A stretch of DNA of 64,000 bases from Elusimicrobiota bacterium (lineage in GTDB: Bacteria; Elusimicrobiota; Elusimicrobia; UBA1565). How positions within the stretch are numbered: position 1 is the stretch's first letter; every line of letters begins with the position of its first letter. The notes under the pieces are model-generated. The model made no database searches and was not told where the DNA came from. It worked only from the letters and a program-made list of their open reading frames with translations. Below are positions 1 to 64,000 of this stretch, piece by piece. Made by a program: the position numbers and the translations under genes. The stretch covers positions 64,001 to 128,000 of the forward strand of contig JBDRPD010000039.1 of the NCBI GenBank assembly GCA_043827405.1, in the 5' to 3' direction.

Positions 1-899
1 GCCAGGCGCCGCTGCAGGTCCTGGACGTCCCGGGTCCAGGCGGCCTGCCGTTCCGTGAAATCGTCCTGCTGCCGTTGGGATATGCTGTGCATCTGCCGCT
101 CAGCGGCCTGCACGCCTTCCAGCCTCTCTTCGAGGTCCCGTACGGCCTTGCCTCGCTCCGCGGCTTCGGCGCGCAATTCGTCGAACTGCCGCTGCAGCGT
201 TTCCTTCTCCTGCCGCCAGCGGGCCTCCTCCTCCTCATGCGCGGCGGCGCGATCGCGCAGCGCGCCCTTCGCCTTTTCATCGCGCTGTGCGGCCTGCTCT
301 GTCAGCGTCGCGATTTCCTCCTGCAGGCGCGCTTCTTCCTTCTCTGCGCGGGCAAGCGCCCGCTCATGCGCGGCGGCGCGCTTGTCTAGTGCGGCCCGCT
401 CCGCCGCCAATAGCTGCTGCTGCGCCGCAAGCGCATCCGCATTCGCCGTCGTTTCCTGCTGGTGCGTCTCGGCGATTCGGCGCAGGGCCTCGTCTTTTTC
501 CCGTACTACCGCTTCCGTTTGCTCGCGCAGCTCTTTGAGATCGCGCTCCCAGCGCATCTCCAGCTCCGCGCGGAATTTCTCGTACTGCGCCTTCTGCTCG
601 TCCAAGCCGCGCTCTTTGAGCGCCAGGCGCTCATCCGCCTGCGCGCAGGCTTCAGCCGCCCGCTGTTCCAGTTCGGCAACCTGCTGCGCGCTCTCTTTGC
701 TCAGCGCTTCGTATTTTTCGACGGCGTCCTGGCCGTGCCGCATCTCCTTCTTCAGCAGAGCCTGGATGTCTTCGTTGGCTTTCTCCAGAGCCTGCTGACG
801 CTGCAGCGTCCAGCGCAGCGCGATGCGCGCCGTATCGAGATCGGGGATGATGTCGATATCGGAGAACTCGATCTTGCGCCCCTTGGGGGTATCTTCCAT
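1..899 (-). CDS. Long coiled-coil protein, runs off the left edge (C-terminus outside window)
   Basis: Manual translation from ATG at 899: MEDTPKGRKIEFSDIDIIPDLDTARIALRWTLQRQQALEKANEDIQALLKKE..., rich in E/Q/R/A/K. No stop seen before position 1, so it is absent from the ORF track; the + strand ORFs here are its Ser/Cys-rich antisense shadows. Confidence 0.8.
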   Translation of the reverse strand, partial: MEDTPKGRKIEFSDIDIIPDLDTARIALRWTLQRQQALEKANEDIQALLKKEMRHGQDAVEKYEALSKESAQQVAELEQRAAEACAQADERLALKERGLDEQKAQYEKFRAELEMRWERDLKELREQTEAVVREKDEALRRIAETHQQETTANADALAAQQQLLAAERAALDKRAAAHERALARAEKEEARLQEEIATLTEQAAQRDEKAKGALRDRAAAHEEEEARWRQEKETLQRQFDELRAEAAERGKAVRDLEERLEGVQAAERQMHSISQRQQDDFTERQAAWTRDVQDLQRRL

Positions 900-955
900 A
901 TGCGAATTACATAGCAACTGTATGTTAAATTTTCGCGTCAGGGCGCGCAGGAGGG

Positions 956-1624
956 TTAGTTCCCCAGCGGAAGGCCGGGGGCGTCCGGCGTATGGATGCC
1001 GAGCCCGTCGAGCGTCCTCATCGCGTCGTCGGTGACCGCTCTTTTCTGTCCGTACGAGGCTTGTTGGTAGGCGGGCATAGCGGCGTCAAAGCCTTCGATG
1101 AGTATCTGCCGTTGGAGGGAGCGGCCCAGGTCCCGCCGTATATCTTCGATGACCGGGGTCAGCGACAGCCGGATTCTGCGGGTGCTCTCCGGGGGATTGG
1201 CGGCTCTTTGCGCATCGGCTTCGCCGCTGCCGGAAGGCCTGCTCGTGCGCCGTTGCGCGGTGGATTCAAAACGGACCATACGGGAGGGCCGGATGCTTAA
1301 ACCGTAGATGCCGATATTGGCGCCGAGAGTCAGGTCGCGTCCGGTCTGGTACAGCGTATCCATCGGATTTAGCAGCATCTTCGTCGTTCGCCACGGAAGC
1401 TTGCGGATGTCGTGCATGTCCCATGCCATGCGATAGAACAGCTGAACGTGCGAGCCGCGGCGGTCCTGCAGGAACTCGAGGCTGAATGGAGAGCCGTAGC
1501 TTAGGGCGATCGCGGGCAGGACCTTGTGCGCGGGAGCCGACGACACAACGGCGTCACCTTCTTCGGCCGCGGTCGCGGAGAAGGGGACGGCCGCAAGCAG
1601 CAACAAGACGAGCGGCAGGCGCAT
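956..1624 (-). CDS. Hypothetical exported protein
   Basis: Signal peptide MRLPLVLLLLAAVPFSATA; TACACT -10 box 6 nt before ATG 1624 (alternative start 1630). Confidence 0.7.
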   Translation of the reverse strand: MRLPLVLLLLAAVPFSATAAEEGDAVVSSAPAHKVLPAIALSYGSPFSLEFLQDRRGSHVQLFYRMAWDMHDIRKLPWRTTKMLLNPMDTLYQTGRDLTLGANIGIYGLSIRPSRMVRFESTAQRRTSRPSGSGEADAQRAANPPESTRRIRLSLTPVIEDIRRDLGRSLQRQILIEGFDAAMPAYQQASYGQKRAVTDDAMRTLDGLGIHTPDAPGLPLGN

Positions 1625-1683
1625 AGGCATAGTGTAGCGCCCTGCGTGCCGCTTGGCCAGTTAATTGCCCGTACCTGAGCGCT

Positions 1684-3453
1684 TTAGGTGAGACGCCGGA
1701 GCTCGGTTTCCTTGGACCGCAGTTCTTCCTGCAGGGCCTGGATGTCCTCGCCGATCTTCTGGGCCTTGGCGTAGTCCTCGTAGATCTCGGGATTGCCGAG
1801 TTCGCCCGCCAATTTTTCCATGCGCGCATGGCCGGCTTCAATGGCCGTCTCCAGCTGCCTGATCGCGCGTTCTTTATCGCGGTCCTGCGCGCGCTGGCGT
1901 CGGCGCTCGGCCTTGGCCGAGGCGGGCTTCTGCCTTTCCGCGTCGGCCGGCGCGGACGCCGCCGGGGATTCCGCATCCTGCTGCCGCCGCCGCTCGAAGT
2001 ACTCGTAGTTCCCCGGGTAGACGGTGATCCTGCCGCCGTCGATATGGACGATATGGGTGGCCAGCTGGTTGATGAAGTAGACGTCGTGGCTGATGAAGCA
2101 CATCGTTCCTTCGAACTCGCGCAGCGCGCCGAGCAGGGCATCCACGCTGGCCATGTCCAAGTGAGTGGTCGGCTCATCCATAAGCAGGACATTGGGCGGA
2201 TCCAGCAGCAGCTTGACCAAGGCCAAGCGGCTTTTTTCTCCGCCGCTGAGCACCGAGACTTTCTTGAATACGGTGTCTCCGGGGAACAGGAAGGTCCCGA
2301 GAACGGTCCGCACCATCAGCTCGGGATTCATGCGGCCGTTGTCGAGCGCTTCCGTTAGGACGGTGCGGTTGGACTCAAACTGCCCCGCGCGGTGCTGGGA
2401 GAAGTAGCCCACCTTCACACCCATCCCCAGGGCGCGTTCGCCCGCATCGAAAGGAATCTCGCCGGCGAGAATCTTGAGCAGCGTGGATTTTCCCGCTCCG
2501 TTGCGGCCGACGAAAGCCATGCGCCAGCCGCGTTCCAGCTCAAAGTCCAGGCCGTTGTAAACCTTGACGTCGCCGTAGGATTTGTGGAGATTCTTCAGCT
2601 GCAGCGAGCGCACGCCCGTGCGTGCCGGCTGGGGGAAGCGCATCTTGACGGTCTTCTCTTCGGCGGGCACCGCCAATCGTTCCAGGCGATCCAGGCGCTT
2701 GATCATGCTCTGCGCCCGCCGCGCGGTAGAATGGCGGACGCGGTTGCGCGCGATGAAGTCCTTCATGTCGGCGATCTCGTCCTGCTGCTCCTTGTAGGCT
2801 TTGATCATCTGCGTCTTCTCGGCTTCGCGCTGCTGCACGAACTCTTCGTAGTTGCCGTGATAGATCTTCAGCGTGTGTTCCTGTACGCTGACGATGGAGG
2901 CGCAGACGTTGTTGATGAAGTCCCGATCGTGCGAGATCATGAAGATCGCGCCGGGATAGCTTTGCAGGTACTCCTGCAGCCACAGCAGCGACTCCAGGTC
3001 GAGGTGGTTGGTCGGTTCGTCGAGCAGGAGCATGTCCGGTTCCTGCATGAGGAGGCGGGCGATGGCCACGCGCATCGACCAGCCGCCGGAGAGCTCGTTG
3101 ATGGGCTTGGCGAACTCGCCTTCCTTGAAGCCCAGGCCCATTAGAATGGACTTGGCTTTGGCCGTGGTGCGGCCGTCGGGCGCCGGGTGCAGCTCCAGCG
3201 CGCCGTCCAGGACGCAGGTGGACGCGAGGGGGGCGTTCTCCTGCGGCAGGTAGCCGCAGACGACATTCTTCTTGACGAGGATATCGCCGCCGTCAGGCTC
3301 CATCTCGCCCAGGAGCATTTTGAACAGGGTGGACTTGCCCGAGCCGTTCGGCCCTACCAGCGCGTAGCGGTCGCCGGCGTTGATCTGCAGCGTCACGCTG
3401 TCGAAGAGCTCCTGCTTGTAGAAGGATTTATGCACATCGCGCAAAGTAATCAT
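1684..3453 (-). CDS. ABC-F family ribosome-associated ATPase
   Basis: Two NBDs (GPNGSGKS/LSGGW/LLLDEPTNHLD; GRNGAGKS/LSGGE/DEPTTHLD), no TM segments, C-terminal coiled coil. Confidence 0.95.
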   Translation of the reverse strand: MITLRDVHKSFYKQELFDSVTLQINAGDRYALVGPNGSGKSTLFKMLLGEMEPDGGDILVKKNVVCGYLPQENAPLASTCVLDGALELHPAPDGRTTAKAKSILMGLGFKEGEFAKPINELSGGWSMRVAIARLLMQEPDMLLLDEPTNHLDLESLLWLQEYLQSYPGAIFMISHDRDFINNVCASIVSVQEHTLKIYHGNYEEFVQQREAEKTQMIKAYKEQQDEIADMKDFIARNRVRHSTARRAQSMIKRLDRLERLAVPAEEKTVKMRFPQPARTGVRSLQLKNLHKSYGDVKVYNGLDFELERGWRMAFVGRNGAGKSTLLKILAGEIPFDAGERALGMGVKVGYFSQHRAGQFESNRTVLTEALDNGRMNPELMVRTVLGTFLFPGDTVFKKVSVLSGGEKSRLALVKLLLDPPNVLLMDEPTTHLDMASVDALLGALREFEGTMCFISHDVYFINQLATHIVHIDGGRITVYPGNYEYFERRRQQDAESPAASAPADAERQKPASAKAERRRQRAQDRDKERAIRQLETAIEAGHARMEKLAGELGNPEIYEDYAKAQKIGEDIQALQEELRSKETELRRLT

Positions 3454-3524
3454 CGAGCGGATATTATAGCTTTCGGCGCCGGATGCCGAAAGCGGCGGGC
3501 GCTAATTGATAGAATAAGTCCCGC

Positions 3525-4697
3525 ATGAGGCTATTGCTGCCGCTTCTCGCGCTGTCGGCCGTGCTCTCGCTTCCGGCCGCCGCCGCGCCTCCCGAAGTGG
3601 ATACCCACATTCTCAACGCGATCCAGGCGATCTGGGCGATGGATTTTTCCGCCTCGGAGGCCAGCCTCGAGAAAGCGAAAGCGGCGCTGCCGGAGTACCC
3701 CTATCCCTATTTCGGCCAGGCCAACGTTACCTGGCTGCGCTATGTCTATGGTTCCCAGCGTACCGATACGGCGCTGCAGAAGAAATTCGAGGGAGAAGTC
3801 GAGCAGGCGGTCGCCGCGGCGGAAACCTGGCTCAGGGCTCATCCGCGCGACGCCGAGGGCTATCTCGCCCTGAGCGGGAGCTACGGCCTGCGCGCGCGCC
3901 TGGCGACGATCCAGAAGCGCTGGCTGCGGGCGCTGCTTGACGGCCGGAAGGCGGTCAAGTTTACGCGCCAGGCGCACCGCCTCGACCCGGAGCTCCATGA
4001 CGCGCTGCTGGGAGCGGGGATGTATGACTACTACGCGGATTCCCTGCCGCGTACGGTCAAGTTCTTCAGCAAGCTGATTCTCGGCGGCGACCGCGAGCGG
4101 GGAATCCGGTCGCTCAAGACCGTCGCAGAAAAGGGGCGCTACGCGAAGATCGCCGCGCAGCTGCTGCTTATCGAGGTGTATACCGAGGACAGGTGGGGCG
4201 CCCGGGACCCCGCGGAAGCGGTGCGGATCATCCAGGCGCTCCGCACGAGGTTTCCCAAGAGCCCGGTATTCCACAAGATCGAACAGGTATGCTTGTACGA
4301 GGCGGAGCGCTACGATGAAGTGTCGGCGAGCGCCCGCGAGTATACGCGGCGCATCGATGACGGCTGGGCATACTACCTGCCGCAGGACCGCGCCCGCATG
4401 TGCGTCACCGAAGGAACGGCGCGCTTCGCGCAGAACCGGCTCGAGCCGGCGCACGACGCCTATCAGCGCGCTGGCGCGCTGGCGGGAACGGCGGAGAAGC
4501 CGGAACGCTGGGGAGTTTGGGGACTGGTTCGCCTGGGGCAGGTGCGGGACCTGCTCAACCGCCGGCCGGAGGCGTTGCAGGCTTATGGCGCCGCGGGGGG
4601 GTTCGCGGATATTTGGGGCTTTCGCGCCGCGGCAAAGCGCGGGCTGCGCGCACCGCATCTTTCGAGCTCGGAGGTCGGCCAGCTGCCGCCCCCATGA
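3525..4697 (+). CDS. Exported TPR-like helical repeat protein
   Basis: Signal peptide; Ala-rich helical repeats with TPR-type turns (ALPEYPY, AHPRDAEGY, LDPELHDA). Confidence 0.75.
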   Translation: MRLLLPLLALSAVLSLPAAAAPPEVDTHILNAIQAIWAMDFSASEASLEKAKAALPEYPYPYFGQANVTWLRYVYGSQRTDTALQKKFEGEVEQAVAAAETWLRAHPRDAEGYLALSGSYGLRARLATIQKRWLRALLDGRKAVKFTRQAHRLDPELHDALLGAGMYDYYADSLPRTVKFFSKLILGGDRERGIRSLKTVAEKGRYAKIAAQLLLIEVYTEDRWGARDPAEAVRIIQALRTRFPKSPVFHKIEQVCLYEAERYDEVSASAREYTRRIDDGWAYYLPQDRARMCVTEGTARFAQNRLEPAHDAYQRAGALAGTAEKPERWGVWGLVRLGQVRDLLNRRPEALQAYGAAGGFADIWGFRAAAKRGLRAPHLSSSEVGQLPPP

Positions 4698-5530
4698 GCT
4701 TGCAGGAGCTGCGCGGAAAAACGGTATTGGTGACCGGCGCGTCGAGCGGCATCGGCCGCGCGGCCGCCCAGGCATTCGCCGCGCACGGCTGCCGCTTGGC
4801 GCTCGCCGCCCGGCGGGCGGATAAGCTGGCGTCGCTGGCCGAGAGCCTGGAAGCGAAGGGCGTCGAGACCCTCGTCCTGACCTGCGACGTGCGCGAGCGG
4901 GACCGGGCGCGGGAGGCGGTGGACGCGGTCATTCGCCGCTGGGGGCGCCTCGATATTCTGCTCAACAACGCGGGCGTGCATGACCTCGATATTTTTGAGC
5001 GGCAGGACCTGGACCTCATCGAAGACATGGTGCGAACCAATCTCTTCGGGACTATGTACACGACGCACGCGGCGCTCCCCGGCATGCGCCGGCAGGGAAG
5101 CGGTCATATCGTTAATGTGGCATCCATCGCGGGGCTTACCGGCCTGCCTTGGATGAGCGTTTACAGCGCCTCCAAATTCGCCGTCGTGGGTTTTACCGAG
5201 TCCCTGCGCCGGGAGCTGCGCGGCAGCGGCGTACGCCTGACCGCTTTTTGCCCGGGTACGGTAGATACGGCGATGGCCGCCGAACCGCTCAAGGACGCGG
5301 AGCTGAGAAAGACCGTTCAGCCTAAAACGCCCGAAGAGACTGCGGAGAGAATCGTCAGGGCCGTGCGCAGCGGTGCGCCGGAAGTGGTATTCGGAGAGGC
5401 TTCCGCTTTTGTTCTCCGTTTGGCCCGTTTCTTCCCGCGTTTTACCGACTGGTTCATGCATCGTTCACTCACGCGTCTTCACCCCGAGGTCCGCCGCCTG
5501 CTGCGGGCCGAGAGCGAGCGGCCGGGATGA
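4694..5530 (+). CDS. Short-chain dehydrogenase/reductase (SDR)
   Basis: TGASSGIG, NNAG and YSASK motifs; ATG 4694 overlaps the upstream stop (ATGA). Confidence 0.93.
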   Translation: MSLQELRGKTVLVTGASSGIGRAAAQAFAAHGCRLALAARRADKLASLAESLEAKGVETLVLTCDVRERDRAREAVDAVIRRWGRLDILLNNAGVHDLDIFERQDLDLIEDMVRTNLFGTMYTTHAALPGMRRQGSGHIVNVASIAGLTGLPWMSVYSASKFAVVGFTESLRRELRGSGVRLTAFCPGTVDTAMAAEPLKDAELRKTVQPKTPEETAERIVRAVRSGAPEVVFGEASAFVLRLARFFPRFTDWFMHRSLTRLHPEVRRLLRAESERPG

Positions 5531-6822
5531 GGGGGCTGCGCTTCGCACCGCTGCTGCTGGTTCTCTCCGTCTCGCTGGCGCAGGCGGCGGCGATGAAGGT
5601 TCCCAAGCGGCCCAGGGAATTTCCGCCCACCGGGCCAGCGCCGCAGGAGACCAAGCGCAACCCGCTCGACTTCATTATCCGCAACCTCCGAATGACGACG
5701 CCGGTCGGGCCGCTGTTGTTCATCCCTCTCGTCGACACCAACAAGGACATCGGCTTTCGTTCCGGAATCATGCCGATATGGGCGTTTCGCGACCGGCGCG
5801 GTGACGGCATCGCGGCCGTTCTCGCGCCGTCGGTGCGCTACAACCGCTTTTTGAAGACGGAGTATACCGGGCGGGCGTATTTTTTCCCGAACGAACGGGA
5901 CCTGGTCGTTGTTCGCGGCTCCTACTCCTCGGTCGTCAACCGGGAGATCTTCCTGCGCTATTTTACGCGGGAGTTTCTCGGCACCAATTTCCGGCTGAAC
6001 ACGGAGCTCCACCTCTTTCGCGACGGTAAGTTCTCCTTCTACGGTTTCGGTCCGGATTCGGTCGATGGGGATCAGGCCAACTTCTCCAAGTATAAAATCG
6101 GCGAGGAGGTGACGGTGGGCATCCCGACCGCCAAGCACTGGTTCCTCGAGCTCAGCCATTCCAACTTCCAGTACCAGCTCGGCGCCGGACCGATCACCAA
6201 CCTGCGGCCGCTCAGCGAGGTTTTTCCGAATCAGGCGATTTTGGGTTGGAAGCGCCTGGTCAGCCACGGGGCCGCGATCACCTACGATTCCACGGATCAT
6301 CCGTCCTTGCCGACGCGCGGCGGGCTGATTACTTTGTCGGCGCGTACCGCCCAGACCGCGCTGGGCAGCGACTATACCTGCCAGACATACGCCTCCCAGT
6401 TAAAGTACTACCAGAATATGGTGGATGGGAAGTATGTTACGGTTGCGAATCTGTACTTCGAGCAGCAGCGGGGGGATATCCTGCCGTTCTATGCCCAGAC
6501 CGTCGTCGGTGAGTCCACCGGGCTGCGGCTGGAAGGGGACGGCCGCTTCGTGGACCGGGGCCGCATGGTGTTCAATATCGAGGAGCGCATCCGCGTCGCG
6601 CGCTCGCCGCTGCTCAAGTTCTTCAGCGAGGTGGAGATCAGCCCCTTCCTCGACGTGGGGACCGTTTTCCCGCAGCCCGGCAAGCTGCGCTTTGATAACC
6701 TGCAGCCCGGCCCGGGCATCGCGGCGCGGGTTCTGCTGCGGCCTCAGGTGGTGATCACGGCCGACGTCGCCTGGCGGGGAAGCAAGAAGAACTTCATCCT
6801 GAAGGTGGACTATCCGTTTTAA
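5527..6822 (+). CDS. Omp85/BamA-TamA family outer-membrane beta-barrel without POTRA domains
   Basis: Signal peptide, amphipathic beta strands, YDSTD..PTRG and GLRLEGDGRFVD (loop-6-like) motifs, FLDVG, C-terminal Phe. Confidence 0.75.
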   Translation: MRGLRFAPLLLVLSVSLAQAAAMKVPKRPREFPPTGPAPQETKRNPLDFIIRNLRMTTPVGPLLFIPLVDTNKDIGFRSGIMPIWAFRDRRGDGIAAVLAPSVRYNRFLKTEYTGRAYFFPNERDLVVVRGSYSSVVNREIFLRYFTREFLGTNFRLNTELHLFRDGKFSFYGFGPDSVDGDQANFSKYKIGEEVTVGIPTAKHWFLELSHSNFQYQLGAGPITNLRPLSEVFPNQAILGWKRLVSHGAAITYDSTDHPSLPTRGGLITLSARTAQTALGSDYTCQTYASQLKYYQNMVDGKYVTVANLYFEQQRGDILPFYAQTVVGESTGLRLEGDGRFVDRGRMVFNIEERIRVARSPLLKFFSEVEISPFLDVGTVFPQPGKLRFDNLQPGPGIAARVLLRPQVVITADVAWRGSKKNFILKVDYPF

Positions 6823-7711
6823 AGCCGTGCCGCAGCTCGTCGTCGGCCCGTTCCTGGCGGTCGCGGGCGGCGAGCGTCCAGACGTTGTAAAACGATACCT
6901 CCGCCCAGAAGTACAGTTCGGGACGGCGGGCCGCCAGGGCGGCCGCGATAACGAGCAGCCGGCTGTTGGCGCCCAGCAGATTCCACCAGCGGATTACCGG
7001 CAGATTTAAGCCGCGGTACGCCGCCGCCGTCTTCTCATCGAGCGTGCCGTCGGGGCGGCGTGCCAGCAGTTCCTCACCGAGGCGCACATGGGAAGCGGCG
7101 AGCCGGCGCTGGCGCAGGGTATAGTCCCGGTGGCTCCAGGCCAGGAAGCGCGCCGCCCGGCCGCCCTCTTCGCTTGCGCCGGACTCCAGGTCGGATTTCG
7201 GGATGCGCCGCTGGTCCACGTATTCGGTGTACTCCGTCCGGTAGTAGTCAAAAAGACTCGCCTGTATGGAATGAGAGATGCCCGCCAGGGCGGCCAGCGT
7301 GAAGATGAGAACGGCCGAAGCATCCGGGTTGAGGCTCAGGTACTTGGCGGCGAGAGCGAGGTAGGTGGCGATAAATACGCAGTAGTCGGCGACGCCGTCG
7401 AGGATGCGGCCATGCAGGCTCGCGCTCTGCGTCATGCGCGCCAGCTGGCCGTCGGAGGCGTCGAAGACGCCGCTGAGCACCAGCAGGCCGAGGCCGGTCC
7501 ACATCCAGCTGTCCCAGTACAGCAGTCCGGCGCCGGCCACCCCCGTCGCCAGGCTGGCCGTCGTCAGCTGGTTGGGCGTCAGGCCCAGGCGCTTGCCGGC
7601 CAGCGCGAACAGCGCTCCCGCCGGCCGGTAGAAATAGATGTCCAGCACGCCTTCGCTCTCATAGGACTTGTAGGCGTTGTGCGCCTCGAGGGCGTCGCGC
7701 AGGGCTGTCAT
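6794..7711 (-). CDS. CDP-alcohol phosphatidyltransferase family protein
   Basis: TPNQLT and signature DASDGQLAR...GRILDGVAD; several TM helices. Confidence 0.92.
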   Translation of the reverse strand: MTALRDALEAHNAYKSYESEGVLDIYFYRPAGALFALAGKRLGLTPNQLTTASLATGVAGAGLLYWDSWMWTGLGLLVLSGVFDASDGQLARMTQSASLHGRILDGVADYCVFIATYLALAAKYLSLNPDASAVLIFTLAALAGISHSIQASLFDYYRTEYTEYVDQRRIPKSDLESGASEEGGRAARFLAWSHRDYTLRQRRLAASHVRLGEELLARRPDGTLDEKTAAAYRGLNLPVIRWWNLLGANSRLLVIAAALAARRPELYFWAEVSFYNVWTLAARDRQERADDELRHGFKTDSPPSG

Positions 7712-8676
7712 GGCCGGGGCGTTATGCTCCGGCGTTCATCGTAGTAGAGGGCCGTGCCGATGAGCGCCCATAGGATTTCCCGGGCATGGCGAATCAGGCC
7801 GAAGGCGAAGCCGGCGGTTTTCGGCAGCCCCAGCGCCGTGAAGATCGCGGTCTTGCTTATCTCCTGGGTCCCGGCTTTGGCCGGGACCATGAAGAATACT
7901 CCATCGACGGATGCCGAGAGCAGTTCGATGATCAGGGCCGTCTCCACTGAAACGGGCAGCCCCAGAAAACGCATGATCAAATAGGCTTCGAAGGCCCCCC
8001 ATAGGTAGGCCAGCGTGAAGCACAGGACGGAAAGAAGAAACAAGCCGGGGTGGCGCCGCAGGAAGACGCGCGCGTCCTGGTCCACCATCTTGACAACCGA
8101 CCGCCAGCCTTGGGGTTCCGGCTTCTTATGGCCGGTGTCCTTGCCCGAACGCCAGGCCCGGAGCTCGAGCGCGATGAGTAGTATGATCAGGACTCCCAGC
8201 AGCACCATTCCGGCATTGCGGCCGCCGCCGAATGCTTGCAGGGACAAGCGGCCGCTGGCGATAAGCCAGAGGCTGCCCGCGGAGACCAGCGCGAAGGCGA
8301 GGACCTGGGTAAACTTTGAGACCACCAAAGAAGAAAGCCGGGAGGCGATAGGATGATCCCGGCCGATCATGGAGGCTTTGGCCATCTCGCCCGCCACCAG
8401 GGCGGAGGGAATGAGGTAGTGGACTCCGTCGCCGGCGATGCGCAGCTTGAGCAGGCGCCAAAAAGAGGGCACCATGCTCCGGTGCTCCGGCAAAAAGGCC
8501 GCCGCCCAGCCCGCCGCGTTGAGAATATGGGCGACGATCTCCTGGGCGAAGATGAGAATGAAGCCGATGCCGACGCTGCGCAGGGCCCAGGCGACCGACG
8601 GCCACGGCATCTTCCAGGCCAATAGGCCGAATGCCAAGACGCCGACGGCGAGCAGAATCTTTTCTACGCGCTTCAT
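7708..8676 (-). CDS. Lysylphosphatidylglycerol-synthase TM (flippase-like) membrane protein
   Basis: About 8 TM helices; family-like motifs PSALVAGE and PAKAGTQE, and R-containing last helix. Confidence 0.8.
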   Translation of the reverse strand: MKRVEKILLAVGVLAFGLLAWKMPWPSVAWALRSVGIGFILIFAQEIVAHILNAAGWAAAFLPEHRSMVPSFWRLLKLRIAGDGVHYLIPSALVAGEMAKASMIGRDHPIASRLSSLVVSKFTQVLAFALVSAGSLWLIASGRLSLQAFGGGRNAGMVLLGVLIILLIALELRAWRSGKDTGHKKPEPQGWRSVVKMVDQDARVFLRRHPGLFLLSVLCFTLAYLWGAFEAYLIMRFLGLPVSVETALIIELLSASVDGVFFMVPAKAGTQEISKTAIFTALGLPKTAGFAFGLIRHAREILWALIGTALYYDERRSITPRP

Positions 8677-8677
8677 G

Positions 8678-9811
8678 TCAGGCGATGGCGCGCTCGTAGA
8701 TCCGGTACTTCTTGTACAGCTTGCCTTCCATGGCCTGCATGCCGCGATTCATTTTCTCGTTGTCTTCCAGAATCCAGCCGAGCTCTCCGTCCCAGCCCTT
8801 GCGCCGGGCCGTCAGCCAGGCTTCCCGGTAGAGCAGGACTTCCAGCCCCCGATTGCGGAAGGCTTTCCTGACGCCTAAAGTGATCAGGCGGACGCGGTCG
8901 ATCTTGCGGTAGTAGTACAGAAATTTCAGCGTCCCCCAAAGGCCCAGCTTGCCGTTGAGGCGGCGCAGGGCTTGGTTGACGTCCGGCAGCAGGATGCTGA
9001 AAGCGACGGTTTCTCCGTCGACATCGGCGAAGTGAATCGCTTCAGGGTCGACGATTGGCTTGAGTTTTTCCGCCATCAGATCCAGCTCCGCCGGCGTCAT
9101 CGGCGTAAAGCCCCAGTTTTTTTCCCAGGCCTCGTTGTAGATGTCGCGGACTATCTGCAGCTCTTCCTCCCAGCGCGCCATGCGCATCGAGCGGATGCGG
9201 ACGCCTTCCTTTTTCGCCACCCGCTCCGCGAGATAGCGAATGCGCTTGGGGATGGGATCCGTGGAAATGAGGAGATAGGAATAGAGATCCTTGATCTTGG
9301 TTAGGCCGGCGGACTCCAGGAGCGCGGAGTAATAAGGAGGGTTGTAGGGCATCATGATAGCGGGGGGATCGTCGAAGCCTTCGATCAGCAGCCCGCACTC
9401 CTCGTTAAACGAGGGGCTGGCGGGGCCGCGCATGACGCTCATGCCCTTGTCTTTGAGCCAGGTGCGGGCGGCGTCGAGCAGCGCTTGCGCGGTTTTCTCA
9501 TCGTCGACGCATTCGAAGAAGCCGAAGTAGCCGCACTTCTCATGGTGGAAATCGTTATAGGCGCGGTCGACCACGGCCGCGCAGCGTCCGACGATTCGGC
9601 CGTCCGCCACCGCCAGGAACAGCTCGCGTTCCGCGTGCTGCCAAAACGGATTGGCCTCCGTCAGCAGGTCGCGGACTTCGGTTTTAAGGGGGGGCACCCA
9701 TGGCGGGCTGTCGCGGTAGATTTCCCAAGGCAGGTCGATAAAGCCGGTGAGCTGCTGCGCATTCCGTACGGCCTCAACGGATGCTTCCGCCGTCCGGCGC
9801 TCAGGCGGCAA
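8678..9811 (-). CDS. GNAT-fold N-acyltransferase, bacterial ceramide synthase (bCerS)-like
   Basis: FIDLPWEIY..PPWVPPL, GYFGFFE, MMPYNPPYY, NWGFTPMT, LPDVN and WILEDN motifs of the YghO/bCerS-like GNAT family; overlaps the spt stop codon. Confidence 0.8.
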   Translation of the reverse strand: MPPERRTAEASVEAVRNAQQLTGFIDLPWEIYRDSPPWVPPLKTEVRDLLTEANPFWQHAERELFLAVADGRIVGRCAAVVDRAYNDFHHEKCGYFGFFECVDDEKTAQALLDAARTWLKDKGMSVMRGPASPSFNEECGLLIEGFDDPPAIMMPYNPPYYSALLESAGLTKIKDLYSYLLISTDPIPKRIRYLAERVAKKEGVRIRSMRMARWEEELQIVRDIYNEAWEKNWGFTPMTPAELDLMAEKLKPIVDPEAIHFADVDGETVAFSILLPDVNQALRRLNGKLGLWGTLKFLYYYRKIDRVRLITLGVRKAFRNRGLEVLLYREAWLTARRKGWDGELGWILEDNEKMNRGMQAMEGKLYKKYRIYERAIA

Positions 9812-11021
9812 TCGAGACGCCGTCGCGTTCGGGGCGGGGAAGGAGCCCGGCTTTCTTGCCGCAGTGCTCGAAGAGCTCGAGCGCGCGATCGATATGCTCG
9901 GCGGTATGGGTGGCCATCAGCGTGTTCCGGATGAGGGAATGCCCGGGAAGCACGGCCGGGGTGATGATGGGATTGTTGAATATCCCGGCGTCGAACGCCA
10001 GCCGCCAGAAGCGGAATACCTCTTCATCGTCCCCGATTTCGATGGGGACGATAGGGGTCTCGGTGACGCCGGTGGAGAGGCCCAAAGACTGCAGGCCGGT
10101 ACGCAGGCGCTGCGCATTATCCCACAGCCGCGCTCTCCGTTCCGGCTCGTCCTGGATGAAATCGATGGCCCGGGAGATCGCCGCCACGCAGGCGGGCGGG
10201 AGGGCGGCCGAGAACATCATGGATCGGGCGTTGAGCTGGATGTAGTGGATGACGTCCTTGTCGCCGGCCACGAAACCGCCGACGGAGCCGAGCGCTTTGG
10301 AGCAGGTGCCCACGATCAGGTCGACCTCGTTGTTCTCCAGGCCGAAATGCTCGCAGGTTCCCCGGCCGTTAAGGCCCAGGACGCCGGTGGAGTGGGCGTC
10401 GTCGAGCACGATGCGAGCGCCGTGCCTGCGGGCTGCCGCGACGATTCCCGGGAGATCGGCGATGTCGCCTTCCATGCTGAAGACCCCGTCCACGGCGATG
10501 AGCTTGCCCCGGTCCGCGGGGATGCCGCGCAAAATCTGCTCCAGGTGGTCCATGTCGTTGTGCCGGTAGCGCAGGGTCTCGCCCCAGGAAAGCCGGCCGC
10601 CGTCGATGATGGAAGCGTGATCCCCTTTGTCTACGATGACCACGTCCTTGCGTCCGGCCAGACAAGAGAGGACTCCGAGGTTCGTCTGGTAGCCGGTGGA
10701 AAAGATCAGGGCCGCCTCGCGGCGCTTGAATTTGGCGAGCTTCAGCTCCGTCTCATGATGGAGCTCCATCGTGCCGTTGAGGAAGCGCGAGCCGCCGCAG
10801 CCGGTACCCCAGTGCGCGACGGCGTCCTGGGCCGCCCGTTTCATCTCGGGATCACCGGCCAGGCCCAGGTAGTTGTTGGAGCCCAGCATGATGAGCTCGC
10901 GGTCGCCGACTTTAATCTGCGGTCCTTGGGCGGAGGCGAGAGGGATGAAGTAGGGAAAGATGTCGCGCTCCATAAGGCGCTTCGCGGTGTTAAAGCTGTA
11001 GCACTTGTCGAATATATCCAT
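9801..11021 (-). CDS. spt: Serine palmitoyltransferase (alpha-oxoamine synthase family)
   Basis: GSNNYLGL, GTGCGGSRFLNGT, DHASIIDG, DGVFSMEGD, DDAH and PLP-lysine GTCSKALG motifs. The sequence pattern matches Bacteroidetes-type SPT better than KBL or BioF, and a bCerS-like gene is adjacent. Confidence 0.82.
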   Translation of the reverse strand: MDIFDKCYSFNTAKRLMERDIFPYFIPLASAQGPQIKVGDRELIMLGSNNYLGLAGDPEMKRAAQDAVAHWGTGCGGSRFLNGTMELHHETELKLAKFKRREAALIFSTGYQTNLGVLSCLAGRKDVVIVDKGDHASIIDGGRLSWGETLRYRHNDMDHLEQILRGIPADRGKLIAVDGVFSMEGDIADLPGIVAAARRHGARIVLDDAHSTGVLGLNGRGTCEHFGLENNEVDLIVGTCSKALGSVGGFVAGDKDVIHYIQLNARSMMFSAALPPACVAAISRAIDFIQDEPERRARLWDNAQRLRTGLQSLGLSTGVTETPIVPIEIGDDEEVFRFWRLAFDAGIFNNPIITPAVLPGHSLIRNTLMATHTAEHIDRALELFEHCGKKAGLLPRPERDGVSIAA

Positions 11022-11036
11022 GGGTCGTCGGCCGCC

Positions 11037-11591
11037 TTAGCGGCGCCTATTTTTCTTTTTGGCTTTCTTCTTGAGGACCTTGATCGCCCGGCGGTACTTC
11101 TTGCGGATATGCTTCATCATCTGTTCCGGAATTTCGGGGGGCTCTAAGTAAGCGCTGTTGCGGTAGGTGGAGCTCATGACGAGGTCCCCCGTCTTGACAT
11201 CCACCATGCGCAAGGATACCGAGTGGATTTCGCCGCTTTCGCTGCCCAGTACGCTGTTGATGGTCCCGAAGATCACGGCGTCCACCTTGGCGCTCTGTCC
11301 CAGGAGCTGGAGATCCTCGGGCTTGAGGGCGTCGGTGTTGAAGTCGATTTTCTGCGTTTTCAGGATTCCCTCGAGCAGCCCGCGCTCAACGACCATAAAG
11401 CCGCTGGACATGAAGCCGGTCGCGAAGGCGTCGGCCATGGCGGGGCCGCCGTTGTTCTGGGACTGAAAGGGCATGACGGCGATGCGCTTATAGTCGCCGA
11501 TCGGCACGCTCTCGGGGATGGTGGTTCGCGTGGGACTGGAAAAACAGCCCGCAAGCAGGACGGGAAATATCAATAAAGGCGCGCGTCTCAT
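11037..11591 (-). CDS. Lipoprotein, CsgG/GNA1162/TolB-N-like alpha/beta fold
   Basis: Lipobox LLAGC; IAVMPF, VVER, VDAVIFGTI and LRMVDVKTG motifs; Lys/Arg-rich tail. Confidence 0.7.
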   Translation of the reverse strand: MRRAPLLIFPVLLAGCFSSPTRTTIPESVPIGDYKRIAVMPFQSQNNGGPAMADAFATGFMSSGFMVVERGLLEGILKTQKIDFNTDALKPEDLQLLGQSAKVDAVIFGTINSVLGSESGEIHSVSLRMVDVKTGDLVMSSTYRNSAYLEPPEIPEQMMKHIRKKYRRAIKVLKKKAKKKNRRR

Positions 11592-11829
11592 AATATCGGC
11601 CCGCTATTGTAGCAGTTTCGTCGGGAGAATAGGACTTTCCATATTTTTCCGTTTTCGAGGAAGCGGCGCTGCGAAGCCGCGGGTTCCCTGCCGCCCGTGT
11701 GCTCCCGGCTTTTGCCGAGTTGACCGCACCCCCTAGTCAATCCGGGTCGAGTTTTGTAGTATAAGCGCGTTCGCCCCCCCTGTTTTCCAGTCGGGGAAAC
11801 ACATCCAACCAGATAGGCAGGTAGCTTTT

Positions 11830-14559
<2,730 letters not shown>

Positions 14560-14574
14560 GCGGACGTCCGAGTT

Positions 14575-16335
14575 CTAGGAAGAGCCGGTCGGGGCTTTCG
14601 CCTCGGCCGGCTCTGCTTTGCCGCTGTCTTTGTAGCGCTTGACCGCGCGCAGGGTCAGAAAGTACAGCGGGACCGCCAAGGCCGCGCCGAGGATCAGGCC
14701 GCCGAGCATGGCCGTGCCGAAAACCTGCAGCCCCACGTCCAGAAGCGCATTGATCCCCGCGATCAGCCCTTCATTCGCCGCGCCGAGCAGGCCGGCCAGG
14801 GCTTCGGAGGCCGCCGGGGCCGCGGGGTTGAACCAGCTGCCGATGGTGTATTCCAGCCAGTAGAAGGGCGCCAGCGTCAGCGGGTTGGTGATCCAGATCA
14901 TGCTCATCGCGGCCGCGGTGCTCGCGCGCAGCGGCTTGCTGAGCGCCAGGATCATCAGCCACTGCAGGCCCACGGTCGGCGTCATGGCGATGAGGATTCC
15001 CAGCGCCACCCCGCGCGCGATGGTCCGCGCGGAAGTTTCATGCAGCAGCGCGTTCTTGAGCGCGTTGCGCCAGGTGTCGCGGACGCGCGTCCAGCTCCAG
15101 ATGCGGGCGCGCTTGGGGGTCTTGAGAGTCTTCTTGCCGGCCTCGAAGCCGACTTCAGCCAGGATTTCCAGCAGGGCTTTGCGGACCCGGCGGTCGAATC
15201 CGGCGGCCTCCTGCGACATGATCGACAGGGCTTTCTCGATCGACATCCCCTCGCGGTAGGGGCGGTTCTCCATCAAGGCGTCGAAGACGTCGGCGACGGC
15301 TACGATGCGCCCCCATTTGCTTATCTGCCGTCCGCGCTTGCCGAACGGATAGCCTGAGCCGTCCAGGCGCTCGTGATGCTCGAGCGCGACTCTCGCCGCC
15401 AGCTTGCGCAAATCCTTCGGCAGGTGGGAGAGCTCGGACAGCATCTGGGAACCGATCAGCGAATGACGCTTGATGGTCGCGAACTCCTCGTCGTTGAGCT
15501 TGCCGGGCTTGTTGATCGTCTCCGTGATCACCGGTTCCGTCTTGCCGAAATCGTGGTAGGTCGCGGCCCAGGCCAGGCGCTCGGCGAACAGCGGCGTGAC
15601 GCCCATCTTGAGCGCTATCAGCCCGCTCAGCAGGCCGACGCGCAGGGAGTGCCGGCCGGTGCCGGCGTCCCGGGTTTCAATGCGCTTGATCATCGCGTTC
15701 TTGAGCTGGATGCGGCGCCGGTCATGGTCATCGCGAGCATCCAGGCCGCGGTTTGCCAGGAGATTCCAGGAGCGCGATAGCACGCTCTCATAGCGCTCGT
15801 CCTTGATATTGTCGCGGCCGTAGATCGAGGGCTCGTACCAGGAATGGGCCAAGGCGGCTAAAGGGCTCGCGGCGTTTTGTGCGCCGTCAAAAAAGGCGTT
15901 GAGCTCCGCGGATTCCGGCAGCGCGCCGTTCTTCTTGCTAAGGCGAGTCTCGGCGGTCTGGCGGACTGAGCGTCCCTGTCCCGCCGCCCCGGGTACAGGG
16001 GATGCGGTGACGGGCTTGACCTTCGCCGCGCTGTTTCGGGCATGAGCGGGAAGTACCTGCGGCGTTTCGATAACTTGGGTAGGGGCAAAGCGCGGTTTAA
16101 GATCGGGGCTCTGGTTGGGAAGCGGCAGGTTCTCGAGGACGGGGAGAAGCAAGGTGCTGCCGAAGGTCAGCGCCTTCAGCGTGCTGTGCTTGTGCGCGCC
16201 GGAGGCCGCGCCGGCCGCCGCCGCGGCGCCGCCGCTTACGGGCGCCTGCACAACCGGCAATTTCCCGATATTCGCGAAGGCCGGGACGTTGAGCGCGAAG
16301 ATCAGCGTCAGCGCTACGATCCGCGATTTCATCAT
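14575..16335 (-). CDS. Signal peptide + low-complexity leader + HD-GYP domain + DUF2062-like membrane domain
   Basis: HSLRV, YHDFGK, KPGKL, HHERLDGSGYP, ADVFDAL and RPYR motifs; C-terminal IARGVALG..P...WITNPLT TM region. Confidence 0.85.
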   Translation of the reverse strand: MMKSRIVALTLIFALNVPAFANIGKLPVVQAPVSGGAAAAAGAASGAHKHSTLKALTFGSTLLLPVLENLPLPNQSPDLKPRFAPTQVIETPQVLPAHARNSAAKVKPVTASPVPGAAGQGRSVRQTAETRLSKKNGALPESAELNAFFDGAQNAASPLAALAHSWYEPSIYGRDNIKDERYESVLSRSWNLLANRGLDARDDHDRRRIQLKNAMIKRIETRDAGTGRHSLRVGLLSGLIALKMGVTPLFAERLAWAATYHDFGKTEPVITETINKPGKLNDEEFATIKRHSLIGSQMLSELSHLPKDLRKLAARVALEHHERLDGSGYPFGKRGRQISKWGRIVAVADVFDALMENRPYREGMSIEKALSIMSQEAAGFDRRVRKALLEILAEVGFEAGKKTLKTPKRARIWSWTRVRDTWRNALKNALLHETSARTIARGVALGILIAMTPTVGLQWLMILALSKPLRASTAAAMSMIWITNPLTLAPFYWLEYTIGSWFNPAAPAASEALAGLLGAANEGLIAGINALLDVGLQVFGTAMLGGLILGAALAVPLYFLTLRAVKRYKDSGKAEPAEAKAPTGSS

Positions 16336-16482
16336 GCTATTAAGATAGATGGATTGGGGGGATAATGGTTGGGGTATATGTCCCAGACGGCGGGGCCGAT
16401 GGGCCTGGGCCTATCCTCCCAGAAGAAATGGGGCGATTCTATTAAGTTGTATCCTGTATTGTTTGTTGGTAACATATATTGT

Positions 16483-17307
16483 TTGAACATCGATCTGCAT
16501 ACGCATATTCTGCCCAGGACGTGGCCTGATCTGGCCGCGCAGCGCGCCGGCGGTGAGCAGCCCTACCGCGAGGTGCCGGATATCTGTTGGAACATCAAGC
16601 GGCGTCTCGAGGAGATGGACAAAGACGACGTCGGCCTGCATGTTCTCTCGACCGTACCGTCGACTTTTCACTACGGGGCCAAATCCGAGGAAGTTCTTAA
16701 TCTGACGCGCATATTGAACAGCCATCTCGCCGCCTCGGTGGGGATGAATCCCAAGCGCTTTGCGGCGCTGGGGACCTTGCCGCTGCAGGATCCGGCGATG
16801 GCGGTAGGCGAGCTTAAGCGCTGCATGACGCTGCTGGGCCTGCGCGGAGTGGAGATCGGAACTTCGGTCAACGGCCGGGAGCTCGGCGCTCCGGAGCTGT
16901 TCCCGGTGTTTGCGGCTGCCGCCGAGCTGGGCGCCGCCATCCTCGTGCACGGCTCGAAGGACGACTCCGGCCCTGCCGTTAACTCCGTCGCCGCGGCCGG
17001 TATTTTTACCCGCCTGCCGGGGCTCCGCATCGCCTTCTCGCACGGGGGGGGGAATTTCGCCAAGGAGCACGCCGGCAAGTTCTATGCCGACACGCTCGGC
17101 TTGAACGCCGAAGAGGTGAAGGCGCTCGTCGACCTTATCGGAGTCGAGAAGGTCGCCTTCGGTTCGGGCTTCCTGTTCCCGGAAGGGGAAGTGCATTCGG
17201 GCAAGCTCCTCGCCGCGCTGCCGGATCTCGGCGCCGAGGCCAATGAGCGCCTGCTCTCCGGCACCGCCTTCGAATTGTTGGCCCTCACTCCCGACGTTTA
17301 CGTCTGA
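16483..17307 (+). CDS. Amidohydrolase-2 family, shortened ACMSD-like protein
   Basis: IDLHTH, GTLPLQDP, GVEIGT, ILVH and HGGG motifs; probable TTG start at 16483. Confidence 0.8.
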   Translation: MNIDLHTHILPRTWPDLAAQRAGGEQPYREVPDICWNIKRRLEEMDKDDVGLHVLSTVPSTFHYGAKSEEVLNLTRILNSHLAASVGMNPKRFAALGTLPLQDPAMAVGELKRCMTLLGLRGVEIGTSVNGRELGAPELFPVFAAAAELGAAILVHGSKDDSGPAVNSVAAAGIFTRLPGLRIAFSHGGGNFAKEHAGKFYADTLGLNAEEVKALVDLIGVEKVAFGSGFLFPEGEVHSGKLLAALPDLGAEANERLLSGTAFELLALTPDVYV

Positions 17308-17308
17308 T

Positions 17309-18067
17309 TCACTCCACCCGGATGAGATCGTCGGACGCGCCGTCCTGATCGAGCAGGAACCGGACGTAGATATCCATCCGGCTGTCCATGGAGCTCCAGC
17401 GCTTGTAGATGCGGCCGCGCCGGTCGAGGATGATGGTCGTCGGGATTTCGTTGACCCCGTAGAGTTTCGATATCGCCGAATGCTTACCCGAGCGGTCCCA
17501 TATCTGCGGCCAGGCGATGCCGTACTTCGCGAGCGCCGCTGCAAGATCGGCGCGCGTCTTGTCGGTGTTGATGCCGAGAATGACGAGCCCGCGGTCCGCG
17601 TGCTCGGCATGGAGCTTTTTTAGGTCGGGGATGAGCTTGACGCAGGGAGCGCACCAGCTGGCCCAGAAGTCCAGGATCACGACCTTGCCGTGCAGCGAGG
17701 CGAGCGATACTTCTGCGCCGCGCAGGTCGCGGGCGCGGAAATCCGGCGCCGCCGGCAGCTCCGAGTTGTAGCGCCGGCGCATCAGGAAGCCGTCGACGGC
17801 GTCGCAGCTCTTGTACAGCAGCAGCGCCGCGGCCAGAAGGACGAAGGGAATAAGCAGGGCTTTTAGCCAGCCTCCGAGCGAGCGCCGCTTGCGCTCTCTC
17901 TCCGCTTCCTGATCCAGCCGCGCCTCACGTTTCGCAAGGCATTGCGGGCAGTAGATGCTTCCCTGCCAGGCGGCGGCCCCGCATTCGGTGCAGAGCCGCC
18001 GCCCGCAGGCGGCGCAATCCCACTTGACGGGCTGGCCGGGATGACTGTTGCATTCGCCGCCGCTCAT
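17309..18067 (-). CDS. TlpA/ResA-like thiol-disulfide oxidoreductase with N-terminal B-box-like Zn finger and TM anchor
   Basis: CNSHP..CAAC..LCTEC..CPQC, one TM helix, APDF, FWASWCAPC, IPTTIILD. Confidence 0.85.
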   Translation of the reverse strand: MSGGECNSHPGQPVKWDCAACGRRLCTECGAAAWQGSIYCPQCLAKREARLDQEAERERKRRSLGGWLKALLIPFVLLAAALLLYKSCDAVDGFLMRRRYNSELPAAPDFRARDLRGAEVSLASLHGKVVILDFWASWCAPCVKLIPDLKKLHAEHADRGLVILGINTDKTRADLAAALAKYGIAWPQIWDRSGKHSAISKLYGVNEIPTTIILDRRGRIYKRWSSMDSRMDIYVRFLLDQDGASDDLIRVE

Positions 18068-18149
18068 GGTTCCGTTGTAGCAAATCCTCGGCCCGGCGCC
18101 GCTTATTATTGGGTACAATAACCTTCTAATTCCATCCAGGAGCCTGTTT

Positions 18150-19433
18150 ATGAGCGAAAAACACCCGTACTCAGCAGATTTCGAGAAAGCGCTGGAAGTC
18201 GGGCGCCCGCCGAACGTCAAGAAGCTGTTCCCCAATTCCAAGGCGCTGATCGTCAGCGGCAAAGTCATCGATCGCGCCCTGCTCAAGAAGGGCAAGGCGA
18301 TGACCATCGCCGCCAACGGGCGCAACAACCTCGTCATCCGCGGCGCCCTGAAGGCCGCCCAGCGGGCGAACGCGGCGCTGCTCATCGAGATCGCCAAATC
18401 GGAGGGCGGCACCGCCGCCTACTGCGCGCCGGGCCTGTGGGTCCTGGCGCGTCAGGTCGACGCCGCCTGCAACGAGCTCGGCATCACGGTTCCGGTCGCG
18501 GTCCACGCCGACCACTACGGCGTCAAGAAGGAGGCGGATATCGAGCAGGCCAAGACCGAGATTCCGACCTTGTTTGAGGCGGGGATTACCTCGATCGCCA
18601 TCGACGCCTCGCATATGCCCGATGACCAGAACCTGCTGGCCAGCCTCGAGCTCGCCAAGTTCGTGCCTTCGTGGGCGGGCTACGAAACCGAGGTCGGCGA
18701 GATCAAGGGCGACGAAGGGCTGTCCACCAAGGAGGAGGCGCTGTTTTTGATCCGGGGGCTCAACGCCCACGGCATACATCCGGACTGGATCGCCCTCAAC
18801 AACGGCTCCAGCCACGGCATTGAGGCCAGCGCCTCCGGCATCGACGTGCGGCTGACCAAAGAGATCCACGACGCCGTCGCCCCCTACCAGCTCTCCGGCG
18901 CCCAGCACGGCACCTCGGGCAACAGCTCCGAGCGCCTGCTGGAGATCGCGGGACAAACCAATACCACCAAAGCCAACGTCGCGACCGCGCTGCAGATGCT
19001 GTCCTGGGGTGTGGAGGTCAACGACTACGGCAACGCCGAGCTCGACGCCGACGGCAACTTCAAAAAGGACAAGGCCGCCGGCGTGACCGAAGCGCTGTGG
19101 AGCGAGATGGTCGCCTACGCGGCGAAGCAGGGCTGGAAAGGCGGCAACTACAAGAAGCTGAACCTGCCGTTCGAGAACAAGCTGCTGTCCCAGCCCCAGG
19201 AAATCCGCGAGCGCTGCGAGAAGGGCGTCGAGGACTTCGTCTATCACCTGTTGGTCGATGTCTTCAACGCCAAGGACACCGCGCCGCTCGGCATTCAGGC
19301 GATCCTCGAAGCCGGCTCGTATGACCTCGGACCCAAAGGGAAGAAGATCGAGGATCCGACGAACTGGACCAAGGATAAGATCGAAGCCAACGCCCCCAAT
19401 AAGGCGGTCAGCGCCGGCAACTACGACGACTGA
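18150..19433 (+). CDS. fba: Class II fructose-bisphosphate aldolase
   Basis: VHADHY, IDASH, ETEVGEI, NNGSSHG, AQHGTSG and KANVAT motifs. Confidence 0.88.
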   Translation: MSEKHPYSADFEKALEVGRPPNVKKLFPNSKALIVSGKVIDRALLKKGKAMTIAANGRNNLVIRGALKAAQRANAALLIEIAKSEGGTAAYCAPGLWVLARQVDAACNELGITVPVAVHADHYGVKKEADIEQAKTEIPTLFEAGITSIAIDASHMPDDQNLLASLELAKFVPSWAGYETEVGEIKGDEGLSTKEEALFLIRGLNAHGIHPDWIALNNGSSHGIEASASGIDVRLTKEIHDAVAPYQLSGAQHGTSGNSSERLLEIAGQTNTTKANVATALQMLSWGVEVNDYGNAELDADGNFKKDKAAGVTEALWSEMVAYAAKQGWKGGNYKKLNLPFENKLLSQPQEIRERCEKGVEDFVYHLLVDVFNAKDTAPLGIQAILEAGSYDLGPKGKKIEDPTNWTKDKIEANAPNKAVSAGNYDD

Positions 19434-19437
19434 GCGC

Positions 19438-20682
19438 TCAGCGGCTCTTTAGCGCGCCTTTGACCACGCGTACGGTGTCGCGGGCGATGATCAGCTCTTC
19501 GTTGGTAGGCAGGACGTAGAGCTTGATCTTGGAGCCGGCGGCCGAGAACAGCCCCGACGCGCCCGGCTTGAGCCGGCTGTTCCGCTGCCGGTCCAGCTTG
19601 ATGCCGAGATGCTCGAGGTCGGCGCAGACCCGCTCCCGGATCGGCGGCGAGTTCTCGCCCACGCCGCCGGTGAAGCAGATCGCGCGGCACTCCTTGAGCT
19701 CGGCCAGGTAGGCGCCGATATAGCGCCGCACCCGCCGGCAGAATATGCTGACCGCCAGATGCGCGCGCCGGTCCTTCTTCTCGCTCTCCTCTTCCAGGAG
19801 CTCGCGCATGTCGCTGGTCATCCCGGAAAGGCCGAGCAGCCCTGACTGCTTGTTGAGCAGGTTGTCGATCTGCTGCAGGCTCATGCCTTCTTTATGCGCG
19901 AGAAAGTCGATAATGGATGGGTCCATGTCGCCCGCGCGCGTGCCCATGACCAGGCCCTCGAGCGGGGTGAAGCCCATGGAGGTGTCGTAGGATTTGCCGC
20001 TCTTGATGGCGCAGGCGGAGGCGCCGTTGCCGAGATGCAAAGTGATGATGTTCACCTGCTCGGGCTTGAGCTTGTTCAGCTTACGGTAGCGGTAGGCCAC
20101 GTAGCGGTGCGAGGTCCCGTGGAAGCCGTAGCGCCGTATCTTATACCGGCGGTAGAGCTGGTAGGGAATGCCGTAAAGAAAGGAGTCCGGAGGCATGGTC
20201 TGGTGAAATGCGGTGTCGAAGACCGCTACCTGGGCTACCCCTTCGCCGAAGATCTGCTGGGCGGCCTGGATGCCCTTGATATTGGCCGGATTATGCAGCG
20301 GCGCCAGCTCGATGCAGTCCTCAAGGCCCTCCACGACTTCCGGCGTGATGCGGACCGAGCCGCTGAAGCGTTCGGCGCCGTGCACCACCCGGTGGCCGAC
20401 CGCGTGGATGTCCGCCACCGAGCGGATGCTCTCGATTCGCGACTCCTCGGAGATAATCCAGCGCAGGACGAAGTCGATGGCCTCGCGGTGATCGCGCAGC
20501 GGCATCGCCTTCTTCTCCCTGCCGCCGTTCACTTCGAGGGTGATCAGGCAGCGGCCTCCGATGCGCTCAATCACGCCGCGGGCGATGCGGCGGTCCCGGT
20601 CCTGCTCTATGAGCTTGAGGTCGGTGTCGATGATCTGGAACTTGAGGGTCGAGGATCCGCAGTTGAGTACGAGGATGTTCAT
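19438..20682 (-). CDS. ackA: Acetate kinase
   Basis: ILVLNCGSSTLK, GHRVVHG, APLHNP, YGFHGTSH, HLGNGAS, FTGGVGEN, PTNEE. Confidence 0.97.
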   Translation of the reverse strand: MNILVLNCGSSTLKFQIIDTDLKLIEQDRDRRIARGVIERIGGRCLITLEVNGGREKKAMPLRDHREAIDFVLRWIISEESRIESIRSVADIHAVGHRVVHGAERFSGSVRITPEVVEGLEDCIELAPLHNPANIKGIQAAQQIFGEGVAQVAVFDTAFHQTMPPDSFLYGIPYQLYRRYKIRRYGFHGTSHRYVAYRYRKLNKLKPEQVNIITLHLGNGASACAIKSGKSYDTSMGFTPLEGLVMGTRAGDMDPSIIDFLAHKEGMSLQQIDNLLNKQSGLLGLSGMTSDMRELLEEESEKKDRRAHLAVSIFCRRVRRYIGAYLAELKECRAICFTGGVGENSPPIRERVCADLEHLGIKLDRQRNSRLKPGASGLFSAAGSKIKLYVLPTNEELIIARDTVRVVKGALKSR

Positions 20683-23171
20683 TAGGTTCCTCGGCAGGGG
20701 ACGTCCCATATTTCACGCGCGTAGTCCCGGATCGTCCGGTCGCTGGAGAAGCGCGCGGAGCGCGCGACGTTGAGGATGGAGGATTTTGTCCAAGCCGTCT
20801 GGTCCCGGTAGCGGTTCTCCGCGTCCTCCTGGGCGGTTAGGTAGTCGTCGAAGTCGGCGAACACCATATAGGTGTCGTAGCGCATCAGCGAGTCCATCAG
20901 CGGCATGAACAAGCCGGTCTCCTTGTTCGAGAAGAAGTCCGAGATGACGAGCTTGAGCACCCGCTGCAGCTCCGCCGACCTCTCCAGCCGGCTCCCGGGG
21001 CTGTAGCCCTCGGCTTTAAGCCGCCGTACTTCGTCGGCCTTCAGCCCGAAGAGGAACATGTTCTTGTCGCCGACTTCTTCGTGGATCTCGACGTTGGCTC
21101 CGTCGAGCGTCCCGATCGTCAGGGTGCCGTTCATCATGAACTTCATATTGCCCGTGCCGGAAGCCTCGTAGCCGGCGGTGGATATCTGCTCGGAGAGGTC
21201 GGCCGCCGGGATGACCCGCTGGGCCAGGCTCACGCGGTAGTCTTCCAGGAAGATGACCTTGAGCCGGTCGCTCACCGTCGGGTCGCCGTTGATGACTTCG
21301 GCGATGGAGTTGATGAACTTGATGATCAGCTTGGCGGCGCCGTAGCCCGGCGCGGCTTTGCCGCCGAAGATCGCCGTGCGCGGCGTGTAGTCGCCGCCGG
21401 GATCGGTCTTTATGCGCAGGTAGTGGTGGATGAGGTAGAGCGCGAACATCACCTGCCGCTTGTATTCGTGGATGCGCTTGATCTGCACGTCGAAGATCGA
21501 CTGCGGGTCCACCGCCAGCCCGGACTTTTGCGCGATGTAGGTTGCGAAGTCGCACTTGTTGGCGCGCTTTACCTCGCGCCAGGCGTCGCGGAAGGCCGCG
21601 TCCTCCTTGAGCGGCAGGATGCGCTTGATGTCGGAGAGGTCGTTGATCCAGTGCTCGCCGATCGACTCGGTGAGCAAAGACGAGAGGCGCGGGTTGGCTT
21701 CCAGAATCCAGCGCCGCGGGGTGACGCCGTTGGTCTTGTTGTTGAAGCGTTCCGGGTACATCTGGTGAAAGTCCTTGAACAGCGTCTTGGTCAGCAGGTC
21801 CGAGTGGAGGGCCGAGACGCCGTTAACCGAGAGGCTGCCCACGATGCTCAGGTGCGACATGCGCACCCGCTGCGGTTCGCCCTCATCGATCAGCGACATC
21901 CGCCGCATGCGGTCTATGTCGCCGACAAAGCGATCGGCGACGTCGCGCAGGAAGCGGCCGTTGATCTCATAGATGATCTCCAGGTGGCGGGGGAGCAGCT
22001 TGCCGAGAATCGGGATGCGCCAGGTCTCCAGCGCTTCCGGCAGCAAGGTGTGGTTGGTGTAGGCGAAGCAGCCGCGGGTGATCTCCCAGGCTTCATCCCA
22101 CTCCAGGCCTTCCTCGTCGAGCAGGATGCGCATCAGCTCCGGCACCGCCAGCGAGGGATGGGTGTCGTTGAGCTGAATGACGACCTTCTTCGGCAGCTCG
22201 TGGAGGTCGGCGTTGTGCGCCTTGAAGCGGCGGAGGATGTCGGCCAAAGACGCGGCGCAAAAGAAGTACTCCTGCTTGAGGCGGAGCTCGCGGCCGGCGA
22301 TCATGCTGTCTTCCGGGTAGAGGACCTTGGTGATGTTCTCCGACAGGATCTTGCGGTCGTAGGCCTGCATATAATTGCCCTTGTTGAAGTCCTTCAGATC
22401 CAGTTCTTCCGTTCCCTTGGCCGACCACAGGCGCAGCGTGTTGACTACGCCGTTGCGGTAGCCGGCGACCGGGAAGTCGAAGGGCATGGCAAGCACGGCG
22501 TCGGTGCCTGTCCATTTTACGCGCAGGCGGCCTTGGTCGTCGGTGCGGTGCTCGGTGCGGCCGTAGAAGCGCACCCGGATGGTGTATTCGGGGCGGCCGA
22601 TCGCCCAGGGGGTGCCCAGGCTCAGCCATTTGTCGGGCACCTCCATCTGATGGCCGTTGACGATTTTTTGCTGAAAGATGCCGTAGTTGTAGAAGATGCC
22701 GTAACCGATCGCCGGCAGGCCCAAAGTGGCCATGGAGTCCATAAAGCAGGCCGCCAGGCGGCCGAGGCCTCCGTTGCCGAGGGCGGCGTCGTGTTCCTGC
22801 TCGCACAGGTCCTCGTATTTCAGGCCGTAAGCGGAAAGCGCCTTGCGCAGGGGCTCCTCGATGCTGAGGTTGGAGACGCAGTGGTTGAGCAGGCGGCCGA
22901 TCAGAAACTCCATCGACAGGTAGTAGACGCGCTTGCGGTTGCTTTTGTGATAGCCCTGCTGGGTCTTGATCCAGCGTTTGAACAGGCGGTCGCGCACGGT
23001 CAGCGCGGCGCTCATGAAATTGTCATGGTCGGTCGCGGTGTATCTGTCTTTGGCCAGCGACAGCCGGCGGCGTTCCCGGAACGAGAGCTCAAGGCTGTGG
23101 GCGGTCAAGTCCTCCTCGACATCCTGCTCGCTGTGCATATTGTGTTTGCGGGTTGCTTTGGTTTTTGCCAT
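20682..23171 (-). CDS. glgP: Glycogen/alpha-glucan phosphorylase
   Basis: GNGGLGRLAACF, QLNDTHP, YTNHT, KRIHEYKRQ and PLP site EASGTGNMKF. Confidence 0.98.
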   Translation of the reverse strand: MAKTKATRKHNMHSEQDVEEDLTAHSLELSFRERRRLSLAKDRYTATDHDNFMSAALTVRDRLFKRWIKTQQGYHKSNRKRVYYLSMEFLIGRLLNHCVSNLSIEEPLRKALSAYGLKYEDLCEQEHDAALGNGGLGRLAACFMDSMATLGLPAIGYGIFYNYGIFQQKIVNGHQMEVPDKWLSLGTPWAIGRPEYTIRVRFYGRTEHRTDDQGRLRVKWTGTDAVLAMPFDFPVAGYRNGVVNTLRLWSAKGTEELDLKDFNKGNYMQAYDRKILSENITKVLYPEDSMIAGRELRLKQEYFFCAASLADILRRFKAHNADLHELPKKVVIQLNDTHPSLAVPELMRILLDEEGLEWDEAWEITRGCFAYTNHTLLPEALETWRIPILGKLLPRHLEIIYEINGRFLRDVADRFVGDIDRMRRMSLIDEGEPQRVRMSHLSIVGSLSVNGVSALHSDLLTKTLFKDFHQMYPERFNNKTNGVTPRRWILEANPRLSSLLTESIGEHWINDLSDIKRILPLKEDAAFRDAWREVKRANKCDFATYIAQKSGLAVDPQSIFDVQIKRIHEYKRQVMFALYLIHHYLRIKTDPGGDYTPRTAIFGGKAAPGYGAAKLIIKFINSIAEVINGDPTVSDRLKVIFLEDYRVSLAQRVIPAADLSEQISTAGYEASGTGNMKFMMNGTLTIGTLDGANVEIHEEVGDKNMFLFGLKADEVRRLKAEGYSPGSRLERSAELQRVLKLVISDFFSNKETGLFMPLMDSLMRYDTYMVFADFDDYLTAQEDAENRYRDQTAWTKSSILNVARSARFSSDRTIRDYAREIWDVPCRGT

Positions 23172-23229
23172 GGCCTGCTCCGTCGGAGTGATTTATACGT
23201 ACAGCATATAGAGTTTCGCGCGGGGGTGT

Positions 23230-24096
23230 CTAGAAGCGGTACTGGAGCCCGGCGGAAACGTGGCCGATGGCGGATTCGATGATCGGCGTGGAACGAGAGG
23301 TAAATCCGGCGCTGCCCTCGACGTAGCCGGTAAGGGGATGCTTCCAATGGGTCTCGAAGCCGACGCCGGCCTGCAAAGCGCCGAAGATGCGGGTGCCGGT
23401 GACGCCGGAATAGGTGTAGGCGGGAGCGTTGGTTTCGACGTGGGTGTCGAGCTTCCATAAGTAGCCGGAGGCGTTGAGCTTGATGTAGAACCAGCGCCCG
23501 GCTTTGATATCGAAGCCGAGCCAGTAGATGTCGGTGGCGACGATCTCGCGGACGTAGACGCCGCCCGCGACGATTTCGTTGGTCTTGTAGGTGTCCCAGA
23601 CGCGGCCGAAGACCATGTCAACGCCGCCCAGGTTGTAGTCGAGGCTGTGGATCGCGACCTGAAAACCGGTGCCGGCGGTCTTGGGCCGGGCCTGCCAGGA
23701 GATGCGGCTGAAGGAGGGGGACTGAAAGTCGGTCTTAAGCTGGGTCCAGACGCGGATTCGGGTATAGCCGGCGGAGATGGCCGCCTTGTTTAGGGAGCTG
23801 GGAGCCTTGAGGCGCATGTTCTCGCTGTCGAAAAAGGCGTCGTCGATCGACTGCGGGGCGCCGTCGCTGTCGAGGTCGTCGGGGCTGGAAAGCAGGGTCC
23901 CGATGACGGTCTCGAGGATCTGGGTTCCGAGGTTGGCGGCGCTGTCGGCGCTGCTCAGGGTTCCGTGGGTTTTGAGGTCGGACTTGGCGCGCGCGACCTT
24001 GCCGCTTTTGCTGCGTGTCGTGGCTGTGCGCTTGAAGGCGGCCTGGGCGGGGAGGGACATGACGAGAATAAGCGCCGCGAAGACTGCCCGGTTCAT
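23230..24096 (-). CDS. Hypothetical exported protein, probable small outer-membrane beta-barrel at C-terminus
   Basis: Signal peptide MNRAVFAALILVMSLPAQA; alternating aromatic/Gly strands; ends in YRF. Confidence 0.6.
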   Translation of the reverse strand: MNRAVFAALILVMSLPAQAAFKRTATTRSKSGKVARAKSDLKTHGTLSSADSAANLGTQILETVIGTLLSSPDDLDSDGAPQSIDDAFFDSENMRLKAPSSLNKAAISAGYTRIRVWTQLKTDFQSPSFSRISWQARPKTAGTGFQVAIHSLDYNLGGVDMVFGRVWDTYKTNEIVAGGVYVREIVATDIYWLGFDIKAGRWFYIKLNASGYLWKLDTHVETNAPAYTYSGVTGTRIFGALQAGVGFETHWKHPLTGYVEGSAGFTSRSTPIIESAIGHVSAGLQYRF

Positions 24097-24175
24097 GACG
24101 GGAGTATGGTACCTATTCTTCGGCGGCGTTTCTCCATGCTCGCCAGGAGGTGCCAGGTATGATAATCGCGGCCGA

Positions 24176-25663
24176 TCACAGATAGGGAGAGAGCAAACGG
24201 GCAGCGGAGTCCCTGAGCCGCACAAGCAGGTTGCGCCCCAGTAAATCTTCACGGCGCAGCTCCTTGGCCGAACTGCGTTTATCCTCGATGAGCTTCTCCA
24301 ATTCCCCGGCGAGATCGCGTCCGTAGCATTCCAGGTCGAACTCGAAGTTGAGCGTCAGGCTCCTTGAGTCCCAATTTCCCGAACCCAGAAGGACCCACGA
24401 GGAATCCACAATCATGAGCTTGGAGTGGTCGAACGGGGCCGGTGTCAGCCAAATCCTGCAACGGTGGCTCAGCAGTTCCGGCAGCAGGGGGGTGGACGCC
24501 CATTGAACGAGTCTCAGGTTGGAGCGTTCCGGCAGTATGATGTCTACCCGGATGCCGGTCATGGCCGCCACCGACAGCGCTGTAGCCAAGGCCTCGTCCG
24601 GAAGAAAATAGGGCGTCACCACCGCCACCGAACGCTCGGCGCACTCCAGGGCTCCCAACAGCGTCCAGCGCAGCTTGTCAAAGTCCTCGTCGGGGCCGTC
24701 CGCGATGGCGCGCACTACGGTATTGCCGGCCGGGCGCAGTTGCGGAAACCAGGATTCTCCGGACAACTGCTCGCCCGTTGCGCACAGCCAGTCCTCGGCG
24801 AAAACCTCCTGCATCTCCGCGACAACCGGCCCTTCGACCTTGAAGTGCAGGTCGCGCACTTTCGGGCGGTCGTCGCCATCCGACAGGCAGTTCTGGTCGA
24901 TGTTCATCCCGCCGGTGAAGCCCGTCCTGCCGTCGACCACCATGATCTTTCTGTGGTTGCGCAGGTTCATGTACGGCATGCGCCACGGAGCATACGTGGG
25001 CATGAAGCGCGCGACACGCACGCCCGCGCGCTGAAGAGAGGAGGTGATGGGAGGCATGGAGTAGCGCGCGCCGACCGCGTCAAGCAGGACGCGGATCCGG
25101 ATGCCGCGCCGCACGGCGCTCGCCAGAGCGCTTTTGAACTCGGAGCCCGCCCGGTCGTTGGCGAAGATGTAGGATGCCAGAGTTATCGAGCGTTCTGCCT
25201 TGTTGATGGCTTGTATCATGGCGGGATAAGCTTGGTCCCCGCCCAAGAGGGGGACGATGCGGTTTTTGGACAGCAGCGGCCGGCGCGTCAGCCGATCCGT
25301 CATTTTCGCCAGCGAGAACATTCGCCCGTGATTCGCTCCGACCGCGTCGAGGATCTCCCGCTCCCCCGCAGGTTCGCAGCAGTCGGCGAAGCGGAGCATG
25401 CTCGCGTTTTTGCGCAGCCGGGCCGCTTTGCGCCGAATCCGATTTATTCCGAACAGCAGATAAAGCACCGCGCCCAATACCGGCGCAAGCCAAATGAGGC
25501 CGATCCAGCCGGTCGCGGCCCGGGTGTCGCGCTTGTTCAGCAGCACATGCATCGAGGCGGCCAGGGCCATGACGAGGGTGAGAAAGCCGATGAAATGAGG
25601 AGAGAAGTCGTGGAGAAGACCGGCCGTCGTTGTGAGTAGGTCGCTGAGCATCGGGACTTGCAT
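24176..25663 (-). CDS. cls: Cardiolipin synthase (PLD family)
   Basis: N-terminal TM/PLDc_N region and two HKD motifs (RNHRKIMVVD, DHSKLMIVD), GSGNWD. The exact start is uncertain. Confidence 0.92.
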   Translation of the reverse strand: MQVPMLSDLLTTTAGLLHDFSPHFIGFLTLVMALAASMHVLLNKRDTRAATGWIGLIWLAPVLGAVLYLLFGINRIRRKAARLRKNASMLRFADCCEPAGEREILDAVGANHGRMFSLAKMTDRLTRRPLLSKNRIVPLLGGDQAYPAMIQAINKAERSITLASYIFANDRAGSEFKSALASAVRRGIRIRVLLDAVGARYSMPPITSSLQRAGVRVARFMPTYAPWRMPYMNLRNHRKIMVVDGRTGFTGGMNIDQNCLSDGDDRPKVRDLHFKVEGPVVAEMQEVFAEDWLCATGEQLSGESWFPQLRPAGNTVVRAIADGPDEDFDKLRWTLLGALECAERSVAVVTPYFLPDEALATALSVAAMTGIRVDIILPERSNLRLVQWASTPLLPELLSHRCRIWLTPAPFDHSKLMIVDSSWVLLGSGNWDSRSLTLNFEFDLECYGRDLAGELEKLIEDKRSSAKELRREDLLGRNLLVRLRDSAARLLSPYL

Positions 25664-25757
25664 TACTGCACCTAAAGTCAGTGTAGCTATTTGGTAGGGT
25701 GGTTGTTGTATTGTGAGCAGATGAGAGCGCGTGACCAACGGCAGCCAAAAGTGTTGA

Positions 25758-26624
25758 ATGTCATCTGAACAGCAGTTGGAGAGTTTGCGCAGCTTTGCTG
25801 CGCCATTCTCAGTCCGGCGCCAATTGCGCCGGCTGGCTGAGCGCCCGCTTGACGCGGGCGGGACTTTGCGCTTCGCGGTGATAGGCGACTGCGAGCCTGG
25901 ACGATTTTGGCTCAGTCGAGCGATGTTCGGCGCGCCGGGGGTCTTCCCTCGGCTCATGGATCTTATTGCGGATGACGGCGTGGAATTCGTCGTTCAGCTT
26001 GGAGATATGGTCAGCCGCGGCACTTTGCCCAACTACGCGCGGCTCTTCGCAACCCTCGCGGAGTTCAACCAGCGAATCCCGTTTCTTCCAGTGCCCGGCA
26101 ATCATGAGCGCAGGTCGCCGCATTTTCGGTCGGATTCGAGCCTTTTTCGCGCTTTCTTCGGGAAGAGCAATTATGCGTTCGACTGCGGCCCGGCGAGGTT
26201 TATCGTCCTGGACACCAGCGACCGGCGGCTGACCCAGCTTCAGCTTTCATGGTTGGATAGGGCGCTGCGTACCCCGCTGAAGAAGCTGGTTTTTTCGCAT
26301 TTTCCGCCCACCTGTATTCGGGAATGGACGTCCATGTTTCGGATCCCGACTTCGGCGTGCTTCCGCAAGGGAGCCGAGGCTTTCGCAAGGCTCGTATCCG
26401 AACGGAGCGTCGACCGAGTGTATGTGGGGCATATCCACGCCCTGGCATGTACGAGGCACCGGGGTGTGCAGTACGTCCTTTCCGGAGGAGGCGGTTCCCC
26501 GCTCTATCCTTGGCCAGCGGGTGAAAGGAGCCATCACTATCTGCTGGTCAGCGTTAATGAGCTGGGCATTAGCGAGGAAGTCCGATACCTCGGTGGAAGG
26601 TCTAGATCGCTGGATGTCTCATAG
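25758..26624 (+). CDS. Calcineurin-like metallophosphoesterase
   Basis: IGD, LGD, PGNHE, SHFP and GHIH motifs. Confidence 0.88.
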   Translation: MSSEQQLESLRSFAAPFSVRRQLRRLAERPLDAGGTLRFAVIGDCEPGRFWLSRAMFGAPGVFPRLMDLIADDGVEFVVQLGDMVSRGTLPNYARLFATLAEFNQRIPFLPVPGNHERRSPHFRSDSSLFRAFFGKSNYAFDCGPARFIVLDTSDRRLTQLQLSWLDRALRTPLKKLVFSHFPPTCIREWTSMFRIPTSACFRKGAEAFARLVSERSVDRVYVGHIHALACTRHRGVQYVLSGGGGSPLYPWPAGERSHHYLLVSVNELGISEEVRYLGGRSRSLDVS

Positions 26625-26758
26625 CTCGCTGGGGCGCCATCCTTGGGACGCAGCATGCGGATCGCCCTCTCCAGTTTGCCCGCATAGGTCTTTAGTCCCA
26701 GAAAACGGTGGGACTTTTTCACCTTTCGCTTTCCCCCAATAGCCCACATACTGGGAGC

Positions 26759-27613
26759 ATGAGCAAGCGGGGCTTCATCCTGACCTTCTGCCTAACCCTC
26801 AGCCTGGTCGGCTGCCGGGAAAAGGGGGACAAAGCCGAGAGCTGCGGCGACTCGTCCCCGCGCGCCTATGCCGCCAATAGCAAGGAGGCATCCGCCTCCG
26901 ACACCTCCCAAGCGCAGAGCCGGTTGGGAAGCGCCGGGCAATCCGCCGTCCAGGCCCGCTCTCTCGGTAGCGGCGCCGCGGCGGACGCGGAGTCGCTCCG
27001 CCACAATGCTTCCAGGACCTTTGACGGTGCCGGCAGCCTGTCCGGCCTAACGCGCAACTCGGCCGTCTACGCCGGAGGGACCTCCAGCTATCCGCCGCGG
27101 CCGGAGCTGAAGATGCAGCAGCCCCGCAAGTTCCGGAGCTCGGCCCAGGAGCCGCCGTCCCCGCAGCTCGGCGCCGCCGGCGCCGGGAGCCTCTCGATCC
27201 GCAACGATCTGGGAGAGAAAATTACCGTCGCCTACAAGAACGCCGCCGGCCGCATCAACGCGGGCGCGCTGCAGCAGATCAGCCGCATCTTCCGCGATGA
27301 AAGGAACGGGAAGTACCGCGCCGTCCCGGTCGGCCTGGTGGACACCCTGGCCAAGATCCAGCAGCGGTTCGGAAACAAGACCATCCATCTCGTCAGCGGC
27401 TACCGCAGCCCGGAGACCAACAGCAAGCTGCGCCAGAGCAGCAAGAAGGTCGCCAAGAACAGCCTGCACATGCAGGGTATCGCCGCCGACATCCAGATCC
27501 CCGGGGTCTCGAGCTACGCCGTCGCCAAGTACGCCAAATCCCTCAAGGCCGGCGGGGTGGGGACGTACTCGACCTTCGTGCACGTCGACATCGGCGGCGT
27601 ACGCTACTGGTAG
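26759..27613 (+). CDS. Lipoprotein with C-terminal YcbK/DUF882 (M15A-type) peptidoglycan peptidase domain
   Basis: Lipobox LVGC; SGYRSPETN, SLHMQGIAADI, GGVGTY and FVHVD motifs. Confidence 0.88.
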   Translation: MSKRGFILTFCLTLSLVGCREKGDKAESCGDSSPRAYAANSKEASASDTSQAQSRLGSAGQSAVQARSLGSGAAADAESLRHNASRTFDGAGSLSGLTRNSAVYAGGTSSYPPRPELKMQQPRKFRSSAQEPPSPQLGAAGAGSLSIRNDLGEKITVAYKNAAGRINAGALQQISRIFRDERNGKYRAVPVGLVDTLAKIQQRFGNKTIHLVSGYRSPETNSKLRQSSKKVAKNSLHMQGIAADIQIPGVSSYAVAKYAKSLKAGGVGTYSTFVHVDIGGVRYW

Positions 27614-27664
27614 CGCCTTCCCGCCGATTCAGCCCTGTTAAATTTGCCCGCAGGGCAAGGCGCT
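27612..27664. terminator. Stem-loop between convergent genes, possible terminator
   Basis: AGCGCCTT/AAGGCGCT outer arms and GCCCTG/CAGGGC inner arms; no clear U-tract. Confidence 0.3.
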
Positions 27665-27674
27665 GGTCGGACGT

Positions 27675-28286
27675 CTAGGGCTTGGGAAGAGATGGCGCCC
27701 CGGAGGCCCTCAGCCATTCCCAGAAATCAGGATTGAGCTGGTAGTAATAGGGCCGCATGGGGGGTTCCGAAAATTCCAAAAACAACTCACCGTATTCGCG
27801 CATCACCTTCTTTTGCCTGTAGGAAGGCGGCTCTTTGGCGGCGTAGATTACGGACACTTTTTCGCTGTAGAGGTAGAGTCGGTCCAAAAGTGCGTGAAAT
27901 TTCTTCGTCGAATGCCGCTTGGCCTTATCCTCAATCGATGTGCCGGGCAGCTCATGCAATTCTCCAGGAATCCGCCGACAATACGATATCGAGCCGCCCG
28001 CGGTTTCAAACATCGCCTCTCCGAGCGGTTTATGAAGCTGAATACTTTTTTTGACGCGTCTAATCGGATAGTAAAAGAGTTTAAACTGCGCACCGCCCGC
28101 CTCCCCCGTTGGCACCGGCCAGGAAGGTGACCATTCCATCGGGATGACGGCACTGCACGGAGGCTCGCCATAAAGACCGTTCACGATGCGTTTTAGATTA
28201 TTCGACACAATAGAGTCTGACCCTCTCCAGCCAGAGCAGGACATAAGAAATACCAGTACAGCCAGAATAAATAGACTTTTTCTCAT
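27675..28286 (-). CDS. Hypothetical lipoprotein (candidate immunity/inhibitor)
   Basis: Lipobox FLMSC; ATGA overlap with upstream gene; AT-richer sequence. Confidence 0.7.
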   Translation of the reverse strand: MRKSLFILAVLVFLMSCSGWRGSDSIVSNNLKRIVNGLYGEPPCSAVIPMEWSPSWPVPTGEAGGAQFKLFYYPIRRVKKSIQLHKPLGEAMFETAGGSISYCRRIPGELHELPGTSIEDKAKRHSTKKFHALLDRLYLYSEKVSVIYAAKEPPSYRQKKVMREYGELFLEFSEPPMRPYYYQLNPDFWEWLRASGAPSLPKP

Positions 28287-29986
28287 TGGACTTCCGTGAA
28301 CCGTCCTCCTCTTATCTTGTAAGCTTTTCGGAATTTCCCCACGGGGACGAATCCCGCTCCCTTTGGAGGATCATCGCCGCTATCATTATAGTAGTAGCCC
28401 AGCACCTTCCCCGTCTTTTTTGAAACTTCGACTCCAGTCACTAGGATCGAATGACCCATCGCTCGCTGTGAGCTCTCCATTCCCCACAGCCACCGGGCAT
28501 CCACGCTAGCGATGGCCATTTTCCCATTAAGAACTGCTTTATCAAACTCCTCGAGACCCACTTTGTCATGCTTAGTGACTATAAGGCCGTGATCGACGAG
28601 CATGCTTCCAGCGTACTGAAACGCAGTCCCGCCTCTAAAATACGCCTTCCTTATCGCTTCCTCGCGCAAGCGCAATTCATTCGCCTTAGGATCGCCCTTC
28701 TTAATAAACCCATGAGCTTCGAGGACTTGCTGCTGAGTCACCAGAGCGCAAGTGTCATTTTCTTGCTCGTGCACTAAACCGGCATACCGCGCCGGATCAC
28801 CCACCGTCTGGGTCAGCCCCTTGCGGCGCATCGCGTCGATCTTCTTGCGCTCACCCTTAAAGCCGGAGAGGCGAAGAAACGCGTCAAAAGCGCCATCCGG
28901 CCCCTTTTCTTCGATCGAGGGCGGCGATATCGTATCGCCCTTTTTCCCAAACAGCGGCGGTACGGAGCCGGGAATATCCAACAGCGTCTTCTTCGGTTCC
29001 GCGTTAATTAGTGGATGATTAATGCGCGTATGCTCTCGCGCTGCGGCATTAATAATGCCGGTTGCGGACATCGAATCCGTGCGTTTCGCGAACGGATTAT
29101 TGAACCTGGCCAGATTGATCTTCCCGATCGTTCTCCCGGGAGCTTCCACTTCCTTCCCCGCATCATCCTCAACGGAAGGATTATATACCCGGCTCAAGTC
29201 CAGCCTTGGGGACGGCTCCTTTCGGGTACGCCGCTGCAGCAGGATCAGTCGGTCGCGCAGCTTCCCCAACTCGATCGCGATCTTATTGGCCGCAATCCTC
29301 TTTTCCCTCAGCGGCCCCGCCTTCTTCTTGTCATCCCCCAGGGTGAAAGAATGATCAATCAGTCCCGACAGAGGCTGGAAGTCCGTAAAAACCGCATGCC
29401 CTTCCGTGCCCAAAGAGTCGACGCTTTCAGCCGCCTTTGCCTCTTGCATCACGCCGCCTTTCGCGACCGCATCCTCCAAAGCCTGAGTTTGATTCTGCAA
29501 TCCTTCTATCCTCGCGGCAAGTCCCCGCAGCTTCGCATCAACGGAAGCATCGACCTGTTCAACCAGCGGCGGCTCGCTGTCATTGATCAGCGAAAACAGC
29601 CATATCGGCCGCGTATCCGCCTTAGGCAGGTCAAAGAAACGGCGGACGATGACCGTATAATCTGCGGACAGGTCCTTGAGCTTCTCGGTTTCGCACGGGG
29701 TGGTTGCGCACTCCCTTATGCGCTGGGAGATCGTCAACGCTTTTGAGAAAACGCCGCGGGTGGACTCGCAGGCCGGCGTCCATTTCGCGCACGCTTCTCG
29801 CAAATCGTGCAGGGTAAGGCGCGCATATTCGCAGGGCTTCGCCGGCCAGACGGCGCATAAGGCCTCCGTCTCTTTTGTTTCACCGGCTAAGGGGTCCGCC
29901 GCGGCGGCAGAGTTGAGGAGGGGATCCGCCCATAGCGGATCGCTTACGAGGAGAACGCAAAGTAGCAGGCGGAGGAGGGGCCGCAT
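28283..29986 (-). CDS. Exported protein with C-terminal papain-like (C39-like) cysteine peptidase domain
   Basis: Signal peptide MRPLLRLLLCVLLVSDPLWA; Q..C (EQENDTCAL), H (GHSILVTG) and D (YYNDSG) in papain-fold order. Confidence 0.7.
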   Translation of the reverse strand: MRPLLRLLLCVLLVSDPLWADPLLNSAAAADPLAGETKETEALCAVWPAKPCEYARLTLHDLREACAKWTPACESTRGVFSKALTISQRIRECATTPCETEKLKDLSADYTVIVRRFFDLPKADTRPIWLFSLINDSEPPLVEQVDASVDAKLRGLAARIEGLQNQTQALEDAVAKGGVMQEAKAAESVDSLGTEGHAVFTDFQPLSGLIDHSFTLGDDKKKAGPLREKRIAANKIAIELGKLRDRLILLQRRTRKEPSPRLDLSRVYNPSVEDDAGKEVEAPGRTIGKINLARFNNPFAKRTDSMSATGIINAAAREHTRINHPLINAEPKKTLLDIPGSVPPLFGKKGDTISPPSIEEKGPDGAFDAFLRLSGFKGERKKIDAMRRKGLTQTVGDPARYAGLVHEQENDTCALVTQQQVLEAHGFIKKGDPKANELRLREEAIRKAYFRGGTAFQYAGSMLVDHGLIVTKHDKVGLEEFDKAVLNGKMAIASVDARWLWGMESSQRAMGHSILVTGVEVSKKTGKVLGYYYNDSGDDPPKGAGFVPVGKFRKAYKIRGGRFTEVQ

Positions 29987-30104
29987 TGCTCGGGAACCTT
30001 TCCTTGGGAGGATAACCCCAGCAGGGCCGACATTCAAGGGGAAATTTACGGCGCGGCGAATTTTCTGCAACGAATTGTGAAATCAGCTCCGCGCAAGCAG
30101 CTGC

Positions 30105-30392
30105 CTATTCTCGGCAGCGTTTCTCCATCTCGGCGTAGATCGTCCGGCGGTGCAGGACGGCCCAGACGAGGACCTTCCGTTTCTGTACCTGATAGGCGAT
30201 GCGGTAGTGTCCGGTGCGGATGCGGCGCAGCCCGCGCAAACTGCCGCCGAGGGGTTTGCCATACTTTTCGGGGCTTTGCGTCAGCCGCTGTTTTATTGCC
30301 CTAAGAATCTTCTGCTGGGCGCCGCGCCCAAGGCCGCGGATATCTCCTTCGACTTCGGGACGGAAGAAGATGACGTAGGCGTCAGCGACCAA
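30105..30392 (-). CDS. Type II toxin, RelE/ParE superfamily (RelE-like)
   Basis: 95 aa basic protein with YGKPL.G.L.GLRRIRTGHYRIAY and HRRTIY. Confidence 0.88.
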   Translation of the reverse strand: MVADAYVIFFRPEVEGDIRGLGRGAQQKILRAIKQRLTQSPEKYGKPLGGSLRGLRRIRTGHYRIAYQVQKRKVLVWAVLHRRTIYAEMEKRCRE

Positions 30393-30615
30393 GACGCTTT
30401 TCCATACCCTTGAGGGTGAGGGGTTTCGCGGACCTGGCCGCGCGTTCCTCGACGATCTTTTCCAAGGTCACGTCCTCGAGGCGTTCGAGGGCCTCGCGTA
30501 TGAGATCGCGGGCCTTGGTGGACATGGAGACTCCGTCCTCTCCGGCCAGCGCAGCGACGGCCTCATAGAGGGGGCCTTCAAGCATAACCTGGAGGCGCGG
30601 ATTCTTGGTCGGCAT
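30382..30615 (-). CDS. Ribbon-helix-helix antitoxin
   Basis: MPTKNPRLQVML...GVSMSTKARDLIREALE; lies directly upstream of and overlaps the toxin. Confidence 0.85.
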   Translation of the reverse strand: MPTKNPRLQVMLEGPLYEAVAALAGEDGVSMSTKARDLIREALERLEDVTLEKIVEERAARSAKPLTLKGMEKRLGR

Positions 30616-30626
30616 GGGACTAATAT

Positions 30627-30655
30627 AGTGTACCATAAGTGGTGAACCACGTCAA
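30627..30655 (-). promoter_or_regulatory. Sigma70 promoter of the TA operon with embedded palindromic operator
   Basis: TTGACG-17 nt-TACACT on the minus strand; palindrome GTGGT-GA-ACCAC at 30639-30650. Confidence 0.7.
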
Positions 30656-30752
30656 GGGTCGTCTGCGCGCAGGGGCCTTCCCATAGATACGCTTCAGGCG
30701 AGTATTAGTTCCATACAGCGTTCCTGTTTCTTAATTGATACCATCTCACCCC

Positions 30753-31637
30753 ATGAAGAAGCTCGTCTGCGGCGCCCTTATCATCTCCTTCGCTCCGATC
30801 CTCGTCAAAGCCGCGAGCCTCGGCCCCACCGCCATCGCATTCTATCGCTGCGCCGCCGCCACCATGGTCATGCTCGTCCTGCTGGCCGTCATCCCCAAAA
30901 TGCGTCCGGACAGAGCGCGGATGCCGGACCCGAAGGTTCTTGTCTTCTGTCTCGGTTCCGGCTTGTTCTTCGCCCTCGATCTCTTCGTCTGGCATCGCTC
31001 TCTGGTCTGGACCGGCGCCGGCATGGGGACCATTCTCGCCAATACCCAGGTCTTCTACGTCGCGGCCATCGGCATCCTTTTTTATAAAGAAGCGGTCACT
31101 GTGCGCTTTATGATCGCCGTTCCCGCCGCCTTTATCGGCGTCTATCTCCTCGCCGCCTATCAGGCTCCGGCGCTGCGGGGGGAGAACTACCTTCTCGGCG
31201 TCGTCTGCGGCCTGACCACCGGCTTTATGTATACCGGATTTCTCGTCCTGCTCAGAAAGGCCGAGCTCCTCCTGGGAGAGAAAGGGACGCTGTGGAACCT
31301 CACCTGGATGTCGGGAAGCGCCGGCGTCTTCCTGCTGCTGTTTGCCTTGGGCGAAGGGACCCTCACCGTGCCGCGCGGCCAGGACCTTCTGTGGCTTATG
31401 CTTCTCGGCGTCGGCCCCCAGACCTGCGGCTGGCTGCTGATCACCGCCGGGCTGGCCGAGGTCCCCATTTCCAAGGCCGGGCTGGTGCTGCTGCTGCAGC
31501 CGACTTTGGCGACCGTCATGGGGGCGCTGATCTATGGAGAGCGCTTCGCGGCGGTGCAGGTTATCGGCGCGCTGCTGACTATCGGAGCGATCTACCTGGG
31601 GATAACGAGGGATATCGGCCGCGCAAGCAATCCCTGA
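30753..31637 (+). CDS. DMT/EamA family transporter
   Basis: About 10 TM helices in two repeats; FYR, LLLQP and GERF motifs. Confidence 0.9.
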   Translation: MKKLVCGALIISFAPILVKAASLGPTAIAFYRCAAATMVMLVLLAVIPKMRPDRARMPDPKVLVFCLGSGLFFALDLFVWHRSLVWTGAGMGTILANTQVFYVAAIGILFYKEAVTVRFMIAVPAAFIGVYLLAAYQAPALRGENYLLGVVCGLTTGFMYTGFLVLLRKAELLLGEKGTLWNLTWMSGSAGVFLLLFALGEGTLTVPRGQDLLWLMLLGVGPQTCGWLLITAGLAEVPISKAGLVLLLQPTLATVMGALIYGERFAAVQVIGALLTIGAIYLGITRDIGRASNP

Positions 31638-31642
31638 ACCGG
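31621..31642 (+). repeat. 22-bp direct repeat, copy 1 (includes EamA stop codon)
   Basis: GCGCAAGCAATCCCTGAACCGG, identical to 33158-33179. Confidence 0.95.
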
Positions 31643-31706
31643 CTGTGATTGTGCGGCCGTTTTAGAATGGTGTAGCATACAGTCACTCTCCCAGGGAGAT
31701 GCCCCC

Positions 31707-33140
31707 ATGAAACCAAGAACAACTTTACCGATCTGCATGGTCTTTTTCGCGCAGGTATTTGCGGGCTGTTTTGCGCCTAAGCAGAACACCGGACAGCTGA
31801 TCAAGCAGATCCAGGCTGCGGCGGTCACTACAAATGCCGATTCGCCGTACAAGGACCTCACCGTCGGGGTGGTCCAGTCCAAAAATACGATAAAGAATAT
31901 GGCGCGCAGCAGGGCGAAATGGAACGCGTCGCATTTTACGGTGATCCTTAAGACCGAGATGGAGGGGTACTGGACAATTCTTAAGCGCAATTTTAAGTCG
32001 GTGACAGATATCGATTCGCTTGAGGATTTGGGTAACAGCCCGGTGGATGTGATCGCGCTTCTGGATGTGTACGCGAAACCGCCGCCGGGCGCTTTCGGGA
32101 GCGTGAAAGTCGATGCCGGCATGACGATGTTCGTGCCTGGCGGCCGGGAACTCGATGTGTTCCGCGGCAAGAAACAGCGAAGCCAGAATGAGGGCATTTC
32201 ATTACACGATACGGACGGCCAGCAGAGGAATATGAGGCGTACTTTTAAAGAAACGCAGCAGCAATTGGAAACCGCGCTATTGGCTTCACAAAAGCTCCAG
32301 GAGTTTGCCCGGGCGCGCGGGGGCTCCGGGGGGACGACAACCCCGGCCGCCGAGCCCCGCGCATACAACTCCGACGTGGACCTCCCCGCCTATGAGCAAA
32401 ATGAGAATTCCGCTAATTATGCGATGGTCGTGGGCGTCGAAGACTATGACAACCTGCCCCGAGCCGACTTCGCGGAGCGCGATGCCCGGGCGGTGCGGGA
32501 GCATCTCCTGGCTTTGGGCTATCCTTCGCAGAATCTCATCTATCTGACCGGTCGTAAAGCTACTCGCACCAACATCACTAAGTTCCTCGAATCCTGGCTG
32601 CCGCAGAACGTGACCGAACAATCCCAGGTCTTCTTCTATTTCTCCGGCCACGGCGCGCCGGATATCGCCAGCAAATCAGCGTATCTCGTGCCTTGGGACG
32701 GCGATCCCAGCTTCCTTGAGCAGACCGCCTATCCGATCAGGAAACTCTATAAGCAGCTAAACGCTTTAAAAGCCAAGCAGGTGGTGGTCGCCATGGATGC
32801 CTGCTTTTCCGGCCAGGGCGGCCGTTCGGTTTTGGTTAAAGGTGCCCGGCCGCTGGTGCTGAAGGTGGATACCGGTCTAAGCAGCGTGAAGGGCAAGCTC
32901 GTTGCTCTGGCCGCCGCGGGCGACGAAGAGATTACCGGGACCGAGAAATCTCAGGGGCATGGTCTGTTCACATACTACCTCTTGCGGGGACTCAACGAAA
33001 TGCGCGGTAAGATAACCGTTAATGCGCTTCACGAGTACCTGCAGCCTCGGGTCCATCAGGCGGCGCGGCGCGAGAATCGCGAACAGAACCCGCGGCTTGT
33101 TTCCAGCGAAGAGTTCAAGGAGCCGATTCGCCTTCGCTGA
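31707..33140 (+). CDS. Lipoprotein with C-terminal caspase-family (C14) peptidase domain
   Basis: Lipobox FAGC; SDVD.P linker, AMVVGVEDY, FYFSGHG (His), MDACFSG (Cys), HGLFTYYLL and QNP motifs. Confidence 0.9.
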   Translation: MKPRTTLPICMVFFAQVFAGCFAPKQNTGQLIKQIQAAAVTTNADSPYKDLTVGVVQSKNTIKNMARSRAKWNASHFTVILKTEMEGYWTILKRNFKSVTDIDSLEDLGNSPVDVIALLDVYAKPPPGAFGSVKVDAGMTMFVPGGRELDVFRGKKQRSQNEGISLHDTDGQQRNMRRTFKETQQQLETALLASQKLQEFARARGGSGGTTTPAAEPRAYNSDVDLPAYEQNENSANYAMVVGVEDYDNLPRADFAERDARAVREHLLALGYPSQNLIYLTGRKATRTNITKFLESWLPQNVTEQSQVFFYFSGHGAPDIASKSAYLVPWDGDPSFLEQTAYPIRKLYKQLNALKAKQVVVAMDACFSGQGGRSVLVKGARPLVLKVDTGLSSVKGKLVALAAAGDEEITGTEKSQGHGLFTYYLLRGLNEMRGKITVNALHEYLQPRVHQAARRENREQNPRLVSSEEFKEPIRLR

Positions 33141-33153
33141 GGTGAATCGGCTC
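33120..33153 (+). terminator. 14-bp stem-loop over the caspase stop codon
   Basis: GAGCCGATTCGCCT-tcgctg-AGGTGAATCGGCTC (one G-U pair); no good U-tract. Confidence 0.5.
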
Positions 33154-33157
33154 GTTG

Positions 33158-33179
33158 GCGCAAGCAATCCCTGAACCGG
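33158..33179 (+). repeat. 22-bp direct repeat, copy 2
   Basis: Identical to 31621-31642. Confidence 0.95.
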
Positions 33180-33183
33180 GAAG

Positions 33184-33606
33184 CTACTCGTAGAGCTGCA
33201 GCAGGTAGCGGATCATGTCGGTGCTGGTAACGATTCCCTCGAGGTTCCCGTCGTCATCAACAACCGGGACGGCGTTAAAGCCGTTCTTGTACAGGACCTG
33301 GGCCGCATAGCGCACGGTATGCGAGCGGGAGATCGTGATCAGCTTCTTGGTCATGATGTCGGTGATCGAGAACTGCCGGTCCATGATGGCGTCGGCGGTG
33401 GCGTCGTCCTTGTTGGCGCTGGGCAGCACGGCGCGCATGATGTCATGGGAGCTGATCAGGCCGACCAGCTTCCGGTCCCGGACGACCGGCAGGTGATGGA
33501 TCTTGTTGTCGAGGAGAAGGTGGCGCGCTGCGCTGGGTTTCTGCTCCTCGTTGACGGCGATGATGTCCTTAGCCATGATCGACGTTATCGGCTCGTCCTG
33601 TTTCAC
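33184..33606 (-). CDS. CBS-pair domain protein
   Basis: IHHLPVV..LVGLIS and AVPVVD..LEGIVT; GTG start with GGAGG upstream. Confidence 0.9.
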   Translation of the reverse strand: MKQDEPITSIMAKDIIAVNEEQKPSAARHLLLDNKIHHLPVVRDRKLVGLISSHDIMRAVLPSANKDDATADAIMDRQFSITDIMTKKLITISRSHTVRYAAQVLYKNGFNAVPVVDDDGNLEGIVTSTDMIRYLLQLYE

Positions 33607-33673
33607 GCTGCCTCCAAAGATGCCGGCCTAGGTGACGTCTCGCGGGTATTATAGCGCGGCGCGGCGGGTTTGG

Positions 33674-34333
33674 CTACCGGACGTTCTTGGCGATGCGCAG
33701 CGTCTGATAGATCGCCAGCAGCGACAGCGCGATCCACAAGACGCCCCAGACCGCGGCCGGGATCAAGGTGAGCTCGGCGAGCATGCGGGCGTCCGAGCGG
33801 CAGGAGCGGACCATGACGTCGCTCCAGATATCGAGGACCGCGTAGCCGCAGGAGGTCACGCCGATGAGCTTGAGGATGAAGTCGTTGACATCGTCGTGCA
33901 GCCAGCGCGCCGAGGCCAGCAGCGCGGCCGTCGCGGCGGCGCCGAAGACAAAGCCGAAGATGTTGCGCACGTAGAGCGCGGTCACGAGGCCCAGCAGCAG
34001 GCCCAGGGCTCCGGTCAAAAGCTTGTCGCGCCGCGCCCAGGATGAGCCGATGATCAGCGCCGAGCCGAAGAGCAGGCTCCCCAGGTAGCCGGCGTTGAGG
34101 GTGAGGAAGCGCGAGCCGCCGCGGGTCAGGGCCAGGCCGCCTTGATTGGCTGCGAACGTGATCCGCTCGAGCGAGCCGCCGGTCGCGATCGCCGCCAGCC
34201 CGTGGCTGATCTCGTGGAAGAAAACGATGAGGATCTTCAGCGGCAGCAGGATGCGGGTGTTCCACAGCAGCGCGATCAGAACGAAGCAGCCGAACAGGCT
34301 CCAGATGTTCTTGCCGCCCCAGCGTTTTATCAT
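33674..34333 (-). CDS. M50B-like membrane metallopeptidase
   Basis: HEISH in a TM context, AGYLG, SDA motif. Confidence 0.85.
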   Translation of the reverse strand: MIKRWGGKNIWSLFGCFVLIALLWNTRILLPLKILIVFFHEISHGLAAIATGGSLERITFAANQGGLALTRGGSRFLTLNAGYLGSLLFGSALIIGSSWARRDKLLTGALGLLLGLVTALYVRNIFGFVFGAAATAALLASARWLHDDVNDFILKLIGVTSCGYAVLDIWSDVMVRSCRSDARMLAELTLIPAAVWGVLWIALSLLAIYQTLRIAKNVR

Positions 34334-34341
34334 CGCGGCTC

Positions 34342-35100
34342 CTATTTTAACCTGCGCGCGTCATCGTCCGAGAGTATCCGGCCGAAGTGGCGGCCTTGGA
34401 TCTCCGCGATCCTGGGATCAAAATTCTTTTCGTCGGCGTCGGCGCCGCCGTAGCGCAGGCCGACGAAGGGAATCGACAGGCTGGATTCGACCGACTCCAG
34501 ATTGTAGCGCTTGTCGTCGATCATGACGATGCGCGCGGGCTTAAGTCCTGCTTTGTCCAGGAACTGCTTGAGGACCTCTCCTTTGGGATTGCCGTGGGCG
34601 AAAAGCACTCCGTTGTGAAAAGCCGCAGGTTTAGGCAGGTCGAGGGTGAGGCCGTCCGGGGCCGCGGGCCGGCTCCGGAAGTCTACATTGACTTCGAGAA
34701 GCTGACGGAAGGTGTCCCAGTGGAAGCGGGGGTCGCGGGCGGTGAGGGCCATGACCATATGGCCTTTCTGGATGAGGCGGATGAACTTGGGGCCGCCGCT
34801 TTCGACCGGGACCATGCTTGAGATCTTATGCACGCGGTTCCAAAAGGCGATAGCCCGTTTATGCGCGTCCTCTTCGCTCAGCCCTTCCTTGAGGTAGCCC
34901 TTGACCAGCCCGTCGTACCACATATGGGTGCCGAGCATCTGAGCGGGCTTCATCACCGTATTGTCCAGATCGAAGATGACCAAGGTCCCCGTGGACAGGT
35001 GCGCCTTGGCTTCCGCCAGCGACTTAATCTCGAATATCTCGCAGCGGCCGGGCACCGCCAGCGCCGCGCCGATGAATAATGCGGTCAGAATTCGCTTCAT
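34342..35100 (-). CDS. Exported HAD-like protein (DUF2608-like)
   Basis: Signal peptide; FDLDNT, LTAR, KG and IDD motifs. Confidence 0.75.
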   Translation of the reverse strand: MKRILTALFIGAALAVPGRCEIFEIKSLAEAKAHLSTGTLVIFDLDNTVMKPAQMLGTHMWYDGLVKGYLKEGLSEEDAHKRAIAFWNRVHKISSMVPVESGGPKFIRLIQKGHMVMALTARDPRFHWDTFRQLLEVNVDFRSRPAAPDGLTLDLPKPAAFHNGVLFAHGNPKGEVLKQFLDKAGLKPARIVMIDDKRYNLESVESSLSIPFVGLRYGGADADEKNFDPRIAEIQGRHFGRILSDDDARRLK

Positions 35101-35148
35101 GCTTCCCTCCCTGCTACAAGTCTATGAAAAATTGGTAAGCTCGTCTCC

Positions 35149-35862
35149 ATGAACAGAAAATCAGCCTTCCTGCTCGTCGCAGCCCTTTTGTGCGCCTGCG
35201 CTCCCAAGAGCGAGCCGCAGGTTAAAACACAGACGCCGCCGGCAGCGTCCGCTCCGCCGGCGCCTGCCCCGATTCCCGCCGCGGCAGTCAAGACGGCGGC
35301 CCCCATACCGGGCAACGCCACCGCGACCGCGCCGGAGACCTTCAAGGCGCGGTTCAAGACCACCAAGGGGGAGTTCGTGATCGAGGCGCACCGTTCCTGG
35401 TCGCCGCACGGCGCCGACCGCTTCTACAATCTGGTAAAGCTCGGCTACTTTGAGAATGTCGCCTGCTTCCGCGTGGTATCCGGCTTTATGGCCCAGTTCG
35501 GCATTCACGGTGATCCGGCGCTCAGCGCCCAGTGGCGCGAAGCGAAGATCCCGGACGATCCGGCGATCGGGCAATCCAATGCGAGAGGCGCGATTTCCTT
35601 CGCCATGGCGGGCCCGAACACCAGGACCGTCCAGCTCTTCATCAACTACGTGGACAACCGCATGCTCGACGGCATGGGATTTACGCCGTTCGGCCGGGTG
35701 GTCTCGGGGATGGAGGTCGTCGACCAGTTGCACGGCGGCTACGGCGACGGCCCGCCGCGCGGCCGCGGCCCGAACCAAGGGCTGATTCAGACCCAGGGCA
35801 ATGACTACCTCCGCCGGCACTTCGACGGCCTGGACTATATCCTGAGCGCTTCGCTCGAGTAG
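35149..35862 (+). CDS. Cyclophilin-type peptidyl-prolyl isomerase, lipoprotein
   Basis: Lipobox LCAC; FRVVSGFMAQFG, ISFAMAGPNTR, QLFIN and PFGRV motifs. Confidence 0.92.
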   Translation: MNRKSAFLLVAALLCACAPKSEPQVKTQTPPAASAPPAPAPIPAAAVKTAAPIPGNATATAPETFKARFKTTKGEFVIEAHRSWSPHGADRFYNLVKLGYFENVACFRVVSGFMAQFGIHGDPALSAQWREAKIPDDPAIGQSNARGAISFAMAGPNTRTVQLFINYVDNRMLDGMGFTPFGRVVSGMEVVDQLHGGYGDGPPRGRGPNQGLIQTQGNDYLRRHFDGLDYILSASLE

Positions 35863-35866
35863 CCGG

Positions 35867-36862
35867 CTATTCGGGAAACAGCCGGAAGCGCAGGTGCGCT
35901 CCCTGCAGGCGGCTGTAGAGCTCGTAAAAGCGCAGATACAGCCCCGTCGACAGCAAGGCCAGCAGGCAGGTGGCGGTGCGGAAGAAGCCGAAGCGCGTGC
36001 GGCCGTACCTGCGCGCCAGCTCGGACCATTGCGCCGCGGCTTCGCGCCATTCGCCGCGCATCCGGTAAAGCAGGATGCGCCGCCGAAAATACTCCATCTC
36101 TTCCTGCTGCCGGTAGCGCTCGGTGAACTCCTTGCCGTGCAGGTCCAAGAGCGGGTCGATTTCCCGGTGAAAGATCGCGTTCATCTTCATGTCGAGTTCG
36201 AGTTTCCGGGGGCTGCGGTATCCTGCAAAGCAAAAATTTCCGCCATGGTTGCGGTGCACCCCTAGAATCTTCGGGATGTTGACCGCCTTGGCGCGAAACA
36301 GTACTTTCACGAAGAGCATGTCGTCGAGGTAATAGAAGACGTCCTTGGGGATGGGCAGCGCGCGGACCAGCTCGGACCGGCGGAAGGCCAGTCCGCTGGT
36401 CGCCGTGAAGTGGATGCGCTTGTCCAGGAAGTCTTCCAGCGTATAGCTCTCCGGCCAGTCCGGGAAACGCTGGGGCAGCGGGCGCCCGGCGGCGTCCACG
36501 TCCTGCAGGAAGTGCTGGACGATGCCGACCCGTTTGTCGGCGAAGGGGGCGGCGACCGCTGCCAGCTTCTCGGGCTTCCAGTAGTCGTCCGAATCCAGCA
36601 GGCAGATGATGTCGCCGCGCGCCGCCTCGAAGCCGGTATTGAAGGCGGTCGCCTGTCCCCTGTTCTCCTGCAGTATCGCGCGTACCCGCTCGCCGAAGGA
36701 ACGGATGACGCTGCGCGAGTCGTCGGTCGAGCCGTCGTCGACCACGATGCATTCCACCTCGCCGTCGTATTTCTGGCGCAGCACGCCGTCGATCGCCTCG
36801 CCGAGATAGCGGCCGTAGTTGTAGTTGTCTATGACAACCGAGACCTTGGGGGTGAACACCAT
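35867..36862 (-). CDS. Glycosyltransferase family 2
   Basis: VSVVIDNYN, VVDDGSTD, LLDSDD. Confidence 0.92.
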   Translation of the reverse strand: MVFTPKVSVVIDNYNYGRYLGEAIDGVLRQKYDGEVECIVVDDGSTDDSRSVIRSFGERVRAILQENRGQATAFNTGFEAARGDIICLLDSDDYWKPEKLAAVAAPFADKRVGIVQHFLQDVDAAGRPLPQRFPDWPESYTLEDFLDKRIHFTATSGLAFRRSELVRALPIPKDVFYYLDDMLFVKVLFRAKAVNIPKILGVHRNHGGNFCFAGYRSPRKLELDMKMNAIFHREIDPLLDLHGKEFTERYRQQEEMEYFRRRILLYRMRGEWREAAAQWSELARRYGRTRFGFFRTATCLLALLSTGLYLRFYELYSRLQGAHLRFRLFPE

Positions 36863-36863
36863 G

Positions 36864-38366
36864 TCAGCGGGCGGCGTTCGCTGCGCTCGCGCGCAGGATG
36901 CTGGCCGGCAGCGGCCCCGGCTGTCCCATGGAGTGCTCGTAGCGCCGGGCGTTGCCGGACGGGTTGAAGGGGATGCTTAGGGCGGCGCGGACATCGCGCT
37001 CGGCCGCGTCGCGCAGCTCCACCAGGCGCTCAGCGCTTAGGTGCTCGGTAAAGACAAATGACTGGTAGCCGCCGTCCGGATCTCCCTTGTAGTAATCCGC
37101 CACCTGCGTGTAGTCGACCTCGCGCGCGAAGAGCTTGTCGCCCGTCTTCTCGTAAGTGTAGACCCATAGGCCGACTTTGTCCGCGACCGGTACGGCACGG
37201 TCGTAGTACGGCGTGCCGGGATAGGTGGTGATCAATGTGATGTCGAAATCCGCCGGCTTGACCTCGAGCAGCCAGTCGCTCGTGTCGCGGATGGTCTTTT
37301 CGGATTCGCCCGGGTGCCCGACGGACATCAGCGCCTTGACCTTGAGGTCGTGGCGCCTGGCGATCTCCATGCAGCGGGTATTATCCTCGCGCGTGGCTTT
37401 CTTGCTGATGTTCTCGAGGATGCGGGGCGAGCCGGATTCGAAGCCGGTGAGGATCCAGCGGAAGCCCGCCTCGCGCATCGCCTCCGCCTGCACGTCGGTG
37501 AAGAGCTGGGATTTAATAAAGCCGCGCAGGCGAAACTCGACGCCCAGGCGGTCCTGCAGAGCGCGGATAGCGCGCATGAGCTCGACGATGCGGGGGTTGA
37601 CGTTGAGCTCGTCGTCGTAGAGCATGAAGCCGCGCACGCCGTAGGTCTTGTGGATATGCTCCATCTCGGCGACGATATTCCCGGGGCTGCGCATGCGTAT
37701 CCGGCGCAGCATCGGCGACTCGCGGCCGCCGCAAAAGCCGCACTGGAACGGACAGCCGAGCTGGGCGATCATGGACATGGCTCGCAGGCCTTCGATCTCG
37801 TAGCGGTAGCTCTCGGCGTCGATCAGGTGCCGGGCCGGAAAAGGCAGCTCGTCGAGCCGCTGGTTGGACAGAAACAGCGGCGAAGCCGGATCATCGGCGT
37901 CGATGAGCTGCCGTTCACCCTTCAGCGCTTCGAAGATCGCGTCCTCGCCGTCGCCGGCGACCAGGATGTCGTACATCTCCTGCAGCTGCTTGAAGGCCGC
38001 GGTCGCGCGTCCCGGCGTCCCCCGCTTTTTTTCCCGCTTGCAGGCCGCGTTGACCAGAGTGATATGGGGGCCGCCCAGAATCACGCGGGCATCCGGGCGT
38101 TGGCCGCGCAGGACCTTGAGGATTTTGGTCGCCGCCGGGAGCTGCGGCGTGGTCGCGGTAAGACCGAAGATTTTGGCGCCGGAGGCCGCCGCATGGATGG
38201 CCGCGACCTCTTCGAAATTCTCCACGCCGGAGAGGTCGAGCATTTCAACCGCATGCCCCGCCTTTTCCAGGACCGCGGCGATCTTGAGAATGCCCAGGGT
38301 CATGAAGACGCGCTCATCGAGCAGGAAGATCGACGGCGGGGTGATAAGGCAGATTTTTTCGCTCAT
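36864..38366 (-). CDS. B12-binding radical SAM protein
   Basis: N-terminal cobalamin-binding domain (LGGPH, GDGE); CPFQCGFC; GFESGS; YPGT. Confidence 0.92.
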   Translation of the reverse strand: MSEKICLITPPSIFLLDERVFMTLGILKIAAVLEKAGHAVEMLDLSGVENFEEVAAIHAAASGAKIFGLTATTPQLPAATKILKVLRGQRPDARVILGGPHITLVNAACKREKKRGTPGRATAAFKQLQEMYDILVAGDGEDAIFEALKGERQLIDADDPASPLFLSNQRLDELPFPARHLIDAESYRYEIEGLRAMSMIAQLGCPFQCGFCGGRESPMLRRIRMRSPGNIVAEMEHIHKTYGVRGFMLYDDELNVNPRIVELMRAIRALQDRLGVEFRLRGFIKSQLFTDVQAEAMREAGFRWILTGFESGSPRILENISKKATREDNTRCMEIARRHDLKVKALMSVGHPGESEKTIRDTSDWLLEVKPADFDITLITTYPGTPYYDRAVPVADKVGLWVYTYEKTGDKLFAREVDYTQVADYYKGDPDGGYQSFVFTEHLSAERLVELRDAAERDVRAALSIPFNPSGNARRYEHSMGQPGPLPASILRASAANAAR

Positions 38367-38432
38367 TTTCACGAGTATACCCGACCTGCTGAAATAATGC
38401 AATAAGTCGCGCCGCACCGACTCCGCCGCCGC

Positions 38433-39443
38433 TTAAGTCGCGCTGAGCAGGGGCGCCAGGCCCTTTTTCAGGCAGCCGGCCCATAGTCCGTGCAGGCGCT
38501 CATTGGGATGGCCTTCGCCCGGGACCTTGAACTCCGGACGGAACATGCCGGGGACACGGCAGTCGATGTAGTCGATGCCGGCCGCACTGAAGAACGCCGC
38601 GTACCGCTCTCCTTTTTCCGCAGAAAGGTTTAGCAGCACCACGATCAGCCGCGAACCTTCGGCCCGGGAAAAACGGTTAAGCTCCGCGAGCAGTTTGCGG
38701 GTGACCTCCTCCGCCTGAGCGATATGTGAGGCGCTGCGTCTGCGGGTCCAGGCGTCCCGGATCAGCGATATGAGCGCCGACCGTTCGTCGAGACGCTTCA
38801 TCGGGTAGCCCGCCGGCGGGCGGCAATCAAGCTCACCGCCGTTCCCGGCCCGGCAGTAGGGCACCTGCAGATGGGCGCGCCGGGAAAAAAGGGTAAGAAA
38901 ACGCAGCCAGCGGGGGTCTCCGACATTTCTCAGTTCATGATGCTGCACGAAGCCGTAGAGCACGAAGCGCGGATTCGGCCGTCCCTGCAGGACATGGCGC
39001 TTGAGCGCCAATAGGGATTGATAGGTGCCGTACGCGCCCGTTCCGTAATTCAGCACCGTCGTGCCGGGGAAATCCGCGCGCAGCTTCCAGGCGTACGTGT
39101 CCTCGTCCGAGACCGCCCAGCCTTGCGTGAAGGAACCGCCCAGGACGACGACGGCGGGTTTCGTATCTGTCCGCCCGGGGGCGGTTGCGCGCAGCCCATC
39201 GTCCCAAAACGTCATGCGGATATCCGGCAGGCCGTCCTGATATGCCGGGATTACGTAGCGTCCCGCTTTGCTGCGCCAGCCGAGTTCGGGATCCGGCTCG
39301 TGCATCGTCGGCTCGTTGGGATAAATCCTCGGCTGCCAGCCGTATCCCCGGGCGCGCAGGCCCGCCTCAACGGCAGCCAGCGTCACGCAGGCGCTTAGCA
39401 GCGCCAGGATCAGCTTCTTGGCGGCTTCCGACCTCCGGTTCAC
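38433..39443 (-). CDS. Membrane-anchored SGNH/GDSL-like hydrolase or O-acyltransferase
   Basis: N-terminal TM; DPELGW, LGGSFTQG, NYGTGAYG, EGHPN. Confidence 0.75.
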   Translation of the reverse strand: MNRRSEAAKKLILALLSACVTLAAVEAGLRARGYGWQPRIYPNEPTMHEPDPELGWRSKAGRYVIPAYQDGLPDIRMTFWDDGLRATAPGRTDTKPAVVVLGGSFTQGWAVSDEDTYAWKLRADFPGTTVLNYGTGAYGTYQSLLALKRHVLQGRPNPRFVLYGFVQHHELRNVGDPRWLRFLTLFSRRAHLQVPYCRAGNGGELDCRPPAGYPMKRLDERSALISLIRDAWTRRRSASHIAQAEEVTRKLLAELNRFSRAEGSRLIVVLLNLSAEKGERYAAFFSAAGIDYIDCRVPGMFRPEFKVPGEGHPNERLHGLWAGCLKKGLAPLLSAT

Positions 39444-39808
39444 TCGGGAACAAGCGCGCGGACCTTGTCGATCAGCTGCTGGCGGCGGAAAGGCTTGACG
39501 AGGTAATCGTCGGCGCCGACTTTTAGGGCGTCGGCTTTATCGTTGTCGTAGACTTTTGAGGAGGCGACCAGGATGCGCATGCCCTGCAGGGTGTCATCGG
39601 CCCGCAGCCGCTCGCATACGGTGAAGCCATGGAGGCCCGGCATCAAGAGGTCGACGATGGCGATGTCCGGCTTCCAATCATGCGCCTTGGCGATACCGCT
39701 CTTGCCTTCCATCGTGCAGAAGGTCTCAAAGCCCTCGTCGCGGAGCATCTTCGCCATCAGCGTGGAGAGGTCCTCGTCGTCGTCGATAATTAGGGCCTTG
39801 GGCTTCAT
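39440..39808 (-). CDS. Single-domain response regulator (CheY-like)
   Basis: IIDDD, DLLMPG, GADDYLVKPF. Confidence 0.93.
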   Translation of the reverse strand: MKPKALIIDDDEDLSTLMAKMLRDEGFETFCTMEGKSGIAKAHDWKPDIAIVDLLMPGLHGFTVCERLRADDTLQGMRILVASSKVYDNDKADALKVGADDYLVKPFRRQQLIDKVRALVPE

Positions 39809-39819
39809 TCCAGGGATGT

Positions 39820-39848
39820 AGTGTAGCGTTCGGCGTCGGCGTCGTCAA
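39820..39848 (-). promoter_or_regulatory. Sigma70 promoter for the response regulator operon
   Basis: TTGACG-17 nt-TACACT on the minus strand. Confidence 0.65.
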
Positions 39849-39855
39849 GCGGTTC

Positions 39856-41190
39856 TTAGAGGCCTGTTTCGCGCTTCCAGTCCGCGAAAAACTCCTCGTA
39901 GGTCCGGTGGAAGTGCTTGCGAAAAAGCGCCGCTTCGTCGCCGCCGGCGCCCAGCTCCTTGAGGTACTCTACGATGTTGTAGAAGCCTCGCCGCTGTTTG
40001 AGGCGGCGCGCGAGCGACAGGGACATGTCGTACGCGGTAATCGCCTGGCGGGTATCCATTCCGGCAAAGCGCTGCTTGAGCCGTGCCGCCGGCAGAATGC
40101 CGCCCGCTGCGCGCAGCCGGCGCTCGGCCTCGGCGCTGTCCTTGCCTTCCACCAGCTGGGCGAGGCCCTCATTGAGCCATGGCGGGCAGGCGGGGGAAAG
40201 GCGGAAAACCGCCGCATGCGTGTACTCATGAAAGACGACGGCGCGTATCCGTTCCTGTTCGGCGTCGTAGTCGGTGAGCGGGATGCGGATTTTTCCATCG
40301 AACAGCGCGCCCGCCCAGGCGTCGGGCTTGAGCGCGGCGGCGAAATCGACGGGATCGTAGAACAGGACCTGGACGCGGTCTTTGAGCTCAAAGAGCAGCT
40401 CTCGTCCGACCTCCACATGCGCGCGGTCCAGCAGCCGCGAGATGCGGGGCTTCGCGCGGAGAAAGTCCGCCTGCCGGGGACCGCTGTAGTGGAAGTCGAA
40501 GTGGATGGACGAATCGTTCGAAAAGCCGCTTTCGCCTTTGGCCTTGGCGAGCAGCGCGGACATCTGCGCGCTCGCGGAATCCAGCGTCAGCCCCTTCTCC
40601 AGCGTCGTCACGGCCTCCGCGATCCGTCCCTGTTCGTAATAGATTTGCCCCAGCAGGGCGTAGGCTTTGGCCTCGTCCGGGAAATCGCGGACCGTCCTTT
40701 CCAGCTCCGTCGCGGCCTGCAGCGGATCCCCGGACTGATAGGCGCAGTAGCCCGCGGTGTAGGAAAAGACGGCGCGGGAGGGGTCCGTTTCGGCGGCGCT
40801 GCGGAAAGAGGACAACGCGCGTTCGTAGCGTTCCCGGCCGCTTCCTTCTTTGATGGCGCTTTGGCCCTTGTGAAAGTGTGCTGCGGCTAGATTTGCCCGC
40901 AGCGCCTGGTCGGCGAAGTCGTTGTGGCGGGCACGCATGAACTCGGCGATCGCTTCATCGTAGCGGCCGGCTGCCAGGTGTTCGATTCCCAGTTGGTTGT
41001 GGCGCCGAGTCTCGGGATCGACCGCAGCTACGGGACCGGCCTGGACGCCGGCTGCGGGCGCGCTCTTGGGGGCGGCGGTTTCAACCCCGCTCTTCGGCTG
41101 TACGCTTTTTTCGAGCAGGCGCGTCCCGACGGCGAGCAGGGCGCAGAAGAAAATGCCGAGAAACAGCAGGTTTCGGGCGCCCGGGTCCAC
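39856..41190 (-). CDS. Membrane-anchored TPR protein with C-terminal gluzincin (peptidase MA-like) domain
   Basis: N-terminal TM, TPR repeats, HEYTH...PPWLNEGLA. Confidence 0.85.
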   Translation of the reverse strand: MDPGARNLLFLGIFFCALLAVGTRLLEKSVQPKSGVETAAPKSAPAAGVQAGPVAAVDPETRRHNQLGIEHLAAGRYDEAIAEFMRARHNDFADQALRANLAAAHFHKGQSAIKEGSGRERYERALSSFRSAAETDPSRAVFSYTAGYCAYQSGDPLQAATELERTVRDFPDEAKAYALLGQIYYEQGRIAEAVTTLEKGLTLDSASAQMSALLAKAKGESGFSNDSSIHFDFHYSGPRQADFLRAKPRISRLLDRAHVEVGRELLFELKDRVQVLFYDPVDFAAALKPDAWAGALFDGKIRIPLTDYDAEQERIRAVVFHEYTHAAVFRLSPACPPWLNEGLAQLVEGKDSAEAERRLRAAGGILPAARLKQRFAGMDTRQAITAYDMSLSLARRLKQRRGFYNIVEYLKELGAGGDEAALFRKHFHRTYEEFFADWKRETGL

Positions 41191-41204
41191 GCCCTATTTA
41201 AGCA

Positions 41205-43022
41205 TTATGCGCCGCCGTTTCCGCCGTCCGCCCGGCGGCGGCGGGTGCGCTTGTAATCGCCGTAGAGCTCAGCGTAACGGCGGCTCAGGCGCAGCAGCGA
41301 CTCATGGTCGCCTTGCTCCACTATGGTGCCGCGGTCTACGACGTAGATCCGGTCGGCGGCACGTACCGTGGAAAGGCGGTGCGCGATGACGACCGTGGTC
41401 CGGCCGGTGGTCAGGCGGGCGAGCGCCCGCTGCAACGTCTTCTCGGTCGCCGCGTCCATGGCGCTGGTGGCCTCGTCGAGCACGAGGATCGCGGGATCGG
41501 CCAGCAGCGCCCGCACGTAGCACACGACCTGGCGCTCGCCGTGGCTCAGCCGGCCGCCGCGCTCGCCGACATCCGTCGCATAGCCGTCGGCGAGCGCTTC
41601 CAGGACTTCGTGCGCGCCGAGGGATTTCGCGGCGTTGAGTATCTCATCGTCCGTCGCGTCGGGATGTCCGAAGCGCAGGTTGTCCATGACCGTCCCCGAG
41701 AAGAGGTAGCCGTCCTGCGGGATGACGCCGACGTGATCGCGCAGGGACGTGAGCCGGATGTCGCGGACGTCCCGGCCGTCGATGCGGACGTGTCCTTCCT
41801 GGGCTTCGTAGAAGCGGCACAGCAGGGCGATGATCGAGGTCTTGCCGGCGCCGGTATGGCCGACGAAGGCGGCGGTCGTTCCCGGCTCGATCGCGAACGA
41901 GGCGCCGCGCACGATCCAGGGCAGCTCCGGGCCGTAGCGGAAATGGACATGGGAGAACGTCACGCGGCCCTTGACTTCGGACAGAGCGCCGGCGCCGGTC
42001 CGGTCCTGTATCTCCGGCTGGGTGTCGAGGACCTGAAAGACCCGCTCGCCCGCCGCCGCAGCTCCCAGCAGCTCGTTGTAGAGCTCGCCGAGCTGCTCGA
42101 TCGGCTCGAATACCGATTCCAGCAGCAGCAGAAAGGCTACCAGTTCGCCGATCGTCAGCTCGCCGCGCATTACCAGGGCGCCGCCGTATATCAGGATAGC
42201 GGCGCCGCCGATCCCGTAGTGCATCGAGACCGCCGGAAGATACGCCGACCATATCATGATCGTACGCAGGGCCGTCTTCTGCAGCCGGCGGATCAGGCGG
42301 CGTCCTTCGGCCAGGGTTTTATTTTCCTGGACCGTGGCCTGGATGATGCGCATGCCGTTTATCGTCTCGGCGTAGTGCGCGGTCACGCGCGAGAGCGCCG
42401 CTCGCGCATCGCGGTAGGCGCGCATTCCGCGCCGGCGGAATATCTCGGAGGAGAGCACCAGCGTCGGCACGCAGATAATTACCACCAAGGACAGCCGGTA
42501 GTCGTAATAGGCCATGGATGAGAGGGCGAAAATAAGCAGGAATACCGCGCTCGTCAGAATCACCGGCCCCCATACGAGCGGATGCTCCAGGGCGTCCACG
42601 TCGCGGTCCACGCGCGCGATGATGCGTCCATGCTGGGTGCGGTCAAAGAAGCTCATCGACAGCGTCTGCACATGCTCGAATACCGCGCGCCGCATGTCGC
42701 CAAGGATGCGCTGGCCGCAGCGGGCCAGCAGACGGATCTCGACGATGATCCAGCAGGCGCGCAGCAGCGTATTGCCGGCGTAGGCCAGACAGACGAGGGC
42801 CAGTCCCGTTTCCGCTCCCGCGACGAGATAGCTGTCGATCGCGATGCGCACCAGATGCGGACCGGCGAGATAGGAGAAGCACCAGCCGATCTCCATCACC
42901 AGCGCCGTCACGATCGGTTTCCGGTAGGGAGCGATGAACCCGCCCAGACGCCGCATGTTGGTCCAGGTCGGCCGCGCCTGCGCGAGCTCCTCTTCCAGCC
43001 GCCAGTCCTTGCTATCCGCCAT
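41205..43022 (-). CDS. ABC exporter half-transporter (heterodimer subunit with catalytic Glu)
   Basis: TMD + NBD: GHTGAGKT, degenerate signature LSHGE, LDEATS, IAHR. Confidence 0.93.
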   Translation of the reverse strand: MADSKDWRLEEELAQARPTWTNMRRLGGFIAPYRKPIVTALVMEIGWCFSYLAGPHLVRIAIDSYLVAGAETGLALVCLAYAGNTLLRACWIIVEIRLLARCGQRILGDMRRAVFEHVQTLSMSFFDRTQHGRIIARVDRDVDALEHPLVWGPVILTSAVFLLIFALSSMAYYDYRLSLVVIICVPTLVLSSEIFRRRGMRAYRDARAALSRVTAHYAETINGMRIIQATVQENKTLAEGRRLIRRLQKTALRTIMIWSAYLPAVSMHYGIGGAAILIYGGALVMRGELTIGELVAFLLLLESVFEPIEQLGELYNELLGAAAAGERVFQVLDTQPEIQDRTGAGALSEVKGRVTFSHVHFRYGPELPWIVRGASFAIEPGTTAAFVGHTGAGKTSIIALLCRFYEAQEGHVRIDGRDVRDIRLTSLRDHVGVIPQDGYLFSGTVMDNLRFGHPDATDDEILNAAKSLGAHEVLEALADGYATDVGERGGRLSHGERQVVCYVRALLADPAILVLDEATSAMDAATEKTLQRALARLTTGRTTVVIAHRLSTVRAADRIYVVDRGTIVEQGDHESLLRLSRRYAELYGDYKRTRRRRADGGNGGA

Positions 43023-44811
43023 GGCCTTGCTCCACAGCGGCGGGCGCGGCGTCCAAGACCTGTCCCGCGAATAGTTCGCGGTAGACCGCGCAGCGAGCGA
43101 ACAGGTCCTCATGGGTGCCGGAGTCGATGACGCGCCCCGCTTCGACCACGATCACGCGGTCCGCCAGGAGTACGCCCGAAAGCCGCTGGGTGACGATCAG
43201 GGTGGTGCGGCCCGTCGCCGCGTCGTGCAGCGCCTCGACCAGGCCGCGCTCGGTCTGCGCGTCAACGCTCGCCATGGCGTCATCGAGCACTAAAATGCGC
43301 GGGTCGGCGAGAAGCGCGCGCGCGATAGCGACCCGCTGCTTCTGTCCGCCGCTCAAGGTCACTCCCCGCTCGCCGACTACGGTCTCTAGTCCGTCGGAGA
43401 GCTCTTCGACGAAGGCGGCGAGCTGCGCCGTTCCGGCGGCGGCCAGGATTTTCTCGTCGTTCGCCTCGTCCATCGCGAATGCCAGGTTCTCGCGGAGCGT
43501 GGCGGAGAACAGAAAGGTCTCCTGGAAAACGCAGCCGATCGCGCGACGCAGGTCCTTTAGGGGGAGCCGGCGTATATCCGTTCCATCGAGACGGATGCTC
43601 CCCGACTGCGGGTCGAAGAACCGCAGCAGCAAAGAGATTAGGGTCGACTTGCCGCAGCCGGTCGGGCCGACGAGCGCCACGCATTCTCCGGGACGCACCG
43701 CGAAAGACAGCTCATTGAGCACGCGCTCGCTGCCGGGGTAGCCGAAGGCGACCGCCGCGAATTCCAGGGCGCCGCGCCCCGGCGGCAGGACGGAGGGGGA
43801 GCTGTCCTGGGGGACCGTATGCGGGCTGTCGATGAGCTCGAAGAGCCGCTGGGCGCTTACGCCCGCCTCCTGCGAGATCGCGACGAGACGGGTCAGGCTG
43901 TGCAGTTCGTGGAATATCCTGCCCGCGTAGAAGAGGCAGGCCACGACCGCGCCTTTGGCCAGGGTGCCCGCGATGACGAGCTTGCCGCCGAGCAGCAGGA
44001 TCAGCGGTACGCTGAGCCCGAAGAGCGTATGCGCCAGCGGCATGCGGAGGCTCCAGAAGTCGGTGACGTCGATGGTGCTGTTGACATAATGGTCGAGCTT
44101 GCCGACGAAGCGCGTGCGCTGGGCGCCTTCTCGGCCGAAGGATTTAACGATCTTTACCCCCTCGATATTTTCCTTTATGTCGAGCGCGACCCCGTCATAG
44201 ACGTCGTCCGCCTTGCGGTTGAGCGGTTGCAGACCTCGCGCCGTCCAGTAGAGCAGGCTGGCGCTCAGCAGGAAGCAGACGGCGGTCACGGCGGCCAGCA
44301 GCGCGCTGCGCGCTGCTATCAGAACGAAGGTTCCCACGACCATGAGGCTCAGCTGGATGAGGGTAAATATTACGATCCCGAAAAACGGCTGCATCTTCTG
44401 GATGTCGCGCGATACGCGCGCGATGATTTGTCCCGAGTCGTGTTTGCCGTAGAATACGGGAGAGAGTACGTGGAGCTTCTCCAGCGCCTCCTCACGCAGG
44501 TCGGCAACGAGGCCCTGCACCATGGCGCCGCGCGCGGCGTTGTAGCCGAATCGGAAGAGGTTCATCAGCGCCGTAACGCCGAAAAAAAGCGCAGCGTAGC
44601 GCAGCCCGACGCGCGCGATTTCACCGGAAGCGGCATCGGCGGATTCCAGGGCGTCTACGGCGCTGCCGAGGATCCACGGGCGGGCCAGCGCCATGGCGAT
44701 GCCGGCGAGCAGGAACGCCGCCGCCGACGCGGTCAGCTTCGGCGCGGTCGCGAGCCTCCGGATCATTTTCCGGTAGGACGGCCACAATTTTTCCTGCTTC
44801 TCTTCGTCCAT
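43012..44811 (-). CDS. ABC exporter half-transporter (heterodimer subunit, degenerate site)
   Basis: TMD + NBD: GPTGCGKS, LSGGQ, Walker B LDD and switch TQR (non-canonical). Confidence 0.93.
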   Translation of the reverse strand: MDEEKQEKLWPSYRKMIRRLATAPKLTASAAAFLLAGIAMALARPWILGSAVDALESADAASGEIARVGLRYAALFFGVTALMNLFRFGYNAARGAMVQGLVADLREEALEKLHVLSPVFYGKHDSGQIIARVSRDIQKMQPFFGIVIFTLIQLSLMVVGTFVLIAARSALLAAVTAVCFLLSASLLYWTARGLQPLNRKADDVYDGVALDIKENIEGVKIVKSFGREGAQRTRFVGKLDHYVNSTIDVTDFWSLRMPLAHTLFGLSVPLILLLGGKLVIAGTLAKGAVVACLFYAGRIFHELHSLTRLVAISQEAGVSAQRLFELIDSPHTVPQDSSPSVLPPGRGALEFAAVAFGYPGSERVLNELSFAVRPGECVALVGPTGCGKSTLISLLLRFFDPQSGSIRLDGTDIRRLPLKDLRRAIGCVFQETFLFSATLRENLAFAMDEANDEKILAAAGTAQLAAFVEELSDGLETVVGERGVTLSGGQKQRVAIARALLADPRILVLDDAMASVDAQTERGLVEALHDAATGRTTLIVTQRLSGVLLADRVIVVEAGRVIDSGTHEDLFARCAVYRELFAGQVLDAAPAAVEQGHGG

Positions 44812-44816
44812 CGATT

Positions 44817-44847
44817 AAAAAAGCCCGCTGGACCGATGCCCAGCGGG
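44817..44847 (-). terminator. Intrinsic terminator in the leader of the ABC exporter operon (attenuator)
   Basis: Minus strand CCCGCTGG-8 nt-CCAGCGGG-C-TTTTTT, ending 5 nt before ATG 44811. Confidence 0.7.
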
Positions 44848-44942
44848 AACATTCGACATGCGGTTTCCCGTGACCCCTGCGCCGTCATTTTACCAGGATG
44901 GAGCCGGTATTTCAATAGCGCCGCGCGCCGTTAATTATATTC

Positions 44943-44971
44943 TTGAATTGTGCAAATTCTTGTGATACGCT
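44943..44971 (+). promoter_or_regulatory. Sigma70 promoter for 44987 gene
   Basis: TTGAAT-17 nt-TACGCT with TGn extension. Confidence 0.5.
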
Positions 44972-44986
44972 AGACAAGTAATCCGC

Positions 44987-45532
44987 ATGACTGAAGAGAG
45001 CGAAAACAAGCCGCCGCCCAGACCCAAGCTGCCGCCGAAGCCGGGCCAACCGGCGCCGGCGGCGAGCCCGCCGCCGCAGCCCGCGCCCGCCGCACCCGGC
45101 GGGATGCCGCCTGCACCCGGCGGGATGCAGCCCGGACCCGGCGGGATGCCGCCCGGACCCGGCGCGATGCAGCCCGGACCCGGCGCAATGCCGCAGCAGA
45201 TGCCGGCCGCCCCGTCGCCGCCGCCGCGCCCCTGTCCTATTTGCAGCCAGCAGTTGACCTATATCCCGTACTACCAGGCCTGGTACTGCTATAACTGCCA
45301 AAAGAACCCCGATACGTCGCAGCCGCAGCGCCGGCGCTTTTGTTCCTTTTGCGGCGGCGGCCTAACCTATGTCGATCAGTACCAGTCGTGGTACTGCATG
45401 GCTTGCCAGCGCTATCCTGACCAGGCCTCGGCGCCCGCCCAGCATACCTGTCCGGCCTGCGGCGGCGGCCTGGGCTACGTGCCTCAGTATCAGGCATGGT
45501 ACTGTTACGCCTGTCAGAACTACGCGAACTGA
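44987..45532 (+). CDS. Pro/Gly-rich protein with three zinc-ribbon repeats
   Basis: Three CxxC-xx-LxYxxxYQxWYCxxC units after a Pro-rich N-terminus. Confidence 0.8.
   Translation: MTEESENKPPPRPKLPPKPGQPAPAASPPPQPAPAAPGGMPPAPGGMQPGPGGMPPGPGAMQPGPGAMPQQMPAAPSPPPRPCPICSQQLTYIPYYQAWYCYNCQKNPDTSQPQRRRFCSFCGGGLTYVDQYQSWYCMACQRYPDQASAPAQHTCPACGGGLGYVPQYQAWYCYACQNYAN
45095..45193 (+). repeat. Coding tandem repeat, 21-bp unit x ~4.7
   Basis: CCCGGCG(G/C)GATGC(C/A)GCC(T/C)G(C/G)A units encoding PG(G/A)M(P/Q)P(A/G). Confidence 0.9.
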
Positions 45533-45574
45533 TCGGCGCGCGTTTTTTGTAGAATATACTCCCGCCCGTTAAAC

Positions 45575-45646
45575 GCGCTCATGGTGAAACGGATATCACG
45601 ACAGCCTCCGGAGCTGTAAGTTCAGGTTCGATTCCTGATGAGCGCA
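45575..45646 (+). tRNA. tRNA-Arg(CCG)
   Basis: Acceptor GCGCTCA/TGAGCGC; anticodon arm ACAGC-CTCCGGA-GCTGT; T arm with GGTTCGATTCC; CCA not encoded in register. Confidence 0.95.
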
Positions 45647-45720
45647 AACCATTTCTAAAATAACAGCTCTGCTTCTTTTCCCAGTAAACATGCCTGGCAC
45701 CTTTACTGGAGCGCGGGGTT

Positions 45721-46023
45721 TTATTTTTGTTCGGCGGCCGGGGGCTTCGCCGCTTCTTTTTTAGCGATGGCGGCGGACGTGCGGGCGGCGAAGACGAAGA
45801 AGGCGATCGCGACGACGGAGGCGATGACCATTTTCGCCATCTCGCCGGAAGGCGGGCGGCCCGGTCGCCCCGCGCCGCGCATCAGGAAGCCGATGATGAT
45901 CGACGCCACCGAGGCGGTCAGCAGATAGGGCAGCGCGAACGCGCCGCCGAGATAGCCCTTGATGCCGCCCATCATCAGGCAGAAGCCGAAATAGAGCAGG
46001 GCGTAGGTCAGGGTCGTCGCCAT
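45721..46023 (-). CDS. Small hypothetical membrane protein (3 TM)
   Basis: Hydrophobic ORF 9 nt downstream of alaS on the same strand. Confidence 0.65.
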   Translation of the reverse strand: MATTLTYALLYFGFCLMMGGIKGYLGGAFALPYLLTASVASIIIGFLMRGAGRPGRPPSGEMAKMVIASVVAIAFFVFAARTSAAIAKKEAAKPPAAEQK

Positions 46024-46032
46024 ATGCCGGAT

Positions 46033-48753
46033 CTAGGACAGCGTCTCTTTGACCGTATTAATCAGCATTTCCCAGTCGACATCCGGCCCGCCGCCCTGGG
46101 CAAAGTCCTTGCGGCCGCCGCCCTTGCCCTTCTGCGCCTCGGCTACCGCTTTGGCGATCTTGGAGGCGTCGACGCCCTTGCCGACCAGGTCCTGGGTGAC
46201 GCTGACGACGAACGACAGCTTGTGGTCGTTCGCCGCGCCGAGAAACACCACCCCGGTGCCGAGTTCGCGCTTGACTTGATCGGAGATCGTGCGCAGCGTC
46301 TGCAGCTCGGCGCTGTCGAACTTCTGCACTGAGAGCTTGATGCCGCCAACCTCGAGCAGCATCAGTCCGATCTGCGCCTGCTGCATAAGCTTCTCGCGTT
46401 TGAGGTCGGTGAGCTGGCGCCGGTGCTTCTTGTCCAGCTTCTCCATCAAAGCCAAGGCCTTGTCGATCTCGGCGGCCGGCGCGGTCTCGGGGTCGGGCAG
46501 GTCGCGCAGCACGTCCCGATACGGGAGTCCCGAAACGGACTGGATCTTCGAGGTGATGACGATATAATCCTTAAGCGCCGTTTTGAGCGCTTCGCGCTTG
46601 AGGTTTTCTTCCTGCCGCTCACGCTCATCGAGCGCGGGCCCCGCGACAGCCTCGATGCGGCGAATGCCGGCGGCGACCGAGCTCTGCTTGATGACCTTGA
46701 ACTGTTTGATCTCGCCCGTGCGCTTGACGTGGGTGCCGCCGCAGAGCTCGAGGCTGAAGCGGTCCTGCGGGTCGTCCCAGCCGCGGGCGCCGATCAGCAG
46801 GAAGCGGGGCTTCTCGCCGTAGTTTTCGCCCAGCAGCGTGCGGGCGTTGAGCGTCTTGGCGTCCTCGGCCGCCCGTTCCTGCGCGGCGACGGTATAATCA
46901 GCCAGAATCGCTTCGTTGGCGATCTCTTCGATCTTCCATATCTCGTCGCGGTCGAGCGGTTCCGGGTAGGTGAAGTCGAAGCGCAGGCGATCGGGCGCTA
47001 CGAATGAGCCGGCCTGCCGGATCGTATCGCCCAGGATGCGCTGCAGCGCTTCATTGAGCAGATGCGTCGCCGTATGATGGTAGGCGGTGGTCCGACGGCG
47101 GGCGAGGTCGACGCGCGCCAGTACGCGCGTTCCCGGACGAATCTCCTTATGCGCGATGATCCGGTGTATGATAAGCCCGGGGAGGGGTTTTTGCGTATCC
47201 ACCACCTTGGCCACGATCTTTTCCGTGACGTCGTCGAGGAGTTCTCCTGCGTCGCCGACCTGGCCGCCGCCTTCCGGATAGAAGGGGGTGCGCACCAGAA
47301 GGATTTCGCCCTCGTCGCCGGGGGCGAGCGTCGCTTGGCCGCCGATGATGGCGGAGATCTTGGTCTCTTGTTCCGTCTTCGTGTAGCCGACAAATTCGCT
47401 GGCATAGCCTTCGGCGGCATAGCGCTGATACTTGTCCTTCGAGGTTTCGCCCGAGCCCTTCCAGCCGGCACGTGCGGTCTCGACCGCCTTTTCCTGCGCC
47501 GTATGGAAGCTCTTTTCGTCGAGGGTGATTCCTTTCGCCTGGCAGATCTCGCGCGTCAGCTCAAGGGGAAAGCCGAAGCTGTCGTAGAGCTTGAAGGCCT
47601 GCTCGCCGGACAGGCGCTTGTCATTGCTTTTCAGGATGTCCTGCAGTTCGCGCTCGCCCTTCTCGAGCGTCTCCAGGAAACGCTTCTCTTCAGCCATAAG
47701 CGTCGCTTCGACCTGCGGCCGCGACGCGCCCAGCTCCGGATAGGTGTCGTTGAAGATCGCGATGGCCGGCTTGACGAGAGTGTGCAGAAACGGCTCTTTG
47801 GCGCCGAGCAGCCGCCCGTAGCGCGAGGCGCGGCGGATGAGGCGGCGCAGGACATAGCCCCGTTCGACGTTCGATGGGATGATCCCCTCCGCGGTGAGCA
47901 TTACGGCGGCGCGGATATGGTCCGAGATGATGCGGTAGGCCGTTTCCGTTTCGGCCTGCTCTTTGGGGACCAGGCCGGTGAAGACGGGCGCCGGTACGCC
48001 GAGGTGTTCCGACGCGGCTTGGCGGATGGGATCGAAGAGGCTGGTCTGAAAGGGGCTCGCTTTGCCTTCCACCAGCATGGCTAAACGTTCGAGCCCCATT
48101 CCGGTATCGATGTTCTGGTTCGGCAGGGTCTTGAGCGACCCATCCTCCTGCCGGTTGAACTGCATGAAGACCAGGTTCCAGATTTCGATGTAGCGGTCGC
48201 CGTCACCGCCCACGACGTCTCCGGGTCCCCGGCCCATCTCCGGCCCGAGGTCGTAATAGATCTCGGAGCAGGGGCCGCAGGGGCCGGTTTCGCCCATGGC
48301 CCAGTAGTTGGTGTCTTCGCCCAGACGGTAGATCTCGTTCGGGATGCCTTCCTTTTCCCACAGCTTTTCGGCTTCGTCATCGTCCTTGAATATCGTCACG
48401 TACAGGCGCTTCGGGTCGAGGCCTATGACATGGGTCAGGAAATCCCAGGCAAAGTGGATCGCGTCCTGCTTGAAGTAATCGCCGAATGAGAAATTGCCGA
48501 GCATCTCGAAGAACGTCATGTGCCTGATCGTGGTGCCGACGATGTCGATGTCGACGGTGCGGAAGCACTTCTGGCAGGAGGCCGCGCGGTTGGTGCCCGT
48601 TTTAAGCCCCAGGAAGTAGGGCTTGAAGGGCACCATGCCGGCGATGTTGAACATGACCGTCGTATCGCCCTCAGGGATAAGCGGCGTGGATGCCGTTATG
48701 TGATGGCCCTTGTGGTCAAAATAAGTAAGGAATTTCTCGCGTAAATCACTCAC
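46033..48753 (-). CDS. alaS: Alanine--tRNA ligase
   Basis: FFEMLGNFSFGDYFK, GPCGPCSE, DTGMGLER, editing HTATH and ELCGGTH, C-terminal GGGR..FAQGGG. Confidence 0.98.
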   Translation of the reverse strand: MSDLREKFLTYFDHKGHHITASTPLIPEGDTTVMFNIAGMVPFKPYFLGLKTGTNRAASCQKCFRTVDIDIVGTTIRHMTFFEMLGNFSFGDYFKQDAIHFAWDFLTHVIGLDPKRLYVTIFKDDDEAEKLWEKEGIPNEIYRLGEDTNYWAMGETGPCGPCSEIYYDLGPEMGRGPGDVVGGDGDRYIEIWNLVFMQFNRQEDGSLKTLPNQNIDTGMGLERLAMLVEGKASPFQTSLFDPIRQAASEHLGVPAPVFTGLVPKEQAETETAYRIISDHIRAAVMLTAEGIIPSNVERGYVLRRLIRRASRYGRLLGAKEPFLHTLVKPAIAIFNDTYPELGASRPQVEATLMAEEKRFLETLEKGERELQDILKSNDKRLSGEQAFKLYDSFGFPLELTREICQAKGITLDEKSFHTAQEKAVETARAGWKGSGETSKDKYQRYAAEGYASEFVGYTKTEQETKISAIIGGQATLAPGDEGEILLVRTPFYPEGGGQVGDAGELLDDVTEKIVAKVVDTQKPLPGLIIHRIIAHKEIRPGTRVLARVDLARRRTTAYHHTATHLLNEALQRILGDTIRQAGSFVAPDRLRFDFTYPEPLDRDEIWKIEEIANEAILADYTVAAQERAAEDAKTLNARTLLGENYGEKPRFLLIGARGWDDPQDRFSLELCGGTHVKRTGEIKQFKVIKQSSVAAGIRRIEAVAGPALDERERQEENLKREALKTALKDYIVITSKIQSVSGLPYRDVLRDLPDPETAPAAEIDKALALMEKLDKKHRRQLTDLKREKLMQQAQIGLMLLEVGGIKLSVQKFDSAELQTLRTISDQVKRELGTGVVFLGAANDHKLSFVVSVTQDLVGKGVDASKIAKAVAEAQKGKGGGRKDFAQGGGPDVDWEMLINTVKETLS

Positions 48754-48782
48754 GTGCTCATTGTAGCAAACAACGTCCGGTC

Positions 48783-48851
48783 CCTGTTATTAACATTAAC
48801 TTTTTACTTCTTTGTGTTGTGAGATCTAGAAAAGTTAATGTTAATAACAGG
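48783..48851. repeat. Perfect 22-bp AT-rich inverted repeat with 25-bp spacer
   Basis: CCTGTTATTAACATTAACTTTT (48783-48804) and AAAAGTTAATGTTAATAACAGG (48830-48851). Confidence 0.95.
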
Positions 48852-48858
48852 TACCGAA

Positions 48859-49884
48859 ATGAAAAGGATTCTGGTCGGCAAGCCGGGCGGACATGACGTG
48901 CTGGCGCTCGTTGAAGAGCCGGATCCGCGGCCCGGAGAAGGGCAGGCGCTCGTCAAAGTGCGCGCCGCGGGCGTCAACTACGCGGACTGCATGGTGCGGA
49001 TGGGCTACTATGCGGCGGCCAAAGGTCTCTATCCCATCACCCCGGGCTTCGAGTTCGCCGGCACGGTCGAGAGTACGGGCGAGGGCGTAGCGGACTTCGC
49101 GCCGGGAGACCGGGTGTTCGGGATCACCCGTTTTGGCGGCTACGCGGACCGCATCGTCGCGGATGCGCGGCTGCTGTGGCGCTGCCCGGAGGAATGGGAT
49201 TTCGCCGACTGTGCGGGCTTCCCCGCCGTTTTTCTGACGGCCTATTACGGGCTGTTCCGGGCGGCGCGGGTCGAGAAGGGGGAGAAGCTGCTGATCCATT
49301 CGGCGGCCGGCGGCGCGGGGGCCGCCTTCGTGCAGCTGGCCAATATTAAGGGCTGCCCTACCGTAGGCGTGGTCGGCGCCGCGCATAAAGCGGTTTACGC
49401 TCGCGATCTCGGCTGCGGCACCGTCATCACGCGCGCCGAAGAGAACCTCTGGAAGGCGGCCCGGCGCGCGGCGCCGGACGGTTTTGCCGCGATTTTCGAC
49501 GCCAACGGCGTCTCCACGCTGCGCCGGGGTTATGAGCATCTCGCTCCGGGCGGCCGCCTGGTCGCTTACGGCTTCGCCGAGATTATGCCGCGCGGCAAGG
49601 ACGTCCCGGGACGGCTCGCTTTGGCCTGGAATTACCTGCGCGTGCCGAGCTTCTCACCGTTGGACATGACGATGAAGAACCGGGCGGTAGTAGGCTTTAA
49701 TGTCGTCTACCTGTTCGCCGACGGCGCGCTGGTGCGCCGAGCGATGGCCGAACTTCTGGGCTGGGTCGCGGCGGGGAAAATCCGCAAGGCGCCGGTTACC
49801 TGCTTCCCTTTGCAGCGGGCGGCCGAGGCGCATGCGGCGCTGGAATCGGGAACGACGCAGGGCAAGCTGGTCCTTACGGCATAG
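48859..49884 (+). CDS. MDR-family NAD(P)H:quinone oxidoreductase (VAT-1-like)
   Basis: AAGVNYAD, PGFEFAG, TAYYGL, IHSAAGGAG, GKLVL. Confidence 0.9.
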   Translation: MKRILVGKPGGHDVLALVEEPDPRPGEGQALVKVRAAGVNYADCMVRMGYYAAAKGLYPITPGFEFAGTVESTGEGVADFAPGDRVFGITRFGGYADRIVADARLLWRCPEEWDFADCAGFPAVFLTAYYGLFRAARVEKGEKLLIHSAAGGAGAAFVQLANIKGCPTVGVVGAAHKAVYARDLGCGTVITRAEENLWKAARRAAPDGFAAIFDANGVSTLRRGYEHLAPGGRLVAYGFAEIMPRGKDVPGRLALAWNYLRVPSFSPLDMTMKNRAVVGFNVVYLFADGALVRRAMAELLGWVAAGKIRKAPVTCFPLQRAAEAHAALESGTTQGKLVLTA

Positions 49885-52030
49885 ACGGCGAGAAGACTCC
49901 CTCGGGAATTCCCCCGGCGACCAGCCACTTGCGGAAGATGCGGACATACTCGGCGTCGGTGCCCGCGCGCTTCATGTTCTTGCGGTAGCCGCCGATCGTC
50001 CAGCGTCCGTCGGACTCCAGCACCACGTAAAAGACCTGATCCGCGGAGCGGTTGTCCGGATCCCTGCCGGTCTTCGCGTCGCGCACGGCGTTGCCGTTGA
50101 AGTTTACGTAGGCGAAGGCTCCCGCACGCGATATTTCCTCAATGGACTTGCCCGAAGGGGTTAGGATGTCCTGCCCCATCTCCCGCAGGAAATCGCCCTG
50201 CGCGTTGTGCGGAAAGCCGGCGGTGAGCCGCTCGACGCGGTCGCGCTGCAGGATTTGGACCAGGATGCGCCGTGCGAGCTTCTCGTCGCGGTTGCTGCGC
50301 AGCAGGCGGTCGATCTCGGGATCCTTCGCGATGAGCTCCTGCACTCGCTGCGTTGTTACGGCCGCCTGCTGTCCGAGCTCCACGATCAAATCGGCGATAT
50401 GCTGGTAGCTGGCTTCAACCTTCGCGCGCTCGCCGGATTTGGCCGTGGCTTCCTGCGGAAAGAAACGCGTCAGCAGCGCGCGTCCGAGTTCGGAATTCGG
50501 CTTGATGCCGCTTTCGTCACTGAGCCATAGGGTGAATAAGCCGCGGTGTTGTTTGGCGGAAGGCTTCATTCCGCCCATCAGGCTGCGTTCATAGGCCAGG
50601 AATCGTCCGGCCGCCTTTTTGAACGGATCGACGGCATCGGCGATGGACCGGCTCAGATTATCCTTGACCGGCGCCGGGGGCGCCCGGGCAAGGGACGGCG
50701 CTTGCAGGCCGGCGGCGCGGCGGAAATGGGCGTAAACATCCTGGAAGTTCGCCCGCAGATTAGGCGGCAGCAGGTTGAAGAACGGGTTCTCCAGCAGAGG
50801 CTTCAGGAAGCCGGACGTCCCCTTGCGGACCATGTCGTCGGTGGGCGTAGCGGCTCGGGCCATGGTCCGGAACTCATGCGCCAGACCCTTTACCGCGCTG
50901 TCGGCAAAAGCCGCCGAATCCAAGTACATTGCCGTCTGATCCGCGTAGGCCAAGAGCCGTCCCAATGTGGTCCACTTCGCGGCCAGCGCTTCCCCGAAAT
51001 AAGTTTTGGCCATTTGTTCCGCGTCCTGTTGGATCTGCGCCATGGCCGCTTGGTCGGGATTGAAATCGGTAAACTTGATTAAGGCCTTAAGCTGGCCTCG
51101 TCCCCGGTCTCCCAGCCCCAGGTCCTTAAAGAGGGCGCGGGCGGCGGGATCGGTGTCGAGGTATTCGAGCGTCGCGGACACGCGGGCGGGGGTGCCGGGT
51201 GTTCGACGGGGATCCACGTCGTGCAGCGCCGCGGCTACGAGCAGTAGGGCCTTTTCCGCCCGGCTCAGCTTGCTCCCAGCCGGTCCGGCGAGGACGCCCG
51301 CCATGGTGTCCGCCACGCGTTTGGAGTGGAGCAGGCCGTGGTAGACCTTTTTTTGGTCGCCGGGATGCTGCGTCTTGAGAATGTCTGCAAGCTTCTGGAT
51401 TTGCGCGTTGGGGACGCCGTTGTACGCCAAGGAGCGGATGAAATTATAACCGCTTGGACCCTGAAAGCCGTTTCTGCCCGCGCCGCCGGGCGCAACGGCG
51501 TCATCCTTGCCGCTGGCAGGAAGATTGCCGGAGCCGTCGAACAGCTTGGCGCTGATGCCCGCGCTTTGCTCGGCGCCGATTCCGCCCGCGCTTTCTCCGT
51601 CGGTCTTTCCCTGCAGCTTACCGCTGCCGTCCTGGAAGCCGCTGAGGGCCTTCTGGAATCCTTCACTGCCCAGCTTGGGCGCCGAGTTCGCGGGGCTTAT
51701 TTCCTCGCCGCCGGCGGGCAGAGCTTTTCCCGGCGCGGCCTGCACGCGGATATCGCTCCCGCCGTTGACGGCCTTCTGTCCGGGCGGCAACGCCCGGAGG
51801 TTCGGGGTCTCAACCGACGGCAAGGTCTGGCCGTCAATGGTTGGGACCGTCAAGCCGCCGGGGCCGGTCAGTGATGTAAGCGGCGCGGTCAAGGACGCGC
51901 CCGCGGCTCCGACCCCGCCCATATTCGCCTGCGCAACAGGGACCTCAAGAACGATGCCTTGGGCGGCGGCAAGAAACGGCGCGGCGATGGGGAGAAGCAA
52001 GGCCAGGAGAGGAGGTAGTTTGTGTTTCAT
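49874..52030 (-). CDS. Exported protein: signal peptide + low-complexity leader + HD/PDEase-like domain + unknown C-terminal domain
   Basis: Signal peptide; YHGLLHS...AAALHDVD...LLAYAD. Confidence 0.7.
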   Translation of the reverse strand: MKHKLPPLLALLLPIAAPFLAAAQGIVLEVPVAQANMGGVGAAGASLTAPLTSLTGPGGLTVPTIDGQTLPSVETPNLRALPPGQKAVNGGSDIRVQAAPGKALPAGGEEISPANSAPKLGSEGFQKALSGFQDGSGKLQGKTDGESAGGIGAEQSAGISAKLFDGSGNLPASGKDDAVAPGGAGRNGFQGPSGYNFIRSLAYNGVPNAQIQKLADILKTQHPGDQKKVYHGLLHSKRVADTMAGVLAGPAGSKLSRAEKALLLVAAALHDVDPRRTPGTPARVSATLEYLDTDPAARALFKDLGLGDRGRGQLKALIKFTDFNPDQAAMAQIQQDAEQMAKTYFGEALAAKWTTLGRLLAYADQTAMYLDSAAFADSAVKGLAHEFRTMARAATPTDDMVRKGTSGFLKPLLENPFFNLLPPNLRANFQDVYAHFRRAAGLQAPSLARAPPAPVKDNLSRSIADAVDPFKKAAGRFLAYERSLMGGMKPSAKQHRGLFTLWLSDESGIKPNSELGRALLTRFFPQEATAKSGERAKVEASYQHIADLIVELGQQAAVTTQRVQELIAKDPEIDRLLRSNRDEKLARRILVQILQRDRVERLTAGFPHNAQGDFLREMGQDILTPSGKSIEEISRAGAFAYVNFNGNAVRDAKTGRDPDNRSADQVFYVVLESDGRWTIGGYRKNMKRAGTDAEYVRIFRKWLVAGGIPEGVFSPSMP

Positions 52031-52042
52031 GACAAATCCTAT

Positions 52043-52070
52043 GCGGTGCGTCTATCACTAGACGCACCGC
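52043..52070. repeat. Perfect 12-bp inverted repeat (hairpin) 5' of the HD protein gene
   Basis: GCGGTGCGTCTA-tcac-TAGACGCACCGC. Confidence 0.9.
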
Positions 52071-52197
52071 GCCACCTCCGGGTAGTCCAAGTGTAGCTCC
52101 GGTTCCTATTTTCCGCAAGGGGCAGGAAAAAAGAGGCGGATTCGTGCCCGGGCAGGCGATATAAGGAGCCTCTAATTTGTATGATATATGCTGAGTA

Positions 52198-52226
52198 TTG
52201 ACACCTATACTCGCTTCTGCTACAAC
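52198..52226 (+). promoter_or_regulatory. Sigma70 promoter for M23-bactofilin operon
   Basis: TTGACA-17 nt-TACAAC with TGn extension. Confidence 0.6.
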
Positions 52227-52265
52227 AGAAGCTGAACGCATTTCTCCTGCCGAACCAGGGACCGA

Positions 52266-53234
52266 TTGAAACGTTTTAAACGGATTGTGCGCATGCTGAG
52301 CCGGCACGTTACCGTGCTGGTGATACCGCATTCCAATCTGCCGATGCTGCGGGGCCGTTTTTCCATGACCTTTATGCTGTTTCTGATCGGCTTGTGGACG
52401 GGGATTACGATTTGGGCGGGTTTTCTGGCCGGACGGCATGTCGACTACTGGATCACCAAGGCCGATAATATGGTGATCAAGACAAAGATGACGTATATGG
52501 CCGACGAGATCACCAAGTCCGGCGAGATGCTCGAAATGGCCCAGGCTACCGACAAACAAATGCGCATTCTGCTGGGCATGGGCAGCCGCGACAAGATTCT
52601 GCAAAATGGGGAGGAGGGGCTCGGCGGGCCGACAGCTCTCGACCGCATGCGCATCAACCAGGCTTTCGGCGCCGCCGATGCGGCCGATGTCCCTCAGCGC
52701 GGCATCCGGCAGTTCATGGTCGAGATTCGCAGCGAATCAGAGCGCCGGCTGGCGAGCTTTCAGGAGATCGCCTGGTACATCGCCAACCAGAGAAGCATCG
52801 TCCGTGCGACGCCCAGCATTTGGCCGACCCGGGGGCGGATCACGTCGTCCTATGGCTACCGCTTCTCCCCGGTGCGGCGGATCGGGGCGCACGGCAACCG
52901 GTTTTTCCATGAAGGTATCGATATCGCCAATAGGCCGGATACGCCTATCGTCGCGGCGGCCGACGGCGTCGTCCGCCGCGCGGGCTGGTCGAGCGGATTC
53001 GGCGTGCTGGTGATTATCGACCACGGTTTGAGTTTTACCACGGCGTACGCCCATACCTCGAAGGCCGCCGTAAAGGCGGGCGACCGGGTCCAGCGCGGAC
53101 AGCTGATCGCGTATATGGGCACCACGGGGCGGTCCACCGGGAACCACCTGCATTACGAGGTCTGGCGTCACGGCAAGCCGGTCAACCCAATCAGGTATAT
53201 GCGGGCGGATGCCGACGTCACCGCTTCCCGCTGA
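52266..53234 (+). CDS. M23 family peptidoglycan endopeptidase, membrane-anchored
   Basis: TM + coiled coil + TPSIWP, HEGIDIA, YAH and STGNHLHYEV motifs. Confidence 0.93.
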   Translation: MKRFKRIVRMLSRHVTVLVIPHSNLPMLRGRFSMTFMLFLIGLWTGITIWAGFLAGRHVDYWITKADNMVIKTKMTYMADEITKSGEMLEMAQATDKQMRILLGMGSRDKILQNGEEGLGGPTALDRMRINQAFGAADAADVPQRGIRQFMVEIRSESERRLASFQEIAWYIANQRSIVRATPSIWPTRGRITSSYGYRFSPVRRIGAHGNRFFHEGIDIANRPDTPIVAAADGVVRRAGWSSGFGVLVIIDHGLSFTTAYAHTSKAAVKAGDRVQRGQLIAYMGTTGRSTGNHLHYEVWRHGKPVNPIRYMRADADVTASR

Positions 53235-53241
53235 GCGCGAT

Positions 53242-53694
53242 ATGGCAATGTTTAATAAAAACAAGGAAGGGAAATACGACGGCGGGAGCGTGATGCTGAC
53301 GGTCATCGGGCCGGAGGCGTACTTTCACGGCGTCATTACCGTGCGCGGCTCGCTGCGCATCGAAGGAGAGGTGGAGGGCAACGTCCACGAAGCCAATGAG
53401 GTTACGGTGGCCTCCAACGGCCGTATCAAGGGCGATGTCTGCGCCGAGTTTGTGACCGTCAGCGGGACCATCGAGGGTTCCATTGTCGCCGCCAAGCAGC
53501 TCGATATCAAAGACAACGGCAAGGTGGTGGGCAATATCCGCACCGCCAAACTGCTGATCGAAGAGGGCGCCATATTCGACGGCAGCTGCACCATGGGCGA
53601 CGTCGAGGCGAAGCCGGATCCGGCCGTTGAGAAGGCCGCGCCGGAGGAGCCGGCGACGGCCGCGAGCGATGAGCAAGGGAGCCTCCCCTCATGA
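53242..53694 (+). CDS. Bactofilin (polymer-forming cytoskeletal protein)
   Basis: Beta-helix repeats (LRIEGEVEGNV, VSGTIEGSI, LLIEEGAIFDGSC); follows an M23 gene. Confidence 0.92.
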   Translation: MAMFNKNKEGKYDGGSVMLTVIGPEAYFHGVITVRGSLRIEGEVEGNVHEANEVTVASNGRIKGDVCAEFVTVSGTIEGSIVAAKQLDIKDNGKVVGNIRTAKLLIEEGAIFDGSCTMGDVEAKPDPAVEKAAPEEPATAASDEQGSLPS

Positions 53695-54395
53695 TTTCTT
53701 TCCTGCGCCGGAACCGCAAGCCCCTGATCGTTTCGTTCGTGATGGTCTTCCTTGTCGGTATCTTTGTCGGCTTGGGCGGCTACTTCTTTACCGGGGCCGA
53801 TACCACCGAGTCGGTCGCGGTCGTCGATGGTCAAAAGATTCCCTACCGCCGTTACCGGGCCCGCGTCAATCAGTACCTCGATGCCATGCGGGCGCAGGAG
53901 GCGGAGCTCACGACCGATGCGACCAATAAGATCAAGTCGGAGATGCTGCGGGATATGATCGTCAATGAGCTGCTCGCCCTCAAGGCGGGTGAGATGGGCA
54001 TCCGCGTCAGTGACGCCGAGCTCGCGTTGTCGATTCAGCAGACCCCCGGTTTTCAACGCGAGGGGCGCTTCGACCAGAATCTGTATTTCCAGGCGGTCCG
54101 CTTTCAGTACCAGTCGACGCCGGAGCAGTTCGAGAAGTTCCAGCGCCGCGACATGCTGAGCGCGAAGCTCAAGGCGCTGATGTTTCGCAACGCGAAAGTG
54201 GTCCCTTCCGAGCTGCGGGAGGAGTACCTCCGCCTGAAGGCCGGATCCATCATGGAGTTCGACGCGCAGCGTCAGGCCTTTTCGGCCAAGCTGCAGCAGA
54301 ACCGGGCTCTTGATACGATCAACTACTATCTGCAGCGCCGTGCGCAGACCGCGGATATCCGCAACTTCCTGCAGCAGCGCGAACGCGGCATGTAG
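53691..54395 (+). CDS. SurA/PpiD N-terminal-domain chaperone
   Basis: TM anchor, VAVVDGQKI, GIRVSDAEL, FQREGRFD..Y; no rotamase domain. Confidence 0.85.
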   Translation: MISFLRRNRKPLIVSFVMVFLVGIFVGLGGYFFTGADTTESVAVVDGQKIPYRRYRARVNQYLDAMRAQEAELTTDATNKIKSEMLRDMIVNELLALKAGEMGIRVSDAELALSIQQTPGFQREGRFDQNLYFQAVRFQYQSTPEQFEKFQRRDMLSAKLKALMFRNAKVVPSELREEYLRLKAGSIMEFDAQRQAFSAKLQQNRALDTINYYLQRRAQTADIRNFLQQRERGM

Positions 54396-54400
54396 CCGAT

Positions 54401-55165
54401 TTGATCGAACTGATTTCCCTATCTAAGCGCTTCGGCGATCTGGCCGCGGTCTCGGACCTGACGCTCCGCGTCCCCGCCGGCGAGATTTTCGGCTTCCTGG
54501 GTCCCAACGGCGCCGGCAAGACCACCACCGTCAAGATGCTGACCGGTCTGCTGCAGCCGACCGCGGGTACCGCGCGCATCGCCGGCTTCGACATCACCAC
54601 CCAAACGATGGCGGCCAAACGCTGTCTCGGGCTTGTGCCCGATGAACCCTTTGTCTATCCGAAGCTGACGGGGGCGGAGTTCCTGCGCCTGATCGGCGAC
54701 CTCTACGGCGTGCCGCATGGACGGCAGCGGGCGCGGATTCCTGAGCTGCTGGAGATGTTCGAGCTGCAGGACTGGGGGGGCGAGCTCGTTGAGACCTACT
54801 CGCACGGCATGCGCCAGAAGCTGGTGATCGCCGGCATCCTGCTGCATGAGCCGAAAGCGCTGCTGCTCGACGAGCCGCTTGTCGGGCTGGATCCCAAAAG
54901 CGCGCGGATGGTCAAGGAGATATTCAAAAAGCTGGCGGCGCGCGGCTGCGCGATTTTCATGTGCACGCATGTGCTGGAGATCGCCGAGCGCCTCTGCGAC
55001 CGCATCGGCATCATGATCGGCGGGCGTCTCATCAGCGTCGGTACGATCGGCGAGCTGCGCGCCAGAGCGGACATGCGCGGGGGGGAGGAGGATGTCCCGC
55101 TGGAGGACGTGTTCCTGAAGATGACCGGCGGGCAGGCGTATGCGGATCTTCTTAAGCACCTGTAG
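54401..55165 (+). CDS. ABC transporter ATP-binding protein
   Basis: GPNGAGKT, YSHGMRQK, LLDEP. Confidence 0.93.
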   Translation: MIELISLSKRFGDLAAVSDLTLRVPAGEIFGFLGPNGAGKTTTVKMLTGLLQPTAGTARIAGFDITTQTMAAKRCLGLVPDEPFVYPKLTGAEFLRLIGDLYGVPHGRQRARIPELLEMFELQDWGGELVETYSHGMRQKLVIAGILLHEPKALLLDEPLVGLDPKSARMVKEIFKKLAARGCAIFMCTHVLEIAERLCDRIGIMIGGRLISVGTIGELRARADMRGGEEDVPLEDVFLKMTGGQAYADLLKHL

Positions 55166-56837
55166 GCTGCTGGCGGAGCGCAAGCTCCGGTCGCTGGTGA
55201 ATTCCGTGCGGGCCATGACGCTGTGGGAGTGGACGCGCAATTCGGCTTTTATCCTGGTCGGCTTGTGGATGCTGACCGGCCTGCACTACGGCTTCTGGCG
55301 GCTGTTGAGCTACTTGAGCGGCATCCAGCTGATCGGCGGCATTCTCATCTGGAAGCTGACGGCCATGGCGATGCTGACGACATTCGCCATGGTGGTGCTT
55401 TCCAGCCTCATCATCTCGCTGACCACCTTGTTTTACTCGGCGGACCTCCGGTTTCTGATGCGTACCCCCGTGCCGCTGCGCGCGGTGTTCGCGGATAAAT
55501 CCATCGAAACCGCTTTCTTTTCTTCCTGGATGATCGGCCTGGCGGTGTTCCCTTTTATCATCGCTTTGGGCCAGGTCCAGGGCTACGGTGTCGGGTTCTT
55601 CGCGGTTTTCGGGGCGCTGCTCATCCCCTTTCTGCTGCTGGCGACGGCGCTCGGCATGATGTTTACGCTGGGACTAATGTACCTGTTTCCGTCGTCGCGG
55701 ACGCGCGACGTGGTCTGGGTGCTCTCCAGCCTGTCGGTAGGTTTGGTTTATGTGCTGCTGCGGTTCTCGCAGCCGGAAAAGCTGATCCGTCCGGACGCGC
55801 TACAGTTCGTGGCGGAGTACCTCAACTACTTGCAGGCGCCGACCGCCCGCTACGCGCCGTCCTGGTGGCTGACGCAGGCGCTGGCAGGCTACGCGCACGG
55901 AAATATGCGCACCTTCGTCATCTACGCGGCGATGCTGGTGCTGTCCGCCGCCGTGGTTTACGGCTTCCTCCTCTTCTGGTCGGGACGCGTCTATGCGGCG
56001 GGCTATTCCGGCGCCCAAGAGGGCCGCCGCGGCCGCCGGGATGTCGATGTACCGCCGACGGTGGAGTCGCGGTTCGCCTCCCTGCTGCGTGTCCGGGGCC
56101 CGCTTGCGGTGCTGTTCTGGAAGGACCGGTTGACGTTTTTTCGCGATGTAAAGTACTGGTCCCAGATCGTACTCGTCGGCGCGCTCATGTGCGTCTACCT
56201 GTTCAGCATCAACCGGCTCCCGCTCGACACGCCCGAGCTGAAGAGCCTGATCTGCTTCCTGAATATCGGCGCCTCGGGCTTCGTTCTTTCATCGCTGGGA
56301 CTCCGCTTTACCTTTCCGTCGATCAGCATGGAGGGCCGGAGCTTCTGGGTGGTGCGCAGCGCGCCGCTGACAGTTCAGGAAATGATGACGGCGAAGTTCT
56401 TCTTTTCGCTGATCCCGATGCTGGTCGTCGGGACCGGACTGATCGCGGTCTCCAACATCCTTTTAGGCGCCGACCGCTTCGTCTCCTGGCTGTCCTTGGT
56501 CACGATATGGACGGCCGTCTGGACGCTGTGTGCGATGGGCGTCGGCCTGGGTGCGGTTTTCCCGCGCTTTAACGTCGAGAATATCCATCAGGTCGAGTCT
56601 TCGGCCGGCGGCTTCCTTTATATGGCCTGTTCGCTGACCTATATCGGCGCCGTGCTCGCAATCGAGGCCTATCCGGTGCAGATGCATTTCCATGCGCGCA
56701 TGGGGCGCGCGGACCCGTGGCGGTGGGAGTACGTGGCATTGAGCGTTGGGCTTTTTGTCGCCGTCAACTGTGCCGGCTTCATCATCCCCTGGTGGCTGGG
56801 ACGGCGCTCATTGGAGCGGCACGAAGGAGAGACGTGA
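55140..56837 (+). CDS. ABC-2-type exporter permease
   Basis: More than 12 TM helices in two repeats; overlaps the ATPase gene. Confidence 0.85.
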   Translation: MRIFLSTCRLLAERKLRSLVNSVRAMTLWEWTRNSAFILVGLWMLTGLHYGFWRLLSYLSGIQLIGGILIWKLTAMAMLTTFAMVVLSSLIISLTTLFYSADLRFLMRTPVPLRAVFADKSIETAFFSSWMIGLAVFPFIIALGQVQGYGVGFFAVFGALLIPFLLLATALGMMFTLGLMYLFPSSRTRDVVWVLSSLSVGLVYVLLRFSQPEKLIRPDALQFVAEYLNYLQAPTARYAPSWWLTQALAGYAHGNMRTFVIYAAMLVLSAAVVYGFLLFWSGRVYAAGYSGAQEGRRGRRDVDVPPTVESRFASLLRVRGPLAVLFWKDRLTFFRDVKYWSQIVLVGALMCVYLFSINRLPLDTPELKSLICFLNIGASGFVLSSLGLRFTFPSISMEGRSFWVVRSAPLTVQEMMTAKFFFSLIPMLVVGTGLIAVSNILLGADRFVSWLSLVTIWTAVWTLCAMGVGLGAVFPRFNVENIHQVESSAGGFLYMACSLTYIGAVLAIEAYPVQMHFHARMGRADPWRWEYVALSVGLFVAVNCAGFIIPWWLGRRSLERHEGET

Positions 56838-56849
56838 TGACGCGGCGAG

Positions 56850-58475
56850 TCAGGACTTTCGGCGGCGCACGATCCTGCTCAGACTGACCGCTCTCTTCTC
56901 CCCTTCCATGGTGAACTCGGTGTGGGGGATTCTGGCCACCTCGATGCTGCGTACGGGAGCGAGCTCGAAGCGCTCTTCCATCCTCGCGCATAGCGGATGG
57001 ACGTAATCCGCGGAGCCGCCGTGCGGCGGCTCGGGTGTGAGGCGCGGGATTGAGTAGCAGGAGACTCCCCGGTAGAAGAACGCGTCGCCGGCCTCCCCGT
57101 CCGGCGGAAGATCGAGGAAGGCCTTGATGCCCATAGGTGTTATGGTTTTCCCGTGCTTGCCGGCCTCATGGACGATCAGGCGCATCTGATATTCCAGGTT
57201 CTGGCGGATGCCGGGCTGATCCGTGGGGGATAAATGGACGAAGAGCGAGGAATCAGGGAGGAGCCGGGCGGCCTGGACGAGAAAGAGATATTCCTGCTGT
57301 TTCGTGTACAGGGTGCGGAGGAACTTCCGATGCAGCGCCGGCAGCGCGCAAACGAGGGCGAGCGCCGCGATCGAGGCGATCTTGCGCTCTCTTTGCCGCA
57401 GTCTTTGCAGGAGAGAGTGGAGGCCGAAAGCCGCCGTGCCGATGAACACGAACTGGGTCGTCATGGCGGTCCTCACCCGCAAGGCAAGACAGCTCAGGTG
57501 GGCGAGATAAAAGACGGATAGGAGCAGCCAGTGCATGTTCACGCACCAGAATAGACGACGGTTCTCCTTGCATAAATACGCGAGCCCGACGAGAAAGAGC
57601 GCGATATATACCGCCGGGGTATATCCCGGATCGAAGAAGATGTTGAGGTGCGGGAGCCGGTCCAGCCATGTAAGGAGCAGCTCCTGCGGCGGCATCCCTC
57701 CGGTTACCCGCGAGTCCCCGCGGCCGAGAAGCTCGAGGGCTCGCGGGATGCCCAGCACCATGACCGCGGCGGCGCCCGCCCACAGCCCCCGCTTGCCGTA
57801 GAGGCCGGGCGGCAGGCGGTGCCGCATTCCCAGCAGGTATACGAGGAGGACCAGCGGGAAGAGCGGCGCCAACTCGGCGCGGATGTGCATGACGGTCACC
57901 AAGGACAGCAGGCCGAGAAAGAATACCGGGAGCCGGCGGGTCCTGGCGGCGATAAGAAAGAGCGTGAGGGTGAGCAGTGAGAAGAACTCCGCCAGCACGA
58001 AGACGCTCTCCGTCGTGGAAAGGCGCATGTGGACGGGAAGAAAGAGCAGCATGGCGAAGGCGAACTGAGCCGGCAAGCTGCCGCCGGTGAGCAGGAATAC
58101 GAGCAGAAAAAGCAGGAGCGCCGAGACGCAGGAGACCGCGTAATTCAGGGAAAATACGGACAGCTTTCCGCCGGAGACCGCATGCAGCGCCGTCATGGCG
58201 CCGCGGTAGGAGGGCCCGTGGAGGTCTTCGAGCATATTGGAGCCCTCCACTATGGTGAGCAGGCCCACCGCGTGCTGTTCGTGCCAGATATTGTGCGGCA
58301 GCAGCGGCTTGACAAAGAACACGTGTCCGGCCAGCAGGAGCGCCAACACAACGGCATCCGACTTCTTGAGCGATGAGAAGGGTCTCGCCAATATCTTGAG
58401 CGAGGCCAGGGTCCCGACGCCCAGCAGCGCTAGAGAAGTGAAGCAGACCGCGACGACAACGGCGTGTAAAGCCAT
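56850..58475 (-). CDS. Polytopic membrane protein, possible GT-C-fold glycosyltransferase
   Basis: About 11 TM helices, TTES and HIRAE loop motifs, C-terminal soluble domain. Confidence 0.55.
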   Translation of the reverse strand: MALHAVVVAVCFTSLALLGVGTLASLKILARPFSSLKKSDAVVLALLLAGHVFFVKPLLPHNIWHEQHAVGLLTIVEGSNMLEDLHGPSYRGAMTALHAVSGGKLSVFSLNYAVSCVSALLLFLLVFLLTGGSLPAQFAFAMLLFLPVHMRLSTTESVFVLAEFFSLLTLTLFLIAARTRRLPVFFLGLLSLVTVMHIRAELAPLFPLVLLVYLLGMRHRLPPGLYGKRGLWAGAAAVMVLGIPRALELLGRGDSRVTGGMPPQELLLTWLDRLPHLNIFFDPGYTPAVYIALFLVGLAYLCKENRRLFWCVNMHWLLLSVFYLAHLSCLALRVRTAMTTQFVFIGTAAFGLHSLLQRLRQRERKIASIAALALVCALPALHRKFLRTLYTKQQEYLFLVQAARLLPDSSLFVHLSPTDQPGIRQNLEYQMRLIVHEAGKHGKTITPMGIKAFLDLPPDGEAGDAFFYRGVSCYSIPRLTPEPPHGGSADYVHPLCARMEERFELAPVRSIEVARIPHTEFTMEGEKRAVSLSRIVRRRKS

Positions 58476-58482
58476 TATGCCA

Positions 58483-59277
58483 TCAGCCCGGCTTGAGCGC
58501 CGAAAGCGCGAGAAAAAGCGGGAACTCCATGCGGGCGATGTCCTCGCGGCGGGCTTGCGGGCCGGTACTGCGTTTGTCCGAGACCCATTCTTCCAGCCGT
58601 TCGATCAGCAGTCCCGCGTCGCTGAACCACTTGCAGACGCCCGCCAGGGGCTCATGGAAGGTCCAAGCGATGGGTGATTTCTCGCGCCGGCTGGGATGGA
58701 TGCGAATGGAGACGCGTTGGGGCGAGAGATAGCGCTGGAGCTTCCGGTACTGCATGTTCGTCGTCTTGTCTACGCCCCAAAAGGACTGCTTGGGAACCCG
58801 GAAGCAGGGATGATTCACAACGGCCACGGCGCGGCCGCCCGGCCGCAGGCGGCGCGCGGCGTTGTTGACCGCTTTGCCGGCGTCGGACATGTTCTGCAGT
58901 GCCAGGATCAGCGCCGCGTGCGTGAAGTCGGACTTCTCCAGCGGCAGGTTCGCCGTCGCGTCCGCGCATAGAAATTGCCCGCGTCCGCCGAGCTCGCGGG
59001 CCTGCTCGATCAAGGCCGGGGACGCGTCCACGCCCCAATAGTCGACGCCGGAGGGAAGCGCGCGTGAAAGGACTCCCTGCCCGCAGCCGAGATCTAAAAG
59101 CGACGCGCTCGCGGCGTGCCGAATATCCAGCAGCTTCAGCACTCCCGGAATGACCACGCTGCGATGGTAGTGATGCCCCTTCTCACCCACGGACTTTCCG
59201 TACCAGCCGCTGGCTTCCTGCCAGGAGGTATCACGGCGTCCGGGGTGTTCGGGTCGCGGGGGGCGTCGGCGGCGCAT
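58483..59277 (-). CDS. Class I SAM-dependent methyltransferase
   Basis: LLDLGCGQG, GVDAS, LRPGG, NHPCF. Confidence 0.9.
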   Translation of the reverse strand: MRRRRPPRPEHPGRRDTSWQEASGWYGKSVGEKGHHYHRSVVIPGVLKLLDIRHAASASLLDLGCGQGVLSRALPSGVDYWGVDASPALIEQARELGGRGQFLCADATANLPLEKSDFTHAALILALQNMSDAGKAVNNAARRLRPGGRAVAVVNHPCFRVPKQSFWGVDKTTNMQYRKLQRYLSPQRVSIRIHPSRREKSPIAWTFHEPLAGVCKWFSDAGLLIERLEEWVSDKRSTGPQARREDIARMEFPLFLALSALKPG

Positions 59278-59374
59278 AAGCTAATTCGCCGCCTCGATCA
59301 TTATCCAGGGCATGGCTGGAAGATATGATACAAACAACGGCGCGGAGCAAAACGCGCTAATGTCGTCTGCCCGG

Positions 59375-61780
59375 TTAGTCGATGCTGCGCAGCCGCGCGG
59401 CGAACTCGCCGGGTGTGGCGATCCGCTTTTCTCGATCCATTTCGAGTGAGCGGGCGATCAGCGCGTCGAGGCGGGGATCGAGGCCGGCGACGACTTGGGT
59501 CGCGGGCCGGTAGCCGGTGCCCGCGCCCGGCTGCAAGCCGCTGTTCCCGAACGGCGGCTCCCCCGTCAGCATCTCGTAAAGGCAGGCTCCCAGGGCGAAG
59601 GTGTCGGTCGCCGGGGAGACTACGCCTTGGTAGGCTTCCGGCGGCATATAGGCTGGAGTTCCCGCCAGATGCTGGGTGTGGGCGACGCGCACTTCCTGGC
59701 GCGCCGGCTGCACGGCGGCGGGCATCGGCGTATCCGTACTTCCAAGGTTCCGGGCGATGCCGAAGTCCATTACTTTGACGTAGCCCCGGTCGCTGATCAT
59801 GATATTGGAGGGCTTGAGGTCGCGGTGGATGATCCCTTTTTCGTGGGCGTAGACTAAGGCGCCCGCGGTCGCCGCGAGGATCGGACGGGTGCGTTCCCAG
59901 CTTATTCGCTTGTGCTTGAGCAGCAGCTGCTGGAGCGTTTTGCCGGTTACATATTCCAAAACAAGGAAGACGCCGTCCGGGCGGTCGAAAATCTCAAAGA
60001 TATTGACGATGTTGGGATGCCGGAGCTCCGCCATAATGCGGGCTTCCTTAACATAGAGCTGGCGCAGGCCGGTCTCGTCGGCGCTGAGGTTGGCGAGCGC
60101 CTGCTTGACCGCGACGTCGCGTTCGAGCGAGGTGTCGTAGGCGCGCCAGACCTTGCCCATCCCGCCGTGCCCGATGATGCCCTGCAGGCTGTACTTCCCG
60201 CCGAGCATGGAGCCCTCGACCGCGGGTTCCGGCACCGGCGCGGGCTGCTGGGCGGAGGCGGGTTTCGGTTCCGCGCGCCGGGGGCGAAAGCGCCGCAGCA
60301 GCGTAGCGAACAGCGGCATAAGGGCGGGCAGCGCGGCCGCCGTTAGGGCGATGAGGATCAGGGCGCCGCCCAAGGCGATCTTGGGACTGAGCTTGAACGG
60401 CGGCGTGTAGTCGATCTCGTCAAGCAGCGAGCGGCTGTCGGTCCGGTCCGGATTGAACAGCTCCTCCTCGTTAAGCGCTTTGAGGTAATGGTTCATATAG
60501 CGGTGGTCGATCTCCGCCGCCGCCTTTAACGCCGCCAGCATCTCGTCGCGCATCCCGAGCTTCTCATAGGCGAAAGCGCGCATGAGCAGGGCTTGGGCGT
60601 CCCGGGGGTTGATATTGAGCAGCCGGTCCGTGGTTGCGATCACTCCTTCATAGTCCTTCATGTGCAGCTGCGCCCAGGCCAGGGTGCGCAGGGCATCGGC
60701 GTTATTGGGATCGATTTTCAGGCTCCTGAGCGCCGCTTCGGCCGCGCTTTGAAACTCCCGCTGGCGGCTGAGGATTTTAGCCTTGAGCTGATAGCCCATG
60801 GCGCTGTCGGGGTGCAGGCGGATGTACTCTTCGGCGTCGCGCAGGGCGCCTTTGAGATCGCCGCTGAGCAGCTTGTTCTCGCCGCTTCTGAGCAGGGGGA
60901 GATCATATACCGGCCGCACGTTTTGCTTGGCGTACGGCGATTTCAGGCGGCGATCCGGCGAAATTTCTACCTTCTTGCGGGACCGTCCCGGTTGTTCGCG
61001 CGGGGGCATTTTCTTGCGTTCGCGCAGCTTGTCGGTTCGCCGGGCCGGCGGTCGTGCCGCCGGGATCCGGCCGGTTAGAGGGCGCGCCGCGCCGCTCGTG
61101 TATGCGCCGGGAGTTCCGCCGCCGGTATTGGCGCCGATCGTCTTGAGGGCATTGGCCATCATATCGCGCGTCATGCCCTTGATCTGGTTGGTTTTGGCTT
61201 CGGCGTAGCCCGCGGCCTGCCCCTGCGACATGTTCGGATCGGAGAAAGCCTTCTGCATGTCGGTGACGGAGCGCATCATATCCTGGGTGGTCGCCGGGGC
61301 GTCGTCGTCGGACGCGCGGCGTTTTTTTCTTCCGCTTTCTACGGAATAGGCCTCACCGAGACGGCCGGTCCAATACTCCTGCTTGTCCGGGTAGACATAG
61401 TGGCCCAGCTCGTTCTTGTACGTCTCTTCCGCCTTAAGATAATCGCGGGCGCTCGTGTCGCTGTTCCTGCGGGCCTGCTCTTCCGCTTTGCGCGCATCTT
61501 CGTAGTGGCGCTGCTCGGTATTGGCTTTATTCTGGAAATGGTCTTTGCGGAAGAGGGATATATTGGCGCGGTTGCGAAAGTCCCGCGTGTTCTCATAGTA
61601 GCCGTCGGTCAGCTCCCCGGCCCGCTTCTCCTCATTTTCATCCTGCTGCAGCTGCGTGCGGGCCTGCTCAACCTCGCTGCGCAGCGCCTGCTCCCGTTCT
61701 TCATATTCCGCGCGTACGGGGAGCTGCGCCAGCGCGCACAGAAAGAGCCCCAGGGAGGCCAGGATGGGCAAGCGTCTCAT
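59375..61780 (-). CDS. Receptor-type Hanks Ser/Thr kinase (signal peptide, TPR ectodomain, TM, C-terminal kinase)
   Basis: IGHGGMG, VAVK, HRDLKPSN, DFG, GTPAYMPPE; TPRs before the TM helix. Confidence 0.92.
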   Translation of the reverse strand: MRRLPILASLGLFLCALAQLPVRAEYEEREQALRSEVEQARTQLQQDENEEKRAGELTDGYYENTRDFRNRANISLFRKDHFQNKANTEQRHYEDARKAEEQARRNSDTSARDYLKAEETYKNELGHYVYPDKQEYWTGRLGEAYSVESGRKKRRASDDDAPATTQDMMRSVTDMQKAFSDPNMSQGQAAGYAEAKTNQIKGMTRDMMANALKTIGANTGGGTPGAYTSGAARPLTGRIPAARPPARRTDKLRERKKMPPREQPGRSRKKVEISPDRRLKSPYAKQNVRPVYDLPLLRSGENKLLSGDLKGALRDAEEYIRLHPDSAMGYQLKAKILSRQREFQSAAEAALRSLKIDPNNADALRTLAWAQLHMKDYEGVIATTDRLLNINPRDAQALLMRAFAYEKLGMRDEMLAALKAAAEIDHRYMNHYLKALNEEELFNPDRTDSRSLLDEIDYTPPFKLSPKIALGGALILIALTAAALPALMPLFATLLRRFRPRRAEPKPASAQQPAPVPEPAVEGSMLGGKYSLQGIIGHGGMGKVWRAYDTSLERDVAVKQALANLSADETGLRQLYVKEARIMAELRHPNIVNIFEIFDRPDGVFLVLEYVTGKTLQQLLLKHKRISWERTRPILAATAGALVYAHEKGIIHRDLKPSNIMISDRGYVKVMDFGIARNLGSTDTPMPAAVQPARQEVRVAHTQHLAGTPAYMPPEAYQGVVSPATDTFALGACLYEMLTGEPPFGNSGLQPGAGTGYRPATQVVAGLDPRLDALIARSLEMDREKRIATPGEFAARLRSID

Positions 61781-61884
61781 GGAGAAAGTGTAAACTGCGG
61801 GGGAAAATTTTTCCAGGGTCTTTAGAAAAAAGCGCAGCGGATAACAAAATGGCAGTAAACTGTCAAATTGGTAGAATCGGCCTC

Positions 61885-63819
61885 ATGACCGAAGCGAGCC
61901 CGCTCTCTACGCCGGAGCATTTTGCGCGGCTCCAGCGCCTCAGCGAGCGTGAGCGCGAGGCGGAGAAGGCGCAGCGCCAGCTGGAGCTGGAGCGTTATTC
62001 GCTGGCGACCCGGGAGGCGCTGGGCAAAACCGTTTCGCGGCTGACCATCGACGGAGTGGAGCAGGGCGCGGCCGGCTACCAGCGGATCGTGCTGTCGCGC
62101 ATGGTGGCTCCGGGCGAGCTGACGCCCTTCCATGCCATGAGCCGCGGCGACAATGTGCGTCTCACCTTTCCCGCCGGGATCGAGCCGCCCTTCGTGGACG
62201 GCACCCTCGAGTACCTGGAGCAGTCGCGGGTCGCGGTGGCGGTGGATGCGCAGCTGCCGGAGAATCCGCCGGCGGGGAAATGCCATATCGATCTCCTCGG
62301 CTCCGATGCCACCTATCAGCGGATGAAGAAAGCCCTGGCCGCGGCCGCGCGCGCGCGCGCCAATAGGACAGCCGAGCTGCGCGAGATCTGCATGGGGGAG
62401 CGGGCGGCGGCGGCGGGCGCGCCGCCGGCTCTGAAGTTCTTTAATACCGCGCTCAACCGCTGGCAGCGCGACGCCGTGCGGCGCGCGCTGGCGGCCAAAG
62501 ACATCTCCATCGTCCACGGCCCGCCCGGCACCGGGAAGACGACGGTGCTCGTCGAGATCATCCTGCAGGCGGTCGAGCGCGGCGGACGCGTTCTCGCTTC
62601 CGCCCCTTCGAATATCGCCGTCGATAATATCCTCGAAAAGCTGCTTCCGTACGAGCTGCGTGTCGTCCGGCTCGGTCATCCGGCCCGCATGCTGGAAAGC
62701 GTGCAGGCGGGCAATATCCGCATTCTGACGGCGGAAGACCCGCAGTTTGTGACGGTTCAGGAGATGGACGCCTGGCGCGAACAGCTCAGCCGCAAGCTGG
62801 CCCGCAAAGGCTCGCGCAGCGTCTCGGGCGAGGAGCGGCAGGAGATGCGCCGGGAGGTGAAGCGGCTGTGGAAGGAGGCGCGCAAAATTGAGCTCGCGAT
62901 CTCACGGCGGCTGGCGCTGTCGGCGCAGGTGGTGCTGACCACGCATGGCGGCATGTCCGATAGAATCCTGCGCGGAGAATTCGACTGGGTGGCGCTCGAT
63001 GAGGCGTCCCAGGCGACCGAGCCGCTTTCCTGGATTCCGCTCCTTAAAGCCGGCAAGGTGGTGATCGCCGGGGACTCCATGCAGCTTCCTCCCACTTTGT
63101 TCTCCCGGGAGGCCGCCGCGGAGGGGCTCGCCGTGACGCTGTTCGAAAGGCTGCAGAAGATCCTGCCGGCGAATCTGCAGACGCTGCTTCGGGTCCAGTA
63201 CCGCATGCATGAGACGATCATGGGCTTTTCTTCGCAGGAGTTCTACGGCGGCAAGCTGATCGCCGACGAGGCGGTGCGGGAGCATCTCGCCAGCGGGCTC
63301 GACGGCGTTCGCGCCGGCGAGCTGACATCCGTTCCGATGGTTTTTGTCGATACCGCCGGCACGGGCTACGAAGAGACTCTCAACGAGCTGCTGCAGAGCC
63401 GGGAGAATATGCGGGAAGCGGAGCTGGTGGTGGATATCGCGCAATCGCTGCTTAAAGACGGCGTGGCGCCGGAAGATATGGCCGTGCTTACTCCGTATAT
63501 GGCGCAAAAGAATGTGCTGCGCACCCTGCTGCAGGTGCAGGGCCTCGAGATCGGGACGGTCGACGGCTTCCAGGGACGGGAAAAGGAGGTGACGATCGTC
63601 TCGCTGGTGCGCGCGAATGAGCGCGGGGAAGTCGGCTTCCTGGCCGACACTCGGCGCATGAACGTGGCGCTTACGCGGGCGCGCCGCCTGCTGGTCGTCG
63701 TCGGCGACAGCGTGACCATCGGCCGGCATCCCTTCTACCGCAGCTTCCTCGAATACGCCCAGAACAATGCGGATTACCGCAGCGCCTGGGAGTGGATGGA
63801 CGACGGGAAATCTTCCTAG
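61885..63819 (+). CDS. SF1B Upf1/IGHMBP2-like helicase
   Basis: HGPPGTGKT, APSNIAVDN, DEASQ, GDSMQLPP, QYRM, TVDGFQGREK, RRMNVALTRAR. Confidence 0.95.
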   Translation: MTEASPLSTPEHFARLQRLSEREREAEKAQRQLELERYSLATREALGKTVSRLTIDGVEQGAAGYQRIVLSRMVAPGELTPFHAMSRGDNVRLTFPAGIEPPFVDGTLEYLEQSRVAVAVDAQLPENPPAGKCHIDLLGSDATYQRMKKALAAAARARANRTAELREICMGERAAAAGAPPALKFFNTALNRWQRDAVRRALAAKDISIVHGPPGTGKTTVLVEIILQAVERGGRVLASAPSNIAVDNILEKLLPYELRVVRLGHPARMLESVQAGNIRILTAEDPQFVTVQEMDAWREQLSRKLARKGSRSVSGEERQEMRREVKRLWKEARKIELAISRRLALSAQVVLTTHGGMSDRILRGEFDWVALDEASQATEPLSWIPLLKAGKVVIAGDSMQLPPTLFSREAAAEGLAVTLFERLQKILPANLQTLLRVQYRMHETIMGFSSQEFYGGKLIADEAVREHLASGLDGVRAGELTSVPMVFVDTAGTGYEETLNELLQSRENMREAELVVDIAQSLLKDGVAPEDMAVLTPYMAQKNVLRTLLQVQGLEIGTVDGFQGREKEVTIVSLVRANERGEVGFLADTRRMNVALTRARRLLVVVGDSVTIGRHPFYRSFLEYAQNNADYRSAWEWMDDGKSS

Positions 63820-63959
63820 GCCTATAGTCCTATATTGTTTGATTTGCGGTCCTAGAAAATAATTGGGACTTTCGGGGTATTTCCCCTTGATTTAGGATTG
63901 GCCATTTGTTTCAATGCCTTAACAAGTAAATCCGTACGATCCAGTCGTGGGGGTGGCAC

Positions 63960-64000
63960 ATGGTTAAGATCGTCAGCGGTTTGTTGGGCGCGCTTTTTCT
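63960..64000 (+). CDS. Start of a probable exported protein (truncated by window edge)
   Basis: ATG after a G-rich SD-like run; MVKIVSGLLGALF resembles a signal peptide. Confidence 0.4.
   Translation, partial: MVKIVSGLLGALF

Follow-up and report, generated by a model that had tools for sequence, protein, structure and literature searches.

The window, a 64,000-nt stretch from the genome of a groundwater-type Elusimicrobiota bacterium, carries a row of five packed ORFs on the minus strand. From first to last they encode a 184-aa lipoprotein with a CsgG-like fold (11037–11591; LAGC lipobox and a weak PF03783 match, E 1e-6), a 406-aa serine palmitoyltransferase (Spt)-like alpha-oxoamine synthase (9801–11021; PF00155), a 377-aa YghO/bCerS-type tandem GNAT N-acyltransferase (8678–9811; a weak GNAT match in Pfam), a 322-aa membrane protein of MprF-flippase-like/HpnL-like type (7708–8676; PF03706, E 1e-20) and a CDP-alcohol phosphotransferase of a ~300-aa family (6794–7711), assigned by PF01066, its homologues and the neighbours of 80 family loci. 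Successive ORFs are separated by 15, −11, 1 and −4 nt, and their translations contain GTGCGGSRFLNGT, GTCSK, WVPPL, GFFE, MMPYNPPYY, NWGF and WILEDN. The packed minus-strand row, its gaps and these motifs, given in the preliminary description, were confirmed in the sequence and translations, as was its suggestion about the host, since AlaS places the genome in Elusimicrobiota. Co-transcription of the row is suggested by gene spacing and by nothing else; promoter and terminator scans of the locus stayed at chance level. GC content of the region (0.61–0.64) matches that of the genome (0.633).

A convergent block on the plus strand contains genes for a secreted TPR protein (3525–4697; weak PF07719), a classical short-chain dehydrogenase (SDR; 4697–5530, PF00106) and an Omp85-family barrel protein (5527–6822, PF01103). 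The TPR gene holds the same position in genomes G011 and G016, where an Omp85-family gene accompanies the cluster as well, with a desaturase fused to the Omp85 protein. The lipoprotein is probably a passenger outside the pathway: no relatives were found in 80 GNAT-related loci, nor upstream of the cluster in G016.

By sequence, the 9801–11021 product is an Spt-like synthase of the Bacteroidota/Myxococcota type, as had been proposed. Its best PDB match is the Sphingobacterium SPT (3A2B/8GUH) with 410 bits, while Kbl and BioF reach no more than 298. The best-scoring NCBIfam model is the SerpalmtaseCFB equivalog NF047600, with 496 bits under a cut-off of 640; every match to this model across 401 genomes of the phylum falls below the cut-off. 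In the tree, the synthase belongs to a 31-row clade (support 100/99) that includes E. coli BL21 Spt, the sole named Spt in the tree. The PLP lysine is K242. When site residues of the Sphingobacterium multivorum enzyme (SmSPT) were mapped, 23 of 29 were identical, many of them common to the wider family; Asn52, Ser81, His138, Asp210, His213, Thr241, Ser243, Lys244 and Met271 are among those kept. The motif SR[FLY]LNG is present in 97 of 100 Spt-like rows and in none of 10 Kbl-like rows. Serine is very probably the amino acid substrate.

Over 373 aa (full length), the GNAT and E. coli BL21 YghO share 38% identity. YghO is listed as a bCerS orthologue alongside Caulobacter CC_1154 (PMC9386255); it was the bCerS reference here, an orthologue by annotation, in place of the Caulobacter protein. 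The structure predicted for the GNAT (pLDDT 92.5) has a tandem-GNAT fold; a PDB sequence search gave one weak match. Its TTG start overlaps the synthase stop and is the sole in-frame ATG, GTG or TTG ahead of the conserved region; an identical overlap exists in locus L017. Identity and fold uphold the bCerS-type assignment made earlier, and the protein can with good confidence be predicted to carry out N-acylation.

Other identities of the two enzymes were considered. That the synthase is a Kbl or BioF with unrelated neighbouring genes is highly improbable: TIGR01825 (BioF/Kbl family) and TIGR00858 (BioF) score it at 415 and 385 bits, but both scores lie below the respective cut-offs, and AU tests reject its grouping with Kbl (p 6.8e-5) and with BioF (p 1.7e-5). 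Moreover, a separate alpha-oxoamine synthase paralogue on contig C62 groups with E. coli Kbl, and the window synthase tightly co-occurs with the GNAT. Slightly more credible, still quite unlikely, is an Spt relative that takes alanine, glycine or cysteate and yields 1-deoxy-sphingolipids or capnine-type sulfonolipids, which the GNAT would acylate. Alanine and glycine are weakly accepted by SPTs, according to PMC10196870. Six of the 29 mapped residues differ, including the substrate-adjacent A79G and S53N, and the NF047600 score is under its cut-off; against this, Asn52, Ser81, His138, Thr241, Ser243 and Met271 are conserved, and the cysteate acyltransferase 28EH matches at 237 bits vs 410 for SmSPT. 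A head-group transferase requires the 1-hydroxyl. A split MprF, made up of the GNAT and the PF03706 protein and aminoacylating phospholipids, is an idea that draws on PF03706 being the membrane region of MprF and on the presence of MprF soluble domains among the fold matches; these domains reach a TM of 0.38–0.41 vs 0.62 for tandem GNATs, searches of the GNAT against Pfam and NCBIfam listed no MprF catalytic-domain family, and the identity to YghO argues otherwise. In addition, the synthase gene is directly upstream of the GNAT gene in 56 of 80 GNAT-relative loci, an order that is not due to chance, while this PF03706 type accompanies the GNAT in 1/80. We regard a split MprF as hardly tenable.

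The window transferase belongs to a family found in clusters with MIPS, NTP transferase and HAD genes. At 53 family loci of at least 8 kb, we observed ATP-grasp-like (41), HAD (40), NTP transferase (40), PF03706 (23) and MIPS (22) genes. This make-up matches the alternative inositol lipid cluster of Bacteroides vulgatus and Prevotella (MIPS, NTP transferase, CDP-alcohol phosphatidyltransferase, HAD and PF03706), whose functions are themselves unconfirmed (PMC9246714). A first metagenome scan with the transferase alone as query found nothing. In the present genome the genes are split: the transferase and PF03706 genes are on contig C39, and the donor genes are on contig C34, in an operon of HAD, NTP-transferase, ATP-grasp, aminotransferase, dehydrogenase and MIPS genes with a CDP-alcohol transferase of its own. 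MIPS was present in all four tested genomes with the window-type transferase and was not found in G106, which is without it. The C34 operon needs no sphingolipid, given that it has its own transferase and that its ATP-grasp gene is shared by 87 of 101 genomes from the order, most of which lack spt. Of nine further genomes of the class that strongly match the window transferase, eight also have the GNAT; in other class members the transferase gene does not adjoin spt. The PF03706 gene likewise comes after bcerS in G011, G016 and G244; its product, whose TIGR03476 match is below the cut-off, may act in lipid flipping or as a scaffold. Taken with these neighbours, the locus points to an inositol-type phosphoceramide. 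It is fairly probable that the transferase serves the sphingolipid, and we lean slightly towards inositol or aminoinositol, made by the C34 operon, as the donor.

The main competing reading accepts that Spt and the GNAT make ceramide and lets both downstream genes act on glycerolipids, e.g. by joining CDP-inositol and diacylglycerol into phosphatidylinositol (the reaction suggested for the B. vulgatus cluster), or handle a non-inositol head group; ceramide would then stay bare or be modified by another enzyme. In PMC9246714 the acceptor suggested for this transferase type is diacylglycerol, and the HAD protein is put forward for the ceramide step. Most transferase-family loci have no spt or bcerS nearby (bCerS-type GNAT in 6/80, synthase in 3/80), and in f4, f5 and f37 genomes the transferase is located beside unrelated genes. 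However, the C34 donor operon, common to spt-negative relatives, already includes a second transferase, and within the order the window-type transferase is found only with spt–bcerS and is gene-overlapped to them. We consider the glycerolipid reading unlikely, though a serious contender, and retain a head group on ceramide.

No CerR orthologue was found at the locus and no clear one in the genome, where the best CerR-type match (175–193 bits) is at the level of spt-negative relatives. Two CerR-type matches were inspected: the C66 epimerase was rejected as HpnA (442 bits, over the cut-off), and the C50 epimerase forms a long branch that the tree leaves unresolved. The convergent SDR is a weak lead for the missing 3-keto reductase. 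Close orthologues, at 64–65% in G011 and G016, are found alongside the cluster within family f1 (3 of 17 genomes); relatives at 47–56% occur in genomes without spt too, in an LplA–SDR–GreA–QueG–Omp85 setting shared by the G244 copy, and for this the SDR was demoted from a dedicated reductase. Its PDB matches are generic SDRs. The operon had been described as self-contained and as making head-group-modified ceramides; the modification step is probable, and self-containment had to be given up, given the lack of a clear CerR, the donor genes on C34 and the absence of the lipoprotein from related loci.

We favour, with some reservation, the view that the five-gene row is an operon for a sphingolipid with a phospho-head group. 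The PLP enzyme would join serine and a long acyl chain, and the YghO-type GNAT would add a second chain as an amide to give 3-oxo-ceramide. The 3-keto group would be reduced, with the convergent SDR or the diverged C50 epimerase as candidates, or retained. The CDP-alcohol transferase and its PF03706 partner would add a phosphate head group, likely of inositol type, and translocate the lipid through the membrane. Direct bases of this scheme are family assignments, gene order, co-occurrence and trees.

The lineage is not an unexpected one, as had been thought. By hand count over 401 sampled genomes of the phylum, 279 have both genes, 12 the GNAT only, one Spt only and 109 neither; 279 of 291 GNAT-positive genomes thus carry an Spt-like gene. 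The pair is usually adjacent in its carriers, and only the order of this host is mostly without it. In the trees both are nested with proteins from the same class (Spt 100/99; GNAT, more weakly, 82/93) and GC is ordinary, so recent horizontal transfer is not supported; the pair appears to have been passed on within the class, with losses across most of this order. A role of sphingolipid in place of LPS in reduced f16 genomes was also considered and showed no clear pattern: LpxC is present in 77/89, and among 10 g80 genomes without LpxC, all incomplete, five retain spt and bcerS and five do not. As to gene order, spt–bcerS is a common arrangement across many phyla, and loci L269 and L280 already join spt–bcerS–cerR and the same CDP-alcohol transferase/PF03706 module in one row.

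The pathway itself is known, and Spt-like genes have been predicted in about 40 phyla (PMC11334938); what is new is the phylum-wide reach. A literature search, with two key sources outside its reach, returned no paper linking Elusimicrobiota to sphingolipids. Given how common the pair is across the phylum, sphingolipid production is predicted to have been overlooked in Elusimicrobiota. In most families nearly all genomes carry the pair, and as the phylum includes protist endosymbionts and cultured members, among the latter Endomicrobium proavitum (PMC4505116) and also Elusimicrobium minutum, the prediction is open to simple lipidomics. The operon links the ceramide core with a putative inositol head-group transferase; it is compact enough to be reconstituted and is a natural test of CerR dispensability. 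A bolder and rather doubtful extension is that Elusimicrobiota are ancestral sphingolipid makers, including those with 0.5–0.8 Mb genomes, and that here, in a CerR-free variant, inositol or aminoinositol phosphate is put straight onto ceramide: the 3-keto group would fall to the adjacent classical SDR or to no enzyme, and the dedicated CDP-alcohol transferase would add the head group. If true, this would be the first direct acceptor assignment for a transferase of the alternative inositol cluster.

The bacterial ceramide pathway consists of Spt, bCerS and CerR (Caulobacter CC_1162/CC_1154/CC_1164; E. coli BL21 ECD_02854/yghO/ECD_02852). The locus shares with it an Spt-clade synthase and a full-length YghO homologue, but has no adjacent acpR, aasR, cerR or second lptFG. 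In the genomes discussed by PMC11324152, cerS is in a separate operon, whereas here spt and bcerS overlap. The SPT of S. multivorum, from the Bacteroidota/deltaproteobacterial subgroup, is the closest structural relative of the synthase; it has GTFSK where the synthase reads GTCSK, and the latter remains below the NF047600 cut-off. B. thetaiotaomicron BT_0972 is a 3-ketosphinganine reductase of the classical SDR type (PMC9278070); the 4697–5530 product is alike by class description, its gene adjoins spt–bcerS in a genome without clear CerR, and its relatives also occur without spt. The likeness to the B. vulgatus cluster is drawn by family, not by pairwise protein comparison: the window transferase family clusters with the genes of that cluster, and MIPS, NTP transferase and HAD are all encoded in this genome. 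Here, however, the set is divided between two loci: the transferase and PF03706 genes are coupled to spt–bcerS, and the C34 operon further contains a class-III aminotransferase, a Gfo/Idh/MocA dehydrogenase and the second transferase.

The preliminary description had placed five tightly packed genes on the minus strand, with gaps of 15, −11, 1 and −4 nt. They encode a lipoprotein (11037–11591), an alpha-oxoamine synthase resembling serine palmitoyltransferase (Spt; 9801–11021), a GNAT of the YghO/bCerS (ceramide synthase) type (8678–9811), a PF03706 protein (7708–8676) and a CDP-alcohol transferase (6794–7711). All five ORFs were found in the window, as was every motif quoted. The guess of Elusimicrobiota also held: among 120 AlaS homologues listed, all 29 organism-named matches were Elusimicrobia/Elusimicrobiota. 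The source genome (4.33 Mb) is 98% complete. The lipoprotein is probably a passenger; no relatives were detected in 80 GNAT loci or upstream in the related genome G016. Next comes a convergent plus-strand block of three genes, for a TPR protein (3525–4697), a classical SDR (4697–5530) and an Omp85-family protein (5527–6822). A gene at 14575–16335 encodes a fusion of an HD-domain protein with DUF2062 whose N-terminal leader is long and of low complexity.

In a PDB sequence search the synthase matched best 3A2B/8GUH (409.6 bits), the SPT of Sphingobacterium multivorum, SmSPT (PMC10196870); lower matches were a BioF/Kbl enzyme (298 bits), other SPTs (286–291), Kbl (224–247), cysteate acyltransferase (237) and BioF (134–195). 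None of the NCBIfam models was passed at its cut-off, the best, SerpalmtaseCFB, giving 496 bits against 640. A 41-row tree put the synthase, E. coli BL21 Spt and the GNAT-adjacent synthases together in a clade of 31 rows (100/99); the genome's second paralogue (contig C62) joined E. coli Kbl (93/89). AU tests on a 19-row set rejected both groupings tried, that with the Kbl group at p 6.8e-5 and that with BioF at p 1.7e-5. Mapping of SmSPT positions gave 23 identities out of 29. This closeness to SmSPT fits the single subgroup of Bacteroidetes and deltaproteobacterial SPTs described in PMC9386255. Serine is the predicted substrate of the synthase.

The GNAT is 38% identical to BL21 YghO across 373 residues (E 3e-81). 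YghO is located in the spt cluster of BL21; PMC9386255 lists it beside Caulobacter CC_1154 as N-acyltransferase, saying that ECD_02850 ‘might be’ the enzyme. The predicted structure (pLDDT 92.5) matched tandem GNATs at TM 0.62. GTDB contigs yielded 531 confirmed relatives; among the best 80, an alpha-oxoamine synthase was present in 62 loci (directly upstream in 56) and a CerR-type NAD-epimerase, CerR being the reductase of the 3-keto group, in 47. Such loci are spread over Myxococcota, Thermodesulfobacteriota, Bacteroidota, Acidobacteriota and other phyla, so the spt-bcerS order is ordinary. A PAP2_3 (Aur1/IPC-synthase-like) gene adjoins spt-bcerS in 22 of the 80 loci (e.g. L032:5081–5974), mostly from Thermodesulfobacteriota, Acidobacteriota and Myxococcota; this neighbourhood suggests another head-group route.

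A profile of locus-linked CerR-like proteins gave a top score of 192.6 bits in the whole source genome (members score about 360–500, BL21's 216). With alignment A1, which scored 14 candidates per genome, 43 of 43 genomes from families f4 and f5 had an unlinked match at 226–271 bits; the source genome scored 175, inside the 145–217 range of most spt-negative relatives, two of which reached 324 and 234. Three genomes with spt-bcerS-PF03706 (G011, G016 and G244) scored 184, 184 and 144, and their matches group with HpnA. The source genome's protein on contig C50, adjoining a GMC oxidoreductase, is possibly a diverged CerR, because its tree branch is long and of unsettled place. The convergent SDR is a candidate reductase by analogy with BT_0972 (PMC9278070); the occurrence of its relatives in genomes without spt weighs against this role.

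Hopanoid genes (squalene-hopene cyclase, HpnH-like radical SAM, HpnA, HpnG-like) occur at 66850–71800 of contig C66 (L168:6850–11795); hopanoids and sphingolipids in one bacterium could mimic the sterol–sphingolipid pairing. In G016 (L172:5096–7447) and G011 (L204:494–2779) a single reading frame joins the Omp85 protein to a fatty-acid-desaturase domain bearing three His boxes, with a signal-peptide-like stretch at the junction. The source genome lacks such a desaturase. Members of this desaturase family also neighbour spt/bcerS genes in loci L096 and L216, so the G016/G011 enzyme may act on sphingolipids, as a desaturase or hydroxylase.

In a sample of 401 phylum genomes, uneven and with non-independent kin, the GNAT was present in 291 and an Spt-like gene in 280 (NF047600; best E-values form two groups, and the line at 1e-140 was set after the data were seen). 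By hand count, 279 genomes had both, 12 GNAT alone, one Spt alone and 109 neither. The GNAT was found in 116/118 genomes of f4, 47/47 of f5 and 76/89 of f16. In the window's order it turned up in 2 of 59 further genomes, and in f6–f10 in none. Judged by size and rank, f4 and f16 probably correspond to the gut families Elusimicrobiaceae and Endomicrobiaceae. Around phylum GNATs, spt was adjacent in 18 of 20 fetched stretches, nine of these 18 also having cerR; 0.7–0.8 Mb genomes (G187, G193) are included. Among such f16 genomes, cerR-spt-bcerS is intact in L134 (G193) and L135 (G187). G062 (L133; 99% complete) kept cerR and bcerS; spt was not found there, and its lpxC match is partial. Some f5 genomes carry a second bCerS-type GNAT apart from spt (L143 and L103; G094, G100), grouping with the other class's proteins. 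The window Spt (100/99) and, with weaker support, GNAT (82/93) are nested among same-class proteins, which suggests that spt-bcerS was inherited and that most of the order lost it. A different spt-bcerS-cerR version occurs in G393, another member of that order.

Evidence on the head group points both ways. The window transferase has 11 close homologues (56–71% identity); the wider family (30–40%) carries Ignavibacteriaceae and Bacteroidales names. The window's type was found in 12 of 201 class genomes, and inside the order was detected only together with spt-bcerS; other strong matches came from nine genomes, eight with the GNAT (none was found in G446, 82% complete). This co-occurrence counts for a ceramide role; the scarcity of bCerS-type GNATs in transferase-family loci (6/80) counts against it. 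Contig C34 of the source genome holds a row (24584–32641; L308:6585–14642) of HAD, NTP transferase, ATP-grasp, class-III aminotransferase, Gfo/Idh/MocA dehydrogenase, second CDP-alcohol transferase and inositol-phosphate synthase (MIPS) genes. Its ATP-grasp gene occurs in 87/101 genomes of the order, and the row is widespread there without spt (three spt-negative examples were seen), which counts against a sphingolipid role. The row is a candidate for an undescribed, order-wide aminoinositol phospholipid pathway. We take it to be an inositol glycerolipid module, shared across the order, with a donor that would also feed ceramide via a further transferase; the aminotransferase and dehydrogenase raise the speculation that this donor is of aminoinositol type. 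The C34 transferase ORF also has a weak nucleotide-cyclase match.

The operon very probably encodes a ceramide core, and an inositol-type phosphoceramide is its somewhat favoured product. The ceramide call of the preliminary description was sound, but the pathway is known: Spt-like genes were already extended to 40 phyla in a paper (PMC11334938) whose main text does not name Elusimicrobiota. Among the literature listings, no paper on sphingolipid synthesis in Elusimicrobiota was found; ‘sphingo’ and ‘ceramide’ are absent from the main text of the Endomicrobia genome paper (PMC11257099). The value of the finding lies in its phylum-wide reach, the missing CerR and a testable transferase.

Among 80 metagenome loci of the transferase family, the 53 of at least 8 kb contained HAD (40), ATP-grasp-like (41), NTP transferase (40), PF03706 (23) and MIPS (22) genes; L269 and L280 share the order spt-bcerS-cerR-x-NTP transferase-ATP-grasp-transferase-PF03706-HAD. 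The ATP-grasp gene, in 53 of all 80 loci, is not mentioned in the passages of PMC9246714 consulted. The gene content of these loci matches the ‘alternative inositol lipid cluster’ described there, of unconfirmed function, from species making inositol phosphoceramide.

Follow-up and report, generated by a model that had tools for sequence, protein, structure and literature searches.

Two-partner secretion, with CdiA and its TPS domain, and curli assembly, with the N22 segment of CsgA exported via CsgG, are commonly described as placing behind the signal peptide a second N-terminal label, read by a second machine, and their passengers as unfolded and cysteine-poor. Complex-plastid transit peptides and the RXLR-dEER and PEXEL signals follow a comparable order in eukaryotes, in which a signal peptide is followed by a disordered, basic label with few acidic residues, and this by whatever cargo is to be sent.

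As the accessible parts of the sources describe them, other systems are related by machine or by cargo. Kil of Myxococcus is a Tad-like contact-killing apparatus with a partner, the needle-less T3SS* (PMC12075869; PMC8460266), for which effector delivery through pilus tips has been proposed, the effectors themselves being hypothetical (PMC12075869). Transmembrane effectors of the Legionella T4bSS are hydrophobic proteins moved via an inner-membrane intermediate (PMC11602083), and Chlamydia secretes GlgA into its host (PMC3722199); these are precedents for membrane-protein delivery and for an exported glycogen synthase. Giant signal-peptide proteins of Omnitrophota, with chains of >10,000 aa, bundle enzymes and membrane segments, are encoded near pilus-like secretion genes, and are proposed to work on cell walls at the surface of presumed predators (bioRxiv 10.1101/2023.11.21.568195).

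Here we analyse two genes in a 64,000-nt stretch of an Elusimicrobiota contig (the window), which belong to a set of 66 proteins with a common leader. By analogy, this leader most likely works like the eukaryotic bipartite signals, although its owner is a bacterium with no endomembrane system and the likeness is one of layout rather than of demonstrated sequence homology. It shares the second N-terminal label with two-partner secretion and curli, but no TpsB/ShlB protein exceeded the cut-off, the tag is disordered and not a beta-helix, the CsgG-like genes were not seen beside tagged genes, and the cargo includes 12-helix transporters and ATP-dependent enzymes. Like Kil as described, it comes with a Tad pilus that has additional pilin-like subunits, in a bacterium thought to act on others by contact; here, however, an FlhA/SctV-type gate was found in 0/5 genomes, the hairpin proteins have no Pfam family, and it is the tagged cargo set that is known, killing being a possibility. 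The Legionella and Chlamydia proteins, according to the text available, use C-terminal signals or other machines in eukaryotic hosts, whereas here the signal follows a Sec-type peptide at the N-terminus, VirB4 was found in 0/5 genomes and most named cargo is bacterial-type. The size of the largest tagged proteins (up to 5,435 aa) recalls Omnitrophota, but in the accessible parts of that preprint no tag recurs over dozens of individual genes.

Results

An earlier note on this DNA had described two unlinked genes of one design, in which a signal peptide, a tag and a linker ending in an FDG-type motif precede an HD-superfamily domain. Both ORFs and all four FDG-type motifs that it listed are in place (Table 1). 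The leader of gene 1, with LPVVQAP at 16260, matches at E 4e-4 a model built without gene 1, and no transmembrane segment lies between the leader and the HD-GYP domain. The HD and GYP catalytic motifs of this domain are intact, as in a predicted HD-GYP phosphodiesterase; the C-terminal DUF2062 domain had been overlooked in the note. A single-sequence AlphaFold model of gene 1 was uninformative (pLDDT 40). Upstream, a -10-like hexamer lies 6 nt before the ATG, with GGNCC-type boxes ~37 and ~58 nt upstream.

Gene 2 has zero cysteines and carries VPVAQAN at 51943; its tag is similar in 3/4 homologues from other genomes, and its FDG motif sits where a short helix (aa 157-164), predicted with low confidence, comes to its end. 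Its domain is of the HD superfamily but not HD-GYP: the structure model matches class I phosphodiesterase catalytic domains (Z 18-19, rmsd 3.3-4.1, ~230 aligned, 13-17% identity), these Z values being a re-comparison of Foldseek's own matches, of which Foldseek itself gave none at E<=0.001. The YH..H and HD metal-ligand motifs are present, in keeping with a class I cyclic-nucleotide phosphodiesterase fold in the model. Pfam PDEase_I stayed below cut-off on gene 2, and a PDB sequence search with the HD domain gave a best E of only 0.4-0.5.

Table 1. Positions of the features discussed (window coordinates; the Tad locus lies on contig C83)
Feature	Position	Strand	Remarks
Gene 1	14575..16335	-	586-aa ORF: leader, HD-GYP domain, DUF2062 membrane domain; no cysteine
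Gene 1 promoter-like pattern	16336..16415	-	leave-one-out 14.5 bits
Gene 1 predicted Sec signal peptide	16273..16335	-	aa 1-21, end A-F-A; heuristic
Gene 1 tag	16051..16272	-	aa 22-95; acid-poor Ala/Gly stretch, then Leu/Pro stretch
Gene 1 FDG motif AFFDGA	15880..15897	-	aa 147-152, linker end
Gene 1 HD-GYP domain	15184..15693	-	aa 215-384; HD_5 E 3e-29
Gene 1 DUF2062 membrane domain	14629..15072	-	aa 422-569, C-terminal
24096 gene	23230..24096	-	signal-peptide protein; AFFDS at 23838; non-member
Lipoprotein	26759..27613	+	M15/DUF882 peptidase domain; RTFDGA at 27014
Gene 2	49874..52030	-	718-aa ORF: leader, class I phosphodiesterase-like HD domain, unnamed C-terminal domain
Gene 2 predicted Sec signal peptide	51962..52030	-	aa 1-23, A-A-A then Gln; heuristic
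Gene 2 tag	51746..51961	-	aa 24-95; disordered in structure model
Gene 2 FDG motif KLFDGS	51530..51547	-	aa 162-167
Gene 2 HD domain	50696..51448	-	about aa 195-445; class I cyclic-nucleotide phosphodiesterase fold
Tad locus	C83:127154-135895		Flp, TadE, RcpC, secretin, TadZ/TadA, TadB, TadC, TPR protein

We built the leader profile that the earlier note had proposed and scanned the genome and its relatives. The leader consists of a signal peptide, an acid-free Ala/Gly stretch, LP(S)V and a basic linker. Searches with a profile of the N-terminal 85-95 aa settle at 59 proteins (E<1e-3), and the removal of one and the addition of eight with a lower score or a corrected start gives the 66, which make up ~5% of the proteome. 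C22:51959 passed the profile and was excluded because its match is limited to the signal peptide; four further scanned candidates (C23:17656, C52:8029, C53:130382 and C82:5256) also stand outside the set. The leader of this uncultured groundwater bacterium is also present in 70/75 other genomes of the same order; counts across such related genomes are not independent. Among the matches listed, an AlaRS scan placed the lineage only loosely. The groundwater-lineage paper on these bacteria uses no predatory or parasitic terms.

Mean column identity of the leader is 19-20% and it has no invariant position, being of low complexity; still, 113 of the 115 matches among 1.84 billion proteins start within the first 22 residues. 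An A-x-A-type site, scored by a loose heuristic pattern, occurs in 61/66 proteins, as in predicted Sec substrates of signal peptidase I. Twin-arginine motifs (5/66, vs 28/987 other signal-peptide proteins) do not point to Tat, nor does a lipobox cysteine in just 1/66 point to lipoproteins. The tag is too polar for a membrane anchor (8.2 vs 4.2 for the signal peptide), and the basic linker has a net charge of +5 and is positive in 54/66 proteins. The four leaders tested matched no NCBIfam family, atlas look-ups with the leader and a hairpin protein gave only unnamed clusters <0.9 (Elusimicrobiota commonest in 3/4), and we found in the literature no described bacterial secretion signal that matches the tag. 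These comparisons support a tag that is portable, translated and lineage-wide, and is carried by highly diverse cargo.

The FDG motif, which the note counted as part of the tag, is enriched but optional and is not what defines it. It occurs in 22/66 leader proteins (33/66 for the looser [FYW]D[GNS]) and in 9/56 library matches from other genomes. Its enrichment beyond chance among signal-peptide proteins, which the note had expected, was seen in 15/26 new proteins from a profile of 25 not chosen by FDG, vs 33/910 others (p 2e-14), a test that is partly circular because it was an FDG-seeded model that had supplied those 25. FDG was outside the top 25 in a genome-wide three-letter test, and FDGA was ranked there (17/733 vs 2/1,355).

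A promoter-like DNA pattern lies upstream of 39/66 leader genes vs 27/3,424 others, and is absent upstream of gene 2. Judged by this pattern the leader set is likely co-regulated for the most part, with one regulator. Four genes linked to the hairpin array rank 5-31 of 3,424 for it; the Flp pilin gene does not carry it (rank 1,961 of 3,424). The two side genes that the note had joined to the design fare differently. The lipoprotein has its FDG motif in the linker and lacks the leader (profile E 160), but its upstream DNA ranks 30/3,424, and it is probably co-regulated with the leader set while using a different route. The AFFDS in the 24096 gene appears to be a chance occurrence (ranked 617 by motif and 734 of 3,424 by promoter), and this gene has neither leader (E 12) nor promoter match.

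Tabulated as the note had suggested, the cargo comprises very diverse enzyme and transporter families. It includes nucleases, proteases, PPK2, RNase R, HtrA, S41, M3, amylases, MscS, MFS, ABC and SDF proteins, and 26 of the 66 are polytopic membrane proteins; tagged chains of 3,386 to 5,435 aa occur in this genome. Some members need cytoplasmic cofactors (adenylate kinase, PPK2, GlgA, ClpB-like, Lon, ABC ATPase, MoxR, ATP-grasp and uridine kinase), and others would do damage if they acted in the cytoplasm of the producer (endonuclease I, PLD, Fic and S8/S41 proteases). M50, M48, Rce1-like and rhomboid intramembrane proteases are present, and no ribosomal or replication proteins were seen among Pfam-named cargo. 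Glycogen synthase, adenylate kinase and MscS would suit upkeep as much as looting. HisB and IlvD were found in 0/5 near-complete genomes and TrpA in 1/5 (controls 14/14); such auxotrophy is compatible with plain scavenging too.

Cytoplasm-type cargo has ordinary leaderless, cysteine-bearing paralogues in the same genome, and in 15 aligned pairs only 3/54 cysteines were kept, two of these three in cytidine deaminase. The mature chains of the 66 hold 14 cysteines in 60,422 residues, and 57/66 have none at all, vs 8.6 expected from length-matched signal-peptide proteins. In 93 proteins cysteine falls from 2.4% before the A-x-A site to 0.11% in the following 60 aa; cysteine is tolerated in the signal peptide only. 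It is likewise at 0 in 191 cargo transmembrane segments, vs 1.8% in those of other proteins. In MFS cargo, 191 Lys/Arg lie on the leader side vs 23 on the other, the bias holds in 21/21 orthologues, and no extra membrane segment precedes TM1; the predicted cytoplasmic face is the leader side. The mean hydrophobicity of the best six cargo segments is 1.51 vs 1.15 for ordinary proteins (p 0.10), the single best segment is weaker than ordinary (p 0.002), and MFS cargo did not differ from the just two leaderless MFS controls; with segments so near normal, Sec would be expected to insert them into the producer's own inner membrane. Taken as sequence signs, several of these features point to export and to work in a cytoplasm-like setting.

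With one marker per system, PF00771 (SctV/FlhA), PF03135 (VirB4) and PF05943 (TssC), T3SS, T4SS and T6SS were each found in 0/5 draft genomes (97-99% complete). TpsB/ShlB was below cut-off in 5/5, and none of the scanned proteins had a TPS or haemagglutinin domain. Five CsgG-like genes occur in this genome and one in a tag-free genome, none among the neighbours of tagged genes. The 124 genes flanking leader genes are unrelated housekeeping or family-less genes, with no recurring partner or immunity gene, unnamed small genes being possible; the set does have the polymorphic-toxin-like layout of a conserved N-terminal delivery part and variable C-terminal cargo. Of the co-occurring secretion or pilus machinery that the note had called for, the Tad locus was found in every family carrying the tag, and also in tag-free families (f5, 17/18; f7, 9/9). 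Two relatives have the genes for Tad, TadE/G-like pilins, FtsH-like and hairpin proteins side by side at a single locus. The hairpin proteins linked to Tad match no Pfam family. We tried this family as a dedicated translocon, but its distribution does not track the tag (15/18 in tag-free f5; 0/63 in f4 and 0/4 in f8, both tag-bearing) and it is retained as a candidate only. The Tad locus with the hairpin array is the best candidate conduit.

Discussion

In the reading that we favour, to which we give an even chance, genes 1 and 2 are members of a mostly co-regulated set of 66 proteins, free of cysteine and headed by the same two-part N-terminal tag, which would be delivered into the cytoplasm and inner membrane of another bacterium on which the producer feeds. 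Export, the first part of the earlier note's route out of the cell, is supported by the sequence signs; delivery to prey or host is what we infer. One regulator would turn the set on, mostly from leaderless transcripts and probably upon contact. The signal peptide would carry the chain across the inner membrane and be cut after A-x-A, and the chain would be kept unfolded and disulfide-free in the periplasm. A second machine may then read the acid-free tag and basic linker much as transit peptides are read at an organelle, and FDG may be a docking site, though not a required one. That machine would most likely be the Tad pilus with the linked hairpin array and an FtsH-like ATPase, even though no Tad system is known to pass unfolded polypeptides into cells. 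In the target, proteases, nucleases and amylases would degrade macromolecules, kinases, PPK2 and glycogen synthase would divert energy and carbon, phosphodiesterases would dampen nucleotide signalling, and MFS, ABC, SDF and MscS proteins would insert from inside and release products. In its widest form, that any tagged, cysteine-stripped protein, including 12-helix transporters and ATP-driven machines, passes a Tad-based conduit into another bacterium, the proposal is tentative and we would rather doubt it.

It is unlikely, in our judgement, that the cargo is exported but stays on the producer's side, either in the periplasm or within a sealed junction to a cell that is attached and receives ATP and polyphosphate, the tag being a retention or sorting label. 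No foreign membrane would have to be crossed, PPK2 and adenylate kinase could supply ATP on the spot, and the cleavage pattern and cysteine loss would suit any oxidising compartment. However, cysteine still makes up 0.64% of the ordinary signal-peptide proteins in this genome, and a leader in the periplasm would set MFS cargo in the own inner membrane against the positive-inside rule. BamA-type proteins also indicate a normal outer membrane, which is not known to accept helical transporters. A shade less probable is a membrane tether, formed by an uncut signal or by the Ala/Gly stretch looping back, that holds cargo in the own cytoplasm or inner membrane at one life stage. ATP-dependent cargo would then need no new machine, and the basic linker, the canonical MFS topology and the near-normal hydrophobicity would be explained; the cysteine loss right after the A-x-A site and the duplicates of housekeeping enzymes would not, the Ala/Gly stretch has too high a polarity for a membrane-spanning segment, and endonuclease I and PLD would meet the own chromosome.

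We consider it improbable that the same export route serves to nurse the receiver, a dependent partner, daughter or resting compartment given an organelle-like maintenance kit. The acid-free tag does resemble transit peptides, and ClpB, Lon, HtrA, S41, M3, RNase R, adenylate kinase, glycogen synthase, amylases, MscS and transporters are reminiscent of organelle upkeep, but the many nucleases and intramembrane proteases, the producer's own lack of amino-acid pathway markers and the absence of ribosomal and replication proteins from the Pfam-named cargo speak against nursing. Least probable, and largely refuted, is that ordinary Sec-exported or membrane proteins acquired a spacer spread by duplication with no dedicated pathway, which the low complexity of the leader and profile scores partly driven by composition would allow, but throughout an order the tag sits on cargo families that have nothing in common, its matches start almost always at the N-terminus, and it is accompanied by cysteine loss, promoter and FDG, on none of which the profile draws.

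To our knowledge, no bacterial secretion signal serves complete solute transporters alongside kinases of the housekeeping type, chaperones and glycogen enzymes. With the tag, the promoter and the cysteine rule as guides, members of the set can readily be predicted and tested. Even under the alternatives, ~5% of the proteome goes where current models of the diderm envelope give no explanation. If delivery into another bacterium is the true reading, it would mean a predatory or parasitic life for a large groundwater lineage, Tad pili would gain a defined cargo set, and the tag would be a bacterial parallel to organelle protein import. In the widest form of the proposal, the target cell would become a feeding compartment run by the enzymes and exporters of its attacker.

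A leader shared by 66 predicted exported proteins

The genome that contains the window (contig C39:64001-128000; 4.33 Mb genome, 63% G+C, 98% complete) yielded 3,490 genes with a purpose-built codon model, and a simple, over-inclusive rule flagged 1,047 signal peptides. The two ORFs described in the earlier note (genes 1 and 2, see table), together with every motif it had claimed, were found at the positions given there. The HD domain of gene 2 is folded like class I cyclic-nucleotide phosphodiesterases (Z 18-19). Three out of four homologues in other genomes retain a similar leader with FD[GN]; the last combines a signal peptide with a Leu/Pro stretch that is shorter. At a share of at least 0.48, gene 2 was matched in two runs, both groundwater metagenomes, one of which may be the source.

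We built a profile over the N-terminal 85-95 aa of 23 hand-picked signal-peptide proteins with FDG. When held out, 21 of these 23 seeds ranked in the top 57 of 3,468 proteins; the profile converged on 59 proteins, and dropping one and adding eight gave a set of 66. The consensus (hereafter the tag) is a signal peptide, often ending in PG-x-G-x-Y-x-A-x-A, followed by A-x-V, AGAAGA and L-x-x-x-LP(S)V. Tagged proteins have 1.5 acidic residues at aa 29-90, compared with 6.9 in other signal-peptide proteins, and a net charge of +5 at aa 91-200; in the model of gene 2 the tag region is disordered. FDG, proposed as part of the tag, is enriched (22/66, background 24/675), as is [FYW]D[GNS] (33/66, 30 of them at aa 136-181; background 100/675), but it is optional, and these counts are biased by the FDG-seeded set. 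Other genomes give the fairer figure, 9/56 for FDG and 16/56 for [FYW]D[GNS], the latter occurring in 6/20 of a second such sample. We found no paper on the tag in the mainly non-subscription literature covered, and a mention elsewhere is possible; in the passages covered of bioRxiv 10.1101/765248, secretion, pili, signal peptide and predation do not occur.

Location of the genes and protein groups discussed (own genome unless stated; C, contig; L, locus)
Feature	Location	Length	Description
Gene 1	window 14575-16335 (-)	586 aa	Leader, HD-GYP (motifs intact), DUF2062
Gene 2	window 49874-52030 (-)	718 aa	Leader, HD domain, unnamed C-terminal domain
Kinase-domain protein	window 59375-61780 (-)		Signal peptide, TPR repeats, one membrane segment, C-terminal Ser/Thr kinase domain
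Lipoproteins with cell-wall enzyme domains	L199:1272-2423 (amidase); window 26759-27613 (+) (M15 peptidase)		Common Ser/Ala-rich linker with FDGA; upstream boxes resemble the shared promoter
Short exported proteins	C60:38237; C60:27257; C82:5256; L054		Same regulon; little beyond a helix bearing an FDG-like motif, two ending a few residues past it
FDQG-motif proteins	C83:188491; C83:191072; C76:2527; C54:33541; C54:105597		Five exported proteins with a second N-terminal motif (FDQG, then V/I-D-V) directly behind the signal peptide; 2-8 cysteines kept
MoxR/vWA/TPR/DUF58 module	L053:1801-13836 (C91)	3,386 + 621 aa	Whole module as two tagged genes; also an ordinary operon on C70
Giant tagged paralogues	L015:1801-18108; L057:1801-13884	5,435; 4,027 aa	38% identity over 3,375 aa; zero cysteine; no Pfam or NCBIfam match
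Tagged ORFs of relatives	genomes G244, G250	about 5,490 aa	
Hairpin family	L189:3597-12237; L190:4788-9203; L191; L192; L193:478-2064; L194; L195; L015:314-1801		
Hairpin family, relatives	L210; L211; L215; L216		
(Y/W)NPAG and T9SS-type proteins (example)	L200:477-4823		Signal peptide
Tag-plus-MFS fusions, family f4	L183-L186	850-950 aa	Genomes of 1.4-1.6 Mb; fusion kept, promoter boxes not

Translation of the leader

When MFS orthologues were sought by cargo sequence only, 28 were found, 23 of which carry the tag by profile; of the other five, three begin, by eye, with a signal peptide, one is truncated by a contig edge and one has none. In the 12 closest MFS pairs, conservation within the leader is best at second codon positions, and 33/66 tagged genes, against 487/3,355 others, have a -10-like hexamer 4-9 nt ahead of the start codon. 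On these three grounds we conclude that the leaders are translated, and the objection that the true starts lie downstream falls.

Cysteine, promoter-like pattern and topology

These three features lay outside the input of the leader profile. Tagged proteins contain 14 cysteines in 60,422 residues, and 57 of the 66 have none (8.6 expected); in relatives the share is 0.05-0.12%. Cysteine is tolerated N-terminal of the A-x-A site and lost C-terminal of it, in membrane segments as well. Upstream of the hexamer, at distances of 75, 59-60, 36-37 and 28 nt, GGNCC-type boxes form a promoter-like pattern that scores at least 15 bits (leave-one-out) in 39/66 tagged genes and in 27/3,424 others, 19 of which are signal-peptide genes; gene 1 has this pattern and gene 2 lacks it. 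Relatives of the order have similar boxes ahead of many of their tagged genes; none stand upstream of three tagged genes checked in family f4.

In membrane proteins the Lys/Arg-rich side is the cytoplasmic one (the positive-inside rule). MFS cargo follows directly behind the linker, with its Lys/Arg-rich loops on the leader side in 21/21 orthologues, so the leader side would be a cytoplasm.

Cargo and its destination

The cargo includes enzymes of nucleotide, energy and carbon metabolism (adenylate kinase, PPK2, ADP-glucose glycogen synthase, amylases, uridine kinase with cytidine deaminase), further enzymes (RNase R, Lon, ClpB-like ATPases, ATP-grasp, Fic, nucleotidyltransferase), MoxR with a fused vWA/DUF58 partner, nucleases (endonuclease I, PLD), proteases (S8, S41, HtrA, M3, M28, M48, M50, Rce1-like) and transporters (MFS, ABC, SDF, MscS). 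Cargo of relatives also includes M13, rhomboid and one Sel1 protein, and more than a third of tagged proteins match no family. The cytoplasm-type cargo that was tested has paralogues without a leader; tagged genes are scattered across the genome, with no recurring neighbour among those flanking them. On sequence grounds the tag is real, lineage-wide and targeting-like, with an unusual cargo set, and the account in which no dedicated pathway exists is the least probable one. TPS, curli, RXLR/PEXEL and transit peptides are the systems with which such a tag is compared.

Since the signal peptide is predicted to be cleaved and the cysteine step falls at A-x-A, the mature chain appears to leave the cytoplasm of the producer; that it then stays in a compartment on the producer's side is unlikely. 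One tag heads both ATP-dependent enzymes and nucleases that would harm the producer. Topology, export signs and this cargo are all fitted by a destination in the cytoplasm of another cell, and we give delivery into another bacterium even odds. Its weak point is how fully hydrophobic helices would avoid being inserted into the producer's own membrane. At least three membrane segments are present in 26/66 tagged proteins. That the tag is a membrane tether is, like retention, an unlikely reading. For extraction from an inner-membrane intermediate, a Legionella study (PMC11602083) offers a precedent. HisB and IlvD are missing (0/5 genomes), which fits dependence on other cells, tempered by the presence of TrpA in the own genome. 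A variant of delivery in which the same route serves to nurse the receiving cell, rather than to harm it, seems quite improbable.

A candidate conduit

Single markers for T3SS, T4SS and T6SS were absent from 5/5 genomes, and TpsB was below cut-off in the genomes tested. The own genome encodes clusters for type IV pili, as well as CsgG-like and Omp85 genes and a full Tad locus. RcpC (Tad) occurs in 178/201 genomes of the class, in all families with the tag and in none of f6, f9 and f32, though also in tagless f5 and f7. In two relatives the Tad genes are followed by TadE/G-like pilins, an FtsH-like gene and three or four genes of an unnamed hairpin family (11 copies), whose basic start recalls that of a prepilin and which has an FDG-like motif and NVTPYQ. 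In the own genome a hairpin array lies next to the 5,435-aa tagged gene, and the shared promoter is found at four array-linked genes. The Tad locus with the hairpin array may be the conduit, as a candidate only, because the hairpin family and the tag do not coincide exactly in their distribution.

The hairpin family (at least 11 paralogues, in 81/201 class genomes, no Pfam match) forms tandem arrays, Tad-linked in two relatives; its basic E(R/K)KG start resembles a class III prepilin signal and is accompanied by a Gly-rich stretch, the FDG-like motif, NVTP(Y/W)Q and a hydrophobic hairpin. Immediately upstream of the Tad locus, in an order kept in two relatives, lies the gene for a protein whose C-terminal domain is of T9SS type, and many signal-peptide proteins of the own genome bear a (Y/W)NPAG motif, which we take to be PorV-like.

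Distribution

The tag was detected in 93/201 genomes of the class, 70 of them among the 75 other genomes of the order, and most have many copies (up to at least 26 each). It is present in f8 (4/4), f30 and f31, weakly so in f4 (14/63) and f10 (2/9), and was not found in f5 (18 genomes), f6 (13), f7 (9) or f9 (6); the MFS search by cargo only gave nearly the same family distribution. A phylum-wide sample matched in only 15/151. Among 1.84 billion representative proteins there were 115 matches, 113 starting within the first 22 residues, with taxonomy mostly unassigned, and the tag may also occur outside the phylum. Three loose signs assign the lineage to Elusimicrobiota: the top full-length AlaRS match of the 80 loci listed (50%), the one named member in ten tag-bearing protein clusters looked up, and Atlas clusters. 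The small-genome family f4 would serve as a test system if there are cultured species among its members.
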